Shown here: in pieces, positions 1-64,000 of the stretch
Layout of the letters: each line of letters begins with the position of its first letter
Numbering within the stretch: the stretch's first letter is position 1
Assembly (NCBI GenBank): GCA_026401035.1
Contig: JAPLNR010000051.1
Location: 15,114-79,113, forward strand
DNA from: Planctomycetia bacterium
Lineage (GTDB): Bacteria; Planctomycetota; Planctomycetia; Pirellulales; UBA1268
DNA: 64,000 bases
Direction: 5' to 3'
The notes under the pieces: generated by a model
Seen by the model: the letters and a program-made list of their open reading frames with translations, nothing else
Told to the model about the DNA's origin: nothing
Databases searched by the model: none
Made by a program: the position numbers and the translations under genes

Positions 1-1854
1 GCGCGGTCCGCCGCGGCTGCCGCGGGAGCGCGTCCCTGCGAGCTTGCGTGCATTGCGGCGACGCTCGACGATGCGATCGAGGTCCTGCCCGGGCATGGCG
101 GCGGCCTCACCTCCGTGGCGTTTGCAGCCGATGGCCGGCGGGCGGTGACGGGGAGCGTCGACGGCACGGCGCGGATTTGGACACTCGCCGATCAGGGCAG
201 CACCGTGCTGCGGGGCCACGAGGGCACGGTGTGGGGCGTCGCCCTGTCGCACGACGGCCGGCTCGCGGCCACGGCCTCGGCCGACAAGACGGTGCGGCTC
301 TGGGAGGCGGCGACCGGCCGAGCGGTCGCGATCCTGCGCGGCCATACGGCCACGGTCTATGCTGTCGACTTCACGCCGGATGACACGGGGCTGGTGAGCG
401 GCTCCCGCGACAAGACGGCCCGGCTCTGGGATGTCGGCAGTGGCACGGAAACCCGGCGGTTCACCGGGCACGAGGGCACGGTCTACGCCGTCAGCATCGC
501 GGCCGACGGCCAGCGACTGGCGACCGGTTCGCTCGACAAGACCGTGCGGCTCTGGGAGCCGTCGACGGCCCGGCAGACCGCCGTGCTCACCGGACACGAA
601 GAGCGGGTCTTTTCGGTCAGTTTCACACCCGACGGCAGGCGCCTGGCGAGTGGCTCGCAGGATGGCACCGCGCGGATCTGGGATGTGATCGCCGCCACGC
701 AGTTGGCCGTGCTGCGTCATCCGCTGCGGGTCAACGCGGTGGCCTTCTCCGCCGACGGCCGCCGGCTCGCCACCGGCACGGGCGATGCGTTGCTCCGGAT
801 CTGGGATCCTGAAGCGGGCCGCGAGCTGCGTCAGCTGCGGGGCCATGGCGACGCGGTCTGGGCTGTCGCGGCTGCGCCGGCCGGCGACCAATTCGTGACG
901 GCGTCGGAGGATGCGACGGCCCGGCTGTGGGATGCCGATGGCGGCTCGGATCCGGTCCTGCGGAGCGCTGCCCGCCTACTCACGGTCGCGTTTACAGCCG
1001 ACGGCGGCAGGGCGGCCGTCGGCGGGGCGGATTCAGTCGTCAGGCTGTGGGATCCGCACCGCTGCCGGGAAGACGGCCGGTTCACGATGGACGCGGGACG
1101 GGTCAATGCGGTCTGTTTTTCGCCCGATGGTGCGACGCTCGCCGCCGCCTGCGATGAGAGCGGGTTATTGCTGCCGACGATCGCAAGCGCCGACGTCGAG
1201 CCCGTCCGCCTCGGCGGCCACGACAAGCGGGTCTATTCGATCGCGTTCTCGCCCGACGGCACCCGGCTGGTCACGGCATCGGCGGACCGCACGGCACGCA
1301 TCTGGAGCCACCACACGCAGACGGAGCTCGCCTCGCTACCGCATCCGCAACGGGTATTTTGCGCGGCGTTTTCGCCCGACGGCAGCCGCGTGGCGACGGC
1401 CTGCGGAGATCGACTGGTGCGAATCTTTGCCGCCGACTCAGGCCGCGAGATCGAGCGCAACAGCGGACACGAGGGGCAGGTCAACTGGCTGGCCTTCTCG
1501 GCCGACGGGGCGAGTCTCGTGTCGGCATCGTCCGATGCGACGGCCCGAATCTGGTCGCTGCGGGGCGGCCGGCAGCGGCACGTGCTCCGGGGCTCCACGG
1601 CCCAACTCTGGAAGGCGGCCTGGTCGCCGGACGGCACACGTGTGGCGGCCGCGTCGGCCGACGGCACGGTCTATCTCTGGGATGCCGCGAGCGGCCGGCA
1701 GGTGCTCGCCCTCCGCGGCCACGAGGATCAGGTGTGGGCCCTGGCCTTCGCGCCGGACGGCGGATCGCTCCTCACCGGCTCGTGGGACAAGTCGGCCCGG
1801 CTCTGGGGCCGCACACCGGCGGAAGTCGCCGGCAGCCGTCGCGATTCCAATTGA
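1..1854 (+). CDS. WD40-repeat protein (5' end lies outside the window)
   Basis: Frame 1 is open from nt 1, with no stop before the GTG listed at 115. About 14 tandem ~42-aa units follow the form GH.g.V..VaFsPDG..LAtgS.DkTaRlWd. Stop at 1852-1854. Confidence 0.85.
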   Translation, partial: ARSAAAAAGARPCELACIAATLDDAIEVLPGHGGGLTSVAFAADGRRAVTGSVDGTARIWTLADQGSTVLRGHEGTVWGVALSHDGRLAATASADKTVRLWEAATGRAVAILRGHTATVYAVDFTPDDTGLVSGSRDKTARLWDVGSGTETRRFTGHEGTVYAVSIAADGQRLATGSLDKTVRLWEPSTARQTAVLTGHEERVFSVSFTPDGRRLASGSQDGTARIWDVIAATQLAVLRHPLRVNAVAFSADGRRLATGTGDALLRIWDPEAGRELRQLRGHGDAVWAVAAAPAGDQFVTASEDATARLWDADGGSDPVLRSAARLLTVAFTADGGRAAVGGADSVVRLWDPHRCREDGRFTMDAGRVNAVCFSPDGATLAAACDESGLLLPTIASADVEPVRLGGHDKRVYSIAFSPDGTRLVTASADRTARIWSHHTQTELASLPHPQRVFCAAFSPDGSRVATACGDRLVRIFAADSGREIERNSGHEGQVNWLAFSADGASLVSASSDATARIWSLRGGRQRHVLRGSTAQLWKAAWSPDGTRVAAASADGTVYLWDAASGRQVLALRGHEDQVWALAFAPDGGSLLTGSWDKSARLWGRTPAEVAGSRRDSN

Positions 1855-1885
1855 TCGCAGCGCGGCAGGCGTGTTTGACAGTCGC

Positions 1886-2824
1886 TCAGGCCGTGGCAGC
1901 CGACAGCACCTGGCCGAGCGTTTCCTGCAGCACGGCGGCGCTCCGCTTGAGGCCCTGCAGTTCCTTCGGCCAGAGGTCGATCTCGATCGTCCGCTCGGCG
2001 CCCGCGCGGCCCACCACCGTCGGCACGGAGATCGCCACGTCGCGGAGTCCGTAGGCCCCCGTCTGCACGGTCGACACGGGCAGCACCCGCTTGCTGTCGA
2101 GCGCGATCGCGTGGATCACCTCCGCGATCGACACGCCGACGGCAAAGCCGGCACCGGTCTTTTTCTTGATCATCTCCGCGCCCGAGGTCTTCGCCCGGGT
2201 GAAGACGTCCTGCCCGAGTTTGGCCGTGTAGCCGGGCCACTTTTCGAGCGGCAGGCCCGCGATGCTGGCACTGCTCCAGACTGGCACCATGCTGTCGCCG
2301 TGCTCGCCGAGGATCATCGCCTGCACCTGCGTGGCCGGGCACTTGAGGTTCATGGCGAGCAGGCTGCGGAAGCGGAGCGTGTCGAGCAGCGTGCCGAGGC
2401 CGATCACGCGGCTCTGCGGCAGGCCCAGATCCTTGGCGGCCAGGTAGGTGAGGATATCGACCGGATTGGAGACCACGAGCACGATCGCGTCGCGTCGCAT
2501 TCCCTTCGCCTTGATCGAGCCGAGGATCGTCCTAAAGAGTTCGACGTTGCGGTTGATCAGCGCGAGCCGGCTCTCGTCGGGCTTGCGGCGCAGGCCTGCC
2601 GTGATGCAGATGAGATCGGCATCGACGAGATCCTCGTAGCCGCCGGCATGGATCGACTGGTCGGCGATCGCCGCCGTGCCGTGCAGCATGTCGAGGGCCT
2701 GGCCGTCGGCCAGGTCTGCATTGGCGTCGACGAGCACGATCTCGTGCACGATGCCGCCGAGTTGCAGGGCAAACCCCGCCGACGAGCCGACGATCCCGCC
2801 GCCGCCGATGATTCCGACCTTCAC
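1886..2824 (-). CDS. LDH/MDH-family 2-hydroxyacid dehydrogenase (Arg at the substrate-discriminating loop position, so MDH-like)
   Basis: 312 aa with a GTG start. N-terminal Rossmann motif IIGGGGIVG, substrate loop TAGLRRKPDESRLAL, DTLRFR, and catalytic-His motif LGEHGDS. Last gene on the same strand as the BMC operon, 53 nt after the aldolase. Confidence 0.85.
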   Translation of the reverse strand: MKVGIIGGGGIVGSSAGFALQLGGIVHEIVLVDANADLADGQALDMLHGTAAIADQSIHAGGYEDLVDADLICITAGLRRKPDESRLALINRNVELFRTILGSIKAKGMRRDAIVLVVSNPVDILTYLAAKDLGLPQSRVIGLGTLLDTLRFRSLLAMNLKCPATQVQAMILGEHGDSMVPVWSSASIAGLPLEKWPGYTAKLGQDVFTRAKTSGAEMIKKKTGAGFAVGVSIAEVIHAIALDSKRVLPVSTVQTGAYGLRDVAISVPTVVGRAGAERTIEIDLWPKELQGLKRSAAVLQETLGQVLSAATA

Positions 2825-2877
2825 AATATGTTCTCCAAAAGTGTGACAGGAGCAGGACAGGCTTCAGCCGGTCATAC

Positions 2878-3774
2878 TCAGGCAGCGGTGATTCCCAATT
2901 GCCTGCAGACCTGTTCCGTGACCGCCTTCACGAGGGCCTCCTGATCGAGGCCGGCCGCCGGCTGCACGGGAGCCGAGCCGGCGCCCATCGGGGGCGGCGC
3001 GTCGAAGGCCTTGCGGTCGACGCCGGTGTTGCCCCAGCTGGAACGGAAGACGTCGTTGGCGCAGATGTCGCAGTTTTCCATCCCCTTCTCGAGCCGGGGG
3101 TCGGTGTAGCCCCACTTCTGCTTGAGGTCGAGCAGTTCCTGCGTCTCCTGCTTGGTGAGGTAGGTCACCCGGCCGAGATCCTTCGCCAGCATCAGGATGC
3201 GGCAATAGGCGTCGAGGATCTCCGTCCACCAGTAGGCTTTTTCGACCGTCTCGCCGAAGCTCACGGTGCCGTGGTTGGCGAGGATCACGACGTTGGAACT
3301 CTTCACGTAGGGCTTGACCGTGTCGGCGAATTTCTGGCCGCCGGGAGTCTCGTAGCGCGTGATCGGCACGTCGCCGAGAAACACCTCGACCTCGGGCAGC
3401 ACGCACTGCGGAATCGGCTCGCGGGCCACCGCGAAGGCCGTGGCATGCGGCGGGTGGCAGTGCACCACGCTGTTGATGTCGGGACGTTCCTTCATGATCG
3501 TGAGATGCAGGAGGATTTCGCTCGACCGCTTCCGCTGGCCGGCCACCTGGTTGCCCTCCATGTCGACGATGCAGAGGTCGGAGGGCTTCATGAAGCCCTT
3601 CGAGATCATCGTCGGGGTGCAGAGCACCTCGTTGGGTCCGAGGCGGAAGGAGATGTTGCCGTCGTTGCCGGCTGCGAAGCCCTTGTTGTAGATCCGGCGG
3701 CCGATGTCGCAGATCTCTTCCTTGAGCTGATTGAGCGGTTTGGTTGCCATTTTTCCTGAGGGGTTGGTTGCCAT
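2878..3774 (-). CDS. Class II aldolase/adducin-family enzyme (fuculose/rhamnulose-phosphate aldolase-like) with a C-terminal extension
   Basis: 298 aa. HCHPPHATAF metal-binding His motif and GNDGNISFR near the N-terminus. A ~70-aa C-terminal extension ends in the amphipathic helix QEALVKAVTEQVCRQLGI. An alternative in-frame ATG at 3750 is preceded by AGGAAA. Confidence 0.9.
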   Translation of the reverse strand: MATNPSGKMATKPLNQLKEEICDIGRRIYNKGFAAGNDGNISFRLGPNEVLCTPTMISKGFMKPSDLCIVDMEGNQVAGQRKRSSEILLHLTIMKERPDINSVVHCHPPHATAFAVAREPIPQCVLPEVEVFLGDVPITRYETPGGQKFADTVKPYVKSSNVVILANHGTVSFGETVEKAYWWTEILDAYCRILMLAKDLGRVTYLTKQETQELLDLKQKWGYTDPRLEKGMENCDICANDVFRSSWGNTGVDRKAFDAPPPMGAGSAPVQPAAGLDQEALVKAVTEQVCRQLGITAA

Positions 3775-3817
3775 GGTGGTTCTCTGAAACTCCGTGGGGC
3801 TCTGAAACGATTATGAA

Positions 3818-4204
3818 TTACTTTTTCGGTTGCGGTCGGCCTGGCGGTGAACCTGCTCGCGAGGGTCGTGCGGGTCGCGACGGGCGTGCGGGTCGTGCTG
3901 GCCCTGCGGCGGACTTTTCGCCGGTCTCCGGGATATCGAGCTGGTCGATGATCGCGGCGATGTAGGCGTCGATCGGTTTGTCTTCTGGATCGAACGGTTG
4001 GGCGGCCTCGCCCCCTTCGCTGAAAGCGACGAGCTGCCCTTCGCCGGCGCCCAGATCGTCCCAGGCCACGAGCGGTTCGGCCGGGCCATCACCGGCGGCG
4101 AGGTCGGCCGTCGCCAGCGGCACGACGACGCGAAACACGCCGCCGCGGATGTTCGCGTGGGGCTCGACGAGGGTCACGGTGCCGATCGTTTTTCCGAGTC
4201 GCAT
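3818..4204 (-). CDS. BMC vertex protein (BMC-P, EutN/CcmL family) with a 37-aa Pro/Arg-rich C-terminal tail
   Basis: The track ORF (3818..4399) is trimmed to the internal ATG at 4204 (MRLGKTIGTVTLVEPH...). The EutN-like core ends at ...IDAYIAAIIDQLDI. The tail is PETGEKSAAGPARPARPSRPARPSRAGSPPGRPQPKK. Confidence 0.8.
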   Translation of the reverse strand: MRLGKTIGTVTLVEPHANIRGGVFRVVVPLATADLAAGDGPAEPLVAWDDLGAGEGQLVAFSEGGEAAQPFDPEDKPIDAYIAAIIDQLDIPETGEKSAAGPARPARPSRPARPSRAGSPPGRPQPKK

Positions 4205-4242
4205 GGTGAGTGGTCGCGGGTGTGGGGGCGAAAGGGAGTGGG

Positions 4243-4995
4243 CTAGTGGGAGTGGCTTTGGCAGGCACACGGCGTGGCGGCGGACTGCAGTTCGGCTGGA
4301 GACGGTCCGAGATCCCGCCGCGCGAAATCGACGCAGACGCGTTCGAGGCTGCCGGCGGAAAAATCCTTCGGGTTCACCACGAGCAGGTTGGCGGCGCACT
4401 CGGTGGCGGCGGCGAGGAGCGTGGCCGCATCGCGGGCGGTCGCGGCCCGCAGGCTGGCCGAGCGGTTGGCAAGCACGACGGCCACGGCGGGCCGGCCCGT
4501 GAGCAGGATGGCCCGGGCGCCGTCCCTGGAAACGTGCAGCGCAAAGGCGTCGATCGCATCGGCCAGGCCGGTCGCCGGCAATTGCTGCGATCCGGGCACG
4601 CCGCGGGCGATCGCCGCACAGCGGCCGCTGACATCGGCGGCACAGTCGGCCCGGCCGATCACAAGCGGCCGCGGGCTGGCGTTTGTCCCCGCGCCGGCAC
4701 CGGCAGTGCGGACGATCTCGATCCCCGTATCGCGGGCAAATTCGCGGGCCGAGGGGGTGACCACGGCCCCGGCCACAACGTTGATCTGCCGCGTGCCGGC
4801 CGGCAGTTTTTCGAGCAGGGCGAGCGTGAGCACCTTGTCCGGGATGGCGACACCGGCGGCCTGTTGCGGCCGGCCGTAGGTCGATGGTCGAGCCGCTGCC
4901 GCCGGCCGCGGCGTCTCTGCCCCCGACTGCAGACGGGCGAGAACCTCGGCGACGATTCGGCTGACATCGACGGCGGTGAAGGATGGTGTTGGCAT
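4243..4995 (-). CDS. Hypothetical BMC-associated protein with an N-terminal encapsulation-peptide-like helix and a degenerate RpiB/LacAB-like C-terminal half
   Basis: 250 aa, embedded between two BMC-P genes on the operon strand. N-terminus is DVSRIVAEVLARLQ followed by a Pro/Ala linker. By eye, the C-terminal segment ILLTGRPAVAVVLANRSASLRAATARDAATLLAAATECAANLLVVNP aligns to the RpiB core [26 protein letters not shown]...NVLAFG, but without the catalytic Cys. Confidence 0.6.
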   Translation of the reverse strand: MPTPSFTAVDVSRIVAEVLARLQSGAETPRPAAAARPSTYGRPQQAAGVAIPDKVLTLALLEKLPAGTRQINVVAGAVVTPSAREFARDTGIEIVRTAGAGAGTNASPRPLVIGRADCAADVSGRCAAIARGVPGSQQLPATGLADAIDAFALHVSRDGARAILLTGRPAVAVVLANRSASLRAATARDAATLLAAATECAANLLVVNPKDFSAGSLERVCVDFARRDLGPSPAELQSAATPCACQSHSH

Positions 4996-5020
4996 ATATG
5001 GGATGGCTGGCTGGGTGTTT

Positions 5021-5284
5021 TCAGGCGTTGTCGATGAGGGCGATCGTGCTCCAGCGGGCAGGCGTGGTGCTGCTCTTGAGCAGGTCGCGGAGCAGGCGGC
5101 CGTCGCTCGTGATCAGCACCAGGTCGCCCGGCCCGGCCGACACGGTGTCGACCGAAATCTGCGGGTCGCCGTCCGGAGCCTTGCCATCGGCCATCAACGG
5201 CTGCACGACGAGCAGCTTTGCTCCTTCGAGCGACGGGTGTTTCACCGTCGCGGTCGCGGTTCCGATGACGCGGGCCAGTTGCAT
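5021..5284 (-). CDS. BMC vertex protein (BMC-P, EutN/CcmL family)
   Basis: 87 aa. MQLARVIGTATATVKHPSLEGAKLLVVQP...DTVSAGPGDLVLITS...STIALIDNA is a typical EutN/CcmL pattern. Confidence 0.9.
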   Translation of the reverse strand: MQLARVIGTATATVKHPSLEGAKLLVVQPLMADGKAPDGDPQISVDTVSAGPGDLVLITSDGRLLRDLLKSSTTPARWSTIALIDNA

Positions 5285-5297
5285 ACAGGATTGGGGG

Positions 5298-6785
5298 TTA
5301 GTGGCTGATCGAGTCGGCGCTGCCGAGGATCCGCAGGTCGTCGACGAGCGTGCAGCGCCGTTGCCGCGTGAACGTCAGCGGCGTGGTCACGCCTTCGCCG
5401 GTGGGCGTGGCGATCGAGAACGACAGATAGCCCTCGCCGCCGAGGCCGAGGCCCGCCACGCTCGCGCCGTTCTTCACGAACAGCGTGGTGTCGAGCAGCC
5501 GGCCCATCCGCGTCATGTTGCGAACGTTGCTGGAGTGGATGATCGCCGTGTGGCGGAAGCCGTGCTCGCTCTCGTGGGCAAGGCGGATCGCCTCGTCGGC
5601 GTCCTTGCACCGCACGAAGGGCAGGAACGGCATCATCTGTTCGGTGGGTACGAAGGGGTTGTCGTTGTCGGTCTCGCCGAAGACGAGCTCGAGACCCTCG
5701 CGGCCCACGGCGCCGGCCGCCTGGGCGAGCACGTTCGCGTCTTGGCCGATCAGTTCCTTGCAGGGCACGGGATGCCGGTGGGCGCCCTCACCGGCCATGA
5801 CGATCGCCCGCTTGGTGAGCGCGTCGACCTGCTGGGCATTTAGCCGCAGGGCGCCCGCCCGTTCCATCGCCGCCATCATCTGCTCGAAGACGCTCGCCAC
5901 GACGAAGACCTGCTTTTCGCCGATGCAGAGCAGGTTGTTGTCGTACGACGCGCCGTAGATGATCGACCGGGCGGCGTTGTCGAGGTCGGCCGTCTCGTCG
6001 ACCACGACGGGCGGATTGCCTGGGCCGGCCACGATCGCCCGCTTGCTCGACTGGAGGGCGGCCTTCGCCACGGCCGGTCCGCCGGTCACGCAGATCAGTT
6101 TTACGCCACGGTGGTTGAACAGGGCCCCGGCGGTGTCGAGCGTCGGCTCGGCGATGAGGCAGATGAGATTGTCGATGCCGATGTCGCGGTGGATCGCCTG
6201 GTTGAACCGCCGCACGCCCTCGGCCGCGACCTGCTTGCCGCTCGGGTGCGGGTTGACGACCACGGTGTTGCCCGCCGCGATCATGTTCACCGCGTTGCAG
6301 GCGATCGTGGGCAGCGAGTGGGTGACCGGCGTGATCGCGCCGATGACGCCGAACGGGGCGTTCTCGATCACGGCGAGGCCATGGTCGCCGCTAAAGACCT
6401 CGCTCTTCATGAACTCCACGCCCGGCACCTTTTCGCCCAAGACCTTCAGCTTCTCGATCTTGTGCTCGAGCCGCCCGACCTTCGTCTCTGCAAACTCCAT
6501 GCGGCCGAGTTCTTCGGCGTCGTCGATCGAGATCCGGCGGATGTGGGCGATCGCCTTCTTGCGGCCCTCGACACCGAGCCGTTCCAGCTGCTCGAAGGCT
6601 TCCTGCGCCGCCCGGACGGCGTCATCGACCGAGCCGAAGATGCCGTGGTGGCCGGTGAACGAGCCGCCGCCCGCCGCGGATCGCGCGGCCGGGACGGTGG
6701 TTGCAGAGTTTTTCAATTCCGCGATCACCTGGCGGACGATGGAGGCGATGTCGGGGGCTGTGGTGGTGGTCATAGTGCGGTTCAT
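5298..6785 (-). CDS. CoA-acylating aldehyde dehydrogenase (PduP/EutE-like) with an N-terminal encapsulation peptide
   Basis: 495 aa. Catalytic-Cys context [10 protein letters not shown] and the aldehyde dehydrogenase fold motif [11 protein letters not shown]-terminal [14 protein letters not shown] is followed by an Ala/Gly linker. An alternative ATG lies at 6773. Confidence 0.9.
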
Positions 6786-6834
6786 TCCTCAAATGGTTCG
6801 GAGTCGCCGGCCGGGCTGTCCGCTGTGTTGTGGG

Positions 6835-7143
6835 CTAGGTTCGGTGAAAAACTTCCTTGCCTTCGATCCGGACGGTGTCGACGAGGCCGATCACGACCGC
6901 GTCGATGGGGAGCGATTTGGTTTCGGGGGTGAGCCGGGCGCTCGAGCCCTGGGTGACCAGGACAAACTGCCCCTCGCCGGCGCCGAGCGTGTCGACGGCG
7001 ATGAACGTGCGGCCGGTCGACACCAGCCGGTCACGCGACTTCTCATCCAGCCGGTAGGGTTCGACGACCAGCAGTTTGTGGCCCGTCATCGAGACGGCCT
7101 TCTGCGTGGCCACCACCGCGCCGGTCACGAGGGCAACGAACAT
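6835..7143 (-). CDS. BMC vertex protein (BMC-P, EutN/CcmL family)
   Basis: 102 aa. MFVALVTGAVVATQKAVSMTGHKLLVVEP...AVDTLGAGEGQFVLV...DAVVIGLVD. Its ATG (7141-7143) overlaps the ackA stop (7143-7145). Confidence 0.9.
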   Translation of the reverse strand: MFVALVTGAVVATQKAVSMTGHKLLVVEPYRLDEKSRDRLVSTGRTFIAVDTLGAGEGQFVLVTQGSSARLTPETKSLPIDAVVIGLVDTVRIEGKEVFHRT

Positions 7144-8384
7144 CAGCCACCTTTTCCTTCTGCTTGAGAAGCCGTCGCGAGCAGGTCACGAGCCTGCCGC
7201 GCCACGACCAGTTCCTCGTTCGTGGGAATCACCCAGATCGCCACCCGCGACGTCGGGGCGTGGATCGACCGTTCGTCGGTCCCCTGCGCCGCGTTTTTCG
7301 CCGGATCGATCGCGATTCCCAGATCCTCGAGGCCGTTCACGACGGCCGCCCGCGTCAGCGGCGAGTTTTCGCCGATGCCGCCCGCGAAGCCGATCGCATC
7401 CAGGCCCCCCAACTCCACGATCCCGGCCCCGAGCCAGTGCCTGATCGACGCCACGTAGACATCGATCGCGGTCTGCGCCCGCCTGCTGCCCGCCGCGGCA
7501 GCCTCTTCCAGGTCCCGCATGTCGCCGGAGGTGCCCGACATGCCCGCGAGGCCGCTCTGGCTCGAAAGCTCCACGAGCAGGTCCTCGAATCCCCGCCCGG
7601 TCGCCTTCGCCACGTGGATCAAGGCGAAGGGATCGAAGTCGCCGGCCCGGTTGTTCTGGGGCAGGCCCGATTGCGGGCTCATCCCCATCGACGTGCCGAC
7701 GCTCTTCCCGTCCTTGATCCAGCAGACGCTGCTCGACCCGCCCAGGTGGCAGGAGATCGACCGCGGCGAGCCGCCGTTTCGTCCCGGCACGAGCGCGCCG
7801 AGCCGTTGCGACACAAACCTGTGGCTCGCGCCGTGGAAGCCCCACCGCCTCACGCGGTGCTTCTCCACCCACTCCGTCGGCACCGCGTAGAGGGCATTGC
7901 GTTCCGGAATGGTGGCATGAAAGCCCGTCTCGAACGCCGCCACGAGCGGCACCTGCGGCAGCCGTTCCCCGAGCAGTCGCATCGCCCGCACGTAGGGCGG
8001 GTTATGCGCCGGGGCCACGAGTGCCATCTCCTCCATCGCCGCCAGCACGTCGGGCGTGACCCGCACGACGCCGCTCACGCGGCCGCCGTGCACCGCCTTA
8101 AACCCGACCGCCGCCACCTCAGCCACGCTCTTGAGCGGCCCGCCCGCGCCCGTGAGCTGCTCGATCGCCGCCGCCAGGGCGACGGCATGATCGGGCACGG
8201 GCCTGACGGCCTCGAGCGGCGTGGAGCCGATCTTCGCGTAGACACGGCTTTCCGCCGCGCCGATGCGCTCGACTCCGCCACGGGCAAGCTCCTGCTCACC
8301 GCCCGCCGTTCCGCCCGTTTCAGGCAGTTCGAACAGCCGATACTTGAAGCTCGTGGATCCGAGATTGGCGACGAGAATTTTCAT
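7143..8384 (-). CDS. ackA: Acetate/propionate kinase
   Basis: The track ORF is trimmed to the ATG at 8384 (MKILVANLGSTSFKYRLFEL). Acetate kinase motifs HLGGSSSVCWIKDGKSVGTSMGMSPQSGLPQNNRAGDFDP and GGIGENS. No encapsulation-peptide-like extension. Confidence 0.9.
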   Translation of the reverse strand: MKILVANLGSTSFKYRLFELPETGGTAGGEQELARGGVERIGAAESRVYAKIGSTPLEAVRPVPDHAVALAAAIEQLTGAGGPLKSVAEVAAVGFKAVHGGRVSGVVRVTPDVLAAMEEMALVAPAHNPPYVRAMRLLGERLPQVPLVAAFETGFHATIPERNALYAVPTEWVEKHRVRRWGFHGASHRFVSQRLGALVPGRNGGSPRSISCHLGGSSSVCWIKDGKSVGTSMGMSPQSGLPQNNRAGDFDPFALIHVAKATGRGFEDLLVELSSQSGLAGMSGTSGDMRDLEEAAAAGSRRAQTAIDVYVASIRHWLGAGIVELGGLDAIGFAGGIGENSPLTRAAVVNGLEDLGIAIDPAKNAAQGTDERSIHAPTSRVAIWVIPTNEELVVARQARDLLATASQAEGKGG

Positions 8385-8501
8385 TCCGTTTTCCCAGGGT
8401 CGTTCCGGCACCGGGCCGCAGCGCCGGAGGCGCTGCCGAGCACCGGCAACCGGAGGTTGCCATGCGCAATGCGGCCATGGATGCCGCGTCGTGCGCAAAA
8501 A
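8385..8501 (-). promoter_or_regulatory. Highly structured intra-operon spacer (three stem-loops) between the shell genes and ackA
   Basis: Plus-strand inverted repeats gcagcgcc-gga-ggcgctgc (8418-8436) and ggcaacc-gga-ggttgcc (8445-8461). A third imperfect hairpin lies at 8462-8498, tgcgca..gcggc..gccgc..tgcgca. Confidence 0.35.
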
Positions 8502-8771
8502 CTAGCTGAAGAACGCCGCGACAAGGCTGTCGGCCGGACGGGGGATGACATGGCTGGCGACCAGTTCGCCGACCTGCTGGGCCGCCGTGGCACCCGCCTC
8601 GACCGCTGCCCGCACGCTGCCGACGTCGCCCTGAACGACCGTCGCCACGTAGGCGTTGCCGATGCTGATCCGCTTCAGAATCTTCACGTTGGCCGCCTTG
8701 GCCATCGCGTCCGTCGCCTCGACGAGGCCGACGAGTCCCTTGGTTTCGAGGAGTCCAATCGCTGTGTTCAT
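8502..8771 (-). CDS. BMC hexamer shell protein (BMC-H)
   Basis: Trimmed to the ATG at 8771. MNTAIGLLETKGLVGLVEATDAMAKAANVKILKRISIGNAYVATVVQGDVGSVRAAVEAGA is the canonical BMC-domain pattern. Confidence 0.9.
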   Translation of the reverse strand: MNTAIGLLETKGLVGLVEATDAMAKAANVKILKRISIGNAYVATVVQGDVGSVRAAVEAGATAAQQVGELVASHVIPRPADSLVAAFFS

Positions 8772-8831
8772 GCTCGTTCCTGTGTGTAAAAGGTCTGGAA
8801 GAAATTGTTGTCGATCCACCATGCTCGAACC

Positions 8832-9125
8832 TCAGGCCTGCGTGGGCAGGATGACTCCGAGATCGTCGTGCGGACGTGCAATCACCTGCACGCTCACCAC
8901 ATCACCCACCCGGCCGCCGGCCGCCGCACCCGCGTCGGTCGCCGCCTTCACCGCAGCCACGTCGCCCGACACGAATGCCGTCACGAGCCCACTGCCGATC
9001 TTGTCCCAGCCAATGAAGCTGACGTTCGCCGCCTTCATCATCGCGTCGACCGCTTCGACGAGCGTGACGAAACCCTTCACCTCGATCATGCCGAGGGCAT
9101 CCACGTTCTTCGCCATCTGTTGCAT
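8832..9125 (-). CDS. BMC hexamer shell protein (BMC-H)
   Basis: 97 aa. [58 protein letters not shown]. Confidence 0.9.
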
Positions 9126-9243
9126 CGCTCCTGTTCACTCTGTCCATCAATCCCGCGGGGCCATCCCCGCCGATCGTGTCGGCACGCGCCGGCGAAACGA
9201 TCGTTGTGTTGTCATGTGTTGGCATGACAGGCTGAAGCCTGTC

Positions 9244-9957
9244 CTACTGTTTCACGAGTTCGACGCTCTCCGCATGGTCGAGATCGGCCGCGTTGCCTTC
9301 GTCGGTGTCGATGTGCACTTCGAGCTTGCTCGTGGCGTCGGCCCGCACGAGCAGGTCGCGGAGCACGAGGCCACAGCGGCTCTTGATGACGAGGCTCATC
9401 CGGTCGCCATCCTTCACGCCGTAGTGACCGGCCTGGGCAAAGCTCATGTGCACGTGCCGCTCGGCCCGGATCACGCCCTCGGCGAGTTCGACGGCGCCGG
9501 CGGGGCCCACGAGCACGCAGCCCGGCGTGCCCGTGATCTTGCCGCTGGCACGCACCGGCAGATCGATGCCGAGGGAGATTCCGTCGGTGAAGGCCAGCTC
9601 CACCTGCGAGGCCTTGCGGGTGGGGCCGAGCACCCGCACGGTCGGCAGCATCTTTCGCTTGGGACCCACCACCATCACCGTTTCTTCAGCAGCGTAGAAA
9701 CCGTCCTGATAGAGCGGCTTCTGCGGCGTGAGCGTGCGGCCGGGGCCGAAGAGTTTTTCGACATGCTCGTCGGTCAGGTGGCAGTGCCGGGCCGAGATGC
9801 TCACCACGAGCATCGGCGAGCCGGCGGCATCGCGAACGGCCGCTGTCGGCGGGAGTCGCTGCGGGCCGAGAACGATCTCGCGGACGATCCGCTCGACGCT
9901 CCTCTGGTCGAGACCGGGCAGCGCGAACGGCGGCGGGCTGAGCAGGGCTGTGCTCAT
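9244..9957 (-). CDS. pduL: Phosphotransacylase PduL with an N-terminal encapsulation peptide
   Basis: Trimmed to the ATG at 9957 ([10 protein letters not shown]...), which forms an ATGA overlap with the DeoR stop. Two PduL repeats carry the His motifs SARHCHL and AERHVHM. N-terminal [12 protein letters not shown]. Confidence 0.85.
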
Positions 9958-10808
9958 GAGGAACGCACCTTTTCGGAGGAGGGGAGGCCGGGCTGGACCT
10001 GGCCGTCTGACGGCGGCACCACCGCGATCATGAGTTCGGCGCCGGCCGCCTTGATGGCGGTGCGCCATGCCGGCGAGAGGCCGTCGTCGGACACAAAAAT
10101 GTCGATGGCGTCGAGGGCGGAAACAAGCGTGAGGCTCTTGCGGCCAAATTTGGAGCTGTCGGCGACGACGATCACGCGGCCCGCGGCCTTCAGCATCGCC
10201 TGCTCCGTCTCGGCGAGGAGGAGGTGGGCATTGAAGAGACCCTCGTCGGAGATGCCGGCGGCGGAGAGCACCGTCGTGGTGACGTGCAGCCGGCCGAGCA
10301 GCTCGTTGGCATAGGGGCCGAGGCAGACGCCCGTGCGCGGCGAGACGTAGCCGCCGAGCAGCACGAGGTCGGTGCGGGCTTCGGAGGCGAAGAGGTTGGC
10401 GACGGGCAGGCTGTTGGTGACGACCTGCAGCGACCGCCCCACGAGGAGCCGCGCAACCTCGTAGGTCGTGGTGCCGCCGTCGAGCAGCACCGTCTCGCCG
10501 TCACTGATCACGGCAGCGGCGGCGACGGCGATCGCCCGCTTTGCGGCCCAGTTGGCGGGTTGCCGTTCGTCGAATTCGGCCAGCCGAGGCATGCCGCCGG
10601 AATAGAGCACGCCACCGTGGGTTCGACGGGCACGGCCCTGTTCTTCCAGGGCATCGAGGTCGCGGCGGATGGTCGATTCCGACACGCCCAGTTCCCGGAC
10701 CAACTCATCGAGCGCCGCAAATCCGCGGATGCGGATCAGGTCGAGAAGGCGGCTACGTCGATCGCGGTTTTGCACGGTATCAGGCTTTCTGCTGGGCCCA
10801 GTATGCAT
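9954..10808 (-). CDS. DeoR-family transcriptional regulator
   Basis: 284 aa. [42 protein letters not shown], followed by a DeoR C-terminal sugar-phosphate sensor region ([10 protein letters not shown]...VVADSSKFG). Confidence 0.9.
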
Positions 10809-10981
10809 GAATACAGATAGAATTCAATCGCTTAGTGACAGAAGTCTATCTTTTCACGACATAAAAAGTGGCTTCTGGCGATCGGTATCGCCCAAAACCA
10901 CTGCCGTGCAAGAACTTATGTCGATTGCGTAGAGTCTGTGGGCTGATCCTAGAATCGAGCCAATTGTTTTCGCCGAGGCAG
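10809..10981. promoter_or_regulatory. AT-enriched divergent control region upstream of the DeoR/BMC operon and the GNAT gene
   Basis: Locally the most AT-rich stretch of the window. 7-bp inverted repeat AGATAGA (10815-10821) / TCTATCT (10845-10851) flanking a GAATTC palindrome, directly upstream of the DeoR ATG. Confidence 0.35.
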
Positions 10982-11569
10982 ATGCAGTCCTTGGTTGATA
11001 GCGGTCAAAAAGCTGGAATGACTTGGGCGAATCAGATGCCAATCGATCGTTTTGTGCTCCAAATCGAGGCCTTAAGCACTGCGTTTGCAGTCCGGGGGGC
11101 GCGAACCCCGCTTGAAATCAAGGCCGTCGAGAGTGCCCGAGATCGCGCAGCGGTGGCCGCATTGGCGGAGTCGTGCCGTCGGCAGGACGGGCCGTCCATG
11201 CAGGTCTCTACCGCCGGACTGGCAGGAGAACTCGCCAGCCGACCCGGCCGGGAGGTTCATGGCTGGCTGGCCTGGTCCACGGAGACGATCGCCGGCGCAG
11301 AAAAGACGCGCGAATGCCCGCTGGGGCTGGTCACGCTCGTTGCTGCGTCGCCGCCGTCCGGCGGATCAGCCCGCCGGTTTTCGATCGGCTGGCTGGTCGT
11401 GCATCCCGAGGCCCGCCGCCGTGGAGTGGCAGGAGCGCTCGTCAATCATGCCGTGCACCATGCGCGCGGGTGCGGAGCGTCGGCAATCTTCGCCGACACG
11501 CGGGCCGACTGGCCCGCCGCCGTCGCCTTCTGGCAGGCTCTGGAAGGAAACCGGGAAGGAAAACGGTGA
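10982..11569 (+). CDS. GNAT-family N-acetyltransferase
   Basis: Acetyl-CoA-binding motif IGWLVVHPEARRRGVAGALVNHAV. The start is uncertain: ATG at 10982, 11018 or 11036, and the track ORF begins at 10868. Confidence 0.6.
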   Translation: MQSLVDSGQKAGMTWANQMPIDRFVLQIEALSTAFAVRGARTPLEIKAVESARDRAAVAALAESCRRQDGPSMQVSTAGLAGELASRPGREVHGWLAWSTETIAGAEKTRECPLGLVTLVAASPPSGGSARRFSIGWLVVHPEARRRGVAGALVNHAVHHARGCGASAIFADTRADWPAAVAFWQALEGNREGKR

Positions 11570-11609
11570 CAGCAACCATTTGTCTGTTGGTCCCGGCTGG
11601 AGGCCGGCG

Positions 11610-14102
11610 TCACTTCGACCGGCGTACGAGGCCCGCCAGCTGTGACGGCGTCACGAAGACGACATGTTCCGGCTTCTGTGCGAGGAGCTGCTTGAGCGGA
11701 TCCTTCTTCCACTCCCAGCAGGTGGCGATGTCGCAGATGAAGCAGGGGGGGCCGCCATCGGCAATCTGTTTGCCGGCGAGTTTCTCAAGATCCGCGTAGA
11801 AGGCCCCGGCCATCGCCGCGCCCCCGTCCTTGTCGGCCGCCGGCTCGAACTTCAGGCTATTGGCGGTACCGCTCCAGAACGACGGCGTGCCGCCGGGAAG
11901 GATCGTCGTGAGGGCGGCGGGGTCGTCGGTGCGGCGGTTCCAGCTCGTGATGATGCTGTGGCAGAAGGGGAGCGCCTTCGCATACTGCTCGGCCCACGGC
12001 TCGCCGCGGGGCGAGAGGTTGATTGTCTCTAACCTCATCGTGCGCATGCTGCGTGCCGTGTCGTCGAAGAATATTTCCCAGGCCGCCTGCGGATCGGCGA
12101 GCCGCGTGGCAAATACCTCCGGACTGATGTAGGTCGCCCCGCTCACGCCGCAGAGAAATTCCATGTCGGGCCGGGCGCGGGCGAAGTACCAGCGGGCCAT
12201 TGCCGGCGCGGCCTCTTCGAGCGTCGGGCAGATCGTGATGCCGCACGGGAGCGGCGCCGCGTCGGCCGCGAAGTAGTTGTCGCGAAAATACTGCAGCCAC
12301 GGCGAGAGATTGTCGCCATCGGAGATCACGAGCGAGAGATAGATCGCGCCGGGCTTGGCCTCCGGGGCGGGGGCTGGCGCCGGCCGCGCGGGCAGTGGCG
12401 GCAGCCGCACGCCGCTCATGGCGGTCATGTTGGCGAGGCCGTCGCTGGGCACGTAGCCGTGGCTGTAGGGCGTGGCCTGCATGACGGCGAGGTATTCGTC
12501 GATGCCGAGCCGCGGCCCAAACGCCGGCCAGCCCATCACAACCGAATGGGTGTCCATCGCGGCGAGAACCTTGGCGACGAAGGCATGCTCGCGGGCAGGG
12601 TCGGCGCCGGCCGCGTAGGCGTCCTCTTTAAAAGATGTCCAGACCATCGGGATCCGCCACTGGTAGCACTGGTCGACGTTGCCCCAGGCCAGCCGAGCCG
12701 GATGAAAATAGTTGACCGCATGCCTGCAGAGCCGGTCGCGGTAGGTGGTCCAAACCCACTCCATGCCCTCGAGATAGTTTGTGAACTTGCCACGCAGGTC
12801 GACTTTCACGGGCAGGGCGAGCTGTTCGGCGAGGGCGGGCGTACAGAGGATCAGGTCTTCACAGGCCGCCACGTTCATCGCGATCACGTCGCTGCGGTCG
12901 CAGGCAGGATCGGCGATGACGGCGCCCTTTATCTCGGCGGCATGCTCGCGGACGAGCGTCTTCCAATCGTCCACGATGTCGTACCCCTCGATGCCGCCGC
13001 ACTCCACGTGCCAATCGAGCCAGAAGCGGTCCTGGTCATTCGGGGCATTCGAGCGTAGCAGCCAGATGGAGGGCTCGCGGCGGGCGGTCAGCCCCTGAAG
13101 GCAGCAGAGGGCCGCTCGCTCATCAGGCGGCAGCTTTGCGAGCGCGACCACCTTGAGCCGCTTGGCCGGCGGAGGCGACTTGGGCACCAGTGACTCGCCC
13201 CACGGGCGGGCCGAACGGGCGATCGGCAGACCGGCGGGCAATGCGGCCGGTTTCGGGATCGCATCGAGGGCGGCGCGTCGGGCGGCGACGGCGGCAGCAT
13301 CGAGGAGTCCTTTTTCTTCGAGGCACCAGAGCACGCCGCGAACGAGCAACTGTTCGGCGAACCAGCGCTCGCCGGCGTCGAGATGCCAGACGGTCTGTCC
13401 GAGCCACACGTCGCGACAGCCCTTCGCCTGCGGGGAGTTGTGGCGGATCGCGGCGGCGATCGGCAGCGCGGGGCCCGCGCCTTCCTGCTCGACCATCACG
13501 AGCGGAATCAGTTCGTCCCCGGCCGGCAGCGACTTAGGATCGAGCCGCTGTTGGTTTGGCAGACTGCTCTCGAGCATCTCCGGCGTGATGCCGAGCGGAT
13601 TGCCGGGCACGGTTCGAATGCAAGGCCGCTCGTGGCGGACGGTGCCGGCGGTGCCAAAGAGGGCGAGGCCGGCGTCGTCGTGACGGCGAACCGCAGCCGC
13701 GGGCTCTGTCGTCCACTGTGGCTGGCCGGTGCCGGCGGCCTTCTTGGCCGCGGATTGCAAAGGGCCGCCGAACATAACGAGACAGCCACCTTCGCGACGA
13801 AACTTCCGCAATGTGTCGAGCGCTGCGGCGGGGAAGGGATCGCCATAGGCCATGACGAGCACGGGCAGCTTGGCGGCGTCGAGCCGGGTGGGGTCGGCCA
13901 ACTCGGCGGCCGTGAGCGTCATCACCTCGACGTGCCGGGCGAGGGCGGCCGCGCAGACGGGCGCCGGCATCACGTCGTTGCGGCCGACGGTCGCCCACTC
14001 GCGATCGACGAGGACGGCGACCTGGGCTGCGGCTTGGTGTGCGAAGCCGAGGCAGCCGAACAGGCCGATTGCGGTGACCAGCAGACTGTAAAAAAGATGC
14101 AT
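11610..14102 (-). CDS. Secreted protein with an N-terminal GATase1-like/ThuA-like module and a GxGYxYP-like putative glycoside hydrolase region
   Basis: 830 aa. Signal peptide MHLFYSLLVTAIGLFGCLGFAHQAAAQ. N-terminal LPVLVMAYGDPFP...GGCLVMFGG. Central PYSHGYVPSDG resembles the GxGYxYP family signature. The function call is weak. Confidence 0.6.
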   Translation of the reverse strand: MHLFYSLLVTAIGLFGCLGFAHQAAAQVAVLVDREWATVGRNDVMPAPVCAAALARHVEVMTLTAAELADPTRLDAAKLPVLVMAYGDPFPAAALDTLRKFRREGGCLVMFGGPLQSAAKKAAGTGQPQWTTEPAAAVRRHDDAGLALFGTAGTVRHERPCIRTVPGNPLGITPEMLESSLPNQQRLDPKSLPAGDELIPLVMVEQEGAGPALPIAAAIRHNSPQAKGCRDVWLGQTVWHLDAGERWFAEQLLVRGVLWCLEEKGLLDAAAVAARRAALDAIPKPAALPAGLPIARSARPWGESLVPKSPPPAKRLKVVALAKLPPDERAALCCLQGLTARREPSIWLLRSNAPNDQDRFWLDWHVECGGIEGYDIVDDWKTLVREHAAEIKGAVIADPACDRSDVIAMNVAACEDLILCTPALAEQLALPVKVDLRGKFTNYLEGMEWVWTTYRDRLCRHAVNYFHPARLAWGNVDQCYQWRIPMVWTSFKEDAYAAGADPAREHAFVAKVLAAMDTHSVVMGWPAFGPRLGIDEYLAVMQATPYSHGYVPSDGLANMTAMSGVRLPPLPARPAPAPAPEAKPGAIYLSLVISDGDNLSPWLQYFRDNYFAADAAPLPCGITICPTLEEAAPAMARWYFARARPDMEFLCGVSGATYISPEVFATRLADPQAAWEIFFDDTARSMRTMRLETINLSPRGEPWAEQYAKALPFCHSIITSWNRRTDDPAALTTILPGGTPSFWSGTANSLKFEPAADKDGGAAMAGAFYADLEKLAGKQIADGGPPCFICDIATCWEWKKDPLKQLLAQKPEHVVFVTPSQLAGLVRRSK

Positions 14103-14183
14103 GTCGATGGATCAGCCGGCGATGTGTGGAGCCTCTGCTCGAGCGGAAATCTTCCTTGTTTGTGCCCTCGCGTCGAACCAGCC

Positions 14184-14207
14184 GCCATCGGCAGAAATGC
14201 TGATAGC
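14184..14207. repeat. GAAA-loop hairpin, copy 1 of a repeated intergenic element (partner at 42113-42136)
   Basis: gccatcggca-gaaa-tgctgatagc. The 23-nt core at 14188-14210 matches 42117-42139 at 21/23 positions. Confidence 0.5.
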
Positions 14208-14421
14208 GGCTGCTACGCTGCCGCAGTGAACGCCGGCAACCGTGATTCCTCCCGATGGGCGGCGGAAAGATGTAGCCGCCGGCCGCTCCACTGGTCAGGA
14301 TATCAGCCTGGGAACGTGGTCGCCGCGGTGTGGACGCCATACTTTGTAATGGCAAAGTCGATGTTAAAGTGCTTAAAATTCAGGCTTGCTCCTGTAGAGT
14401 CGCCTTCTGGAGGTACGCATC

Positions 14422-17400
14422 ATGAGTCGTTCTGCTCGCGTGTGGATCCTGCTCGTCGCCCTCGCGGCGGCCCGCGTTGTCTCGGCCGCCCCGACAGGTC
14501 CGGTCGATCCGGGCAGCGGACCGGAAACCCTCGATCTCGCGGACGACCTTGAAGCCACGCTCTTCGCAGCGGAGCCGCTCCTCTCGAGCCCCTCTGACAT
14601 CGACGTCGACGCCAAGGGCCGCGTCTGGGTCTGCGAGGTGATGAACTACCGCGGCAAGCAAAACACCCGTGCCGAGGGAGACCGCATCCTCGTGCTGGAA
14701 GACACCGACGGCGACGGCAAGGCCGATAAGCAGACCGTGTTTCACCAGGGCCGCGATGTCGATAGCGCGCTTGGCATCTGCGTGATCGGCGAGGGACCGG
14801 GCCGGAAGGTGATCGTCTCATGCGCGCCCGACGTCTTCATTTTCCACGACGACGACGGCGACCTGAAGGCTGACCGCCGCGAGTCGCTATTCACGAAGAT
14901 CGGCGTGCCGCAGCACGACCACTCCGTGCATGCCTTCGTCGTCGGCCCCGACGGCCGGCTCTATTTCAACTTCGGCAACACGGGCAAGGCGGTGCACGAC
15001 AAAGACGGGAAGCCCGTCACCGACCGGTTCGGCAACGTGGTGAACGATTCGGGCAAGCCCTACCGCCAAGGCATGGTGTTTCGTTGCAAGCCCGACGGCA
15101 GCGACTTCGAAGTGCTCGGCAACAACTTCCGCAACAACTACGAGGTCGCGGTCGACTCGTTCGGCGGCCTCTGGCAGAGCGACAACGACGACGACGGCAA
15201 CAAGGGCGTGCGGATCACGTGGGTGATGGACTACGGCAACTACGGCTACGTTGACGAGCGCACGGGTGCCGGCTGGCAGACTGCCCGAACCAACATGGAG
15301 TCGGAGATTCCCCTGCGGCACTGGCGGCAAAACGACCCCGGCGTCGTGCCCAATCTTCTGCAGACCGGCGCCGGCTCGCCAACGGGCATCTGCGTGTATG
15401 AAGGCGTGCTCCTGCCGGAGCGGTTTCGCGGTTCGCTCATTCACTGCGATGCCGGCCCGAACGTCGTGCGGGCGTATCACGTGAAGCCGAGCGGCGCGGG
15501 CTTCAAGGCGGAGAGCGAGACGATCATCGACGGCTCGGCCGACCGCTGGTTCCGGCCAAGTGACGTGTGTGTCGCCCCGGATGGGTCGCTCATCGTGGCC
15601 GACTGGTATGACCCCGGCGTAGGCGGCCACGGCATGGGCGACACGGAGAAGGGCCGACTCTACCGGATCGCGCCCAAGGGCTCGAAGTGGTCAGTACCCG
15701 CGGTCGATCTCGGCTCAGCCGCCGGAGCCGTGGCGGCGCTGGCAAGTCCGAATCTCTGCACGCGGGCGACGGCGCTCGAGTGGCTTTCCGCGCATCCGAT
15801 TGAGGCTCAAGAGGCGCTTGCCAAGGCGCGTGCCCAGGCGACCGATCCGCGGCTGCGGGCCCGGCTGGCGTGGGCCTGGGGCATGCTGCCGGGGCAGGGC
15901 GATTTGGTGAGCCAGGCGCTCGCGGCCGAAAGCGACGAGATGCAGATCGTGGCGCTGCGGATGCGGCGGCTCTTGAAGGGCGACGTCGTCGGGCTCACCG
16001 AGAAACTCGCCGCATCTCCTTCGGCAGCCGTTGCCCGCGAGTGCGCGATCTCGCTGCGGGGCATTGCCGGCGAGCGGGCTGACCGGGTCTGGGCCGATCT
16101 TGCCGCCAGACACACGGCGGGCGACCGCTGGGAAATCGAGGCTCTCGGCATCGGTGCCGACAGCGTGAGCGGCTTCGATGGCCAAAGCCAGTGGGATGGC
16201 CGGCTGGCCGCGTGGCTCGGGAAGGTGGGCGCCGGCTGGAAGACGCCCGCCGGCCGCGAAATCGTCTGGCGAAGCCGGGGCTTGGAATCGTCGCGTCTGC
16301 TCTGCGAATTGATCGGCGACCCATCGACGACCACGAGCGAGTCGCTCGCCCTCTTGCGGGCGCTCGACTTCCAGGATCCGCAGCAGTTGCTCGCGTCGCT
16401 GCGGCCGCTTGTGAAGGGTTTTGCCGCGCCTGATGAGAAGTTGCGTGTCTTGCTTCCGGAGCTCGTCATGCGTCTTGACAATCGCGATGCTACCGACGCC
16501 GATCTCGCCAAACGGATCGACGAAGCGGCCGGATACTCCAGTCGATCGCAGATGTTCGTCAACATCGTCGGGCGATTTGGCCGCGTGCAGGCCATGGAAG
16601 AGCTCCTTGCGCTGGCCTCGGCGGAAGACGTCGGCGACCAACTCACCGCGTCTGCTGCCGGCGTAGTGCTTCATTTCGGCGGCGAGGATGCCGTGAAGCG
16701 GGCAGTGGCGGCTGGCGATGCCTCCGGCGTACGGCTGATGGCTGCGGTCGGCGTCAACGGCTCCGGTCGGGCCACCAGCCTGCTCAAGAGCTTGATGATG
16801 GATGCCGGATTGCCGACGCCCGTCCGCTCAAGTGCGGTGCAAGCGCTCGCCCGATCGAATCAGGGCGCGAAGAATCTCGTCGCCATGGCCAAGGCCGGCG
16901 AACTGACCGGTCAGCTGCCGCAGGTCGCGGCACTCGCGATCGCTTCCTGCCCGTGGGGCGACATTCGCCAGTCGGCGGCCGATGTGCTGCCGATGCCAAA
17001 GGCCAAGGGAGGCAGCCTGCCTCCGCTTGCTGACCTGCTCAAGCGTGGCGGCCGTGCCGAAATCGGCAAGGTGGTGTTTGCCGGTGCGGGCACATGCGCG
17101 AAGTGCCACGTCGTCGGCGGCGAGGGCAAGGCCGTCGGGCCCAATCTTTCGGGAATCGGTGCGAAGCTTTCGAAGCCCGCGCTTTATGAGTCGATCCTCG
17201 CGCCGTCGGCCGCGATCAGCCACAACTACGAAACGTATACCGCCCTGCTCGAAGATGGCCGGAGCATGTCGGGGCTGCTCGTCTCGCAGACGGCCGATCA
17301 GGCCGTGATCCGCGGCGCTGATGGCATCGACGTCACGATCCCTGCCGGGGAGATCGGGGAGCTCGTCAAGCAGCCGGTATCGCTGATGCCGGCCGATCTC

Positions 17401-17472
17401 GCGACGATGCTCTCCGCCGACGAACTGGTCGACCTCGTTGCCTGGCTGGAAACGCTCAAGCAGACAAACTGA
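14422..17472 (+). CDS. Planctomycete-type putative membrane-bound dehydrogenase domain + HEAT repeats + C-terminal cytochrome c domain protein
   Basis: 1016 aa. GGAGG RBS and a signal peptide. N-terminal LFAAEPLLSSPSDIDVDAKGRVWVCE... beta-propeller-like region, HEAT-like middle, and the C-terminal heme site CAKCH. Confidence 0.85.
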   Translation: MSRSARVWILLVALAAARVVSAAPTGPVDPGSGPETLDLADDLEATLFAAEPLLSSPSDIDVDAKGRVWVCEVMNYRGKQNTRAEGDRILVLEDTDGDGKADKQTVFHQGRDVDSALGICVIGEGPGRKVIVSCAPDVFIFHDDDGDLKADRRESLFTKIGVPQHDHSVHAFVVGPDGRLYFNFGNTGKAVHDKDGKPVTDRFGNVVNDSGKPYRQGMVFRCKPDGSDFEVLGNNFRNNYEVAVDSFGGLWQSDNDDDGNKGVRITWVMDYGNYGYVDERTGAGWQTARTNMESEIPLRHWRQNDPGVVPNLLQTGAGSPTGICVYEGVLLPERFRGSLIHCDAGPNVVRAYHVKPSGAGFKAESETIIDGSADRWFRPSDVCVAPDGSLIVADWYDPGVGGHGMGDTEKGRLYRIAPKGSKWSVPAVDLGSAAGAVAALASPNLCTRATALEWLSAHPIEAQEALAKARAQATDPRLRARLAWAWGMLPGQGDLVSQALAAESDEMQIVALRMRRLLKGDVVGLTEKLAASPSAAVARECAISLRGIAGERADRVWADLAARHTAGDRWEIEALGIGADSVSGFDGQSQWDGRLAAWLGKVGAGWKTPAGREIVWRSRGLESSRLLCELIGDPSTTTSESLALLRALDFQDPQQLLASLRPLVKGFAAPDEKLRVLLPELVMRLDNRDATDADLAKRIDEAAGYSSRSQMFVNIVGRFGRVQAMEELLALASAEDVGDQLTASAAGVVLHFGGEDAVKRAVAAGDASGVRLMAAVGVNGSGRATSLLKSLMMDAGLPTPVRSSAVQALARSNQGAKNLVAMAKAGELTGQLPQVAALAIASCPWGDIRQSAADVLPMPKAKGGSLPPLADLLKRGGRAEIGKVVFAGAGTCAKCHVVGGEGKAVGPNLSGIGAKLSKPALYESILAPSAAISHNYETYTALLEDGRSMSGLLVSQTADQAVIRGADGIDVTIPAGEIGELVKQPVSLMPADLATMLSADELVDLVAWLETLKQTN

Positions 17473-17741
17473 GTGCTGGCGTCGTCGAGTGCCGAGGGCC
17501 GCGCTCGCCCCAGGCGGCATTTCACGAACACGGAACCGCGGCTGTCATGGATGGGGCACAGTCCACTCTTCTCATCGGTGAATTTGGTCGTGGATCACTG
17601 TTTTTCCAGGCGACGGCTGGAAGGTCTGATTTCAAGGTCGTCGCGGAGCGTTTTAGTGGCGACTCCTTGGAGCTGCGCGGCCTTTGCTTCGCCCAGTTCG
17701 TCGGGGAATGGCCGTCCTGACAAATCGGGTGACCGACAGCG

Positions 17742-18389
17742 TCACGCCACCGGCGGGAGCAGTTGCAGGAGCGAGGCGGTTGAGCCTTCGCCTCCAGTGT
17801 TGCCAATTTTGGCGAACGGGAGTGATTCGTGAGCCTCAACAAGCCGTACCTCGGCATAGCCGCTGGTTTGCGATTCGCCGACCAGCAGTTTGCGAAAAAC
17901 GTGCGTTCTACGTGTTGCGGCCTCGATGACCCAGATCTCGGGAATACCGTGCCGGGCGTAGAGCGGCACCTTGACCTCGAGATCGTAGGCCAGGCTCGTA
18001 TCGGCGACTTCGATCACCAAAAGCGTGTCGGCCGGTCCGGGGTGCGCCGTAGCATAGGAGTCGGATCGGGGCCGCAGGATCAAGAGGTCCGGCTCCGGCT
18101 CGTTCTCATCATCGAGTCGGAGAGGGTTTTGGCTGCTCACGAATGTCGAATTGCCGAGGCGTTGGCTGAAGTGCCTGACCAGCACGTTGACCACGGCGGC
18201 ATGCAACACTCCGATCGGCGACATGTCGATGATCTCCCCGTCGATAAGTTCCACCCGCTGGCCGGGACCGAGAATGCCTGCTTCTGCCATGCGGTAGTAA
18301 TCATCGACCGTGAGCCGGTGGCGGACAGGGCCAACCTGAGGCTCGTGTTTGGCCCGAGGGTCCAGCTCGACTTGCGATACCGTGGCCAT
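17742..18389 (-). CDS. Uma2-family (DUF820) putative restriction-endonuclease-like protein
   Basis: Trimmed to the ATG at 18389. LTVDDYYRMAEAGILGPGQRVELIDGEIIDMSPIG..H...PDLLIL...LLVIEVADTSLAYDLEVKVPLYARHGIPEIWVIE. Confidence 0.8.
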   Translation of the reverse strand: MATVSQVELDPRAKHEPQVGPVRHRLTVDDYYRMAEAGILGPGQRVELIDGEIIDMSPIGVLHAAVVNVLVRHFSQRLGNSTFVSSQNPLRLDDENEPEPDLLILRPRSDSYATAHPGPADTLLVIEVADTSLAYDLEVKVPLYARHGIPEIWVIEAATRRTHVFRKLLVGESQTSGYAEVRLVEAHESLPFAKIGNTGGEGSTASLLQLLPPVA

Positions 18390-18481
18390 CGTGTTGACTC
18401 CATCGTGCTCACTTCCGCGGAGAGGCGCGACACTCCCAGCGTACGGAACTGTCCAAAAGTATATCTTTTGCCGCCGACCCG

Positions 18482-18775
18482 TCAAACGAGATTCGCCTCG
18501 TGCGCGGAGGTCAAGGACTTCGCGCTCCCGTGGCGAGTGTAGAGCCCCGTGGCATCCACCTTGACCCGCTGGTCGCTCGTCAGCACGGTGCACCCCCGAC
18601 TGGCGAGCCGGTTGCCCAGGCCACGGGCGAGGTTGTCCTTCACGAGATTGTGCCAATATGAGCCGCCGCCCATGGCAAATATCTCGCCATCATAAAACTC
18701 ATGTCGCCCCTCGCTCGCCACCTCAATGGCAAGATATTCGGCCGGCGTCAGGCGTCGCTTCTCGGCGGTGGACAT
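18482..18775 (-). pseudogene. Truncated Uma2-family gene (N-terminal ~75 aa only)
   Basis: LTPAEYLAIEVASEGRHEFYDGEIFAMGGGSYWHNLVKDNLARGL...DQRVKVDATGLYT matches the Uma2 N-terminal half, then diverges and stops. No catalytic PD-(D/E)xK half could be found in any frame before the next gene. Confidence 0.55.
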
Positions 18776-19293
18776 AGCAAAGAGTAGATACGGGAGTATA
18801 GGTAGTGATCAATCGCCGCGTTGGGCAGCTACTCATAGACGATGAATCTAAGAGGCGATCATGCTGATCGAAGGCGGACTCGCTGCGCGGGAGACGGCGG
18901 AGGGGCGAGCGCAGCGGCGTTGAGCGCCCAGGCGGCTCCCAAGGGTGCCACGCCGCTCCCGTCCATCCGGGCGGCGAGCATCGCGTACCAGGTGCGATTG
19001 CGACGCTGCATCTCGGCGGCATCGGCGCCGAGTCCGGCCACCTCGGCCGCTGCGCAGGGGGGCGACCATGCGAGCAGGAATATGAGCGTCCATCCGCATG
19101 ATCTTGCATCGCGTAACTGCCGCATCGGTTCCGGAAACACGGCAATAGCGGGATCGGCATCCGCACGGTGCCAAAAGAGATCGCGACCGACCGGGTGGTT
19201 GGTCCCTTGAACGTGCTTGACGACGCCGAGGAAGCAGGCGATCGTTATACTTATGGCATGCGTGAATACTGCTCGCCGACGAGGTACGAATCC

Positions 19294-19525
19294 ATGAATA
19301 CCGTGACGATCGAGGAAGTCCAGCGAGAAACTCGCGGAACTCATCGACCACCTTGCCACCGGCGAACGGGTGATCATCACTCGCGATGCGCATCCGGTTG
19401 CCCGGTTGGAGCGAGAGACGTCTTGCGTTCCCGTGCGGCGACAGCCCGGGTCGGCCAAGGGCCGGCTCGTTGTGCTCGCCGAAGATGACGAGCACATGCG
19501 GGACTTTGAAGGGTATACGGGATGA
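19294..19525 (+). pseudogene. Frameshifted antitoxin (partner of a PIN toxin)
   Basis: MNTVTIEEVQ in frame 1 continues as EKLAELIDHLATGERVIITRDAHPVARLE...GSAKGRLVVLAEDDEHMRDFEGYTG in frame 2. The shift is near 19322-19326, and frame 2 has a TGA at 19304-19306 with no start after it. Confidence 0.6.
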
Positions 19526-19763
19526 GGGTGTTGCTCGACTCCCACCCGAGGCCTACCAGCCGTTCATCGAGTCGCAACTGGCCATCAATGACTTTGCGCT
19601 GCTGCCAATCTTGCCCCGACACACGGCGCTGCTGACGCAACTCCCGCTCCACCATCGCGATCCGTTCGACCGCCTGATTGTGTCGCAATCTTTGGCACAG
19701 GCGATTCCCCTGGTGAGCACGGATCAGGGGCTCGACGCATACGGCGTCGAAAGAATCTGGTAG
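19522..19763 (+). pseudogene. PIN-domain (VapC-like) toxin remnant with an internal deletion and frameshift
   Basis: The ATG at 19522 forms an ATGA overlap with the antitoxin stop and gives MRVLLDSH. The C-terminal half, QPFIESQLAINDFALLPILPRHTALLTQLPLHHRDPFDRLIVSQSLAQAIPLVSTDQGLDAYGVERIW, is in another frame. About 50 residues of a normal ~130-aa PIN toxin are missing. Confidence 0.65.
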
Positions 19764-20023
19764 TGCTTCCCCAAACATTGCGGTCTGCAGCGTCAGCCGG
19801 CGAAATACCTCCGGCGAAGCGGTCATAGTGACTATCCGGATTCGCGGGCGTCACCAGCCGCGAGCATTCCCAGCGCGTGCTCCACTGCGAGACGCCGCCC
19901 GCAGATCATGGGGCTGCCGCCCGGCGGCTTTCTGGTCCAGTCCCTGCACGACGATCGTGCCCCAGCCGTCGCTCACGCGGCGATATACTTGCGGCGATCT
20001 GAAGGGCTACGGAGACACTCGTC

Positions 20024-21883
20024 ATGAGTAAAAGTTGGTACTTGATCCCCGTGCTCGCGCTGGTCGTCGGCACGGCTGCCGGCGTTGAGGTCGGTACGGT
20101 TCGTAGTGCGCTGCCGGTTCCGGTCGCCCACTGGACATTCGACGAGGCCGGGGCGGAAGGCCGCGATGCCGCGGGGAGCCATCACGGTACCGTGCATGGC
20201 GCCGTTCCGTATGCCGGGAAGCGGGGCCAAGGCCTGCTCTTTGATCGCAGCCAGCGCAACTATGTGGAAATCGCCCACGCGGCCGACCTGGAACTTTCGA
20301 CGTTTACCGTCTCGGCGTGGGTGTGGCTCACGAAGCCGCCGACCTACTCCGGCATCATGGGATCGCGGCAGGGCGGGGCGATGCTCTTCGACATGAAGGT
20401 CAACACCGACAAGGTGCATGGCGACATCGGCGACGGCACCCGCTGGATTGAGACAAAGGTCAACTTCTACAAGGACGACGTGGGCTCGAACGGACAGGGG
20501 GGCGACCTCGATCTCGAACGCTGGTATCTCGTCACATTCGTGATCGACGACGCCGCGAAGGAGTGCCGGCTCTACCTCGACGGCGACCGCAAGAAGACGA
20601 TCCCGTTCAAGGGACAGCCGAGGCTCATGCAGCCGGGCCGCACGCTCCGCATCGGCGACACCGGGGCGGGGGAATTCATGGACGGCGTCCTCGACGACGT
20701 TCGGATCTTCGCGGCCGCCCTCACCGATGGGCAGGTGGCCGACCTCGCCGGGCAGGCGGAGCTGGCGGATGATCTCAAGGCTCGCTGGCAGCGGGAAGCG
20801 TTGTTCCCGGTGATCGATCTGTCGAGCAACACGGCGCGGCAGGTGGTCATCGCGGAGGGCACTCCAAAACGCTACCAAGGCCACCCGACCACTGTGCTGA
20901 TGCCCGATGGCCAGACCATCCTTGCCACCTGGTGCATCAACCATGGCGGGAAGTGCGGACCGCTGGCACGGAGTTCCGACGGCGGCCGAACCTGGACACG
21001 GCTGGACGACCGCTTGCCGCCTGGATTCCAGAAACATGAGAACTGTCCCAGCATCTACCGCCTGACCGATCCGCAGGGGCAGGAGCGGCTGTGGATATTT
21101 TCGGCGTGGATCGGCCGCTTCGGTCCGCCCATGCCGAGCATCATGAGTGCGGACGGCGGAGAGACCTGGCAGGAGATGCCGCCCCTGGGCAAGGCCTTCC
21201 GCTGCGTGATGACGTTCAGTAGCGTGGCCCGGCTGAAAGACGGCTCGTACGTGGCGATGTTTCATCGCGGACCGGAGGGCGCGGACAAAGCTCCGCTGGA
21301 GGTCCTGCAGACGGCCACGCGGGATGGCGGCCTCACTTGGTCTGAGCCGCGGGTGGTCGCCAAGGTCGAAGGCCGTAATCCGTGCGAGCCGTTCGTGTTT
21401 CGCTCGCCGGACGGCGGCGAATTGTGCTGCCTGATGCGGGAGAACACGCACAAAGGGTACAGCCTGATGATGTTCAGTCGCGATGAAGGGGCGACCTGGA
21501 GCATCCCGGTGGATATGCCCTGGGGCCTGACGGGCGATCGACACATGGGCGGGTACGCCAAGGATGGACGGCTCGTGATCGCGTTTCGCGACCAGGCTCC
21601 GCAATCGCCGACCCGCGGTCACTTTGTGGCGTGGGTCGGCACGTATGACGACATCAAGCAGGGGCGGCCGGGACAGTATCGGATCAAGCTCCTGCACAGC
21701 TTCGCGGGAGGCGACTGCGGCTACCCCGGGGTGGAACTGTTGCCCGACGGCACGATCGTCGCCACGACCTACATCAAACTCTGGGACGATGCCCGCCAGC
21801 ACTCCATTGTCTGCACGCGTTTCCGCCTGGAGGAAACCGATGTGCGGTTGGAGGCGATGACTCGGGACCGTGTGGATCGCTAG
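20024..21883 (+). CDS. Secreted LamG/concanavalin-like domain + BNR/Asp-box sialidase-superfamily beta-propeller protein
   Basis: 619 aa with a signal peptide. The LamG-like region ends in [12 protein letters not shown]. Four Asp-boxes: [33 protein letters not shown] did not see the canonical RIP motif. Confidence 0.8.
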
Positions 21884-22232
21884 CGGAAATGTTCTGCGGC
21901 GTGGCCGCGGCCAGCCCCAGCAAAAACGACAGAACGTCGAGCAGTGCGAGCGTGAAGCTCAGGGGCCACTCTCGCAAGGGCGGATCCTCAAGTTGGGGGT
22001 GGCGTCAAGTCCACGGCCTGCTGACATCCCGGATGGATCAAGAAATGGTGAGGACGTCACCTGCTAGCGGCCCAGTTGAGCAAGCCGGCGCGGCCGAGCT
22101 CCATCTGTCGGCAGTTCTGTGGACGCTTCGCTTCATTTTCTCGGGAGACCGTGCGGCCTTCGATATCATGGTGGGTGTTCGGAGGTTCGGTCGGTCGCGC
22201 GAGCCGCAAGCATACCGCAGAGTTCCCCCCTC

Positions 22233-22907
22233 ATGAGCGTTCGTCAGTGGCCGACAGGAGCCTCGTTCCGCGTTGCTGCAGTTCTGGTCGTGCTGGCAGC
22301 GAGCCTTGCGGCGATCGCGAACGCGGCCGACCTGCTCGAGCGGGGACTGGATGAATGGGTCGTCGAGGGCGCCAGCGACTTCGAGGATCGCGGCCAGAAG
22401 GTGCCGGTCTGGACGATTGCCGACGGCGTCGTGCGGTGCAGTGGGCGTGGCTTCGGCTACCTGCGACATGACGACACCGTGTCCGACTTCCGGCTGGAAC
22501 TCGAGTATCGGTTCCCGAAGCATGGCAACAGCGGCATCGGCATTCGCACGGTGCCGTTCACCGGCCCGCTCGAGACGCGGCCGAGCCAGGCCGCCTACGA
22601 GATCCAGCTGCTTTCCGATGCGGGGTCGCCCCCGAACCGCGGCTCATGCTGCTCGCTCTACGGCCACGAGGCGCCCAAGGAAAACAGGTCGCGGTCCGTG
22701 GGCGAGTGGAACACGATCATCGTGGAGTGCCGGGGTCCGCGGATCCTCATCGCGCACAATGGCGCCGACGTGATCGACTTCGACCAGTCGACGCGGAAGG
22801 ACACCGCGACGAAGCCGCTCTCGGGCAGCATCTGCCTGCAAAACCACGGCAGCGTCGTCGAGTTTCGCAATCTCCGCCTCACGGGCCTTTCGCTACCCGG
22901 CAGGTAG
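22233..22907 (+). CDS. DUF1080 (3-keto-disaccharide hydrolase family) protein
   Basis: Trimmed to the ATG at 22233, with a signal-like segment AAVLVVLAASLAAIANA. Motifs GYLRHDDTVSDFRLELEYRF..GNSGIGIR and LQNHGSVVEFRNLRL. Confidence 0.8.
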   Translation: MSVRQWPTGASFRVAAVLVVLAASLAAIANAADLLERGLDEWVVEGASDFEDRGQKVPVWTIADGVVRCSGRGFGYLRHDDTVSDFRLELEYRFPKHGNSGIGIRTVPFTGPLETRPSQAAYEIQLLSDAGSPPNRGSCCSLYGHEAPKENRSRSVGEWNTIIVECRGPRILIAHNGADVIDFDQSTRKDTATKPLSGSICLQNHGSVVEFRNLRLTGLSLPGR

Positions 22908-23181
22908 AAGATGCGTGTAAGGAATCGGGCCGGGCGATCGGCCACATCGACTACGACTACTGGCAGCTCGTGATCGGCACGCAGATGGCCGACGCCTTTC
23001 CCAAGCGGCGAGAGTTTCAGGACGCCCTCGTACAGCAGGCCGTGACGGGATCGGTCGTCGTTACGCCGCCTCGTCAGTTTTGCCGACATGACGTGGTGGG
23101 CCTAAGGAAATGATGCTTCAGTCTTCTGAACCGTTGGTCGAACGACTGGGACGGGCTGCGCCCGATCCGCACAGGTGACAC

Positions 23182-24732
23182 TTGAAGACTCATACCCCTT
23201 CGTTTTTCGCACTCGCGCTCTGGCTGGCCTGCTTCACGAGCACGGGATACGCGCAGGCGGGCAAGGGCAAGGCGGACGATTGGCTCGTAAGCAAGACACC
23301 TCCCGAGAAGCAGGCCCCCCCGCGGATGATCTCGGCAGCCGAATCCGACACGCCCGCGCCGGGGCCCCCGGCCCTGCCCGAGACCCGCAACGAGCGAAAA
23401 AAACCGCCGGCACCGGAATACCTCGTCGGCAAGGTCGTCTGGGGACAGGCCGCCACGATCGCCGACGAATCAGTACAGGACTGGAATCTCGCGGCCCGTG
23501 ACTGCGAACAACTGCTGGCCGGTGGAAAGCTGCTCGGCCTGCCCTTTCACTGGGGGCCGGTGAAGCTCGCCGAGTTCGACTTCGATCCCGCCCGGCTTCC
23601 AGCGCTCCTTGTCAGCGGCGTGCGGCCGCTGCGGTTCAGCCCGCAGCAGATCGAGCGGCTGCGGGAATACGTGCTCGCCGGGGGCATGATCTTGATCGAC
23701 AGCGTCTATGGCTCGCCCTACTTCGAGGAGTCGGCCGTCGCGCTTTGCAACGAGCTCCTCCCCGAGAGCCGCCTGCGGCCGCTCCCGGCAGACCATCCCC
23801 TCTATCACATGGAGGTCGACGTCGAGAAGGTGCAGTACGCCTTCGGGCCCAACGACAGTCGGCCGCGTCTCGAAGGGGTGTATGTGGGTAGCCGCGTGGG
23901 CGTGCTGCTCTCCAGGCAGGGGCTCGGTTGCGGGTGGCACGGCGACCTGGCCGTGTTTCCTGAACTGAAAAAACGTGGGCTCGTCCCGCAGGCCTACGCG
24001 GTGCAGTCGGCCAAAGACATCGGCGTCAATCTAGCTGCCTACATCGTCGGCTACGGGCCGGTGGGTCAGATCGAGGGAGAGCCGGAACTTTTCGGTCTGA
24101 TCGACCAGAAAGATCCGACGGCCGAGTTCGTCTTCACGCAGCTCGTGCATGACGGTGCCTGGAACGTCCACCCCAACGCCTCGCGGAACCTGCTCCTGCG
24201 GCTCAAGGCGAAGTCGGCGATCCCGGTGAACATCAAACGCGTCCCCATCGATCTGGAGAAGGACGATCCGCCGGATGCTCCGTTCCTCTTTCTCTCCGGC
24301 CTCGACGACTTTTCCCTGTCGCCCGAGGCCCGCGCAAAACTCCGCGGCTTTCTCGACGCCGGCGGGCTGCTCGTGGTGAACAACGGCCTCGGGCTGGCGA
24401 CCTTTCAGCAGGCCTTCGAACGCGAACTCGCCGAACTTTTGCCGGGTGCCAAGCTCGTGCCTCTGCCGGCTGAGCACCCCATTTTCTCGGCGCTCGCGCC
24501 GGTCGGCAGCGTGGAATACACGCCCGCGCTGGCTGCCACCGCCGGCGGTGAACTCGGCGGCAGACCGCTGCTTCTGGGCGTGGAGAGAGATGGCGAACTC
24601 AAGGTCGTCTTCAGCCCTTTCGACATGGAAGCGGGCTGGAACGACTGCGACTACCCGCTCTCCCGGGGCTACGAGCCGGCCAGTGCATTCGCGCTCGGCA
24701 TGAACATCATCGCCCATGCAATGACACGCTGA
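23182..24732 (+). CDS. Secreted protein with two DUF4159-like domains (first gene of the MoxR operon)
   Basis: 516 aa. TTG start immediately after an in-frame TGA, followed by a good signal peptide (KTHTPSFFALALWLACFTSTGYAQA). Two copies of the pattern P.l..sG...f.ls..e...Lr.yl..GG.l..d...HPi. Confidence 0.7.
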   Translation: MKTHTPSFFALALWLACFTSTGYAQAGKGKADDWLVSKTPPEKQAPPRMISAAESDTPAPGPPALPETRNERKKPPAPEYLVGKVVWGQAATIADESVQDWNLAARDCEQLLAGGKLLGLPFHWGPVKLAEFDFDPARLPALLVSGVRPLRFSPQQIERLREYVLAGGMILIDSVYGSPYFEESAVALCNELLPESRLRPLPADHPLYHMEVDVEKVQYAFGPNDSRPRLEGVYVGSRVGVLLSRQGLGCGWHGDLAVFPELKKRGLVPQAYAVQSAKDIGVNLAAYIVGYGPVGQIEGEPELFGLIDQKDPTAEFVFTQLVHDGAWNVHPNASRNLLLRLKAKSAIPVNIKRVPIDLEKDDPPDAPFLFLSGLDDFSLSPEARAKLRGFLDAGGLLVVNNGLGLATFQQAFERELAELLPGAKLVPLPAEHPIFSALAPVGSVEYTPALAATAGGELGGRPLLLGVERDGELKVVFSPFDMEAGWNDCDYPLSRGYEPASAFALGMNIIAHAMTR

Positions 24733-24794
24733 CGAATTGACTCGTTGCCCCCGCCGTGCTGGCTCATCACACCCCGTCCATCACCGAGAGCACC

Positions 24795-25877
<1,083 letters not shown>

Positions 25878-25914
25878 CCCGCTTCGCGCTGGCCGATGGA
25901 TCGCCGCCCGCATC

Positions 25915-26808
25915 ATGCCCGACACCTCGCCTTTCACGTTTCTCCCGAGCCAGTTCGCAGACCGGCTGCGCGGCCTGGGCCTCTCGGTCCGGCGGCCCAT
26001 GGACGGTGGCCGCCAGGGCCTGCATCGCTCGAACACGTTCGGCGCGAGTGTCGAGTTTGCCGAATACCGGATGTATTCGCCCGGCGATCCGATCCGTCGC
26101 ATCGACTGGCCGGTCTACGCGCGAACCGATCGCTACATGATCCGGCAGTTTCACGAGGAGGTGAGCGTCCGCTGCCACGTGCTCCTCGACCAATCGGCGA
26201 GCATGGCCTATGCGAATCCGGCCGGCGGGCCGGCAAAGATCGACTTCGCCCGCTACCTGGCTGCCGGCACGATGTTCGTCATGGCGGGGCAAGGCGACGC
26301 AGCGGCGCTCCTGACCTTCGACGATGAACTCCGTGACGTCTTCCCGCCGGCCTCGTCGCTGGCCACGCTCAAGCCGCAGCTCGAGCGACTCGATGCCATC
26401 GCGGCGACGCGGCCGGGGCGGATCGAGGCCTGCCTGCACGCGGCCGCGGAACGGATCGCCGGCCGCTGCATGGTGGTCGTCATCTCGGACTTGCTCGAGG
26501 AGCCGCAGAGTGCGCTGGCCGGGCTCGGCCACCTCGTCCACGATGGCAAGGAGGTGACCATCTTTCACGTCCTCGATCCCGCCGAGCTCACGCTGCCGAT
26601 GTCGGGCCTGTGGGAGATCGACTCGCTCGAGGCCGAGGGCCGCATGACAGTCGATATCGGCCAGATTCGATCGTCGTATCTGGATGCCGTTCGTGACTGG
26701 CTGGACGAGCTGCGGACCGGCTGCGCGGCCCGAGGCATCGACTACCAGCTTGCCGACACGCATGGCGATCCGTTCGAGGTGCTCCGCGCGAGGTGCAGCC
26801 GGAGATGA
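25915..26808 (+). CDS. DUF58 family protein (vWA-like, MoxR partner)
   Basis: HRSNTFGASVEFAEYRMYSPGDPIRRIDWPVYARTDRYMIRQFHEE is the DUF58 signature. VLLDQSASM is a DxSxS MIDAS-like motif. Confidence 0.85.
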   Translation: MPDTSPFTFLPSQFADRLRGLGLSVRRPMDGGRQGLHRSNTFGASVEFAEYRMYSPGDPIRRIDWPVYARTDRYMIRQFHEEVSVRCHVLLDQSASMAYANPAGGPAKIDFARYLAAGTMFVMAGQGDAAALLTFDDELRDVFPPASSLATLKPQLERLDAIAATRPGRIEACLHAAAERIAGRCMVVVISDLLEEPQSALAGLGHLVHDGKEVTIFHVLDPAELTLPMSGLWEIDSLEAEGRMTVDIGQIRSSYLDAVRDWLDELRTGCAARGIDYQLADTHGDPFEVLRARCSRR

Positions 26809-28976
26809 CGCATTCCCTAACCGCCCTCACGCCATCGATGCTGTGGCTCGTGCCACTGGCCGCGCTGCCGATTGTGTTTCACCTGCTGCTCAAGCGGAAG
26901 CAGCAGCGCACCGTGTTTTCGACGCTGATGTTCTTTCAGCGGGTCGATCCGCGGCTGTCGTCGCGGCGACGGCTGCGAGAATGGCTCTTGTTGGCGGCCC
27001 GTGCGGCGCTGATCGCGCTACTGATGCTCGCCCTCGCGCGGCCGCTCATCGGCCTCCCTGGCCGGATTCCTGGGCTCATGGACAACGCCGCCGTCGTGCT
27101 CCTCGTGGACAACTCGGCGTCGATGCGGGGCGGCGCGGCGGGTGTCCGGCGATCGAAGCTCGACGTGGCGCTCACGGCCGCCCGTGCCATGGCGATGTCG
27201 CTGCCCGCTCGCACTCCGACCGCCGTGGCCCTTACCGTCGCCGATGCGAAGGTGGGCATCGACGATGCGGTCACAGCCGATCGCGACCGCGTGCTCGAGC
27301 AACTCGCCGCGATCGCGCCGACCGAAGCCGCAGGCGCTGCGACGGCTGCGGTGGCGGCCGCCGCCCGGCTGGCTCTGCAGGGAGGCCGCACGGGAGGCGT
27401 CGTGCATGTCTTCACCGACCTCCAATCGGCGGAGTGGTCACAGGCTGCGACCACTGGCGAAGCGCTGCCCGCATCCATCCGGCTCGTCTTTCATCGGATC
27501 GCCAGCGAGTCCGTCGGTGCCGACGTGGCCTTCACCACGGCGGCGATTCGCACGCGGTGGCCGCTGGCCTTGCAGCCGGTGCTCTTCCGTGCCGAACTGG
27601 CCAATAGCGGGGCGGAGCGAGCGCAGGTGCATCTGCATTCCGTCGATGACGCGGGCCGCTCCACGACCCGCGCCATCGATCTTGTCGCCGGCGGCCGTGA
27701 GGTGATCGACCTCGCGCTCGAGCCGAATAGCGCCGGCACGCACTGGGTGCGGTGCTGGGTGGAGGGAGACGGGTTCGTCGGGAACAACGAGGCCGCGGCC
27801 GCCTATGTGGCGGCCGAGCGAGCCAGCGTTTTTTTTCTTGGCGAGCTGTCGCGGTATGGCGCACTGCCGCTGGCCGTCGCGCCGACGAGCGACGCGGCGG
27901 CGACCGCGCTCGTGGCCGAGGCGGTGCCGGCCGACGGTCTGGTGGAGGCGCTCGCCCGAAGGCCCGTCGCCGTCGTGGCAACATGGTCGGAGCTTGCCGG
28001 CCTGACCGATGCCGGCGCGGCGCTCGAGGTCTATGTCACCGCGGGAGGCCGGCTCGTGGTGGTGCCCGATGCCGACGCGAGCGACGGCGACGCGGTCGCG
28101 GGCCGGCTGCCGGCGTGGATCGGCGCGACGCCCGGCCCGGTGGCGAGGGCGGTGCTCGCCGACGCCGAGATCACGCTCGCCGGCCCTCGCGAGCCGGGGA
28201 TCGTACCCGCCAACACGGGCCTGCCGTTCTGGTCACGGCTGCGAAGCGGCGGCACGCTGGCATGGAGTCCTGTGCGGGTGCGTCGCGTCGCGCCGCTGGA
28301 AGCCGAGAAGCCCGGGGAAGTCGCCGCGACGCTCGATGACGGCCGGCCGGTTCTTGTTCATCGTGCGCTCGGACGCGGTGCCATCACAGCCTGCGGCATC
28401 GCGTTCGACAGCCGCTGGACAACGCTCGCATCCGCACCGCACGTCGTCGTGCTCGTCCACACGATGATCGCCGGTGGCGATGACGAGGGCCAGGATGGGA
28501 TCGAGATTGAGGCGGGGGCGGTGCCAGCCGCATCTGGTGCGGCGGCAGCTGAAACACTCGCGATTATTCCGGCGGTGGGCGACATCCCCGGCTGGTCGGG
28601 CCGCCCGGCGGATACGCCCATCATCCCTCGAGCGGCGGCTGGCCTCGTGCGGGCCGACGGCGCTACGGCCGGGCCGAACGACGACCAGAAGCTTCAGCAG
28701 TGGACGTTTGCCGTCCGCGGGAGCGCCGCAGAAGGAGTGGCGACCTATCTCGACGGCGACCGTGTGCCCGCAGCCGGCAGCCTCGAACACGTTGTGGCCC
28801 CGCTCTCCGCAGCAGATCCCACTACGAGCGGCCGCCAGCTCGCGAGCGGCACTGCCGACCTGTTCACTCCCCTTCTCTTGCTCGCCTTTCTGGCGATGGT
28901 GGCCGAAGGCCTGCTCGGCGCGGCCCGGCCGCCCAAGCCCGTGGTCCGCGGCACGGCCGCTGGAGGGCCGCGATGA
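26805..28976 (+). CDS. BatA-like membrane protein (aerotolerance-regulator N-terminal domain + vWA-like domain)
   Basis: The ATG at 26805 forms an ATGA overlap with the DUF58 stop. N-terminus WLVPLAALPIVFHLLLKRKQQRTVFSTLMFF, MIDAS-like VLLVDNSASM, C-terminal TM segment LFTPLLLLAFLAMVAEGLL. Confidence 0.8.
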   Translation: MTHSLTALTPSMLWLVPLAALPIVFHLLLKRKQQRTVFSTLMFFQRVDPRLSSRRRLREWLLLAARAALIALLMLALARPLIGLPGRIPGLMDNAAVVLLVDNSASMRGGAAGVRRSKLDVALTAARAMAMSLPARTPTAVALTVADAKVGIDDAVTADRDRVLEQLAAIAPTEAAGAATAAVAAAARLALQGGRTGGVVHVFTDLQSAEWSQAATTGEALPASIRLVFHRIASESVGADVAFTTAAIRTRWPLALQPVLFRAELANSGAERAQVHLHSVDDAGRSTTRAIDLVAGGREVIDLALEPNSAGTHWVRCWVEGDGFVGNNEAAAAYVAAERASVFFLGELSRYGALPLAVAPTSDAAATALVAEAVPADGLVEALARRPVAVVATWSELAGLTDAGAALEVYVTAGGRLVVVPDADASDGDAVAGRLPAWIGATPGPVARAVLADAEITLAGPREPGIVPANTGLPFWSRLRSGGTLAWSPVRVRRVAPLEAEKPGEVAATLDDGRPVLVHRALGRGAITACGIAFDSRWTTLASAPHVVVLVHTMIAGGDDEGQDGIEIEAGAVPAASGAAAAETLAIIPAVGDIPGWSGRPADTPIIPRAAAGLVRADGATAGPNDDQKLQQWTFAVRGSAAEGVATYLDGDRVPAAGSLEHVVAPLSAADPTTSGRQLASGTADLFTPLLLLAFLAMVAEGLLGAARPPKPVVRGTAAGGPR

Positions 28977-31141
28977 ACCACCTCGTCTGGCACCAGCACC
29001 TGCCTGCGATCGTCACGGCTGCCATCATGCTCGGCGTCGCCTGGTGGGCGTGGGTCATCTTCACCCGGCTGCGGCTGCGGTTCGATCAGCGGTCGAGCCT
29101 GATCCTCCTCCTGCCCCGGCTGGCGGTGGCGGCCCTGCTGCTTGTGGCGCTCCTCGATCCGTGGCTGCGAACGACGGCGCCGCCGACCGAAAAGCCGGGG
29201 CTCCTCCTCCTGCTCGACGACTCGAAATCGATGGCTGTTGCCGACCGTCCAGACCGGCCGCGGCTCGTCCGTGGGCAGGAGGCGGCTGCCGCGCTCACCA
29301 AGCAGCTCGCCGACGTCGCCCGGATCGAGACGACTGAGTTTGATGGCGACATCCCCGCACTGTGCGCCAGCCTCGGCCCGCGGGTGGCGACGAGCGGCGT
29401 TGCGGCCGCGGTGCTCGTCACCGACGGGGGTGATGAGCCGGTGCGACCGGCCGCACTACCAGTGCCGCTGCATGTGCTCGCCGTGGGTAGCGATCCCAAA
29501 GACTGGAACGACGTCGCCATTTCCGAGATCGAGGCGCCCGAGCGCATCGATGTTGGCACCGGCTTTCGCCTCACAACGCGGCTGGTCGCGCGGGCCGCCG
29601 CCGCATCATTCCGGCATCAGCTCTCCGATGTTGCGGTCACGGTTGAGGAACGGATCAAAGGCAAGTGGAAGGCGCTGCGGTCAAAGAAGGTCGATCTCGG
29701 AAGCGGGGCCGCTCAGGTGGTGTTCGACATCCCTGCCGACGCGGGGAGCAGGGCTGCGACGACGGCAGACGAAGGCCCCGCCGCTCGAACATTCCGCGTG
29801 GCAGTGGCCGAGGTGGAGGGCGAACTGTCACCGCTGGACAATGCCCGCGAGTTCGCCGTGGCAGTCGGCAGCCGGCGAATCCACGTGCTCTTCTTCGCCC
29901 GCAGCCTCGACTGGAACTTTTCCCAGATCCGCGCCGAACTCAGACGCGATCCCGATGTCCGCCTCACCGCCCTCTATCGCAAGACGCCCCAGACCATGGC
30001 TCTCGAGGGAGACCGGCGCCAGGGCGACGACGTGCTCGAGCAAGGGATGCCCGAAGACGCCGCGGTGCTCGATCGTTACCGTCCCGTGATTCTCGGCGCG
30101 TTTCCGGCGGAGGAACTGTCGGAGTCACAGGCGGTCGCGCTGCGGGAGTATGTCGACCGCGGCGGTGCGGTCGTGATCCTCGGCGGCGCCGACGCGATGG
30201 GGGGTGGCTGGTGCGACTCGCCGCTCGAGCCGCTCCTGCCATGGAAGCCAAGGCGCGAGGCAGCGGCGGTCTTGACCGGCGAATTTCCGGTCGTCGTTCC
30301 CGCACCGGCCCGTGATCATCCTGCCATGCGGCAGGCCGCTGAGGCGCTCGCCGCCGGCCCCGCCCCCACGCTGGCATCGCTGAACGACGTGGGCGATCTG
30401 AAGCCCGGCGCGATCCCGCTCCTCGATGTGTCCGCCGACGGCGCGCAGCGGAGCGTGGTCGCGATCGAGCCCTACGGCCGCGGTCAGGCGGTCGGCGTGG
30501 CCACCGACACAATGTGGCAATGGCGGCGGCGGTCCGGCGCGGGCCGGGAGGCTTTTGGCATTTTCTGGCAGGAGCTCGTGCGGTCGCTCGCCGGATCGAG
30601 TGAGTCGGCCGGCGGCATCCGCGTCGAGTGGGATCGGCCGAGCTACCGCCCATCGGAGGCGGCAGTGGCCACCGTCTCCGTGGCGACCAGGCGGGATACT
30701 GCTGCATTCGTTCGCGGCCACGTTGTCGTCGAGGGGGAGGAACGGCCGGTGACCGTGAGCCCCGTGCCCGGTGTTCCCGGAAAATGGACCGTCGCCGTGA
30801 AGGTCGGGCCACGGGCGCCGCACGTGCTCGTGATCGAGGCAGTGGCGGGCTCCGACGTGCTCGCGCGGCTCGAAAGCGGGATCGTGGTGCAGCCGCGACC
30901 AACGGAGGGCTCACGGCTGGAGGTCGATGTGCCATTTCTCACCGATCTGGCCGGCCGGTCGGGGGGCACGGCCACGGTCGAGGACGTGCTGCCCATCGCT
31001 CGCGCAATCCGCGGGCAGCTCGCGCAGTCGGCGGTCGCCGTCGAGCAGCCGCTCGTGCAGAAGGCCTATGTGTTTCCCGCGATCGTGCTGCTCGTGCTCG
31101 TGGCCGAGTGGCTGGTGCGGAGACGATTCGACCTGGTGTGA
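28973..31141 (+). CDS. Membrane protein with a vWA-like and a GATase1-like (ThuA/DUF1355-like) domain
   Basis: The ATG at 28973 (ATGA overlap) gives MNHLVWHQHLPAIVTAAIMLGVAWWAWVIF, with two N-terminal TM segments. LLLLLDDSKSM (DxSxS), EYVDRGGAVVILGGADAMGGG, and a C-terminal TM segment. Confidence 0.7.
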   Translation: MNHLVWHQHLPAIVTAAIMLGVAWWAWVIFTRLRLRFDQRSSLILLLPRLAVAALLLVALLDPWLRTTAPPTEKPGLLLLLDDSKSMAVADRPDRPRLVRGQEAAAALTKQLADVARIETTEFDGDIPALCASLGPRVATSGVAAAVLVTDGGDEPVRPAALPVPLHVLAVGSDPKDWNDVAISEIEAPERIDVGTGFRLTTRLVARAAAASFRHQLSDVAVTVEERIKGKWKALRSKKVDLGSGAAQVVFDIPADAGSRAATTADEGPAARTFRVAVAEVEGELSPLDNAREFAVAVGSRRIHVLFFARSLDWNFSQIRAELRRDPDVRLTALYRKTPQTMALEGDRRQGDDVLEQGMPEDAAVLDRYRPVILGAFPAEELSESQAVALREYVDRGGAVVILGGADAMGGGWCDSPLEPLLPWKPRREAAAVLTGEFPVVVPAPARDHPAMRQAAEALAAGPAPTLASLNDVGDLKPGAIPLLDVSADGAQRSVVAIEPYGRGQAVGVATDTMWQWRRRSGAGREAFGIFWQELVRSLAGSSESAGGIRVEWDRPSYRPSEAAVATVSVATRRDTAAFVRGHVVVEGEERPVTVSPVPGVPGKWTVAVKVGPRAPHVLVIEAVAGSDVLARLESGIVVQPRPTEGSRLEVDVPFLTDLAGRSGGTATVEDVLPIARAIRGQLAQSAVAVEQPLVQKAYVFPAIVLLVLVAEWLVRRRFDLV

Positions 31142-31155
31142 CGTTCGCGCGAAGC

Positions 31156-32421
31156 ATGAAGGAGCAGACGCCCATGAACAAGCCACTCGCACCTCGATAC
31201 CGCACGTGGTCGGTCCGCATCGGCACCGCCATCGCCGCCGGGGCCTGCTCGCTCACCGCCCTTCTCGGCCTCAGGGGCGACGAGCCACAAGAGGCTGCCG
31301 CGATCGCGAGCCGTGCGGGCCGTGTTTCCTGGTCCGACGGCACGACCGCCGAGGGCACCATCACCACGACACCGGGGACGATCCTCCAGCTCGTAACCGT
31401 CGCTGCCGAAGGCGAGGAGACCGGGCAGCTCCGCACGTTCACGCTCGATCGGGTGGCCGAGATCGCCTTCGTGCCCTTCGCGTCGGGCAGCGTGGCACCC
31501 GAACGCATGGTCCGCGCCTTCGGATACACGGCGGAGGGGCCGGACAAGGCGGGGCCGCGTGGCGAGCCGTATCCCGTCCGCGAGCTCGGGGCCAGCGTGC
31601 GGTTTATCGATGGCGAGGAGCTCTTCGGCGTGCTGCGGTCGTGCGTGTTCTATCTCAAGACCGTGCCGTCGGCCGACGAGCGGCCGGCGGGGCGGTTACC
31701 GCCGCGGCCGACCACTCGCAAACTCACCATCAAGAGCCGGCTCGAAGGCAAGCCCGGCTCGACACTCGACGACCTCAGCTATGTCACCCACATCCGGCTG
31801 CCGGCGGTGGCCGATGCAGGCCCAAGCCGGCTGCCGCTGAAACTTCCCGCAGAAGTGGTCCGCGACGGCGACACGGTAACGGCGCTTGTGCAGACGAGCC
31901 TCGAAAGCGTGCCCGTGACCTCCGAAGGGAGCGGGCTTTCCGTGCGCGGCACGCTCGGGGAAAATATTCTCGTGGCGATTCACCGAGCCGATGGCAGCGT
32001 CGACGTGGGCTGGCCCGAGCCGATGCCGGCCGATGCAGACCTCCGCGCGGTAATCGAGAAGGCTGTGTCGTTGCAGCCCGACTATTACGACGAGCGGCGG
32101 CTGCTTGGCGTGGTCCGCGACGGCCCGTCGCGAGTGCTCGCGCTCGTGTCCTTGCGCCGCACCGGCCGCGACACGAATGACACGCTGCTCAGCATGCGCG
32201 AAAATAGCGACACCCGACCCACGGCCCGCGCGAGTGTGTGGATGTTTCGTATCGACGAGACGGGTCAGCGGGTGGCGCTCGTGCGTCGCGGCACGTTCGT
32301 GCGGCAGAAGATCGAGCTCGACGATCCGACGCCGACGGTGCGTCCGCTGCCGGCGCTCTGGCCGAGCGTGCGCGACAAGGATCGAATCACCGTGGGCCAA
32401 GCGACGGAGGAATCCCGATGA
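31156..32421 (+). CDS. Hypothetical exported protein
   Basis: ATG at 31156, 14 nt after the previous stop. N-terminal hydrophobic segment IGTAIAAGACSLTALLGL. No recognisable domain. Confidence 0.6.
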   Translation: MKEQTPMNKPLAPRYRTWSVRIGTAIAAGACSLTALLGLRGDEPQEAAAIASRAGRVSWSDGTTAEGTITTTPGTILQLVTVAAEGEETGQLRTFTLDRVAEIAFVPFASGSVAPERMVRAFGYTAEGPDKAGPRGEPYPVRELGASVRFIDGEELFGVLRSCVFYLKTVPSADERPAGRLPPRPTTRKLTIKSRLEGKPGSTLDDLSYVTHIRLPAVADAGPSRLPLKLPAEVVRDGDTVTALVQTSLESVPVTSEGSGLSVRGTLGENILVAIHRADGSVDVGWPEPMPADADLRAVIEKAVSLQPDYYDERRLLGVVRDGPSRVLALVSLRRTGRDTNDTLLSMRENSDTRPTARASVWMFRIDETGQRVALVRRGTFVRQKIELDDPTPTVRPLPALWPSVRDKDRITVGQATEESR

Positions 32422-35400
32422 GCACGGTGGCCTTTGATCCCCTGTCGGGCGGCTCGATCGCGGCGGTCGTGGACCGCGCCGGTCGGAGCCTCGCCTTGGC
32501 CGCGGTGCTCCGTGGCGGCTGCCGCTGGCTGGCGTCGGCAGGCGGCCTCGTGATCGTGCTTGTGTGGCTCGACACGGTCCTGCGACTGCCGGCAGCGTTG
32601 CGGCTGGTGCTCTCGATCGGCGCCGTCGGCTTCATCGCCGGCACGCTCTGGGCCTGGGTGATCCGGCCGGCCGTACGAAGGCAGACGCCCGAGTCGATCG
32701 CTTTCTTGCTCGAACGTCGCTACGGGGTCCGCGACAACTCGCTCGTGGGGGCGCTTCAGTTCGAGCGGCTGAACGCAAGCCTCGACGCCGATGGCGTGCA
32801 GCGCGCCTTCATCGGCGAGACCGCACGGCTGGGCCGTGGGGTTATCTCGGCCGTGAGCGTGAAGGACCTGTTCGAGCCGCGGATGCTGCTCACCTGGGCG
32901 GCGGTGGCGGGCCTCGTGGCCGTCGCGTGGATGGCCTCGCTGACGCTCGCGCCCGGCTGGAGCGGCACTGCCTTCAAGCGGTTTCTCCTGCCACTGGCCG
33001 ACGTGCCTCCGGCGGCGGCCGTCGAAGTCGTGGTGCGGCTGCCCGACGGTGATGTCGTGCCGCAGGGGGCGGATGTACGGGTGGAGGTCGAGCTGCGAGG
33101 CGCGGCGGCGCGCCGCCGCTATCCCGACATCCTGTGGGCAGAGCGCAGCTGGGTGGATGCCGACGACTCCAAGGCGGTGCGGGCCACCACTGAGCCGGTC
33201 TTGGGGCAGGATCATGTTTTTACCCACACGCTCCGCGGTGTGCGGCAGGATGTGGCGATCCGCGGGCTGGCCGAGGGCACGTATTCGCGTCAGTCGCGGG
33301 TGAGGGTGGTGCCGACGCCGCTCATCGCGTCGAGTTCGTTTGCCATCACGCCTCCGGATTACACCGGCCGCGCGACGGTGCCCACAGCCGGGCCGCCGCA
33401 GCCGCTCGAGGCGCTCGTGGGTTCACGGATCGCGCTGGCCGTCGAACTCGACCGTCCCGTCGCCGGGCTTACCTGGCGAATCGGCGACGCCGAGGTGGCC
33501 TGCACCGGCGCGGGCACGACATGGCAGGCGGAAGCCACGCTCGCATCGGCGGAATCCTATGAACTGACGGCGACGATCGCCGATATCGACATGCGGACAT
33601 CTGTGGCCCGCGGCCGCGTGGCCTGCCGACAAGATCAGGCTCCCGACGTACGGTTCGTCACCGATCGGTTCTCACACCGCCTTCACCTTGGCGACAGCCT
33701 CCCCGTGACCGTTGTGGCATGCGACGATCAAGGTCTCCTGGGGCTCGCACTCTCCGTCCGGGCCGCAGCGGGAGGCAGCCCGACGACGGTCCGCCGGTGG
33801 GACTATCCGCCGCCAGGCCGCAGTGACAAAGTGGCTGAAAGCACGGCGGTGATCGCCTCGCCCGACCTGTTCGCCGTGGGCCGTGCATATGTCATCGAGT
33901 TGGCCGGCCACGATGCCCGTCCCGACGCTCCCCCGGCCGTGTGCAAGCGGCCGCTCCTCGTCGAGATCGTGCCTCGACCCACCGGCGAAGCCGCCGCCGA
34001 CCCGCAGCTCGCCGGATTTCTGGCCGCACTCGATCGAGCGATCGCGCTGCAGAAGCAGGCCCTCGAGGCGACACGCTCGTTTGCGACGAATCTTCCGGAG
34101 GTGTGGCTCGACCTGTCGCGGAATCAGCGGCCCGCCGCGGAGGTCGATGTGCTGCTCGATCAATACCGCGCGGCGGTGCTCACGCCACAGCGGTCAGTAC
34201 ACGAGTCCATCCTCACGGCGGCGGCAGCAACCGGCGCCGCTCCTCGCGCGGCCAAACAGCTCCGCGAGCTTGCCGACACCGAGGCCATCGCGGCAGGCGA
34301 CGGCGCCGACGCGCTCACTGTGCCAGCCGTCGCCGTGCAGGTCGACGGTGAGCCTGCGGCGGTCGTCGATATCGATGGAGGAGGTCGGACGACGCGGGCA
34401 CAGTTCTCACCGCGGCAGGCCCGCTGGCTTGCGGTCGTGGCCCGGCATGCCGCCGGCTGGGCCGAGCGGATCCAGGTGCCGTTGCTCGCGACACACGCAT
34501 TCGCCGACGGTCCGCCGCTCGACCGCGTTGCCTGGAGGGTGGCCGATGTGGTGCCCGACGCCGCGGCCAACGCCGTGCGCGAGGCGCTGCCCGCCCGCGG
34601 GCAATGGATCGTCACGGCGCGGCCGCCGTGGGGCGTCGTGATCGATCTCGGAGCCGATACCGACGTCGCCGAGGTGTCGCTGACCAACGCAGGGCCACTC
34701 CTCCACGACGTGGAGTTCCGCGTGGGCACCGGGGCGGCCCCGCAACTCGTCCGCGGCGAGCGGACCGAAACGATGGTCGCGCGGCAGATCCGGCTGCTCG
34801 AGCCTGCGCAGGCGGCGCTCTATGCCGAGCTTGTGCTTCTGCGCGGCAGCGCGCTCGAGCGACACGACGACGCGGCGGCTCGTGAGCCCGACGCTCCCGG
34901 CGTCGAGTCGGCGCCGCTTGCCGACGCGATGGAAAAGGAGGTGCTCGCCGACGTCGCCGAGTGGAAAAAGGATTTTGAGCGCACGGCGGAACGCCGCAAG
35001 GCTCTTACCGAGCGGCCGGCCGAGGATCTCAGCGATGCAGACCAGGAGGAGCTCGCGCTCATCGGCATCGAGAAGCATCGACAGACGCGGAGAATTCAGC
35101 GGCTCTCCGAGGATCTCACCGACAGCCTCGCGATGGATAAGGGCGACACCCAGCGTCGCACACTTCGCACGCGCACCGTCGGAAAACTCGCCGATCTCGC
35201 CGACCTAGCGGCGCTCGCCGCCCAAAAGGCCGAGAAGCCGGAGACGACCTGGAAACTCGACGCGGAGGCCATCAAGGCGGCCAACGAGCTGGCGCCTGAT
35301 TCCGGAAACCCAAACGCATCGAGCGATGCCACCCGCGGAAAGATCGAGTCTGATGAAGACAAGCTCGACCCGTCGAGCATGGCGCAGCTCGCCGAGATCG

Positions 35401-36224
35401 CTGACGTGAACCTCCCGGAGCTCTCGAAGAAATGGGAAAACTTCACCGCCGAAGCCGACCGCAGCGCTCCTTCGCCGGGAATGAGCAGCGGCACCGAGGC
35501 GGTCGCCGGGGGCGTGCGGTCGCACAACTCGGCATCGGGCCGCCCCGGCGATCGCACGCCCGATCAGCAGCAGCGGCACACTGGGCGGTCGATCGTGGGG
35601 CGGACCGCCCAATCCGACGGGCAGTTCGTCGGTGACACCGCGGCACAGATGCCCGACGACGAGGTGCTCGCTCCCGATCGCGACTCGGGCACTGCGCTCG
35701 AGGGGGGCAAGGTGGTCGATGACGAGTCGTCGAGCGAGGCGACATCGACCGGGCTCGGAAGAATGACCAACGCCATGACGGAATTCGGCGGCTCCGGCAA
35801 GCTTCCTCCCGATCTGCTCAACAAGCTGCAGAAGGTGGCCGGCGAGGCGACCGAGTTATCCAACGACACCAACCGGCTCGTGCTGCGGCTTGAAGTCTTG
35901 AACCTGCCGACCGACGAACTGCGGACGGCGGTGCGCGGCGTCGAGCAGGCGGCCGGCGAGGCGGCTCGCGGCAACGCGAAGGCACTCAGACAGGCTGTCG
36001 ATCGGGCGGCACAGGCTTTTGATCGGGGCCGCGACGCCGTCGCGCGGGAGGTCGCCCTCGTTGCAGCGGCTCGCCAACGCGACGAGGCACGGCAGGTGGA
36101 GTGCCGGTTCGACACGCGGCTGCCAATCCCGGCAGCCTACGACGCCTGGGCCGCCGCCTATTTCAAGGCGCTCGCCGAACGCGCGGCCGATGGCCAGAGC
36201 GAACCACGGGAGCAGCCTCGATGA
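32418..36224 (+). CDS. Large (1268 aa) membrane protein with an acidic, low-complexity, helical C-terminal third
   Basis: The ATG at 32418 (ATGA overlap). Two N-terminal TM segments followed by FLLERRYGVRDNSLVGALQFER. Long beta-rich middle, then a D/E/K/A-rich region. Ends with the conserved-looking IPAAYDAWAAAYFKALAE. Confidence 0.7.
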   Translation: MSTVAFDPLSGGSIAAVVDRAGRSLALAAVLRGGCRWLASAGGLVIVLVWLDTVLRLPAALRLVLSIGAVGFIAGTLWAWVIRPAVRRQTPESIAFLLERRYGVRDNSLVGALQFERLNASLDADGVQRAFIGETARLGRGVISAVSVKDLFEPRMLLTWAAVAGLVAVAWMASLTLAPGWSGTAFKRFLLPLADVPPAAAVEVVVRLPDGDVVPQGADVRVEVELRGAAARRRYPDILWAERSWVDADDSKAVRATTEPVLGQDHVFTHTLRGVRQDVAIRGLAEGTYSRQSRVRVVPTPLIASSSFAITPPDYTGRATVPTAGPPQPLEALVGSRIALAVELDRPVAGLTWRIGDAEVACTGAGTTWQAEATLASAESYELTATIADIDMRTSVARGRVACRQDQAPDVRFVTDRFSHRLHLGDSLPVTVVACDDQGLLGLALSVRAAAGGSPTTVRRWDYPPPGRSDKVAESTAVIASPDLFAVGRAYVIELAGHDARPDAPPAVCKRPLLVEIVPRPTGEAAADPQLAGFLAALDRAIALQKQALEATRSFATNLPEVWLDLSRNQRPAAEVDVLLDQYRAAVLTPQRSVHESILTAAAATGAAPRAAKQLRELADTEAIAAGDGADALTVPAVAVQVDGEPAAVVDIDGGGRTTRAQFSPRQARWLAVVARHAAGWAERIQVPLLATHAFADGPPLDRVAWRVADVVPDAAANAVREALPARGQWIVTARPPWGVVIDLGADTDVAEVSLTNAGPLLHDVEFRVGTGAAPQLVRGERTETMVARQIRLLEPAQAALYAELVLLRGSALERHDDAAAREPDAPGVESAPLADAMEKEVLADVAEWKKDFERTAERRKALTERPAEDLSDADQEELALIGIEKHRQTRRIQRLSEDLTDSLAMDKGDTQRRTLRTRTVGKLADLADLAALAAQKAEKPETTWKLDAEAIKAANELAPDSGNPNASSDATRGKIESDEDKLDPSSMAQLAEIADVNLPELSKKWENFTAEADRSAPSPGMSSGTEAVAGGVRSHNSASGRPGDRTPDQQQRHTGRSIVGRTAQSDGQFVGDTAAQMPDDEVLAPDRDSGTALEGGKVVDDESSSEATSTGLGRMTNAMTEFGGSGKLPPDLLNKLQKVAGEATELSNDTNRLVLRLEVLNLPTDELRTAVRGVEQAAGEAARGNAKALRQAVDRAAQAFDRGRDAVAREVALVAAARQRDEARQVECRFDTRLPIPAAYDAWAAAYFKALAERAADGQSEPREQPR

Positions 36225-38467
36225 GAGCCATCATGAGTCGGTGTGCCAGCATCATCACGCTGCTGACGCTCGCGGCCTTCGCCGCGTCGTCGGCGGCCGA
36301 GCCGCTTGGGAGTCTCGAGGGCGTGGTCGCCGGTTCGGTGCGGCTCAGCCCCGACGGACGGCGGATCGCCATGGTTATCGAGCAGCCAGCCGCGCCGCCG
36401 CAGGGCGGTGGCCGGCAGGTCGTGGTCGATGGCGAGGCCTCCGGCGGCCTGTTCGACGAGATCGCCACGGGCATGCCGCTCTTCAGCAATGACGGCAGCC
36501 GAGTTGCCTTCGCCGCCCGCCGAGGCGACAAGACGTTCGTCGTCGACGACGGGATCGAATACGAGGCAGGCTCGATCACCGAGGATGGCTGGCCGGTCGG
36601 CAATCTCGTGATCGCGCCCTTCGGGCAGGCGGTGCTCTGGCAGATTCGTGGTGGCGGCAAGACACAGCTGGTCGTCAACGGCCGTGTCGTCGATGCCTTT
36701 AACGAAGCAGTGGGCCTCGAGCAGCAAAAGACCTGGGGCGTGCTCGGGCTCGTGTTCGATCCCACCGGCCAGAGCTTCGCGTTTCGCGGCGTGCGCGACG
36801 GGGCGATGGTGCCGGTGGTCGGGCTGTCACGCCCGGCCGCCGATCACGCGGCCACCCCGCTCGCGATCGGTCCCGCGTTCGCCTCGATTGGCTCGGGCTC
36901 GCCGATTCCCGTGCCCGGGCGGGGGCCACACGCCTTCGCCTTCATCACGTGCAGTGAGTCGAACGACGCGAAGACGCAAGCGCACGAGGACGTGGCCGCC
37001 CTCGACACGAGCCCCGCGCCGCCGGCTGTCTTCGGCAGGTTCGATGAAATCGGTCGCGACACGCTCGCGTGGACGCCCCGAGATCCCGCGAACGTATGGT
37101 TTACAGCCCGGAAGGGCGAGGGCTGGACCGCGGTCGTGCGAGGGAAGCCGGGGTCGTTCTACGCCGATGTGGGGCCAGTGAACGCACTGCCCGACGGGCG
37201 GGCCTTTTTTCTCGCGCAGCGGGACGGCAGGATCGTGCCCGTGCTCGTCGGTCTCGACGCTGCTGCCCGCCAGGAGCTGCCCGGCGGCGAAGGCGTGCAG
37301 CATGCGGCGCGGTTCGCGAGCGACCGCGGTGAGCGGATCGCCTACGTGGTCACGGCGAAACGCGGCTCCCGGGTGGTGAGTGTGCGGCCCGGTGATCCTG
37401 CTGTAGCGGCGGCTCCGCAAGCGGAGTCGTCGCCGGAGTATGGCGGCGTCGATCCCGCCCGCGTCGTGCTCTCGGCCGACGGCGGCCGGCTCGCGTTCGT
37501 CGCCCAGCGGAAGGGACGGGAGCTGGCGGTGATCGACGGTGTCGAGGGGGCTGTCTACGACAAGGTCGGCAGGCCGGTATTTTCGAGTGACGGTGGCCGT
37601 GTCGCCTACCGCGCGATGGCAAAGGGCTCCGCGACGGTCATCGTGGACGGCCGCGTGAGTGAGCACTACGACGAGGTGGCCATCGACACTCCGCGGTTCG
37701 TGCCGCACCGCGGGCAGGTCGTGTATGCGGCCCGCACGGGTCCGGCGTGGCGGGTGTATGTCGATGGCAAGCCGGGACCAGACTGCGAGCGGCTGGTGAG
37801 CCGGATCGAGCTTCCCGACGACGGCACCGGGCGAGTCTTCTATGCGGCTCGGTTCCTTGACCGCGATGGCGTGACGGAAGCCGTGGTGGTGGATGGCCGG
37901 CGGGCCGCCGAGTTCGACGAGATTTTCACGGCGGCCACGCGGCGGCTGGGTATCGACGGCACGGCGACATTCCTGGGCCGCCGCGGCCGCAACATCGTGC
38001 GCGAGACTCTTGACCTGCCGGGCGTTTTTCTGGCGTCGATTCCCGTCGCGGAGGGCAAGGCCGACCGGGTGCGGGCCAACCTTTCGCTGCAAAACAAGCC
38101 TCTTTGTCTCGACGGCCGGCAAGGTGGCGGCGTTGGCATGCTCGCCCCCGCCGAGGCGGCCTGGGATATCGCGGGTCTGCGGGACCGCTTCCCCGGCAAG
38201 ATGCTCAGATTTCACGCAGTGACCGGCATCGACACCGGCGGCATCGACGCCAAGACCGCCTCGGGCACAGTCGTGCTCGAAGTGTCGGTGGACGGCGAGC
38301 GGCTGGCGACGTCGCCGCCGCTTTTGTGGGGGCAAACGCATGTGTTTGATGTTGTGGTGCCGGACCAGGCCGCACGGCTGGAGCTCGCAGCGACGAGCGA
38401 CAGCGGGCAGATGATCACATGGATGCACGCAGCCATCGTGCCAGTCACTCAGGAACAGCGGCAATGA
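36221..38467 (+). CDS. Secreted repeat protein (748 aa), possibly with a C-terminal carbohydrate-binding-like domain
   Basis: The ATG at 36221 (ATGA overlap), signal peptide IITLLTLAAFAASSAAEP. Reiterated ~45-aa module vDG......yDev.....FS.DG.RvAy.Ar.g. Confidence 0.7.
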   Translation: MRAIMSRCASIITLLTLAAFAASSAAEPLGSLEGVVAGSVRLSPDGRRIAMVIEQPAAPPQGGGRQVVVDGEASGGLFDEIATGMPLFSNDGSRVAFAARRGDKTFVVDDGIEYEAGSITEDGWPVGNLVIAPFGQAVLWQIRGGGKTQLVVNGRVVDAFNEAVGLEQQKTWGVLGLVFDPTGQSFAFRGVRDGAMVPVVGLSRPAADHAATPLAIGPAFASIGSGSPIPVPGRGPHAFAFITCSESNDAKTQAHEDVAALDTSPAPPAVFGRFDEIGRDTLAWTPRDPANVWFTARKGEGWTAVVRGKPGSFYADVGPVNALPDGRAFFLAQRDGRIVPVLVGLDAAARQELPGGEGVQHAARFASDRGERIAYVVTAKRGSRVVSVRPGDPAVAAAPQAESSPEYGGVDPARVVLSADGGRLAFVAQRKGRELAVIDGVEGAVYDKVGRPVFSSDGGRVAYRAMAKGSATVIVDGRVSEHYDEVAIDTPRFVPHRGQVVYAARTGPAWRVYVDGKPGPDCERLVSRIELPDDGTGRVFYAARFLDRDGVTEAVVVDGRRAAEFDEIFTAATRRLGIDGTATFLGRRGRNIVRETLDLPGVFLASIPVAEGKADRVRANLSLQNKPLCLDGRQGGGVGMLAPAEAAWDIAGLRDRFPGKMLRFHAVTGIDTGGIDAKTASGTVVLEVSVDGERLATSPPLLWGQTHVFDVVVPDQAARLELAATSDSGQMITWMHAAIVPVTQEQRQ

Positions 38468-41400
38468 GCGTCACACGGAGGGCAGCCTGTGCGGTCTGGA
38501 TTCTCATGGCCAGCTTCATAGCGCCGACGGCGCCGGCCGCGGAGCAGACTGAATGGCACGTGCCTGAGGCATCGCGGCGGTTTGAAGTGTCGCTCGACCT
38601 CGTGCAGCAGGCTGCGGTGGAGGAGTTGCGCAGGCTCGGTGGCGGCATTCCGCTCAGCCGACTGGCTGGCTCCTTTGCCGACAGCCGCTCATGGCGAGCA
38701 ACGCCCGATGTCTTCCTGGCCGATCTGCCCGCAAAGGCATCCACGCTCACCTTCGACCCGCGTTACAAATGGCTCGTGCCGGGGATCGGTGCGGGGAAAC
38801 CCGACACACTGGAAAAGCAGTTGGGCGGCGAGGGCACCTGGGCGATCAAGCCTGAATACCGGTGGTTCGTGACGAGCCTCGCCGCGCAGATCCGGGTATG
38901 GATCGACGGGCAGCCGGCTACGAGCGAGACGGGGGCGCCGGGGTGGGCCGCCACGCAGGTTCGCTACCGGATTCCGCCGGGGGCAAAAGAGCTCAAGGTC
39001 GTGACAACGGCGGCATCGGGGCCCGTGCGGCAGATGGGGTTTATCACGCGGCCTCCGGCCGTGGCCGAGGCGTGGATCTGCCTGGGCGACGGTATGACCG
39101 CGGCAGATCTCGTGCCGATCGTGGTGGCCGTCGATGGCAGCGGCTCAGGCAAGGAGGTGGGCGCGTGGTCGCCGCCAGCCGCGGAGGCAGCTCCCTGGCA
39201 GGTGGTGTTTGACGCATCGAGCGGCGCCGAGCGGTTTCATGTGTATGCCGTCCCCAAGCAGGCCAAGCGGGCAGGTCCGAAGTGGACGCCCGCAGTTGGC
39301 GTCTGGCTCCAGGCGCGGTCGCTCGATCGTTACGACCCGAAGATCAACGACCCGAGAGGCTTTCTCGCCGCCTGGAAGCGCGGCCGGCCGCTCGGCACCG
39401 CCCGCGTCGAGGGCACGCTGCTCGACTGGTTTCCGTTCACGCTCGATGGCAGCGTGCGGCGGCATGGGGGCATGGCACCGCCGCCGGAGCTATCGCTTGC
39501 CCGCTGGTACACGCACCTCGACCTGCCGGGCGATGGCGTTTACCAGTTCCGAATGCGGGGTGTGCAAGGCGCCACGCTTCTGGTCGATGACACGCCGGTG
39601 GTCGTCAACAATGTCGCCAGCGGCGGCAAGCCCAAGGAGGTCGTGGACGTCGAGCTGAAGGCGGGCCGCCACAAGGTGGAAGTGCAGCAGTGGTGCCAGG
39701 GGGCGGGATTCATGCTGTCGGCGGCGCTGGCGGTCCCGGGGCAGCCGTGGCGAGCGACGCTGGGCACCGTGTATTCGTGGGAAGGTCAGGGATTCGATTT
39801 CGGCGACACCGTCGCCCCCACGATCGTTCAGGGCGTCGAACAGCTCGGCACAAACGGTGCGGCAAGCGGCCGGCCGCTGCTCACGCTCGACTGGACGGGC
39901 GATCGACTGGGCCACTGGCCGTGGACCGCGTATGCGGAGGGCCAGGCCGAGGATCTCGTGGGTCTTCACTTCCGCGCAACGCTCTCTCCTCCCCAGAATG
40001 GCGCGGTGTTTCGCTTCACGTTCGACGACGGGAGCGTCGCGGAGGGGCAGGACGTGAAGTATCTCTTTCTGTCGCCCGGTATTCGTACGGTTCGCTGCGT
40101 GGCGGTCGATGCCGACGGCCGCACCATCGCCGAGACGACCGCGCGGGTGCGGGTGGAGGCAAATCGCTGGACGCTCCCCGTGTTTGATCCGCGAATGATC
40201 CGCCGTGATCTCGGCTTCGAAGAGTCGGTGCCGAGCATCGTCGCGCGGGAGCCGCTCTTCGCCACGATGCCGATCGCCGATCTCGTAAACGTGCATGCCT
40301 GGACGGGCCAGGGCAGGCATCGCGATCTGCAGCGCACGGCGGGCGCCGCGCTTGCCGCGCGGCTCGACGAAGCGCTGGCCTCGTGGAAGGCCGACGCCAC
40401 ACTCTTCCACGCCGATCTCCTCGCGGAGCCATGGTCGCAGCAGTATGCGGCAGCTGGGCGGGCGTATAAGAGCGTGTTCGACGCCGAGCCTCCCGGATCG
40501 CCGCGACGGATTCAGGCGGCGCTGGCGCTGGCTCGTCTGCTGGCCACGCACGAGGGCAAGGCGGCCGAAGCCGCATCGCTCCTCGAGGCTCTCGCCAAGG
40601 AGCGGCTCCCGGTGGACTGGCGGAGCGGATGGGAACTGGCCCGCGATAGCCTGCACCATCCCAGCCCCATGGCGGTGCCGGTGGCGGAGACGCTCGCTGC
40701 GAAACGCCTGGAACCGCTCGCCTGGGGGCCGCTCACCATGCCGCTCAACTGGCATCTCTTTGCCGGGGCGGCCTGGAACATGGGCGCAGCGGCTTTCGAC
40801 CGCCGGCTCGATCCGGCCTCCGCCCGCTCGGCGTTGGTGGAGATCGATGTCAAAGGCCGGGAGCGGGTTGCCATCTGGTGCGAGGGCAGTTCTCCCCGCG
40901 TTGCCGTGCTCGAGCCGAGGTTCGTGCTCGACGACGGCAGCGAACAGCCCTTGAAGGCGGAGGACTTCGCGCTGTACGCGGCCGCGTGGGGCCGCTGCGG
41001 ACAAGACGCGATCACGGTGGACAAGCGACCCCGCACCGACGGCTTCGGTGCCGTGCCGCGGTATGCGAGCGGCGGAAACGTGGCGGTTCCATCGAAGGCT
41101 CGCCGGTTCCGTGCCACCGTGGTGCTCGACGACGCGAGTCCGGCGAAACTTGCCTGCCGGGTGCGAGTGGCCGCCACCGAGACCGACCGGTGCTATTGGT
41201 TTCGCAAGTCGTTCGACGTTGCCAAGGCCGACGCCGGCCGGCCACTAGCCGTCACGCCAGGCTCGTTCACGATCATGCTGTCTGGCAATCGGTTTCTGAA
41301 GGAGGGGGCGGTGTGGTTCGATGGAAATTTCCTGGGCCAGCCCGCCGATGGTGCCTGGACCGTGCCGGCGGCCGCAGTCACCGCGGGGCGACATGAAGTC

Positions 41401-42039
41401 ATGGTGCTGTTGCAAGATCGGCGCGTGCCCCCTTATGCCACCGCGCCCGGGGCCTTCACCGACATGCGGGTGTTGGTGCCCGGGCCCTACGAGGGCATCG
41501 ATATGGCCAGCCGGGTGGCCGCCACCCTCGGCACATGCTTGCTCGCTGCAGCGCGGACCGAGGAGGGATTGAAGATTCTCGATCGGCTGGCTCCTCCCGA
41601 CGCGCGTTGGCCGCCCGACGCCCGCGACCGGTCCCGCGTGGTCGGCCAGCTCAAGCGGGCCCGGCAACTCGTGGCCTCGGGCGACGACGGCCCCTCCTAC
41701 GCGATCGACGCACTCGAGGAACTGGCCGTGCGGTGGCCGCGGCTGCGGCTTGATCCCGAGTGGCGCACGACCATGCTCGAGGCCCACGTGGCCCGCGGTG
41801 AGCATCGCGCCGCCGATCCGGTAGCCCACGAACTTCGTGCCACCGCAGATCTCGCGGATCCGCTCCGCCGCCGCATCCTGCTGGCCTCCGTCCGCATCAC
41901 CGCTGCCCGGGGCGACATTTCCGCAGCTCGCGGTCATGCCGCCGACTTGGAGAGGAACTGGCCTTATGCCGACGAAACGCTGGCGGCGGCCGACCTCTTC
42001 AACGTGAAAAAGCGGCGTGGCCTTCAGGTCACCCCGTAG
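38464..42039 (+). CDS. Secreted 1191-aa protein with PA14-like and PKD-like domains and a C-terminal TPR-like helical region
   Basis: The ATG at 38464 (ATGA overlap), with a signal peptide. PA14-like GDGVYQFRMRGVQGATLLVDDTPVV...VELKAGRHKVEVQQW. PKD-like FRFTFDDGSVAEGQDVKYLFLSPGIRTVRCVAVDADG. Confidence 0.75.
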   Translation: MSVTRRAACAVWILMASFIAPTAPAAEQTEWHVPEASRRFEVSLDLVQQAAVEELRRLGGGIPLSRLAGSFADSRSWRATPDVFLADLPAKASTLTFDPRYKWLVPGIGAGKPDTLEKQLGGEGTWAIKPEYRWFVTSLAAQIRVWIDGQPATSETGAPGWAATQVRYRIPPGAKELKVVTTAASGPVRQMGFITRPPAVAEAWICLGDGMTAADLVPIVVAVDGSGSGKEVGAWSPPAAEAAPWQVVFDASSGAERFHVYAVPKQAKRAGPKWTPAVGVWLQARSLDRYDPKINDPRGFLAAWKRGRPLGTARVEGTLLDWFPFTLDGSVRRHGGMAPPPELSLARWYTHLDLPGDGVYQFRMRGVQGATLLVDDTPVVVNNVASGGKPKEVVDVELKAGRHKVEVQQWCQGAGFMLSAALAVPGQPWRATLGTVYSWEGQGFDFGDTVAPTIVQGVEQLGTNGAASGRPLLTLDWTGDRLGHWPWTAYAEGQAEDLVGLHFRATLSPPQNGAVFRFTFDDGSVAEGQDVKYLFLSPGIRTVRCVAVDADGRTIAETTARVRVEANRWTLPVFDPRMIRRDLGFEESVPSIVAREPLFATMPIADLVNVHAWTGQGRHRDLQRTAGAALAARLDEALASWKADATLFHADLLAEPWSQQYAAAGRAYKSVFDAEPPGSPRRIQAALALARLLATHEGKAAEAASLLEALAKERLPVDWRSGWELARDSLHHPSPMAVPVAETLAAKRLEPLAWGPLTMPLNWHLFAGAAWNMGAAAFDRRLDPASARSALVEIDVKGRERVAIWCEGSSPRVAVLEPRFVLDDGSEQPLKAEDFALYAAAWGRCGQDAITVDKRPRTDGFGAVPRYASGGNVAVPSKARRFRATVVLDDASPAKLACRVRVAATETDRCYWFRKSFDVAKADAGRPLAVTPGSFTIMLSGNRFLKEGAVWFDGNFLGQPADGAWTVPAAAVTAGRHEVMVLLQDRRVPPYATAPGAFTDMRVLVPGPYEGIDMASRVAATLGTCLLAAARTEEGLKILDRLAPPDARWPPDARDRSRVVGQLKRARQLVASGDDGPSYAIDALEELAVRWPRLRLDPEWRTTMLEAHVARGEHRAADPVAHELRATADLADPLRRRILLASVRITAARGDISAARGHAADLERNWPYADETLAAADLFNVKKRRGLQVTP

Positions 42040-42112
42040 CCCACGATGCGGCGTCCGCCGCCATGGATGAAACCAACGCCGCGGCGATTGCAGTTCACGT
42101 CGCAGGCGGGAT

Positions 42113-42146
42113 GCTGTCGGCAGAAATGCCGACAGCGGCGGGTTTT
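42113..42146 (+). terminator. Candidate intrinsic terminator after the MoxR operon (copy 2 of the GAAA-loop hairpin)
   Basis: Perfect 10-bp stem gctgtcggca-gaaa-tgccgacagc (42113-42136), followed by ggcggg and a TTTT run (42143-42146), 74 nt after the operon stop. Confidence 0.4.
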
Positions 42147-42277
42147 GATCGGATAGGCCCCACGGCTGCATGGGCTGTATCCCCTCCTTTGCCGACGTGC
42201 TCTCGGTGTTTTTCGTGCAAGGATTGATCGAGTCTCGGTCGAATTGACTGTGCGGCTTCGGAATTTCTCCCCGCCCC

Positions 42278-45200
42278 ATGCCCTCCACCCTGCCTGCCAT
42301 CTGCTTTGCCGTGTTTCCCCTGCGGCTCAAAACACTCGTCGCGATAGCAATTGCTGTGGTGCTGCCAAGATCTATGGCATCTGCCTCAGACCGCCTGGGT
42401 TACAACGCCGATGTTCGGCCGATCCTTGTCGAACACTGTTTCTCCTGCCACGGGGCCGATAGCGGCAGCCGGAAAGCCGATCTCCGGCTCGATCGTCGCG
42501 AGAATGCGGTCGAACACGGGGCGATCGCAGCCGGCGACCCTGACTCGAGCATGATGCTCGACCGAATCTTCTCGGACGATCCTGAGGAGGTGATGCCGCC
42601 ACCGGCGCTCAAGAAACCGCTCTCGGCAGAGCAGAAGGAGATCCTTAGAAAGTGGATCGCCGAAGGTGCGGAATACCAGCCGCATTGGTCGTTCATTCCG
42701 CCTTCCCTACAGCCGCCGCCGGCAGTCACAAACGAAGTCTGGGTGCGGAACACAATCGACCGATTCATTCTTGCCCGCCTGGAAAAAGAAGGGCTCGAAA
42801 CGGCACCGGAGGCAGATCGACGGACGCTCGCCCGACGGGTCGCCCTCGATATCACCGGCCTGCCCCCCGATCCCGCGCTCGTCGATGCCTTCGTCGGCGA
42901 TGGTCGCCCCGACGCCTACGAGCGTTTCGTCGATACGTTGTTGGCAATGCCTGAGTGGGGCGAACACCGCGGCCGCTACTGGCTCGACTATGCCCGATAT
43001 GCCGACACCCATGGGCTCCACTACGACGGCTATCGCGAGATGTGGAGCTACCGCCAGTGGGTGATCGATGCGTTCAACCGCAATCTGCCGTTCGATCAGT
43101 TCACGATTCAGCAGTTGGCTGGCGATCTCGTGGCGGCACAGGCCGAGTCCGCATCACTCGATGACCGGCTCGCGAGCCGGATTGCGAGCGGCTTCCATCG
43201 CTGCAATGTCACAACCGCCGAGGGGGGGTCTATTCCGCAGGAGTGTCTCGTGCTCTATGCCCGTGACCGCACCGATACGACGGCTACGGTCTGGATGGGG
43301 CTGACAGCCGGCTGTGCCGTGTGTCACGACCACAAATTCGATCCGTTCACCCAGCGTGACTTCTACTCGCTGTCCGCTTTTTTCAACCACACGACTCAGG
43401 CAGCACTCGATGGCAACGCCGTAGATACGCCTCCCATGATCGTGGTGCCGGTCGCGGCTGATCGCGAGCGATTTGCTGTTCTCGAAAAGGAGCAGCCAGC
43501 CGCGAAGCAGGCCGTCGACGCCCGGAAGAACGAGGGCCGCAAGGAGTTCGATGCCTGGCTCGAGCGGCTCGCGCCGGCCGACATCGAGGCCATCCTCCCG
43601 CAAGATACGCCGCTCTTCAATCTTGCCTGTGACGAGGGACGGGGGGACGAAACGAGCCTAGGCCACGAGGGCCGGCAACGGCCGCTGCGTTTGGCATCGA
43701 CCCGCTGGATCGAGGGTCCCGGCGGTAGGCCTGCCCTCGAACTCAATGGCAAGGCCGCGGAGGTTGCCGACATCCCGTCCTTCGAACATGACCGGCCATT
43801 TTCGGTGGTGATGCAGGTGCGGGTGCCCGCCGACGCCGGACCGCAGCAGACGGTCATCGGCAACCTCCAGCTCGGCGACGGCCAGCGCGGCTGGGAGGCG
43901 TGGATTCGCGGCGGCACGGTCGGCTTTCATTTGATCCACTCGTGGCCGAGCGAAGCCCTTCGCGTGACGACAGGCCTCCCGGCCAAACCGGAGACGTGGA
44001 CGAGCGTCACGATCACCTACGACGGCAAGGGCACGGCCGAATCCGTCCGCATCTTCGCCGATGGCAAGGCTCTCAAGTCCAAGACCGAGACCAAGTCGTT
44101 CAAGGGCAGCACGATCCGGTCCACCGAACCGCTCATGCTCGGTGCCCGCAAGAGCGGCGGCGACACCAAGGGGCTCGGCCTCGCGGCGCTGCGGATCTAT
44201 GGCCGCGTGCTGTCGGAGCAGGAGTGTGGGGCGATCGTTCTCGGCGACTCGCTGCTGCCGTTGGTCGGCATGCCGCCGGCAGAACGCGTCAAGCTCGGGA
44301 AAACCTTCTATGACCAGTGGCTGCGGGGAGTCGATCATGCCTACCAAGCAGTCAGCAGCCGCCTGCAGGATATCGACCGGGAAATTGCAACGATCAGGAA
44401 GCGGGGCACGATCGCCCATGTGATGAACGAAAAGCCTGGCATGCCCGAGGCATTCGTCTTGAGCCGCGGCGAATACGACAAGCCCCTCGACAAGGTGCAT
44501 CCCAACACGCCTGCGGCGCTGCCGCCATTTCCGGACGCGCTGCCGCGCAACCGGCTCGGGCTGGCCCAATGGCTGCTCATGCCCGAGCATCCGCTGACCG
44601 CGCGGGTGGTGGTGAACCGCTTCTGGCAGGAGGTGTTTGGCACGGGGCTCGTGCGCACGACCGGCGACTTCGGCACGACCGGCGAACTGCCCAGCCATCC
44701 GGAACTGCTCGACTGGCTGGCGGTCGAGTTCCGGGAAAGCGGCTGGGACGTGAAACAGCTCTTCCGGCTCATGGTGACGAGCGCCGCCTATCGCCAGAAG
44801 GCCGCAGCCACGCCGGAGAAGCTCGCCAAAGACGAGGCCAATCGTCTGCTTTCCCGGGGCCCGCGGTTCCGCATGGATGCCGAAATGATCCGCGATCACG
44901 CACTCGCGGCCAGCGGTCTGCTCGTGCGGCGGATCGGCGGCCCGAGCGTAAAGCCCTACCAGCCCGAAGGCGTCTGGGAAGCCGTCTCGATCGGTGGCAA
45001 CACCCGCAACTACGAGCAGGACAGGGGCGACGGCCTGTATCGCCGCAGTCTCTACTGGTTTTGGAAGCGGGCGGCACCGCCGGCCTCGCTCGAGGTCTTC
45101 AACGCACCGACGAGGGAAACCTGTTGCGTCAAGCGGGAGCGGACCAACACACCGCTGCAGGCGCTCGTCACGTTCAACGACCCGCAGTTGATCGAAGCCG

Positions 45201-45487
45201 CGCGAACGCTTGCGGACGGCGCGCTCGCGACGGCAGCGGCCGACGACGACCGGATCGACTTCATGGCCACACGGCTGCTGGCCCGCCCGCTGGCGGCCGA
45301 GGAGAAGGCGATCGTGCGGGAGTCGCTTGAGAAGTTTGCCGGCTGGTATTCAGCCCATGTCGACGATGCAGCCAAGCTGATAGCCGTCGGCGCATCGAAG
45401 CCGCGCACGACGGATCCGTCGCTCCTCGCGGCCTGGACGATGCTCGCCAACGAACTCATGAACTACGACGAAGTGCTCTGCAAGTAG
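42278..45487 (+). CDS. PSCyt1 + PSCyt2 (DUF1549) + LamG-like + PSD1 (DUF1553) protein
   Basis: 1069 aa. Heme site CFSCHGADSGSRKADLRLD, WVRNTIDRFILARLEKEGL, CAVCHDHKFDPFTQRDFYSLSAFF, and C-terminal NRFWQEVFG...ELPSHPELLDWLA. Confidence 0.9.
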   Translation: MPSTLPAICFAVFPLRLKTLVAIAIAVVLPRSMASASDRLGYNADVRPILVEHCFSCHGADSGSRKADLRLDRRENAVEHGAIAAGDPDSSMMLDRIFSDDPEEVMPPPALKKPLSAEQKEILRKWIAEGAEYQPHWSFIPPSLQPPPAVTNEVWVRNTIDRFILARLEKEGLETAPEADRRTLARRVALDITGLPPDPALVDAFVGDGRPDAYERFVDTLLAMPEWGEHRGRYWLDYARYADTHGLHYDGYREMWSYRQWVIDAFNRNLPFDQFTIQQLAGDLVAAQAESASLDDRLASRIASGFHRCNVTTAEGGSIPQECLVLYARDRTDTTATVWMGLTAGCAVCHDHKFDPFTQRDFYSLSAFFNHTTQAALDGNAVDTPPMIVVPVAADRERFAVLEKEQPAAKQAVDARKNEGRKEFDAWLERLAPADIEAILPQDTPLFNLACDEGRGDETSLGHEGRQRPLRLASTRWIEGPGGRPALELNGKAAEVADIPSFEHDRPFSVVMQVRVPADAGPQQTVIGNLQLGDGQRGWEAWIRGGTVGFHLIHSWPSEALRVTTGLPAKPETWTSVTITYDGKGTAESVRIFADGKALKSKTETKSFKGSTIRSTEPLMLGARKSGGDTKGLGLAALRIYGRVLSEQECGAIVLGDSLLPLVGMPPAERVKLGKTFYDQWLRGVDHAYQAVSSRLQDIDREIATIRKRGTIAHVMNEKPGMPEAFVLSRGEYDKPLDKVHPNTPAALPPFPDALPRNRLGLAQWLLMPEHPLTARVVVNRFWQEVFGTGLVRTTGDFGTTGELPSHPELLDWLAVEFRESGWDVKQLFRLMVTSAAYRQKAAATPEKLAKDEANRLLSRGPRFRMDAEMIRDHALAASGLLVRRIGGPSVKPYQPEGVWEAVSIGGNTRNYEQDRGDGLYRRSLYWFWKRAAPPASLEVFNAPTRETCCVKRERTNTPLQALVTFNDPQLIEAARTLADGALATAAADDDRIDFMATRLLARPLAAEEKAIVRESLEKFAGWYSAHVDDAAKLIAVGASKPRTTDPSLLAAWTMLANELMNYDEVLCK

Positions 45488-45495
45488 GTGCCATC

Positions 45496-46941
45496 ATGAA
45501 TCCGATCGAGGAACTCGGGCTGAACTTCACGCGGCGGCGGTTTTTCCAGCAGGGCAGCCACCTGCTCGGCGGGGCGGCGCTGGCGTCGCTCGTCGGCGGA
45601 AACTCCGCCCGCGCTGCCGCCGGATCGTCGCCAGCCCCCCACTTCGCGCCGAAGGCGAAACAGGTGATCTACCTCCACATGGTGGGCGGGCCGCCACAGC
45701 AGGATCTGTTCGATCACAAGCCGGACCTCGCCGACTGGTACGACAAGGACATGCCCGCGAGCATCCGCAACGGCCAGCGGCTGACGACGATGACCTCGGG
45801 CCAGGCCCGGCTGCCGATCGCCCCGACGAAATACCGGTTTGCCCGGCACGGCGAAAGCCAGATGGCGGTGACGGAACTGCTGCCGCACACGGCGAAGATG
45901 GTCGATCAAATGTGCTTCATCCGCAGCCTGCATACGGAGGCGATCAACCACGAGCCGGCGATCACCTGCATGCAGACCGGCAATCAGATCGCGGGCCGGC
46001 CCTGCCTGGGCTCGTGGGCAAGCTATGGTCTCGGAAGCCTCAACAAAGACCTGCCGACGTTCGTGGTGCTCGTGGCCAAGCCCTCGAAAAACGCCCAGCC
46101 CCAGCCGATCTCGGCGCGGATCTGGTCGAGCGGCTACCTGCCGGGTGAACATGCCGGCGTCAGTTTTCGCTCGGCGGGCGATCCGATTCTCTACATCCAG
46201 AATCCGCCCGGCGTGCCGACGGCCCTCCGCCGGGCATCGCTCGACGGCGTGCAGAAGCTCAATGCGCGGCTGCTGGCCGACCTCGGCGATCCCGAAACCG
46301 CCACACGGATCGCGCAGTACGAGATGGCCTTCCGCATGCAGGCGAGCGTGCCGGAACTCACCGACCTCGCGTCGGAGCCGGCCGCCACGTTCGCCCTCTA
46401 CGGCGACGAGGCGAAGAAGCCTGGCACTTTCGCGAATACAGCGCTCATGGCCCGGAGACTCGTCGAGCGCGGGGTGCGGTTCGTGCAGATCTACCACAAC
46501 AACTGGGACACGCATGCCGACGTCTCCGGACGGCTGCCCAGCCAGTGCAAGGATATCGACCAGGCCTGCTACGGTCTCGTTCAGGACCTGAAGCAGCGGG
46601 GCATGCTCGATGAGACGCTCGTCGTCTGGGGCGGCGAGTTCGGCCGCACGATCTATTCGCAGGGCACCCTCACGCGGGAAAACTACGGCCGCGACCACCA
46701 TCCGCGGTGCTTCACGATGTGGATGGCGGGCGGGGGCTCGCGGCCGGGCCAGATCTACGGGGAGACCGACGAGTTCTCCTACAACATCGTGAAAGACCCG
46801 GTGCACATCCGCGACTTCCATGCCACGGTGCTGCACCTGCTCGGGTTCGAACACGAGCGGTTCACATTCCGCCACCTCGGCCTCGACCAGCGGCTGACGG
46901 GCGTCGAGCATGCGCGGGTCGTGAGCGAGCTGTTGGCTTAA
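45496..46941 (+). CDS. DUF1501 (sulfatase/alkaline-phosphatase-superfamily-like) protein with a Tat signal
   Basis: 481 aa, 8 nt after the upstream stop. Tat motif TRRRFFQQG. YLHMVGGPPQQDLFDHKP, WDTHAD, GRDHHPRCFTMWMAGGG. Confidence 0.9.
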   Translation: MNPIEELGLNFTRRRFFQQGSHLLGGAALASLVGGNSARAAAGSSPAPHFAPKAKQVIYLHMVGGPPQQDLFDHKPDLADWYDKDMPASIRNGQRLTTMTSGQARLPIAPTKYRFARHGESQMAVTELLPHTAKMVDQMCFIRSLHTEAINHEPAITCMQTGNQIAGRPCLGSWASYGLGSLNKDLPTFVVLVAKPSKNAQPQPISARIWSSGYLPGEHAGVSFRSAGDPILYIQNPPGVPTALRRASLDGVQKLNARLLADLGDPETATRIAQYEMAFRMQASVPELTDLASEPAATFALYGDEAKKPGTFANTALMARRLVERGVRFVQIYHNNWDTHADVSGRLPSQCKDIDQACYGLVQDLKQRGMLDETLVVWGGEFGRTIYSQGTLTRENYGRDHHPRCFTMWMAGGGSRPGQIYGETDEFSYNIVKDPVHIRDFHATVLHLLGFEHERFTFRHLGLDQRLTGVEHARVVSELLA

Positions 46942-46952
46942 AAAAGGTGAAG

Positions 46953-49900
46953 ATGTCTGCCATGCCATGCTCCGCTCGCCTCGCAAATAACTGCGTTCGT
47001 CTGCTGCTCGGACTGGTCGGCGGCGGCATCGTCGCGGCAACTCCAGCGTGGGCTGACCTCCCGCCGGAGCAGTTGGCATTCTTCGAATCGAAGATCCGCC
47101 CTGTTCTGTTGCAGCACTGTTACGAGTGCCACTCGGCCGAGGCTCTGAAGGGGGGCAGGCTCAAGGCCGAACTGCTGCTCGACTCGCGGGCCGGCATGGC
47201 GAAGGGGGGCGAGAGCGGCCCCGCGGTGGTGGCGGGCAAAAAGGAAGAAAGCCTGCTGCTCGCGGCCCTCAAGTATGACGGCTACGAGATGCCCCCCTCC
47301 GGCAAACTGCCCGACGAGGTGATCGGCGACTTCGAAAAGTGGATTGAGATGGGGGCGCCCGATCCGCGCGATGAACCGCTGGCGGATGCCGGTCCGCGGG
47401 AGATCGACGTGGCCGCCGGCCGCAACCATTGGTCCTACCGCCGGCTGGCTGCTGTCTCGCCGCCGGCTGTGGCGAACATGGCATGGGTGAGAAACGACGT
47501 CGACCGCTTTATCCTCGCCAAGCAGGAGGCGGCTGGGATCACGCCAAACGCGGAGGCCGGCAAGGAAAAGCTCCTGCGCCGCGTGACGTTCGGCCTCACC
47601 GGTCTGCCCCCGACGCCGGGCGAGCGGCAGCTCTTCATGGCCGATACATCCCCCGCCGCTTATGAAAAACTCGTCGATCGGCTGCTTGCCAGTCCGCGGT
47701 ACGGCGAGCGGTGGGGCCGTCATTGGCTCGACGCCGTTCGTTTCGCGGAGAGCGGCGGCTACGAGTTCGACGGCGACCGCCCCGGGGCCCATCACTACCG
47801 AGACTTCGTCATTCGGGCGTTCAACGACGACATGCCCTACGACCGGTTCTTGCAACTCCAGATAGCGGGAGACCTGATCGACCCCGCGAGTTACGACGCG
47901 ATCAGCGCCACGGGCTTCTTCGTCGCCGGTCCGTATCCGGGTCAAATCACCATGAAGACGGCCGAGCCGATCCGCTACGACCAGCTCGACGACATGGTGC
48001 AGGCCCTCGGCTCGGGTGTGCTCGGCATGACGATCGGCTGCGCTCGTTGCCACGACCATAAGTACGACGCCATCTCGCATCGTGACTACTACGCGATGAT
48101 CGCGTGCCTGGGAAACACGGTCCACACCACCGTCGCTCTCGATCCGAATCCCGAGGCGACCAAGCTCGCCCGCGCCGAATGGGAGGCGATGCGGGCTCCG
48201 GTGGTGGCGGTCCTGGACCGGTTCCGCACGGGTGAGTTTCCGGCCCGCCTGGAGAAGTGGCTGGCCAGTGACATCGCCGCGCAGGCCCCGGCACCGTGGC
48301 TGCTGCTCGATCCTGACACGCTCACAGCCGCGCGGGCCACGCTCACCGCAGACGCCGAAGACGTGGTCGTAGCCTCCGGAAAACTCGAGCCCAACGACAC
48401 CTACACGCTTTCTTTCAGCACGCAGCAGAAACAACTGACCGGGCTCAGGCTGGAAGCCTTCGCCAGCGCGGCGGCCCCCGGCGGCGGTCCCGGCGTGGGG
48501 CAGGACGGCTCCTTTCAGCTTTCCGAACTCAAGGTCACGGCGGACCCGCTGATGCCGGCGGCAGGCCGCAAGCAGGTGAAGGTGAAACTGCAGCCGGGCG
48601 TGGCTACGTTCGAGGAGAACGGCTTCGAACTCGCCAAGGCAGTCGACGGTAACACGAACACCGGCTGGTCGGTCGACGGGCAACTTGGGAAGGACCATGC
48701 CGCCACCTTCGCGTTCGAGAACCCGGTGGGGTTCGAGGGGGGCACGAAGATCAAGGTCGAGCTGACGTTCCAGGCCAATCAGCACGGACTCGCCAGGTTC
48801 CGCCTTGCTGCCACCTCAGGCATGCCGGCCGCCATGGTCGATGGCTCTGCGGTGCCGCAGGCAGCCCGTGAGATCGTGTCGATCGTGGAGGCGGTGCGGG
48901 CCGCTGGAAAACCCCTGGTCGACGACGCAGCGGTTTCGCGCGAGGCGATGCGGTGGTTCCGCAAGTTCGATACCGACACCGACCGGGTGCTGGCCACGCT
49001 CGACGCCGTCGATACCAGGCAGCCGAAACCCGCTCTTCTTTCGATCTATGGGACGGGCAAGGGGGGCTCGGATGTCTACCTGCTCAAGCGCGGCGAGGTG
49101 GCCCGCAAGGGCGACAAGGCGGCGGCCGGCTTTGTGCGGTCCACGCTGGCCGCGGACGCAGCCGAACAGGAGCTCTTTGTCGGCACCGACAACAAACCTG
49201 TCGCCCACCCGCGGCTGGCGCTGGCTGAATACATCACCAACGTGAACGGCGGCGCCGGCCCCCTGGCCGCCCGCGTGATCGTCAACCGCCTCTGGCACCA
49301 CCACTTCGGCCGAGGAATCACCGCCACGCCCAACGACCTCGGGACGCAGGGGGAGGCTCCCACGCATCCCGAGCTCCTCGAATGGCTCGCCGGCCGGCTC
49401 GTCGAGGGCAACTGGGGACTCAAGCAGATTCACCGGCTGATCGTCACGAGCGCCGTCTACCGCCAGGCCGGCACGATTCCGGAATCCCATCGGGTGAAGG
49501 ATCCCGACAACCTGCTCCTCTGGCACCGCAGGCCGATTCGCCTCGAGGGCGAGTCGATCCGCGACGCCTTGTTGATGGCGGCCGGCACGCTCGACACGAA
49601 GATGTATGGCCCCGGCACGCTCGACGTGAGCAGTCCGCGTCGCAGCGTCTACCTGACCGTGAAACGGAGTCAGCCGGTGCCGTTTCTGCAGGTCTTCGAT
49701 CAGCCGGAGCCCGTGCTCTCGGTCGGCTCCCGCGGCACGGCCACGGTGCCGACGCAGTCGCTGGCCATGATGAATTCACCGTTCGTGCGGACGGCCGCCG
49801 AGGGGCTCGCGAAGCGGGCCCGCGACACGATCGGCATCGGTTCTTCCCCGACGGGCATCGCGGGCGATGCGCTCATCGACTACTGCTTCACGGTCGTCCT

Positions 49901-50057
49901 CTCACGGCAGCCGAAGCCGACCGAGTTGGCGCGATTTACGAGCCTTCTGACCGCCCGCGAGCAGGCGGCCGGCAGCGATCAGAAAAAGCGCGACCTCGCG
50001 TTGGCCGATGTCTGCCACCTGATGTTCTGCCTCAACGAATTCGTCTACGTCGACTAG
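46953..50057 (+). CDS. PSCyt1 + PSCyt2 (DUF1549) + F5/8-type-C (discoidin)-like + PSD1 (DUF1553) protein
   Basis: Trimmed to the ATG at 46953, preceded by an AAGGTGA RBS. CYECHS, WVRNDVDRFILAKQEAAGI, CARCHDHKYDAISHRDYYAMIACL, AVDGNTNTGWSVDG, NRLWHHHFGRGI...APTHPELLEWLA. Confidence 0.9.
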   Translation: MSAMPCSARLANNCVRLLLGLVGGGIVAATPAWADLPPEQLAFFESKIRPVLLQHCYECHSAEALKGGRLKAELLLDSRAGMAKGGESGPAVVAGKKEESLLLAALKYDGYEMPPSGKLPDEVIGDFEKWIEMGAPDPRDEPLADAGPREIDVAAGRNHWSYRRLAAVSPPAVANMAWVRNDVDRFILAKQEAAGITPNAEAGKEKLLRRVTFGLTGLPPTPGERQLFMADTSPAAYEKLVDRLLASPRYGERWGRHWLDAVRFAESGGYEFDGDRPGAHHYRDFVIRAFNDDMPYDRFLQLQIAGDLIDPASYDAISATGFFVAGPYPGQITMKTAEPIRYDQLDDMVQALGSGVLGMTIGCARCHDHKYDAISHRDYYAMIACLGNTVHTTVALDPNPEATKLARAEWEAMRAPVVAVLDRFRTGEFPARLEKWLASDIAAQAPAPWLLLDPDTLTAARATLTADAEDVVVASGKLEPNDTYTLSFSTQQKQLTGLRLEAFASAAAPGGGPGVGQDGSFQLSELKVTADPLMPAAGRKQVKVKLQPGVATFEENGFELAKAVDGNTNTGWSVDGQLGKDHAATFAFENPVGFEGGTKIKVELTFQANQHGLARFRLAATSGMPAAMVDGSAVPQAAREIVSIVEAVRAAGKPLVDDAAVSREAMRWFRKFDTDTDRVLATLDAVDTRQPKPALLSIYGTGKGGSDVYLLKRGEVARKGDKAAAGFVRSTLAADAAEQELFVGTDNKPVAHPRLALAEYITNVNGGAGPLAARVIVNRLWHHHFGRGITATPNDLGTQGEAPTHPELLEWLAGRLVEGNWGLKQIHRLIVTSAVYRQAGTIPESHRVKDPDNLLLWHRRPIRLEGESIRDALLMAAGTLDTKMYGPGTLDVSSPRRSVYLTVKRSQPVPFLQVFDQPEPVLSVGSRGTATVPTQSLAMMNSPFVRTAAEGLAKRARDTIGIGSSPTGIAGDALIDYCFTVVLSRQPKPTELARFTSLLTAREQAAGSDQKKRDLALADVCHLMFCLNEFVYVD

Positions 50058-50077
50058 GACCCTGTTGGAGAAACGTC

Positions 50078-51523
50078 ATGCTCGGATCGAATCTCGGTGA
50101 GCTTCTCCTGCCGGCCCGGCGCCGGTTCCTGCGGGATGCGGGCCTCGGATTCGGCTCGCTCGCCCTGGCCTCGCTTCTCGGCGACGCAGGCCATGCCGCG
50201 ACGAGCGCCGGATCATCGCCGCTCACGCTGCCGCACCATGCGCCGAAGGCGAAGCGGGTGATCTGGCTCTTCATGACGGGCGCCCCGTCGCAGATCGACA
50301 CCTGGGACTACAAGCCCGAATTGCAGGCGCGGGCCGGCCAGCCGCTGCCCGACGCCGATAAGAAGCTGGGGTTTTTCGAGACCAGCGGCACGTGTCTTGC
50401 GAGCCCCTTCAAGTGGGCCCAGCACGGCTCCTCGGGCACCTGGGTGAGCGACCTTTTCCCACACCTCGCGCAGCACGTCGACGACATGTGCTTCATTCAC
50501 TCGATGCACCTGAAGGCCAACAACCACGCCCCGGCGGCGATGGAGCTGATGTGCGGCCTCAACCGCCCCGGCATGCCGAGCATGGGGGCCTGGCTTGATT
50601 ACGGACTGGGATCGGCGAACGAAAATCTGCCGGCCTTCGTCGTGATGCACGAGCGGAAGCCGCGAGGCGACGACCAGATCTGGTCGGCCGGCTTTCTGCC
50701 CAAGAGTCACCAGGCGTTGGCGATCGACGCCCGGCGCAAGGAGGCGATCGACAATCTCGCCCGCCGCGCGGGGCAGTCCGATGCCGCCCAACGGGCCGAA
50801 CTCGACCTGCTCCATGCGCTCAACGCCGAGCACGCGGCCGAGCGGCCCAGCCAGGCCGACCTCCAGGCCCGGCTCGCGAGCTTCGAATTGGCCTACCGCA
50901 TGCAGTCGGCGGCTCCTGAGGCGATCGATCTCACACAGGAGTCGAAGCTCACGCACGAGCTTTACGGCACGAGCGATCCGAAGTGCCAGGTCTTCGCGAA
51001 GCAGTGCCTGACGGCCCGCCGGCTGCTCGAGCGGGGCGTGCGGTTCATCCAGATCTTCGCCGGCAAGAACGCGGGCGGCGACGGTGCGGTCGACGACGTG
51101 CCTTGGGATGGCCACGTCAACATCGAAACCAACCACCGGTCCTGCGGCTTGTCCACCGACCGGCCGGCAGCCGCGCTCCTGGCCGATCTGAAGGCCCGCG
51201 GCATGCTCAACGACACGCTCGTCATCTGGGGTGGTGAGTTTGGCCGCACGAGTGACTCGCAGGGGAGCAAGGGCCGCGACCACAATCCGCAGGGCTTCAC
51301 GATCTGGATGGCCGGCGGCGGCGCGAAGCCGGGCTTCCATTACGGTGCAACCGATCCCTTCGGCTACAAGGCGATCGAAAACAAAGTGCACGTCAACGAC
51401 CTGCACGCGACCATGCTCCACCTGCTGGGCATCGACCATGAAAAGCTCACCTACCGCCACAACGGCCGCGCCTACCGGCTGACCGATGTCGGCGGCCGCG
51501 TGATCCACGACGTCATCGCGTAA
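50078..51523 (+). CDS. DUF1501 protein with a Tat signal (second copy)
   Basis: Trimmed to the ATG at 50078, preceded by a GGAG RBS. ARRRFLRDAG, WLFMTGAPSQIDTWDYKP, GRDHNPQGFTIWMAGGG. Confidence 0.9.
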   Translation: MLGSNLGELLLPARRRFLRDAGLGFGSLALASLLGDAGHAATSAGSSPLTLPHHAPKAKRVIWLFMTGAPSQIDTWDYKPELQARAGQPLPDADKKLGFFETSGTCLASPFKWAQHGSSGTWVSDLFPHLAQHVDDMCFIHSMHLKANNHAPAAMELMCGLNRPGMPSMGAWLDYGLGSANENLPAFVVMHERKPRGDDQIWSAGFLPKSHQALAIDARRKEAIDNLARRAGQSDAAQRAELDLLHALNAEHAAERPSQADLQARLASFELAYRMQSAAPEAIDLTQESKLTHELYGTSDPKCQVFAKQCLTARRLLERGVRFIQIFAGKNAGGDGAVDDVPWDGHVNIETNHRSCGLSTDRPAAALLADLKARGMLNDTLVIWGGEFGRTSDSQGSKGRDHNPQGFTIWMAGGGAKPGFHYGATDPFGYKAIENKVHVNDLHATMLHLLGIDHEKLTYRHNGRAYRLTDVGGRVIHDVIA

Positions 51524-51595
51524 CTGCCGGAATCCTCATTGTTCCGGAATGACAGAGACATCCCTCGGCTCTGGCCGAGGTGCCGGCGGACGCGG

Positions 51596-52855
51596 CTATC
51601 GGCTCACGGCGACCCCCGGCCGGGCCTGTGAAAACTTCTCCAGCCCGCCGTCCGACACCTCCGTGAAGTCTACGGCAAGCGACTCGAGTGCGGGCAGCAC
51701 GGCGAGCCGGTCGAGCGCCGCGTCGGTCACTTTCGTGCCGGTCAATGTGAGCACCTTCAGTTTCGGCAGAGCGGCGAGATGGGTGATCCCGGCGTCGGTC
51801 ACATTCGTGTTTTGCAGGCTGAGCTTCGCGAGCGACACGAGTCTGCCCACGAACGGCAGGCCGGCATCGGTGACCTTCGTGTCCCACAGGTCGAGTTCCG
51901 TGAGCTTCGCCAGCCCGGCGAGATGGGCCACGCCCGCGTCGCCGACGCCGGTCTCGGCCAGGTCGAGGAGCACGAGATTCGGCAGCCGGCCCACGTGCGC
52001 GAGGCCGGCATCACCCACGAGCGAGCCCCGCAGTTCGAGCCGCTTGAGCTTGGTGAGGCCGCCCAGATGAGCAAGCCCCTCGTCGCCGACGAACGTCCGC
52101 ATCACGTTGATCTCGTCGATGTCAGTTTTGGTCGCGAAGGGAGTGAGCCCCGCATCGGTAATCTGGCCGTCTTCGACGGCGAAGCCACGGAGCTTCGGCA
52201 GTGCGGCCAGGTGGGCCAGCCCCATGTCCGTCACGCTCGGGCAGCGGAGCTTCACCCGCTCCAGGCTGCGGAGCTTCGCCACGTGTTCCAGGCCCACGTC
52301 GGTCACGGCCGCGCAGCCGCGGAGGTCGAGCACCCGCAATTTCTCCAGCGGCACGAGATGGGCCAGGCCCGCGTCCGTAAAGTTGTTGTAGAGCAGCACG
52401 AGCTGCTCGAGCCCGGTCAGTCGCGCCACCGACTCGAGCGCCGCATCGCCGAGATTCGACGACCGCCGCAGATTGAGCACCCTGAGCTTCGTGAGCGCGG
52501 CGAGCTTTTCCGCTCCGGCGTCGGTCAGGTCGGTATTTTCGAGCACCAGTTGCTCGAGATTCTTCATGCGGCCGATCGCAGCGATGCCCCGGTCGGTGAT
52601 CTCGGCCCCCCAGACCTCGAGTTTGCTCAGATGCTCGAGGCCCGCGAGCACCTCGAGATCGGCGTCGGTAGCCGGCCGCTCGGCGAGATCGACTGCCACC
52701 ACGTGGCCGGCCGCGTCGACGTCGACCGTGCCGCCGCGGGCCTGCACGAGCCCCACGGCCGCCGTCTCGCGTGGCGTCGGCGTCACCGCCACGGCCGCTC
52801 CGGTGAGTACCAGCGTTGCGACCACCGCCCGAACCACATCCATCCACAGCTTCAT
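51596..52855 (-). CDS. Secreted leucine-rich-repeat (RNI-like) protein
   Basis: 419 aa with a signal peptide. About 14 consecutive 24-aa units of the form L..L..L..L.L....vTDaGla. Confidence 0.85.
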   Translation of the reverse strand: MKLWMDVVRAVVATLVLTGAAVAVTPTPRETAAVGLVQARGGTVDVDAAGHVVAVDLAERPATDADLEVLAGLEHLSKLEVWGAEITDRGIAAIGRMKNLEQLVLENTDLTDAGAEKLAALTKLRVLNLRRSSNLGDAALESVARLTGLEQLVLLYNNFTDAGLAHLVPLEKLRVLDLRGCAAVTDVGLEHVAKLRSLERVKLRCPSVTDMGLAHLAALPKLRGFAVEDGQITDAGLTPFATKTDIDEINVMRTFVGDEGLAHLGGLTKLKRLELRGSLVGDAGLAHVGRLPNLVLLDLAETGVGDAGVAHLAGLAKLTELDLWDTKVTDAGLPFVGRLVSLAKLSLQNTNVTDAGITHLAALPKLKVLTLTGTKVTDAALDRLAVLPALESLAVDFTEVSDGGLEKFSQARPGVAVSR

Positions 52856-52927
52856 TCGTCAGCTCCTCAAGGGGTCGATATGACCAGTGCGTTCAGGGAA
52901 AAACCGTTCACGATCGGTCGTTAGTCT

Positions 52928-54136
52928 TCAGGGCAGTTCCCGGATTCGCATGGTGCGATACGACACTGGCCTACCCTCGTCCTGAAATCCGATCAGGCCC
53001 TCCGGGGGGCGGTTCTTCACGGCCGAGGTCGCAAGGTCGAGGTCGATGATCGCCTCGCCGTTGAGCTCGACCTCCAGGTGCGGACCAACGCACGTGATCA
53101 CGTAGCGGTTCCACTCGCCGGCCGGCTTTACCATGTTCTTCGACGGCGCGGCGGTGTTGACGATGCCGCCGCAGTCGTGGTGGCCGACCGACTTCTTGCC
53201 GAACGTGTCGAGAATCTGCACCTCGAACCCCGAGTCGACATGGTTGTTCGGGTTGCCGACCCGGAGGAACACGCCCGAGTTGCCTCCTCTGGTGTACTGA
53301 AACTCGAGGTCGAGGATGAAGTTCTTGTAGGGCTTCGTGGTCGTGAGGTAATCGCCGTAGCGTCGCCAGCCCGATTCGCCCGGCCGCGGCTTGAGCGTCA
53401 CTCCGGAGGGCCCCTCGGGGATCCAGTTGCCCGTGGTCTGCCAGCCGGTGAGATCCTTCCCGTTGAGCAGCGGCACGAAGCCCTCGTCGCCAGGAATCTC
53501 CAGGATCTCGAGGTTCCGGAAATGCACCTCCATGTCTTGGCCGCCGTGGAGCTGTAGGGCGATCGGCCCCTCGCGGCGACCGCCGTCGTTGACGAGCTCG
53601 ACGGTCTGGCTGCCGTTGAGGAGCACCGTCACATCGGGGCCGATCGCGCGGATGACCATCGAGTTCCAGTCGCCCCGTTTGGCAATGGCCTCGGTCTTCG
53701 CATGGTCGGGCCGTTGGACCCAGCCGCGGCCCCCGGTTTCGTAGAGCCCGCCGACATCCGGTGAGTTGTCGACCTCTGCCTGGAGGCCGCCAACGCCCGC
53801 GGTGCTTCCCCGCTCCTCGCAGCGGAAGTACAGGCCGCTGTTGCCGCGGACGACCTTGAATTCCGCCCGCAGAATGAAGTTCTTGTATTTGCGATCCGTG
53901 ACGAGCAGGCCGTGCTTGGGCTCCGAGGCCGGGCTCGTGCCCACGATCGCCCCGTCTCTCACCTCCCAGGTGCCGCCCGGGAGCGTGTGCCAGCCGGCGA
54001 TGTCGTGTCCGTTGAAAAGTGGTACGAAGGCCGGCTCCGTCGGTTCGCCGGCCTGAAGGCCAGCGGTGTGGAGTAGGGCGCACAGAACGAGATAACCCGC
54101 GAGGAAAAAGGCGGGCATCGGGGACGGGAAACGCAT
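52928..54136 (-). CDS. Secreted protein with two tandem DUF1080 (3-keto-disaccharide hydrolase family) domains
   Basis: FVPLFNGHDIAGWH...YKNFILRAEFKVVRGNSGLYFR...LQLHGGQDMEVHFRNLEI, then FVPLLNGKDLTGWQ...YKNFILDLEFQYTRGGNSGVFLR...YRTMRIREL. Start at 54136 or 54118. Confidence 0.8.
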   Translation of the reverse strand: MRFPSPMPAFFLAGYLVLCALLHTAGLQAGEPTEPAFVPLFNGHDIAGWHTLPGGTWEVRDGAIVGTSPASEPKHGLLVTDRKYKNFILRAEFKVVRGNSGLYFRCEERGSTAGVGGLQAEVDNSPDVGGLYETGGRGWVQRPDHAKTEAIAKRGDWNSMVIRAIGPDVTVLLNGSQTVELVNDGGRREGPIALQLHGGQDMEVHFRNLEILEIPGDEGFVPLLNGKDLTGWQTTGNWIPEGPSGVTLKPRPGESGWRRYGDYLTTTKPYKNFILDLEFQYTRGGNSGVFLRVGNPNNHVDSGFEVQILDTFGKKSVGHHDCGGIVNTAAPSKNMVKPAGEWNRYVITCVGPHLEVELNGEAIIDLDLATSAVKNRPPEGLIGFQDEGRPVSYRTMRIRELP

Positions 54137-54342
54137 GGGGCGGGTCCGGAGGACGGAAGAGGATGAATGGTACCTTGATGCAATCACGGCTCATCGGAGC
54201 ATGATGCCCGACGCCTGGCTGGTTGTCGATGTGTCTCTTGTCGTCATTCCTGCCGACGGGCTCACCAGTTTTGCCGACATGAATCAGCGGGTCGGCATGT
54301 AATCCTTGAGGATGCATTTCTTCACTGCCAGAGAGAAACACC

Positions 54343-55773
54343 ATGAGTCGTGCTGCCTGGTCCCGCCGCAGGTTCCTCCACACCGCCACAGTGCTCGGCG
54401 GCGGCGCGGCCTTCTCTTCGCGGCCCCTGCGGGCGCGGGCGGCATCGCCAAACGACCGGCTCTCGATCGCATGCATCGGCATGGGCGGCCACATGCGTGG
54501 CTATCTCCTGCCGGAGCTCGCCAAGATCGACCAGCAGATCGTCGCCATCTGCGACGTCGACCAGAGGCAGTTGGACACAGCGCTCGCGACCGATCAGCTC
54601 CGTGATGCAAAACCCTATCGCGACTATCGGGACCTTCTCGACAAAGAAAAAGACGTCGACGCGGTGGTCGTGGCGACACCGGACCATTGGCACGTGCCGG
54701 TCAGCCGGGCGGTGCTCGAAAGCGGCCGGCACGTCTACTGCGAGAAACCGCTCGCCCATTCGGTGGCGGAATCCCGCCTGATCGTTGACCTCGCCCGGCG
54801 CCATCCGAATCTCGCCACCCAGACGGGCAACCAGGGCTGCTCCACCGAGGGCTTCAGGCGCAGCGTCGAGGTGATCCGGTCGGGGCTGCTCGGCCCCGTG
54901 AGCGAGGTGCATGTCTGGCATCCGCCGCACGGGTGGCCGAACGCAGTCGACCGGCCGGCGGGGAGTGATCCCGTTCCGGAAGGTTTCGACTGGGAGTTCT
55001 GGCTCGGCGGGGCACCGGCGCGGCCATTCAAGGAGGGGCTCTACCATCCCGGACGCTGGCGGGGCTGGTATGACTTCGGCGGCGGATCGCTCGCTGATTT
55101 CTGCTGTCATGGTTTTCAGTTGGCGTATCGGGCGCTCGATCTCGATGCACCGACACGGATCGAGGCGACGGGAGACGGTCTCGGGCACGAGACATTTCCA
55201 AAGCGGTGCACGATCTCGTTCGATTTCGCGGCCAAGGGCGGTCGCGGGCCGGTGCGGCTTTTCTTCTACACCGGCGAAAAGAACCTGCCGCCGGAAAGCG
55301 TCACGAAGGGACCGGTGAGCGGAACGGGCTGCCTGATCGTGGGCAGCGAGGGGACGCTCTCGGCGGGGCTGTGGAATACCGACTGCAACGTCCGGCTTGC
55401 GGACGCGAAGGGATTCCAGGGGGCCAACCAGCCGGACGTCGCGAAAATCCCGAAGAGTGAGCCGCGGATCGATACGGCGGGCCTGCAGTGGGATCCGAAA
55501 AAGGCGGCCCAGGGCGAACGGCCGCGATGGAGCCGGGTCAACAATTCGCATATGTTCGAATGGGTGCGGGCGTGCGCGGGAGAGGGGAAGACCTACTCCC
55601 CGTTCGAGATCGGCGGCCGCATCACGGAGGTGGGGATGCTGGGCATCCTCGCCCTGCGGATGCAGAAGCCGATCACGTGGGACGCTGCGAACCGCCGGGC
55701 CGTCGGAATGCCCGAGGCGGATGCGATCATCGATCCCAAGCCCGCGACCGACAAATATTTTCGGCACACTTGA
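54343..55773 (+). CDS. Gfo/Idh/MocA-family oxidoreductase with a Tat signal
   Basis: 476 aa. SRRRFLHTATVLGGGAAF, Rossmann motif IACIGMGGH, ATPDHWH, VYCEKPL. Confidence 0.85.
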   Translation: MSRAAWSRRRFLHTATVLGGGAAFSSRPLRARAASPNDRLSIACIGMGGHMRGYLLPELAKIDQQIVAICDVDQRQLDTALATDQLRDAKPYRDYRDLLDKEKDVDAVVVATPDHWHVPVSRAVLESGRHVYCEKPLAHSVAESRLIVDLARRHPNLATQTGNQGCSTEGFRRSVEVIRSGLLGPVSEVHVWHPPHGWPNAVDRPAGSDPVPEGFDWEFWLGGAPARPFKEGLYHPGRWRGWYDFGGGSLADFCCHGFQLAYRALDLDAPTRIEATGDGLGHETFPKRCTISFDFAAKGGRGPVRLFFYTGEKNLPPESVTKGPVSGTGCLIVGSEGTLSAGLWNTDCNVRLADAKGFQGANQPDVAKIPKSEPRIDTAGLQWDPKKAAQGERPRWSRVNNSHMFEWVRACAGEGKTYSPFEIGGRITEVGMLGILALRMQKPITWDAANRRAVGMPEADAIIDPKPATDKYFRHT

Positions 55774-55795
55774 ATCACGGAAGGAAAAGTCGTTC

Positions 55796-58700
55796 ATGGG
55801 ATCGTGCTCCACAATGTGTCTGGCGGGAAGATGTCTGGCCGGAAGAATTCTGGTTGGCCTGTTCGTGGCCCACGTTCTGACTGCGGCAGGGCGGCTCCAG
55901 GCGCAGACGGCTCCACAGCTGCCGCCGGCTGTCGTGCAGAAGCAGCCCAACCCGGGTCCGAATGGCGAGCGGCCGTGGGAAGAGATTCCCGAGACCGAAG
56001 TCGAGAAGATCCGGGCGGCCCTGCCCGAGAAGGCCGAGACCTCGCCGAAGCAGCCCCGCAAACTGCTCGTCTTCTACCGGGCCGACGGCTATCCCCATGC
56101 GTCGATCCCGCATTGGAACAAGCTCATCCAACTGCTCGGCGAGAAGACCGGCGCCTACGAGGCCACGTTCTCGCAGAACTACGCCGATCTCATGCCGGGG
56201 AAGATCGAGCAGTACGATGCGCTCTTCTTCAACAACACCTGTCGGATGGTTACGCCCCCCGAGGTGAAGACGGCGATCCAGGCCTTTGTGAAAGGGGGCA
56301 AGGGGTTCGCAGGCAACCATGGCGCCGGCGACAACTGGCACGACTGGGCCGAGGGGCTGGAAATGGTCGGTGCCGAGTTCGCACGGCACCCGTTCGGCAG
56401 CATCGTGCTGAAGGTCGACGATCCCGCAAGCCCGCTCACGGCGATGTTCGGCGGCCAGTCGTTTCCGTACTCCGACGAGATCTACACGTTCCGCAGCCCC
56501 TATGCCCGTGACAAGCTGCGGGTGTTGTTGAGCATCGACTACGACAAGTCGCCCGACGTCGTGAAGGGCGAGCAGCGAGCCCGCGAGCGGGGCGGCCAAG
56601 ACGCGGGGTCGATGCGGGCCGATCACGACTATGCGCTGGCCTGGGTGCGGCCGTGGCAGAAGGGCCGTGTTTTCTACTGCGCCCTTGGTCACCGGGCCGA
56701 GGTGACCTTCGACCCCCGCATGGCGCGATTCTTTTTGGCCGGCATCCAATACGCGCTTGGCGATCTTGCGGCCGACGACACGCCGGTGGGCGGAAAACCA
56801 TCGCCGGCCGAGCCGCCAAAGCAGCCCGAGATCTTCGGCGACCTCACCTTCGCCGACGGGCTCGACGTGCAGCCGTTCGCGGCCCCGCCGATGATCGTGG
56901 CCCCGGTCTTCGTCTCCGCGAACGCCGACGGCGTGCTCTACGTCTCGAGCGACCCGAATGGCTCGGTCGGCAACGAACGAGGCAAGGGCCGCATCCTGCG
57001 GGTCGTCGACAACGATGACGATGGCCGCGCCGACACGGTCACAGACTTCGTGACGAAGATCGACTCACCCCGTGGCATCGTCGCCGAAGGGGACACGGTC
57101 TATGTCCTCCATCCGCCACACATCAGCCGGTTCACCGACACCAACGGCGACGGCGTGGCCGACCAGAGCCAGGTGATCGCGAAGAACATCGGCTGGGATC
57201 TCTCCGCCCGCAAAGCCGACCACGGCTCCAACGGCCTCTCCCTCGGCATCGACGGATGGATTTACGCGGCGATCGGCGATTTCGGATTCACGAAGGCCGA
57301 GGGCACCGACGGCCGCACGGCCCAGCTCCGCGGCGGCGGCGTCATTCGCGTCCGTCGCGACGGCACGGGGCTCGAGGTTTATGCCCGGGGCACACGGAAC
57401 ATCCTCGAAGTGACGATGAGCCCGCTGCTCGACGGGTTTGCCCGTGACAACACCAACGACGGCGGCGGCTGGAACGTGCGGTTCCATCACATCACCGGCC
57501 TCGAGGACCACGGCTACCCGTCGGTCTTCAGGAACTTTGCCGACGAGGTGGTCGCCCCGATCGTCGACTACGGCGGCGGGTCGGGCTGCGGTGGCGCGTG
57601 GATGGGCGAGCCGGGCTGGCCCGGCCAGTGGAGCAACCAGCCGATCGAGGCCGACTGGGGCCGGCAGATCGTCTACGGCCACGCCCTTTCGCCGAAGGGG
57701 GCCACGTTCGAAGAGAAAAAACCGCCGGCCGAGTTCTGCGCGCTGAAGAAAGAGGTCACCCGCGGAAACGCCTTCCGGCCGACCGACGTCGACGTCGACG
57801 CGCAGGGACGGATGTTCCTCGTGAGCTGGCGCGACGGCGGCTTCAATGCGGGTTCGACCACGGGGTTCATCTTCCGCATCGCGCCGTATGCCCAGGTGCC
57901 GTGGCTCTTCCCCGACCGGTCGACGGTGAAGCCGGTCGACCTCGCGAAGCTGATGGCGTCTCGTGGCCATCGTGGGCGACAGGAAGCCCAGCGTCTGTTG
58001 GTCACCCGCGGCCTCGACGCTGAGGCCCGCACCGTGCTCGGCGACATCGCCCGGGGAAAATCCATCACTCCAGGCAATGAAAAAGACCTGCCGCCGCTCG
58101 AATGCCGCGTGGCCGCGATCTTCACGCTCGCGCAGGCTGATGGCGAGCAGGCCTGGCCCCTGCTCGTCGAGCTTGCCGCCGATCCGGCCGTGGCCGCCTG
58201 GGCAATCCGGGCGCTCGTCGACGATGAGCGGATCGCGGCGAAGGCCCCGATCGACCCGATCAAGGCGGGCCTCGTCTCGCCCGACGCCCGCGTGCGCCGG
58301 GAGGCGGCGGTGGCAGTCGCCCGAATCGGTAAGCCGGAGGTGGCACCGCTCGTCGCGCCGCTCCTCGGCGACGCCGATCCGCTGGTCGCCCACACTGCCC
58401 GGCAGGCGCTCGTGCGGCTGCGGGCGATCGAACCGTGTCTGGCCGTCTTCGACGATTCGGCGGCGCCGCCCAATCGGGTGGCGATGGCCGTGCAGGCGAT
58501 CGAGCGGCTGTATGAGAAACCGGTTACCGACGGACTGATCGAGCGGCTCGCGAAAACGGCCGATCCTGCTCTCCGTCGCCCGCTGCTCGCCGCGCTCTGC
58601 CGGCTCTATCACCGCGAGGGCGAGTGGAAGGGGGACGGCTGGGGCACGGTGCCCGACACCCGCGGTCCGTACTACCAGCCCGAGACGTGGAGCGAGTCGC

Positions 58701-59938
58701 CGCGGATTGCCGAGGCGATCGTGTCGGCGATCGACAAGGGGGCCGCCGACGAGGCCGTCTGGCTCGGCGCCGAACTGGCGAAGAATCGCGTGTCGATTCC
58801 CGCCGCCATGAACCGGCTCATCGCGCTTGCCGAGTCGGAGCCGAAGGTGGTGCCGCCGCTCGTCAAGCAGCTCTCCCAGGCCGACGAACTCCCTGAGGCG
58901 GCGGTGCCGCTTCTGATCCGCGTGACGGCCGATAAGGCGCTCGACCACGACACCCGCAACTTCGCGATCACGGCCCTTTGCAAAGTGGATAGCGCCGCTG
59001 CGGTCACGGCGGTTCTGCAGGGGTTCACGATCTCGGCGGGGGGCAATGAATACTGGCGGGGCCGCAATGCGTTCCGCGGCTATTCGTTTCTGACGAAGCA
59101 CCATCAGCTTCTCATCGACGCGGCCGCCCGCGATGACGGCACGTCGCGGATCGCCGAGGAAGCACTCTTTAAGATCGCCGCCAACGTGCTCGCTCCGCCG
59201 GCCGTACGGGACGATGTCGTCCGGGCGATCCAAGCCGGTTGGAACCAGGGGCCGAAGCGGCAGCGGCAGATCGTCGATGTGGCACGCGAGACGCGGTATG
59301 CCGAGCCAGCGCTCGCCCGGCTGATCGCCCGAATCGTGAAATCCGATGACGAAGCGTTGGCGAAGGCTGCCCAGGAGTATTTCAAGTCGCTGAACCTCGA
59401 CCCGGAGAAGGTGCTCACGGCGAAGGACGAGCCGCCGGCGAAGCTCGTGGGTGCCATGCCGGTCGACGAGGCGATCGCAGCCGCCGTGGCCCTGAAGGGG
59501 GACCGCGGCCGCGGCGACCAGCTCTTCAACCAACTGGCCTGCGTGGCCTGCCACACGACGAAGGCCGATCTCCCGCCGAAGGGCCCGTATCTCGGCAACA
59601 CCGCGGCGATCTACAAGCGGGCGGAGCTGGCGGCCGCGGTGCTCGAACCGTCGAAGACGATCGCCCAGGGATTCACGACGAACGTGATCCTGCTCGATGA
59701 CGGCCGCGTGCTCACGGGGTTCGTCACCCGGGAGGCGGCCGACACGGTATCGCTGCGGCTGGCCGATGCGACGGAGGTGACGATCCGGAAGGACTCGATC
59801 GATGAGCGCAACAAGCTCGAAGGCGTGTCGGTGATGCCGGCAGGGCTCGTGGCCAACATCACCCCCGAAGACTTCGCGTCGCTGCTCACCTACGTGCAGT
59901 CGCTCGTGCCTGCATCAGCCCACGGACAGGGGCAGTGA
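55796..59938 (+). CDS. Fusion protein: ThuA-like domain + putative membrane-bound dehydrogenase beta-propeller + HEAT repeats + cytochrome c domain
   Basis: Trimmed to the ATG at 55796 (GGAAGGA RBS), 1380 aa. ThuA-like KLLVFYRADGYPHASIP...KGFAGNHGAGD...RVFYCALGH. The paralogous remainder resembles the 14422-17472 protein. C-terminal heme site CVACH. Confidence 0.85.
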   Translation: MGSCSTMCLAGRCLAGRILVGLFVAHVLTAAGRLQAQTAPQLPPAVVQKQPNPGPNGERPWEEIPETEVEKIRAALPEKAETSPKQPRKLLVFYRADGYPHASIPHWNKLIQLLGEKTGAYEATFSQNYADLMPGKIEQYDALFFNNTCRMVTPPEVKTAIQAFVKGGKGFAGNHGAGDNWHDWAEGLEMVGAEFARHPFGSIVLKVDDPASPLTAMFGGQSFPYSDEIYTFRSPYARDKLRVLLSIDYDKSPDVVKGEQRARERGGQDAGSMRADHDYALAWVRPWQKGRVFYCALGHRAEVTFDPRMARFFLAGIQYALGDLAADDTPVGGKPSPAEPPKQPEIFGDLTFADGLDVQPFAAPPMIVAPVFVSANADGVLYVSSDPNGSVGNERGKGRILRVVDNDDDGRADTVTDFVTKIDSPRGIVAEGDTVYVLHPPHISRFTDTNGDGVADQSQVIAKNIGWDLSARKADHGSNGLSLGIDGWIYAAIGDFGFTKAEGTDGRTAQLRGGGVIRVRRDGTGLEVYARGTRNILEVTMSPLLDGFARDNTNDGGGWNVRFHHITGLEDHGYPSVFRNFADEVVAPIVDYGGGSGCGGAWMGEPGWPGQWSNQPIEADWGRQIVYGHALSPKGATFEEKKPPAEFCALKKEVTRGNAFRPTDVDVDAQGRMFLVSWRDGGFNAGSTTGFIFRIAPYAQVPWLFPDRSTVKPVDLAKLMASRGHRGRQEAQRLLVTRGLDAEARTVLGDIARGKSITPGNEKDLPPLECRVAAIFTLAQADGEQAWPLLVELAADPAVAAWAIRALVDDERIAAKAPIDPIKAGLVSPDARVRREAAVAVARIGKPEVAPLVAPLLGDADPLVAHTARQALVRLRAIEPCLAVFDDSAAPPNRVAMAVQAIERLYEKPVTDGLIERLAKTADPALRRPLLAALCRLYHREGEWKGDGWGTVPDTRGPYYQPETWSESPRIAEAIVSAIDKGAADEAVWLGAELAKNRVSIPAAMNRLIALAESEPKVVPPLVKQLSQADELPEAAVPLLIRVTADKALDHDTRNFAITALCKVDSAAAVTAVLQGFTISAGGNEYWRGRNAFRGYSFLTKHHQLLIDAAARDDGTSRIAEEALFKIAANVLAPPAVRDDVVRAIQAGWNQGPKRQRQIVDVARETRYAEPALARLIARIVKSDDEALAKAAQEYFKSLNLDPEKVLTAKDEPPAKLVGAMPVDEAIAAAVALKGDRGRGDQLFNQLACVACHTTKADLPPKGPYLGNTAAIYKRAELAAAVLEPSKTIAQGFTTNVILLDDGRVLTGFVTREAADTVSLRLADATEVTIRKDSIDERNKLEGVSVMPAGLVANITPEDFASLLTYVQSLVPASAHGQGQ

Positions 59939-61392
59939 TGACCGGCCGCCGGATGCTTGTGTTTCACCGGGTCGCGACGTTCATGCTCGTGGCACTGGCC
60001 GCGCTGCCGGCGGCGGTGCAGGGCGAGGTGGTCGTGTCGCCTCTCTTCTCCGATTGCGTCATGCTGCAGCGGGGTCAGCCGATCCGCGTGTGGGGCCGGG
60101 CCGAGCCGGGTGAGGACGTGCGGGTGTCGCTCGGCGAGGCGAACGGTTCGGTGGCAGCCGACGCGGGAGGCGAGTGGATCATCGAACTGCCGGCCCGGGA
60201 CGCGGGCGAAAACCTCGAACTCGTCGTGGAAGGCCGCAACCGCATCGTCGTGAAGGACGTCATCCTCGGCGATATCTGGCTGTGCGCGGGCCAATCGAAC
60301 ATGGCGTGGCCGCTGCATGCCTGCGCGGCCAAGGACGACATCAAGGTGGCAGACTTCCCCCGGATCCGTCGGATCAAGATCGCGAACGAAGCGTCCACCG
60401 GGCCGAGGGACGAGCCGCCCGTCAAAACCCCCTGGCAACGCTGCCACCCCGACACGGTGGGAGCCTTCACGGGCGTGGGCTTCTATTTCGCCCGCGAGGT
60501 GCAGGGCAAGACAGGCGTGCCGATCGGGCTGCTCGACAACAACTGGAATGGCACCCGGATCGAGCGCTGGATCGCCGGCGAGGGCGTTCGTGGCGTGCCG
60601 GAGTTGGCGAAGGAATATGCCGCCCGGAAGGGCGGCTGGAGCGACATCCACCATGCGATGATCCACCCGCTGCAGCGGTTTCCGATCAAGGGCGTGCTCT
60701 GGTACCAGGGGGAATCGAATGGGAACGAGGGAGACAGCTACTTCCACAAACTGCGAGCGCTCATCGGCGGATGGCGGCAGCAATGGGGCCGTGACGACCT
60801 GCCCTTTTATATCGTGCAGCTCTCCAACGGCGGTGCGCCGAATGAGGATCCTGCCGGAGGGGCTGGCTGCATGCGGCTTCGCGAGGCCCAGGCGCGAGCC
60901 TTGACGATTCCTCGGACGGGCCTGGCCGTCGCGATCGACACCGTGCCGCTCAAGGAGGCCCAGGCCAATCTCCACTCGACGAACAAGCTCGATGTGGGCG
61001 TGCGCCTGGCCCAATGGGCGCTCCATCACGACTATGGCATGGCCGGCCTCGAGCCGTCTGGCCCGCTTTTTCAGTCGATGCAGGTGGAGGGGGAGCGGAT
61101 CAGGCTTTCGTTCGCGCACGTCGGCCCCGGCCTGATGCTCGGCAGAAAATTGGGACGGGAGCCGGTTATCGAGGACAAGGCGGGCCCACTCCGGCGGTTT
61201 GCGATCGCAGGCGCCGACAAGAAATGGGTCTGGGCCGAGGCCACGATCGACGCCGACACTGTCGTCGTGTCGTCGCCAGACGTGCCGGCACCGGTCGCCG
61301 TCCGCTACGCCTACTCGAGCAACCCGGACGGCGCAAATCTCTACAATCGTGCCGGACTGCCGGCGGCGCCGTTTCGTACTGATTCATGGTGA
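59938..61392 (+). CDS. Sialate O-acetylesterase-like (SASA/DUF303 family) carbohydrate esterase
   Basis: The ATG at 59938 shares its A with the upstream TGA. DIWLCAGQSNMAWPL (GQSNM catalytic Ser motif), GVLWYQGESN, LPFYIVQL. Confidence 0.8.
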   Translation: MTGRRMLVFHRVATFMLVALAALPAAVQGEVVVSPLFSDCVMLQRGQPIRVWGRAEPGEDVRVSLGEANGSVAADAGGEWIIELPARDAGENLELVVEGRNRIVVKDVILGDIWLCAGQSNMAWPLHACAAKDDIKVADFPRIRRIKIANEASTGPRDEPPVKTPWQRCHPDTVGAFTGVGFYFAREVQGKTGVPIGLLDNNWNGTRIERWIAGEGVRGVPELAKEYAARKGGWSDIHHAMIHPLQRFPIKGVLWYQGESNGNEGDSYFHKLRALIGGWRQQWGRDDLPFYIVQLSNGGAPNEDPAGGAGCMRLREAQARALTIPRTGLAVAIDTVPLKEAQANLHSTNKLDVGVRLAQWALHHDYGMAGLEPSGPLFQSMQVEGERIRLSFAHVGPGLMLGRKLGREPVIEDKAGPLRRFAIAGADKKWVWAEATIDADTVVVSSPDVPAPVAVRYAYSSNPDGANLYNRAGLPAAPFRTDSW

Positions 61393-61435
61393 TCGACAAC
61401 AGGTTTTCCAGAGGATTTCTCCCAGGAGGTATTCG

Positions 61436-62845
61436 ATGACCCGTCCCCGTGTTTCCCGGCCCGTGTCTGCAGCAGCGCTCCCCCGCCGCGGTTTTCTCGC
61501 GGCCACGTCGGCCGTTTCAGCAGGCTACTGGATCGCGCCTGAAACAAAAGCCGCCGACGGCACGTCGTCGAGCGCCAATGAGGAAATCCGGTTCGCCTGC
61601 ATTGGCATCGGCGGCAAGGGCGCGAGTGACGCGGGCGAGGCCGCCCGCCATGGCAAGATCGTGGCGGTGGCCGACGTCGACGCCAACCAGCTGAAGCGGG
61701 CCACGACGGCCTACGAGGGGGCGAAGCAGTATGCTGACTTTCGCCGCATGCTCGATGAGATGGGCAAGGAGTTCGACGCCGTCACGGTCAGCACGCCCGA
61801 TCATCTGCACATCACCGCCGCCGGAATGGCGCTGGGGAAGGGCAAGCACTGTTTCTGCCAGAAGCCGCTCACCCGCACGCTCGGCGAGGCGCGGCTGCTT
61901 GGCGAGTTAGCGCGGTCGCAGAAGGTGGCCACGCAGATGGGCAACCAAGGCACGTCCTCGGGCGGCGTCCGCAAACTCGCCGCGTTCATCAAGGGGGGCG
62001 GGCTCGGTACGGTGAAGGAGGTGCATATCTGGACCAACCGGCCCGTCTGGCCCCAGGGGGGCGGCAGGCCTGCTGAAAAACCGGTGCCGGAGAACCTGAG
62101 CTGGGATCTCTGGCTGGGACCGGCTCCCGTGCGGCCTTTCGGTCCTGGCTACCATCCGTTCGCGTGGCGCGGGTTTTGGGATTTCGGCTCGGGTGCGCTT
62201 GGCGACATGGCCTGCCATACGATGAACATGCCCTTCATGGCGCTCGATCTGCGGAATCCGGCGACCGTGCAAGCGACGACGAGCGGTCACACGAAGGAAA
62301 CGTTTCCCAAGTGGTCGGTCATCGACTACACGTTTCCGGCGCTCGGCAGCCGTCCGGCACTCACGATGAAGTGGTACGACGGAGGCAAGTTACCCGATCT
62401 CGGGATGTTTGCAGGCTTGCCCGGCGAGGTGCGGAAGGACAAGGAGGGTAAAGAGGAACAGCTGCCGTTTCAGCTGGCCAACCGCGGGGTGCTCGTGATC
62501 GGCGACAAGGAAAAGCTTTACGCATCGGGCGACGCCTGCGACAGCGGCGGCATGCTCACCACCGGCCGCGTGCCCGATAACGTGAAGTTCGAGCGGTCGC
62601 CGGGCCACTTCGCGGAATTGGTGCGGGCGATCCGCGGCGGTCCGCAGGCCGTGAGCAACTTTCCCGACTACGCGGGGCCGCTGACGGAGACCGGGCTCGT
62701 TGGAAACCTTGCGATCTGGCTGGCCGCGACGGCCGACGAGCCGGGCAAAAAGCTCGACTGGGATCCGGTCGCGCTCGTGGCCAGAAACGCGTCCGAGCTC
62801 GAGCCGCTGATCCGGCCGACCTACCGAGACGGCTGGAAGATCTGA
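61436..62845 (+). CDS. Gfo/Idh/MocA-family oxidoreductase with a Tat signal (second copy)
   Basis: Trimmed to the ATG at 61436 (AGGAGG RBS). LPRRGFLAATSAVSAGY, FACIGIGGKG, STPDHLH, HCFCQKPL. Confidence 0.85.
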   Translation: MTRPRVSRPVSAAALPRRGFLAATSAVSAGYWIAPETKAADGTSSSANEEIRFACIGIGGKGASDAGEAARHGKIVAVADVDANQLKRATTAYEGAKQYADFRRMLDEMGKEFDAVTVSTPDHLHITAAGMALGKGKHCFCQKPLTRTLGEARLLGELARSQKVATQMGNQGTSSGGVRKLAAFIKGGGLGTVKEVHIWTNRPVWPQGGGRPAEKPVPENLSWDLWLGPAPVRPFGPGYHPFAWRGFWDFGSGALGDMACHTMNMPFMALDLRNPATVQATTSGHTKETFPKWSVIDYTFPALGSRPALTMKWYDGGKLPDLGMFAGLPGEVRKDKEGKEEQLPFQLANRGVLVIGDKEKLYASGDACDSGGMLTTGRVPDNVKFERSPGHFAELVRAIRGGPQAVSNFPDYAGPLTETGLVGNLAIWLAATADEPGKKLDWDPVALVARNASELEPLIRPTYRDGWKI

Positions 62846-62903
62846 TTCACAGTCCGTCTCTTTCAAAGGCGGTCTGATCCCAAGAGCACTCGAGGAGCGT
62901 GGT

Positions 62904-64000
62904 ATGCGCGGCGGACAGGCAGGATTCCTTGCGGCGATGGCAGGGCTGGCGGTGGTCTGCCTCGGCGTCCCTGCGGCGAACGGGGCGGAGCCCCGGCACG
63001 ACGTCGTCATCTACGGTGCGACGTCCGGCGGGGTCATCGCCGCGATCCAGGCGAAAGCGATGGGTCGAACCGTGATGATCGTCGAGCCGGGCCGGCATGT
63101 CGGCGGGCTTTCCTCGGGTGGACTGGGCGCCACAGACATTGGCAACAAGGCCGCGATCGGCGGGCTCTCGAGGGAGTTCTACCGGCGGATCGGCCGCCAC
63201 TACTCCGAGGCCTCGGCCTGGAAGCATGAGGGCTACCGCGGCCCTCGAAAGGGATCGACCGACCCGGAGATGTGGACGTTCGAACCGCACGTCGCAGAGC
63301 AGGTTTTCCGTGCATGGCTGGCCGAGGTGGGGGTGGAAGTGGCCTTCGATGGCCGGCTCGACCTCGGTGCCGGGGGCGTCGAAAAGGATGGCCGTCGGAT
63401 CGTCGCCTTCACGACGGAAGACGGCCGCCGGTTCGGCGGTGCGATGTTCATCGATGCGACGTACGAGGGGGATTTGATGGCCAAGGCGGGTGTCTCGTAT
63501 CACGTCGGCCGCGAGGCCCAGAGCGTCTACGGCGAGTCGCTCAACGGGATTCGGACGAAGCAAGCCCGCCATCACCAGTTCACACACCAGGTCGATCCGT
63601 TCGTCGTGCCCGGGGATCGAGCGAGTGGCTTGCTCCCACTCGTCTCTTCCGAGCCGCCGGGCAAGGATGGCGACGGCGACCGCCGGGTGCAGGCCTACAA
63701 CTTCCGGATGTGCACGACCGACGTGCCTGCCAACCGTCGCGACTGGCCCAAACCGGAAGGCTACGACGAAAAGGAGTACGAACTGCTCCTACGCAACTTC
63801 GAGGCGGGCGACCACCGTGTTCCCTGGAATCCTGTCCGGATGCCCAACCGCAAGACCGACACCAACAACAACTACGCCATCAGCACCGACTCTATCGGCG
63901 CAAATTATGACTACCCGGAGGCGGACCACCGGCAGCGGGAACAGATCATCGCCGCCCACCGTCGGTACCAAATGGGGTTGATGTGGACGCTCGCCAATCA
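62904..64000 (+). CDS. FAD-dependent oxidoreductase (planctomycete/verrucomicrobial FAD_oxidored-type), 3' end outside the window
   Basis: Not in the supplied ORF track because it has no stop in the window. The ATG at 62904 follows a GAGGAG RBS, and the frame is open to nt 64000. Signal peptide, then HDVVIYGATSGGVIAAIQAKAMGRTVMIVEPGRHVGGLSSGGLGATDIGNK (dinucleotide-binding motif). Confidence 0.75.
   Translation, partial: MRGGQAGFLAAMAGLAVVCLGVPAANGAEPRHDVVIYGATSGGVIAAIQAKAMGRTVMIVEPGRHVGGLSSGGLGATDIGNKAAIGGLSREFYRRIGRHYSEASAWKHEGYRGPRKGSTDPEMWTFEPHVAEQVFRAWLAEVGVEVAFDGRLDLGAGGVEKDGRRIVAFTTEDGRRFGGAMFIDATYEGDLMAKAGVSYHVGREAQSVYGESLNGIRTKQARHHQFTHQVDPFVVPGDRASGLLPLVSSEPPGKDGDGDRRVQAYNFRMCTTDVPANRRDWPKPEGYDEKEYELLLRNFEAGDHRVPWNPVRMPNRKTDTNNNYAISTDSIGANYDYPEADHRQREQIIAAHRRYQMGLMWTLAN

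Follow-up and report, generated by a model that had tools for sequence, protein, structure and literature searches.

A nine-gene MoxR–DUF58–vWA cluster in a Planctomycetia genome, read as a candidate cell-envelope system of the PVC superphylum

Layout of the gene cluster

The window (the whole 64,000-nucleotide stretch analysed, from a Planctomycetia bacterium) contains nine genes, denoted g1 to g9, which lie on the + strand between 23182 and 42039 (Table 1). The open reading frame listing and direct translation both bear out the preliminary description of one compact, co-directional cluster built around an MRP-type MoxR ATPase, a DUF58 protein and membrane vWA proteins. All five ATGA start/stop overlaps claimed there were found on direct translation (at 26805, 28973, 32418, 36221 and 38464), and the other three junctions have the gaps of 14–62 nt that had been given, the range being set by the choice of start codon. 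The cluster is separated from its neighbours by 274 nt on the 5′ side, where a 3-keto-disaccharide hydrolase gene ends at 22907, and by 238 nt on the 3′ side, where a PSCyt1/PSCyt2/PSD1 gene starts at 42278. No sigma-70 consensus was found in the upstream intergenic region.

Table 1. Genes and intergenic features of the cluster (positions in the window).
Feature	Position	Strand	Description
Upstream intergenic region	22908..23181	+	274 nt, presumed promoter region
g1	23182..24732	+	secreted, two DUF4159 domains, 516 aa, TTG start
g2	24756 or 24795..25877	+	MoxR-family AAA+ ATPase, predicted cytoplasmic; start GTG 24756 or ATG 24795
g3	25915..26808	+	DUF58 protein, predicted cytoplasmic vWA-like co-chaperone, DQSAS MIDAS motif
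g4	26805..28976	+	BatA-type membrane protein, 723 aa
g5	28973..31141	+	membrane protein, vWA-like and GATase1-like domains, 722 aa
g6	31156 or 31174..32421	+	exported or membrane-anchored beta-rich protein, 421 aa (415 aa from ATG 31174)
g7	32418..36224	+	membrane protein, three TM helices, 1268 aa
g8	36221..38467	+	secreted, PD40/TolB-like propeller repeats and C-terminal NPCBM, 748 aa
g9	38464..42039	+	secreted, NPCBM-PA14-PKD-TPR family, 1191 aa
Downstream intergenic region	42040..42277	+	terminator-like hairpins at 42127-42140 and 42190-42208

Domain architecture of the products

The TTG of g1 is preceded at 3 nt by a Shine-Dalgarno-like motif, AGGTGA; the product has a signal peptide ending in GYAQA and matches Pfam DUF4159 in two stretches (164 bits). 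In g2 the Pfam matches are AAA_3 (216 bits) and AAA_lid_2 (60 bits), with a Walker A motif GVPGLAKT and a Walker B motif LLADEINR. g3 matches DUF58 (127 bits) and VWA_2 (30 bits), has its DxSxS motif at residue 92, and a scan for a signal peptide or TM segment found neither. The DxSxS motif is also present in g4 and g5.

The g4 protein begins with two TM helices (11-29 and 60-78) flanking a very basic 30-aa loop, continues with a vWA domain (DNSAS) and a long C-terminal region, and ends with a further TM helix (686-704); it matches BatA (58 bits) and VWA_2 (37 bits) in Pfam and TIGR02226 (54 bits) in NCBIfam. The layout of g5 is similar in having two N-terminal TM helices and one C-terminal TM helix, with a vWA-like domain whose MIDAS is intact (DDSKS...TDGGDE) followed by a GATase1-like domain. 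D82, S84, S86, T150 and D151 are among the invariant columns of the g5 family alignment, and none of its invariant columns is Cys or His. The sequences of g5, g6 and g7 themselves have no match in Pfam; the GATase1-like assignment of g5 is supported through homologues (PF07090, 29 bits in locus L001) and the family profile, which matches the PDB entry 3rht, ‘(GATase1)-like protein’, at E 4.6e-8. g6 has no match in NCBIfam either. Its AF2 model (pLDDT 68) has beta domains after an N-terminal helix, and matches no PDB fold at E <= 0.001, with only a cystatin-like C-terminal subdomain.

The g7 protein opens with TM1 and TM2, which a conserved, predicted cytoplasmic helical segment of ~75 aa separates from TM3; three tandem Ig-like domains come next, and then an insert specific to the lineage, an acidic coiled-coil region, a Gly/Ser-rich block that is highly conserved (~residues 1032-1130) and a C-terminal ...Y..YF.ALA motif. 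An AF2 model of residues 1–570 (pLDDT 83) consists of a TM bundle, the three Ig-like domains and a long helix, and Foldseek with this model returned tandem Ig-like modules. The g7 profile matches 4149 cluster representatives at E <= 1e-3. Separate profile matches of the C-terminal half are coiled coils. Neither g7 nor its 41 orthologues match Pfam directly, and none of the 42 reaches the DUF4175 model; an hhalign comparison of the 42 with an alignment of Isosphaeraceae ‘DUF4175 family’ proteins gives a probability of 100% and E 5.1e-45 over 541 columns. By profile comparison, g7 is a remote member of the DUF4175 superfamily.

In Pfam, g8 matches PD40 (E 1.3e-10) and NPCBM (33 bits). g9 matches PA14 (32 bits) together with PKD_4 (24 bits) and PKD (21 bits), both PKD matches lying under the curated cut-offs; its N-terminus is under the Pfam NPCBM threshold and it has an extra insert of ~300 aa at residues ~715-1013. 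In an alignment of 21 family members NPCBM is present in 21/21, PKD in 16-17, TPR_19 in nine and PA14 in seven. Glycan binding by the NPCBM and PA14 modules of g8 and g9 is predicted, from family-level annotation. The domain calls of the preliminary description were all correct with the exception of the TPR in g9, which escapes direct detection (best E 0.069) and is inferred because the g9 C-terminus aligns with TPR-bearing orthologues. The statement that g6 to g9 lack assignable function stands for g6, which has no known fold, and was too strong for g7, given its DUF4175 superfamily, and for g9, which belongs to a recurrent family.

Conservation across the PVC superphylum

Searching with the family profile of g5 brought out 68 PVC loci, and HMM mapping found the order g1–g7 constant wherever the contig is long enough. 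g1 is the first cluster gene in at least 35 of the PVC loci and g6 lies between g5 and g7 in at least 50. In Planctomycetota g9 comes after g7 (BLASTP of g9 against the gene after g7 in L001, L002 and L035, E 1e-26 to 1e-31); in Verrucomicrobiota and Lentisphaerae it comes first, upstream of g1 (E 1e-41 to 2e-88). Eight families (g1–g7 and g9) co-occur in Planctomycetota, Verrucomicrobiota, Lentisphaerae, Victivallales and Kiritimatiellae MAGs. Linkage of the downstream genes to the MoxR core had been set beforehand as a test, and in about 70 PVC loci g6, g7 and g9 proved to share synteny with MoxR/DUF58. The proposed nine-gene unit is thus conserved as to eight families, but not as to g8, which beyond the window occurs only in L003, where its position is unchanged, and in L008, where it lies upstream of g1 on the opposite strand; g8 is a lineage-specific accessory gene inserted in the window's lineage. 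g9 is absent after g7 in L005, so the distal module need not be present.

The junctions are conserved as well. The g3/g4 genes overlap by 4 nt in 35 of 42 loci, g4/g5 by 1 or 4 nt in 43 of 54 and g7/g9 by 4 nt in 12 of 26; an overlap of g6/g7 recurs in 20 of 50 loci, and the g9/g1 gap is <=20 nt in four of six. Because the same overlaps recur in independent genomes, the tight packing goes beyond chance. Judged from gene spacing alone, the genes would form a single transcript and be co-produced at fixed stoichiometry.

Proposed envelope complex and comparison with known MoxR systems

The idea that a MoxR chaperone services an envelope complex is retained as the best available reading: we take the locus to encode one co-functioning envelope system conserved across the PVC superphylum, an inner-membrane/periplasmic complex serviced by MoxR, with a probability of about 0.5. 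From their sequences, MoxR and DUF58 would be cytoplasmic and g1, g6, g8 and g9 exported. Hydrophobic segments, charge distribution and the topology of the BatA-type protein BB0173, in which the vWA domain was shown experimentally to face the periplasm (PMC5700661), suggest that g4, g5 and g7 are inner-membrane proteins with large periplasmic domains: MIDAS-vWA, a non-catalytic GATase1-like domain, and three Ig-like domains with a coiled coil. Facing the cytoplasm there would be only short basic loops (g4, g5) or the conserved helical segment of g7, and it is these short loops only that suggest a link between the cytoplasmic ATPase and the periplasmic vWA domains. A MoxR hexamer and DUF58, as MIDAS-bearing co-chaperone, would bind the cytoplasmic loops of the membrane proteins, and MoxR would draw on ATP for assembly or remodelling of the membrane complex. 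The periplasmic MIDAS sites, intact in both g4 and g5, may clamp acidic motifs of partners (g1, g6 and the acidic coiled-coil part of g7), g7 may serve as an extended stalk, and g9 (here with g8) may tether the assembly to glycan, cell wall or surface polysaccharide via NPCBM, PA14 and PKD, the TPR module providing a protein dock. The cluster is probably not a catalytic pathway.

If g8 and g9 bound external or periplasmic glycans which the membrane complex held or moved, the locus could instead be an apparatus that captures polysaccharides, takes them up or adheres to them. Such a role would suit the glycan-degrading PVC lifestyle and the invariable NPCBM and frequent PA14 and PKD of the g9 family; a separate NPCBM protein also closes the Isosphaeraceae-type cluster, and carbohydrate-active genes abound around the cluster in the window (BNR/Laminin_G, 3-keto-disaccharide hydrolase, GxGYxYP, SASA). 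The flanks, however, vary from one examined locus to the next (hydrogenase maturation, GFO/IDH oxidoreductases, sulfatase), so the carbohydrate context is not conserved; the cluster has no transporter, glycoside hydrolase or TonB-type component, L005 lacks g9, and the alphaproteobacterial core operates without a glycan-binding partner. We consider this function unlikely.

It is also improbable that the functional unit comprises only g1–g5 (perhaps to g7), with g8 and g9 as unrelated co-transcribed secreted glycan-binding proteins. Nearly all orthologous loci do lack g8, and g9 shifts between two positions and is missing after g7 in L005, yet in both arrangements, across phyla, a g9-family gene directly adjoins the cluster in the same direction, often with overlapping or tight junctions (12/26 for g7/g9, 4/6 for g9/g1), which is hard to explain without functional linkage.

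The Bat (aerotolerance) loci of Bacteroides fragilis and spirochaetes comprise MoxR, DUF58, BatA, BatB, BatC, BatD and BatE. They resemble the window cluster in that an MRP-type MoxR and DUF58 precede membrane vWA proteins whose N-terminus carries the BatA double-TM domain (58 bits in g4, ahead of its vWA domain), and a TPR protein is associated, as g9 belongs to a TPR-bearing family. An aerotolerance or oxidative-stress system like B. fragilis batA-E, acting for example by exporting or maintaining periplasmic reducing power, might be read from this, and Borrelia bat-like genes are oxygen-responsive (PMC5700661). Yet BatD (PF13584) and an SH3/TPR BatE-type protein were found in no member, and the DUF4159, GATase1-like, g6, DUF4175-like and NPCBM/PA14 components are additional to the Bat operon as described. 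g4 and g5 (~720 aa) have long extra periplasmic regions compared with the ~330 aa of BatA-type proteins such as BB0173 (PMC5700661). Moreover, the cluster occurs in anaerobic (Sedimentisphaerales, Kiritimatiellae) and aerobic PVC lineages alike, and Leptospira biflexa lacking all bat genes shows no oxidative-stress phenotype (PMC3557215). A Bat-type function thus seems improbable.

A conflict/defence or membrane-proximal proteolysis system, in which MoxR and vWA regulate effector deployment, is highly improbable: MoxR-vWA ternary systems, including a beta-propeller type, are reported in planctomycetes (PMC7159879), g2 also passes the PF20030 bpMoxR threshold (39.8 bits), the repeats of g8 are of propeller type and the g7 C-terminus has a sub-threshold VMAP-M0 match (E 0.012), but the bpMoxR match is a minor overlap of the 216-bit AAA_3 match, g8 is secreted and lineage-specific, the cluster lacks any effector, peptidase, EAD or nucleotide-signalling domain, PADLOC is negative for all nine proteins, and phylum-wide synteny with taxon-graded scores is the opposite of a patchy, mobile distribution.

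A MoxR-serviced envelope complex would share with RavA-ViaA, CoxD-CoxE, NorQ-NorD and midasin the pairing of an AAA+ MoxR ATPase with a client-recruiting MIDAS-vWA protein. The clients matured by those systems are soluble or respiratory enzyme complexes, whereas the window cluster encodes no enzyme client and its partners are mostly membrane/periplasmic structural modules. Closer to g7 are the Isosphaeraceae DUF4175 proteins (PF13779; P0012 family, e.g. Singulisphaera, Tundrisphaera), which have the same N-terminal architecture over ~550 aa (3 TM and Ig-like domains) and continue into a long C-terminal half of coiled-coil, low-complexity sequence, although the two C-terminal halves do not align. 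Their gene (L004) likewise lies 3′ of MoxR-DUF58-BatA-vWA and 5′ of an NPCBM protein gene; the cluster differs in that other small genes intervene, and DUF4159 and g6, both present in the window, were not found in the stretch examined.

The first five genes had been likened to the Bacteroides Bat operon, but with BatD and BatE features absent here an alphaproteobacterial MoxR operon is closer. In the exemplar, a four-gene operon of Sinorhizobium meliloti (CP090106.1, locus L074), MoxR, DUF58, BatA_N-DUF4159 and vWA/GATase1-like proteins represent the same five domain families as g1–g5, and the genes are likewise tightly packed with overlaps. The PVC HMMs recognize them colinearly (MoxR 363 bits, DUF58 52 bits), the fused 937-aa protein being matched by the g4 and g1 models and the fourth gene by the g5 model. 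The Sinorhizobium DUF4159 is fused C-terminally to the BatA_N protein, whereas in the window it is separate, duplicated, secreted and encoded first, and the operon lacks g6 and the DUF4175-like and NPCBM/PA14/TPR partners. RL3499-RL3502 (cmdA-D) of Rhizobium leguminosarum probably represent the same type, orthology being assumed. The MRP-type MoxR RL3499 of the cmdA-D operon is reported to be required for membrane integrity and cell morphology (cited in PMC3893208 and PMC5700661). Although Bat-type clusters in Leptospira have no envelope or stress phenotype (PMC3557215), which counts against an envelope role, the analogy with the alphaproteobacterial operon suggests that the PVC cluster likely maintains envelope integrity or cell shape/morphogenesis under stress.

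Gene order in the window and across the PVC superphylum

The sequence of the window is planctomycete-like, with a G+C content of about 67% and with giant PSCyt1/PSCyt2/PSD1 and DUF1501 proteins. The preliminary description placed nine co-directional frames (g1–g9) here, chained by five ATGA start/stop overlaps; all nine are seen in the ORF listing and translation places every overlap as claimed (Table). The three remaining junctions measure 14–62 nt, depending on the start codons chosen for g2 and g6. The cluster is flanked by an intergenic gap of 274 nt on its upstream side and by one of 238 nt on its downstream side, the latter containing two terminator-like hairpins. A sigma-70 promoter scan upstream of g1 gave no match, a result that is uninformative for a planctomycete, and tblastn of g1 against plasmids gave none either. 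Directly past the operon the G+C content falls to 63%, and two PSCyt1/PSCyt2/PSD1 giants (one bearing Laminin_G_3) and a DUF1501 protein follow immediately, a classic planctomycete gene pairing. The window also encodes two large proteins with DUF7133 and cytochrome c, the 1513-residue one having HEAT repeats and ThuA (another GATase1-like fold) in addition. Several ORFs of 400–680 aa have no Pfam match; the sequence being of high G+C content, some of them may be spurious shadow ORFs.

Positions of the features discussed, counted along the window or along the locus named
Feature	Sequence	Position	Strand
Nine-gene cluster g1–g9	window	23182-42039	+
ATGA overlaps (first nucleotide)	window	26805, 28973, 32418, 36221, 38464	+
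g2 start candidates	window	GTG 24756 or ATG 24795	+
g6 start candidates	window	ATG 31156 or 31174 (public gene call)	+
g7 lineage-specific insert	window	34335-34907	+
g7 C-terminal 268 aa	window	35418-36221	+
g9 lineage-specific insert	window	40606-41502	+
PSCyt1/PSCyt2/PSD1 giants (two) and DUF1501 protein	window	42278-45487, 46707-50057, 49382-51523	
DUF7133/cytochrome c protein	window	14422-17472	
DUF7133/cytochrome c protein, 1513 aa	window	55397-59938	
ORFs without Pfam match	window	911-2944, 5959-7167, 7164-8789, 8656-10314	
ORFs without Pfam match	window	52971-54494, 45463-47079	-
Isosphaeraceae-type second cluster	L004 (ENA ERZ26871208 contig_9437)	2462-17327	
Split g5 homologue	L074 (Sinorhizobium meliloti Ak57, CP090106.1)	13663-16403	

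A profile of the g5 family identifies 68 loci in the genome collection, every one in a PVC MAG [Planctomycetota (including Phycisphaerae and Sedimentisphaerales), Verrucomicrobiota, Lentisphaerae, Victivallales and Kiritimatiellae] and never closer than 39% identity. HMMs of all nine families were mapped onto every locus. The order g1-g2-g3-g4-g5-g6-g7 is seen wherever the contig is long enough, and in most loci the gene next after g7 is, by BLASTP, the g9 orthologue and not g8. Planctomycetota have the order g1...g7-g9, Verrucomicrobiota and Lentisphaerae the order g9-g1...g7, the g9-like protein of the latter two aligning without a break to HMM positions ~220–867 (of 876; E = 1e-41 to 2e-88). 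The overlaps of neighbouring frames are conserved as well, by 4 nt at g3/g4 (35/42 loci) and by 1 or 4 nt at g4/g5 (43/54); overlaps occur at g6/g7 in 20 of 50 loci and at g7/g9 in 12 of 26. The g8 gene is present only in the window, at the same place in the locus L003, and on the opposite strand upstream of g1 in a third locus (L008). From these orders the conserved unit is eight families, g1–g7 plus g9, and g8 is a lineage-specific accessory; thus, of the nine-gene unit with four downstream additions first proposed, g6, g7 and g9 are syntenic with MoxR/DUF58 and g8 drops out. A reading of g8 and g9 as functionally unrelated passengers is disfavoured in the case of g9, since two different arrangements both keep it next to the cluster.

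One verrucomicrobial locus (L052, JAZKIL010000002.1) has a permuted order (g2, g7, g9, g3, g4, g5, g6, g1) with all eight families contiguous. The idea that Kamneva et al. had already described the cluster as a PVC-conserved operon found no support: MoxR, DUF58 and BatA are absent from both PMC3542564 and PMC3000692. We found no description in the literature of the PVC-wide eight-gene form, with its separate double-DUF4159 protein, g6, DUF4175-like stalk and NPCBM-PA14-PKD-TPR protein.

The MoxR/DUF58/vWA core

Pfam and NCBIfam agree with the domains originally assigned to g1–g4. Two DUF4159 domains make up the Pfam assignment of g1, a protein with a signal peptide. The AAA+ domain of g2 [AAA_3, PF07726, 216 bits; lid AAA_lid_2, PF17863, 60 bits] has Walker A (GVPGLAKT) and Walker B (LLADEINR) motifs in its translated sequence, the adjoining g3 is a DUF58 protein (127 bits), and g4 matches BatA_N (PF07584, 58 bits), TIGR02226 (54 bits) and VWA_2 (37 bits). 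With AAA_3 and lid, both Walker motifs, a DUF58 neighbour and membrane vWA partners, g2 is predicted to be a MoxR of the MoxR-proper (MRP) type; TPR, the other kind of partner of this type, occurs in g9 orthologues.

g5 has no direct match in Pfam or NCBIfam. Its likeness to GATase1_like (PF07090) is faint in g5 itself (E = 0.32) and reaches 29, 22 and 19 bits in homologues, while the family profile identifies the PDB entry 3rht, a ‘(GATase1)-like protein’ (E = 4.6e-8). In a five-sequence family alignment the MIDAS (DDSKS...TDGGDE) is complete, with D82, S84, S86, T150 and D151 invariant; it lies behind two TM helices, and VWA_2 is weak in the homologues (E = 0.007). No Cys or His is invariant in the columns of this alignment, whereas amidotransferase activity needs a catalytic Cys-His-Glu triad, so the GATase1-like domain is probably non-catalytic. 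In both g4 and g5, a strongly basic loop parts the two N-terminal TM helices, and a basic tail comes after the single C-terminal one. By the positive-inside rule, their large domains would face the periplasm, in agreement with the topology determined by experiment for the BatA-type protein BB0173 (PMC5700661).

The large proteins g6 to g9

g6 too has no direct Pfam or NCBIfam match. Its AF2 model (pLDDT 68) consists of an N-terminal helix and beta-rich domains, and Foldseek finds no PDB fold at E <= 0.001; a cystatin-like C-terminal subdomain is the sole structural likeness. The family looked rare in a word-indexed search (8 matches), and contigs bearing 31%-identical relatives keep the same gene order.

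At E <= 0.01 no Pfam model, DUF4175 (PF13779) included, matches g7 or any of 41 orthologues; the NCBIfam model TIGR02302 does not match g7, and a scan of seven long family members does not detect DUF4175 either. P0012, a weak g7 relative, has DUF4175 at 35.4 bits (cut-off 27.3), and its Isosphaeraceae family is named ‘DUF4175 family protein’ by NCBI and UniRef. Alignment by hhalign of 42 g7 orthologues (A3) with 16 Isosphaeraceae DUF4175 proteins (A8) has a probability of 100% (E = 5.1e-45, 541 columns), which argues that g7 is a remote homologue of bona fide DUF4175 members. P0012 belongs to the cluster of L004, which is of a second, Isosphaeraceae type and encodes MoxR, DUF58, BatA (376 aa), a 351-aa protein, a vWA protein of 802 aa with a weak match to g5, two small ORFs, a 1314-aa DUF4175 protein, proteins of 305 aa and 368 aa (the latter faintly prenyltransferase/squalene-cyclase-like) and an NPCBM protein (425 aa). 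Since L004 carries both, the partnership of DUF4175-like and NPCBM proteins recurs in a differently built cluster.

Residues 1–570 of g7 are modelled by AF2 (pLDDT 83) as a helical TM/cytoplasmic bundle, a row of three Ig-like domains and one long helix, and the structures that Foldseek matches to the model are generic multi-Ig ectodomains. In the segment of about 75 residues from TM2 to TM3, E92, E99, N107, F115 and E116 are invariant or nearly so. The C-terminal half gives coiled-coil matches and holds the stretch that is best conserved across the family (residues ~1032–1130); among PDB sequences the family profile finds only coiled-coil matches. The family is large, with 4149 cluster representatives at E <= 1e-3 in an exhaustive search, for which the profile was built from a shortened family alignment (the full profile exceeds 1200 positions). 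An insert at residues ~640–830, common only to the window and L003 and missing from most orthologues, is lineage-specific. Other long family members have sub-threshold F5/8-type-C matches at a similar position; we dropped a discoidin assignment for the g7 insert because it has no Pfam match and no likeness to those F5/8-type-C inserts. The C-terminal 268 residues give a sub-threshold match (E = 0.012, 16.6 bits, cut-off 25.9) to VMAP-M0, the Pfam ‘vWA-MoxR associated protein middle region’, which may be a helical match by chance, or else may point to kinship between the helical DUF4175-like C-terminus and VMAP of the MoxR-vWA ternary systems.

Pfam identifies PD40-type repeats and NPCBM in g8. 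In g9 it finds PA14, with PKD_4 (23.9 bits, cut-off 27) and PKD (21.2 bits, cut-off 23.5) below threshold. Across the 21 sequences of the family alignment A6, three of which are the g8 proteins, NPCBM is present in all, PKD in 16–17, TPR_19 in nine and PA14 in seven. The TPR signals of the window's g9 are weak when searched directly, and the protein is longer by an insert of about 300 aa (residues ~715–1013), lineage-specific and common only to the window and L003, that has no Pfam match and no likeness to the F5/8-type-C inserts. Neither g8 nor g9 gave anything useful against PDB sequences. A cluster with such modules might be a device for glycan capture or adhesion, which we consider unlikely.

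Proposed function and relation to known systems

The core is of a known kind with an unexplained mechanism, an MRP-type MoxR/DUF58/BatA neighbourhood; the locus is neither an artefact nor a new principle. Few bacterial gene neighbourhoods that still lack a mechanism are as widespread as MoxR/DUF58/BatA clusters, and in PVC bacteria three more large families, g6, the DUF4175-like stalk protein and the NPCBM-PA14-PKD-TPR protein, are stably attached to the known core of four or five genes. The result is a defined, testable parts list of eight subunits with a predicted topology. That the cluster builds one envelope complex has, in our estimate, a probability of about 0.5. Cytoplasmic MoxR6 and DUF58 would act on cytoplasmic loops of g4 (residues 30–59), g5 (31–42) and g7 (85–156) and so assemble or remodel an inner-membrane complex; the periplasmic vWA/MIDAS domains would hold g1, g6 and g7, the last by its acidic coiled-coil part, and g7 may reach across the periplasm. 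g9, joined by g8 in the window, would tie the assembly to glycan through NPCBM, PA14 and PKD, and to protein partners through TPR. The most likely specific role of the assembly, put forward more tentatively than the complex itself, is in envelope integrity or morphogenesis.

A far-reaching version is improbable as a whole: the eight families would form a machine as yet undescribed and confined to the PVC superphylum, inner-membrane-anchored, periplasm-spanning and powered or assembled by MoxR. Its stalk, the DUF4175-like protein, and its NPCBM/PA14/TPR head would make contact with the wall or outer layer, g6 would be a new fold, and the whole would underlie a PVC-specific envelope trait (envelope architecture, the enlarged periplasm, the handling of macromolecules in association with surface pits, or a part in shape or division). 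If the complex does shape or stabilize the unusual PVC envelope, it would be relevant to old questions of PVC cell biology; otherwise, thousands of ‘hypothetical’ proteins, counted as 4149 g7-like cluster representatives, still gain a clearer annotation.

The early comparison of g1–g5 with the Bacteroides Bat operon stands in part. Bacteroides and spirochaete Bat loci share with the cluster MoxR, DUF58, BatA-type vWA proteins and TPR proteins, whereas BatD (PF13584) and BatE (TPR+SH3) have no Pfam match in the nine proteins or their orthologues. For BatB, the second membrane vWA protein of that operon, g5 is a possible counterpart: it has two TM helices and a MIDAS, VWA_2 is weak in its homologues, and it carries an additional GATase1-like domain, which BatB is not known to have. 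A Bat-like aerotolerance system is an improbable reading of the cluster; bat deletion mutants of Leptospira have no oxidative-stress phenotype (PMC3557215). In work on the MoxR clade (PMC7159879), MoxR is taken to be the engine of remodelling, and its vWA partner a co-chaperone that binds substrate in a metal-dependent way. A MoxR-vWA conflict system is very improbable, as the distribution looks vertical, PADLOC matches none of the nine proteins, and Pfam finds no effector or EAD domain; of the third components of the ternary systems (VMAP, iSTAND, FtsH or a cytoplasmic beta-propeller), the sub-threshold VMAP-M0 match is the only trace.

The MoxR operon of Sinorhizobium meliloti (L074) encodes MoxR, DUF58, a 937-aa protein with N-terminal BatA_N and C-terminal DUF4159, and a fourth product with vWA-like and GATase1_like parts, fragmented in that strain. 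The PVC HMMs for g2, g3, g4, g1 and g5 match these proteins colinearly, so g1–g5 are a split form of this alphaproteobacterial four-gene operon, which is probably of the cmdA-D type, and have the domain set of L074; DUF4159 is a gene of its own in the window, whereas it is fused to BatA_N in Sinorhizobium. An assignment of the fourth rhizobial gene as DUF4175 was rejected, the Sinorhizobium gene being the vWA/GATase1-like g5 homologue. In L074 this homologue, which has no protein accession, lies broken up over at least two to four frames, as a pseudogene or else through a frameshift in the assembly. The record CP090106.1 (3.7 Mb) bears the label ‘plasmid pSymB’ yet has housekeeping genes of the chromosome (those for L25, pth, ychF and the CCA-adding enzyme). 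According to secondary citations, R. leguminosarum depends on the ‘broadly conserved operon’ RL3499-RL3502 (cmdA-D), in which an MRP-type MoxR comes first, for its membrane integrity, its cell morphology and its growth on complex media (Vanderlinde et al., 2011, as cited in PMC3893208 and PMC5700661). By analogy these phenotypes may serve as a functional precedent, if RL3499-RL3502 have the architecture of Sinorhizobium L074. The cluster also connects annotations that are commonly handled one by one: DUF4175 proteins, the Bat operon and the cmd operon of rhizobia belong to one family of envelope systems.

Follow-up and report, generated by a model that had tools for sequence, protein, structure and literature searches.

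What route of glycan breakdown is encoded by the exported redox enzymes and esterase that lie side by side in a freshwater Pirellulales planctomycete? The genes occupy positions 52928-64000 of the 64,000-nucleotide stretch of DNA that was analysed (the window). A preliminary description had read them as an oxidative (3-keto) module in which a fused cytochrome passes electrons from sugar oxidation to the respiratory chain. Open reading frames and domain searches recovered every gene and domain of that description; the observation is confirmed, and the oxidative interpretation is supported in part. Our preferred reading, to which we assign a probability of roughly 0.45, is that the products of the locus are exported and cleave glycosides by an esterase-assisted, oxidation-initiated (3-keto) route, with a large fusion protein serving as an electron outlet through its own propeller domain. 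The locus would then be a variant of the known "oxidise-then-eliminate" route for breaking sugar linkages, the added part being a large cytochrome-bearing dehydrogenase.

A double DUF1080 gene (g1) on the minus strand is divergent from a tight run of plus-strand genes (g2 to g6), and the overlapping or Shine-Dalgarno-linked gene arrangement described previously is confirmed by open reading frames, domains and junctions. The product of g1 (52928..54136) is a secreted protein, led by a Sec-type signal peptide, with two jelly-roll domains (PF06439 in two stretches, E 6.7e-84); signal-peptide types were assigned from motifs only. For its start codon, the ATG at 54136 is a better candidate than the GTG at 54187. 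The first plus-strand gene, g2 (54343..55773), encodes a Gfo/Idh/MocA oxidoreductase with a predicted Tat signal (twin-arginine SRRRFL). A gap of 22 nt carrying GGAAGGA leads to g3 (55796..59938), on whose stop codon g4 starts (4-nt overlap, GTGA). The g4 gene (59935..61392) encodes a secreted SASA-type (SGNH) carbohydrate O-acetylesterase (PF03629, E 2.3e-22) in which a GQSN motif is readable and whose solved relatives include 9h4u, 9ega and 7kmm (E 1e-93 to 1e-83). After 43 nt with AGGAGG follows g5 (61436..62845), a second Gfo/Idh/MocA gene with a predicted Tat signal (twin-arginine RRGFL). After a further 58 nt with GAGGAG, the longest gap of the run, comes g6, which starts at 62904 on the plus strand, encodes a secreted FAD-dependent oxidoreductase (PF12831, E 1.6e-59, signal peptide) and is cut by the window end, extending beyond 64000. 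No terminator-like sites were found in the g2-g6 intergenic gaps. We propose that g2 to g5 form one operon, to which g6 is attached in the host lineage.

Comparison with close relatives bears on these boundaries. A non-coding element 5' of g2 (54251..54308, plus strand), with two copies of TGCCGAC and an inverted GTCGGCA, is near-identical in the 88%-identical relative (L008), even though different genes lie upstream there. The element is likely a promoter or operator, and we count it as support for an operon start at g2. DNA colinearity with L008 begins at 54261 and covers g2 to g5 at ~82% DNA identity; g6 is missing there, and a GDSL lipase gene stands in its place. In the 93% relative, only the g3-g4 pair is colinear, as it is in L008; g2 is lost and g5 is reduced to fragments. 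No colinear g2-g5 genes were found at 77% identity or below, and neither Gfo nor SASA genes were found near the locus in the 83%, 77%, 55% and 54% relatives. The expectation that the six-gene set would be syntenic in relatives was thus not borne out, and g1 and g6 appear as lineage-specific flanks outside the colinear block. A DUF1080 gene found upstream of g3 in relatives was considered as an orthologue of g1 and rejected, its identity being only 28-32%.

The 3-keto reading has real support, because g2 and g5 are full-length relatives of the glycoside 3-dehydrogenases AL3 and BT2158 and keep most of their active-site residues. Both match NCBIfam NF058561 (BT_2158_fam, glycoside 3-dehydrogenase) over their full length, with scores (280 bits for g2, 365 for g5) that are far below the equivalog cut-off of 750. 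By far their best solved relatives are the AL3-type enzymes 8tdf and 8tdh (E 1e-64 to 1e-76; to 8tdf, 8e-64 for g2 and 3e-76 for g5). Five of six AL3 active-site residues are retained in g5 (Q161, R192, W195, D248 and H252) and four in g2 (Q161, W195, D248 and H252), which has another residue in place of R192 (WHPPHGW) and does not conserve Y349. Judged by sequence, g5 is the closest match to AL3/BT2158, and g2 would be an enzyme of the same clade with a variant substrate pocket. The twin-arginine motifs are invariant in seven Gfo homologues. The tie between the Gfo genes and 3-keto-sugar chemistry that had been drawn previously is supported.

Zymomonas mobilis glucose-fructose oxidoreductase, a periplasmic enzyme that works by a ping-pong mechanism between two sugars, is likewise a Tat-exported member of the Gfo family with a non-dissociable nicotinamide cofactor. 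However, it is a distant paralogue (E about 1e-11) that couples C1 oxidation to fructose reduction. The published 3-keto route is closer: a Tat-exported Gfo-type 3-dehydrogenase with tightly bound NAD acts first, followed by a lyase and then by a DUF1080 lyase/hydratase (Liu 2021, PMC8121099; Nasseri et al., bioRxiv 10.1101/2024.03.25.586180). BT2156-BT2160 of Bacteroides thetaiotaomicron and AL1-AL5 of Alistipes share with the present locus the Tat-signal 3-dehydrogenase clade (41.5% identity to AL3 for g5, 35.7% for g2), a DUF1080 protein encoded alongside and the export, predicted here, of all proteins. In contrast, the present locus lacks a second, cytoplasmic Gfo of the BT2159 type, a regulator of the SusR type and a TIM-barrel lyase, the last of which is absent from the whole window. 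It has instead two dehydrogenases, predicted to be periplasmic, with differing pockets, as well as the SASA esterase, the FAD oxidoreductase and the g3 fusion, and its DUF1080 protein is a double-domain distant paralogue encoded on the opposite strand.

That protein, g1, is a candidate 3-keto-glycoside lyase/hydratase. Its best solved relative is the double DUF1080 structure 4jqt (E 1e-27), whereas the characterised BT2157-type 8tda is matched at only E 2e-07; g1 thus appears nearer to uncharacterised DUF1080 structures than to BT2157. Our own motif mapping places Q-D-E in the second domain where the family has Q-x-H.

The protein encoded by g3, secreted and 1380 aa long, combines four parts (Pfam and NCBIfam matches above cut-offs): a ThuA domain (aa 89-320, 56060-56755), a six-bladed, sGDH-like DUF7133/TIGR02604 propeller (aa 350-697, 56843-57886), a HEAT/helical region (about 57896-59485, HEAT match at aa 791-872) and a TIGR02603 cytochrome c domain (aa 1235-1369, 59498-59902). 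The last contains a single CxxCH (aa 1249-1253, 59540-59554) that is invariant in 11 homologues, and a downstream Met-Pro is also invariant; the domain matches the Kuenenia dihaem cytochrome 7zs0, a planctomycete cytochrome c of +350 mV. With its propeller-HEAT-cytochrome c core, single CxxCH and passing scores in both NCBIfam models, g3 resembles the PVC-type haem-binding CxxCH proteins (TIGR02604/TIGR02603, DUF7133; for example Lac161_ORF7, AGW45552, PMC5342196). It differs in its N-terminal ThuA, present in ~30% of sampled members, and in its operon with 3-dehydrogenase-type genes.

A model of the g3 propeller (pLDDT 75) retrieved sGDH, AA12 and Asd as top Foldseek matches (E 1e-9). The structural similarity to these PQQ enzymes is remote (TM 0.45-0.58), and model confidence is low in its most conserved loop. 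A profile of the central segment matches Asd (3das) and sGDH (1c9u) at E 0.005; sGDH (soluble PQQ glucose dehydrogenase) has its His144 at the position of the family-invariant 'ADH' His, and the GxRN and GYP motifs are in register as well. No Pfam GSDH match was found in g3, and its cofactor is putative. This remote similarity suggests a divergent PQQ-type sugar dehydrogenase domain with its catalytic His kept. Six blades are common to g3, these enzymes and fungal AA12 pyranose dehydrogenase (6jt5), and AA12 likewise joins a dehydrogenase propeller and a cytochrome in one chain, but the g3 cytochrome is c-type, C-terminal and ~500 HEAT/helical residues away from the propeller. If the propeller is such a dehydrogenase, the fused cytochrome has an in-house donor; it need not serve the Gfo enzymes and may serve g3's own catalysis instead. 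The earlier proposal of a haem domain as respiratory outlet may hold as far as the cytochrome is concerned, whereas its link to the Gfo enzymes is weakened.

In the pathway that we favour, g4 would strip O-acetyl groups that block sugar hydroxyls. The exported g5 and g2, with NAD(P) tightly bound and a different sugar pocket each, would then oxidise the C3-OH of a terminal sugar, and a DUF1080 protein, either g1 next door or a paralogue, would carry out 1,2-elimination and hydration. By analogy with AL3/BT2158 in vitro, the Gfo enzymes may recycle NAD(H) on keto-sugars. Electrons would leave by way of g3, from the PQQ-type (sGDH/aldose sugar dehydrogenase-like) propeller through its own C-terminal c-type haem to the respiratory chain, a link to respiration that we infer from gene context only. 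Coupling between g3 and the Gfo enzymes would most likely be indirect, through oxidation by g3 of released or keto-acceptor sugars; we give less weight to the ThuA/HEAT parts re-oxidising Gfo-bound NADH directly.

Two known systems bear on the coupling. ThuAB of rhizobia and Agrobacterium forms 3-ketotrehalose, and there, too, a ThuA-family domain is encoded directly beside a Gfo/Idh/MocA protein (ThuB-like). However, ThuA and ThuB are separate proteins in a transporter operon, whereas here ThuA forms the N-terminus of a secreted cytochrome fusion and the Gfo enzymes are predicted Tat-exported members of the BT2158 clade. The FAD-type glucoside/lactose 3-dehydrogenase LacABC of Caulobacter and Agrobacterium combines periplasmic glycoside C3 oxidation with a c-type cytochrome and has DUF1080 genes nearby, but its catalytic subunit is a GMC flavoprotein, unlike the presumably NAD-bound Gfo type here or the PF12831 flavoprotein g6. 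Cytochrome c dependence is described for both systems, and cytochromes are put forward in the AL/BT study, by its own authors, as agents that might do the re-oxidation in vivo. The preliminary description had the fused haem domain pass electrons from sugar oxidation to the respiratory chain. Spelt out as direct wiring, the cytochrome of g3 would accept electrons from Gfo-bound NAD(P)H and its ThuA/HEAT parts would dock Gfo as ThuA pairs with ThuB, such that C3 oxidation would be directly respiratory. This is consistent with the closeness of g2 to g3, with gene order at all eight Gfo-centred loci that contain ThuA (Tat-Gfo before, HEAT repeats after or fused) and with a tight triad of Tat-Gfo, multihaem cytochrome c and cytochrome b561 in five Planctomycetota clusters. 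We nevertheless consider direct wiring rather unlikely. NADH, a hydride donor, needs a two-electron/one-electron converter, of which ThuA and HEAT show no sign; the cytochrome would already have the propeller as a donor; and AL3/BT2158 recycle NAD without a protein partner. Moreover, PVC-haem proteins with an upstream Gfo in other genomes are without ThuA, and ThuA-bearing ones mostly lack a Gfo neighbour.

It is also unlikely, in our view, that the locus is a loose glycan-degradation island, in which abundant paralogues are shuffled among carbohydrate loci and act without a common pathway or electron flow. Gene content around g3 orthologues does differ at each step of divergence, and housekeeping genes surround the closest g5 homologues. 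That ~90% of PVC-haem genes lack a Gfo neighbour also speaks against our preferred reading. In its favour, a BT2158-like Gfo gene immediately precedes the PVC-haem gene in 4 of 80 loci built around g3 homologues, and a propeller-cytochrome gene lies beside Gfo in 3 of 80 built around g5 homologues; DUF1080 occurs in 16 and ThuA in 8 of 80 Gfo-centred loci. A related planctomycete, whose genome is of some 9 Mb or larger, has ~20 TIGR02604, 17 DUF1080 and 33 PF01408 genes, and two Gfo genes and one DUF1080 gene would be unlikely to fall within 11 kb of a PVC-haem gene by random placement. This argument is tempered by local richness of the window in these families, which holds a second DUF7133-cytochrome c gene (14398-17472), a second DUF1080 gene (22080-22907) and two PSCyt/DUF1501 pairs. 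Against a loose island stand the tight operon spacing with its overlap, the repeated order of Gfo, ThuA and HEAT, and the occurrence of the same families as domain fusions in distant lineages (ThuA-, DUF1080- and GDSL-PVC-haem; SASA-DUF1080; ThuA-HEAT-DUF1080). Across PVC genomes, genes of the Gfo, ThuA, DUF1080 and esterase families repeatedly occur together, both as neighbours and as fusions, though the six-gene order is not kept.

A Gfo partnership with another gene, retained in the window at neighbourhood level, points the same way. Directly 3' of g1, after 72 nt and outside the region described previously, a minus-strand gene (51596..52855) encodes a secreted LRR protein of 419 aa that matches several Pfam LRR families. 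In three further Pirellulales lineages, the Gfo genes closest to g5 are immediately followed by a gene for a ~431-aa protein that is 67-77% identical to it, and the LRR gene appears to be a conserved partner of such Gfo genes elsewhere.

A hydrolytic, redox-neutral locus, with g3 as a 'TIGR02604 beta-galactosidase'-type glycoside hydrolase and the Gfo proteins as self-contained NAD-dependent glycosidases of GH109/GH4 style, is very improbable: although Lac161_ORF7 (TIGR02604-HEAT-cytochrome c) is reported to free glucose from lactose (Km 1.8 mM) and TIGR02604, DUF1080 and PF01408 count as putative glycoside hydrolase families in papers on planctomycete genomes, the g3 propeller aligns with dehydrogenases and with no glycoside hydrolase family, a search for solved relatives of g2 with a cut-off of E 1e-5 gave no GH109 structure (AL3, 1e-64), and AL3/BT2158 alone only oxidise. 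The beta-galactosidase activity, the sole one reported for the PVC-type haem-binding CxxCH family, is itself doubtful; the Lac161_ORF7 protein was made in E. coli BL21, and LacZ-like Km values were obtained for three unrelated proteins, which leads us to suspect host contamination.

One g6 homologue (51% identical, in L077) has a Golvesin_C domain; next to it lie a DUF1080 gene, a PVC-haem gene and sulfatase genes.

The gene list that the preliminary description gave for positions 52928-64000 is borne out: the ORFs, domains and coordinates are all present. A minus-strand gene, g1 (52928-54136), encodes a protein in which two full DUF1080 (PF06439) domains follow a Sec-type signal peptide. It is separated by a divergent spacer of 206 bp from five plus-strand genes. 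These are g2 (54343-55773), encoding a Gfo/Idh/MocA protein with the motif SRRRFL; g3 (55796-59938), encoding a 1380-aa protein that bears a signal peptide and combines ThuA, a DUF7133 propeller and HEAT with a c-type cytochrome domain containing a single CxxCH; g4 (59935-61392), encoding a SASA esterase with GQSN; g5 (61436-62845), encoding a second Gfo/Idh/MocA protein, with RRGFL; and g6 (62904 onward), encoding a PF12831 FAD oxidoreductase that is cut by the window end. Gaps of 22, 43 and 58 nt separate g2 from g3, g4 from g5 and g5 from g6, respectively, g3 and g4 overlap by 4 nt, and Shine-Dalgarno sequences are present. The first gene list lacked a secreted LRR protein gene (51596-52855, minus strand), which lies 72 nt downstream of g1.

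Glycoside cleavage by oxidation, elimination and hydration was worked out recently, and only in gut Bacteroidota. The published pathway begins with C3 oxidation by a Tat-exported Gfo enzyme to which NAD is tightly bound; cleavage and hydration follow, catalysed by a TIM-barrel lyase and a DUF1080 lyase/hydratase. The pathway's authors left open the in vivo route by which the bound NADH is re-oxidised, and named cytochromes as a possibility. For the window, the best supported account is a composite one, to which we assign a probability of roughly 0.45. The esterase g4 would expose sugar hydroxyls, the two Tat-exported 3-dehydrogenases g2 and g5 would oxidise terminal sugars, and DUF1080 proteins would carry out elimination and hydration. 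The g3 protein, a quinohaemoprotein-like dehydrogenase, would be the electron outlet to respiration. Its electrons could come directly from the Gfo enzymes, through a keto-sugar shuttle, or from free sugars only, and the sequence does not discriminate among these sources.

The g2 and g5 proteins are predicted from sequence to be relatives inside the clade of the glycoside 3-dehydrogenases BT2158 (Bacteroides thetaiotaomicron) and AL3 (Alistipes) (PMC8121099; bioRxiv 10.1101/2024.03.25.586180). They are not equivalogs, because their scores with NF058561 (BT_2158_fam, glycoside 3-dehydrogenase), 280 and 365 bits, respectively, fall far under the curated equivalog cut-off of 750 bits. Residues 7-461 of g2 and 17-455 of g5 align to positions 1-437 of the 487 in this NCBIfam model (Rossmann plus C2-type C-terminal domain), and both proteins match PF01408 and PF19051. 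Among solved structures, the nearest to both are 8tdf and 8tdh (AL3-type dehydrogenase; E values of 1e-64 to 1e-76), and the next-best Gfo structures score ~1e-15. We compared the AL3 sugar/NAD pocket residues Q161, R192, W195, D248, H252 and Y349. The g5 protein (41.5% identity to AL3) keeps the first five of these six, and Y349 falls in a poorly aligned region. The g2 protein (35.7% identity) keeps four (Q161, W195, D248 and H252), with R192 replaced and Y349 not conserved. Because R192 of AL3 contacts sugar O5/O6, its replacement suggests that the substrate of g2 probably differs from that of AL3. Membership of either protein in GH109 was considered and rejected: no GH109-named entry is found among the 47 solved relatives of g2 (E ≤1e-5), and AL3 is best by 50 orders of magnitude. 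The Tat export signals proposed for both proteins are visible by motif inspection, with a mildly hydrophobic stretch after each of SRRRFL and RRGFL, and R-R-x-F is invariant in seven homologues.

Outside the operon, the homologues most similar to g5 (65-71% identity) have housekeeping-gene surroundings, and each is directly followed by an LRR protein 67-77% identical to that encoded behind g1. Because g5 homologues elsewhere precede this LRR protein, the minus-strand g1-LRR unit is tied to Gfo genes at the neighbourhood level. Three other Pirellulales lineages (L250-L256; for example, L250 8001-10723) conserve this pairing, in which a g5-type Tat-Gfo gene precedes one for a secreted LRR protein of ~431 aa. 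The LRR orthologue in the window sits behind the double DUF1080 gene and not behind a Gfo gene.

The g3 protein passes the cut-offs of both models of the PVC-type haem proteins, a propeller-HEAT-cytochrome c family (TIGR02604, 132.5 bits with a cut-off of 122.2; TIGR02603, 82.3 bits with a cut-off of 68.15). Its ThuA domain (PF06283) scores 122 bits against a gathering threshold of 33.4 and covers profile positions 1-209 of 209. The cytochrome domain, a relative of a high-potential dihaem cytochrome from Kuenenia, carries CVACH at aa 1249-1253; CxxCH and a downstream Met-Pro are invariant. When the propeller was modelled with AlphaFold (pLDDT 75), the top Foldseek matches were sGDH (soluble PQQ glucose dehydrogenase), fungal AA12 pyranose dehydrogenase and Asd (E 1e-9, TM 0.45-0.58). 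PF07995 has no match in g3, and a profile search with the whole propeller was swamped by NHL-repeat designer proteins. A clean result came from the central segment only, whose profile matches 3das and sGDH (1c9u) with an E value of 0.005. This alignment places the family-invariant ADH histidine on KDH (His144 of sGDH), GTRN on GHRN, and HGYP on NYGWP. From these matches, g3 is a candidate quinohaemoprotein-type dehydrogenase. The only published activity for the family is "beta-galactosidase," reported for a protein purified from E. coli BL21 with LacZ-like Km values, and we give this activity little weight.

The preliminary description proposed that the g3 cytochrome could pass electrons from periplasmic sugar oxidation to respiration, and so serve the Gfo enzymes. 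Feeding of the cytochrome straight from these enzymes would fit the position of g3 directly after g2. The g3 propeller resembles PQQ sugar dehydrogenases, and therefore the cytochrome has a plausible electron donor within its own polypeptide, which is a serious alternative to its serving the Gfo enzymes. We consider direct feeding unlikely. No Gfo-cytochrome or Gfo-ThuA fusions occur among the 120 closest g5 homologues.

The most conserved stretch of the whole PVC-type haem family, RDNTNDGGGW...FHH...HGYP...DYGGGSGCG, corresponds to g3 residues ~533-597 (window ~57392-57586) and is the only part of the propeller with very low model confidence (pLDDT ~30). This stretch may form a loop that binds a cofactor or metal, or may make contact between domains. 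At 14398-17472 (plus strand), the window encodes a second PVC-type haem protein, of 1024 aa, with a DUF7133 propeller and cytochrome c and without ThuA. The propellers of this protein and g3 share 29% identity, and the former retains the invariant D-H. This gene adjoins one for a GxGYxYP putative glycoside hydrolase (11610-14111, minus strand).

The composite account also draws on g4 and g1. The g4 protein scores 80 bits with PF03629 (cut-off 24.8), its translation contains CAGQSNM, and solved esterase relatives are found at an E value of 1e-93. The g1 protein matches PF06439 with 281 bits (gathering cut-off 26.8) over two full-length domains; of the solved structures, the BT2157-type 8tda is more distant from it than 4jqt and 3s5q, which are uncharacterised Bacteroides proteins. 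The conserved BT2157 channel residues E103, N134, E164, Q166, Y190, K245, Q273 and H275 were compared at the motif level: NSG, E-x-Q/D and Q-x-H/E are visible in both g1 domains, with QDE in domain 2 and E-V-D in domain 1. Of a gene set like BT2156-BT2160, the locus has the 3-dehydrogenase and DUF1080 (g1) components, but a homologue of the TIM-barrel (xylose-isomerase-like) lyase was not found in the 64-kb window by tblastn with three PVC TIM-barrel queries. A multihaem cytochrome c, a cytochrome b561 and a stand-alone HEAT protein were likewise sought in the window by tblastn, without a match. The complete set of 3-dehydrogenase, TIM-barrel lyase and DUF1080 does occur in other Planctomycetota loci.

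When relatives are ranked by identity of their g3 orthologue, the six genes do not appear as a conserved set. In the 88% relative, g2-g3-g4-g5 and an upstream element (54251-54308) are common and colinear at 82% DNA identity. A single co-directional DUF1080 gene there takes the place of the LRR gene and g1, and a GDSL lipase gene takes the place of g6. In the 93% relative, just g3-g4 are shared; it lacks g2 and retains no more than fragments of g5. Relatives at 83%, 77%, 55% and 54% share g3 only. Because this block shrinks across relatives, and because the DUF1080 gene next to g3 in relatives is not the orthologue of g1, the six genes are not a conserved unit. The g2-g5 genes form a young, labile putative operon, with g1 and g6 as flanks. 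In the 93% relative, the fragments (L007 15639-16217) are 92-94% identical to g5 residues 209-261 and 327-461, and GH26 and epimerase genes occupy the place of g2; the operon is decaying in this lineage.

A DUF1080 gene lies upstream of g3 in four close relatives. It was rejected as support for g1, as it is the orthologue (74-83%) of a different DUF1080 gene of the window, at 22080-22907. The presence of this orthologue at a distant site indicates that the window lineage is rearranged. In relatives, this type of gene travels with PSCyt/DUF1501 genes. In the window, it is a single-domain gene that follows a LamG and BNR (sialidase-like) gene (20003-22907 for the pair, plus strand). Directly upstream of the locus, a PSCyt1-PSCyt2-PSD1 (planctomycete cytochrome c domain) gene paired with a DUF1501 gene occurs twice in succession (42278-51523, plus strand). 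These pairs are colinear with relatives, in which the DUF1080 gene comes ~30 nt after them.

Wider neighbourhoods were surveyed in species-representative genomes, within 10 kb on either side of 80 g3 homologues and 80 g5 homologues. A single-sequence scan of such genomes with g3 yielded one 28% match only, and an alignment query was needed. Around g3 homologues, 4 of 80 loci have a co-directional BT2158-like Tat-Gfo gene immediately upstream, and DUF1080 is nearby in ~7 of 80. Around g5 homologues, DUF1080 is present in 16 of 80 loci and ThuA in 8, and a propeller-cytochrome protein adjoins Gfo in 3. A larger cluster recurs in eight Planctomycetota loci (Sedimentisphaerales, Pirellulales and Phycisphaerae). 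It contains a TIM-barrel lyase homologue, DUF1080 genes and two to four BT2158-like Tat-Gfo genes. A Tat-Gfo gene is followed immediately by ThuA and then by a HEAT-repeat protein, with fusions of ThuA-HEAT or ThuA-HEAT-DUF1080, and this order of Gfo, ThuA and HEAT is that of g2 followed by g3. Five of the eight clusters have a tight triad of Tat-Gfo, multihaem cytochrome c (6-7 CxxCH) and cytochrome b561, the last of these in four of the five.

Fusions join ThuA, DUF1080, discoidin or GDSL to PVC-type haem proteins. Examples of fused genes are SASA-DUF1080 (L057 7576-9735, minus strand), a GDSL-like esterase-DUF7133-HEAT gene directly upstream of a BT2158-like Gfo gene (L141 6114-9779, plus strand) and ThuA-HEAT-DUF1080 (L140 5580-9692, plus strand). 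The L057 locus has two SASA genes, including the fused one, with a further DUF1080 gene and a distant Gfo gene. The linked families plainly act together in a single process in PVC bacteria, one that in several lineages includes c-type cytochromes. That the genes of the window are merely adjacent, without a common pathway, would suit the lability of the operon, and is quite improbable given these clusters and fusions. A purely hydrolytic reading of the locus is very improbable.

The triads (L105, L108, L115, L135 and L140; for example, L108 17013-21234) combine a Gfo protein of the PF02894 type, a cytochrome c of ~635 aa and, in four of the five, a b561 of the Ni_hydr_CYTB type. In Sedimentisphaerales and Pirellulales they terminate large Gfo/DUF1080/ThuA/HEAT/TIM-barrel clusters, and they look like a membrane-anchored periplasmic sugar dehydrogenase complex. 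A tentative and somewhat doubtful generalisation is that NAD-bound periplasmic Gfo 3-dehydrogenases of Planctomycetota and Verrucomicrobiota are wired to respiration via c-type cytochromes, directly or via a keto-sugar shuttle, rather than being redox-neutral as in Bacteroides. The wire would be the ThuA-PQQ-like propeller-HEAT-cytochrome c fusion here, and the triad elsewhere.

If such wiring exists, breakage of the glycosidic bond would itself yield respiratory electrons, and the question of how the bound NADH of Gfo 3-dehydrogenases is re-oxidised in vivo would be answered. The significance is high if respiratory coupling is real, and otherwise moderate. The chemistry and the dehydrogenase clade are already known. 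The searchable literature yielded no PVC gene sets with added esterases, ThuA/HEAT, LRR proteins and cytochromes, nor any paper on ThuA function, PF12831 or a Gfo-cytochrome link in PVC bacteria. The window locus and the PVC clusters place the same dehydrogenase clade beside c-type cytochromes, ThuA/HEAT modules and esterases. They thus provide concrete gene sets for asking whether glycan breakdown couples to respiration, and a functional handle on three very large PVC families without established function (PVC-type haem proteins, DUF1080 and Tat-Gfo paralogues). Even if the genes are merely neighbours, annotation improves, with g2 and g5 becoming 3-dehydrogenase-clade enzymes and g3 a likely quinohaemoprotein-type dehydrogenase.

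No terminator-like site occurs in any g2-g6 gap. Terminator and promoter scans did not rise above shuffle controls, the sole intergenic match being a weak promoter-like site for g1, and Rfam has no matches over 51400-64000. The window contig derives from freshwater and lake metagenomes, and its malate dehydrogenase is 89-91% identical to proteins of freshwater Pirellulales MAGs. Searched at the contig level, same-lake metatranscriptome contigs gave only ~20-nt chance matches and one 164-nt piece, with no junction spanned. This sole genuine match, an exact piece of a 228-nt contig (run X22), covers 62923-63086 at the 5' end of g6, and could reflect DNA carry-over.

A full-length g6 homologue (L077 18068-20227; 51% identity), composed of FAD_oxidored and a C-terminal Golvesin_C domain, lies beside DUF1080 among seven sulfatase genes, a PVC-type haem gene and DUF1501. 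These surroundings hint at a sulfated-glycan role. Elsewhere in the window, a bacterial microcompartment locus (1886-10823, minus strand) resembles the planctomycete fucose/rhamnose type. It encodes class II aldolase, aldehyde dehydrogenase, EutN, acetate kinase, two BMC-H proteins, a DeoR regulator and malate/lactate dehydrogenase. Upstream of g2, the non-coding stretch of ~58 nt at 54251-54308 is near-invariant between the window and the 88% relative, and the flanking DNA is unrelated. It contains two copies of TGCCGAC and the inverted copy GTCGGCA, and may serve as an operator or as a promoter of unusual type.
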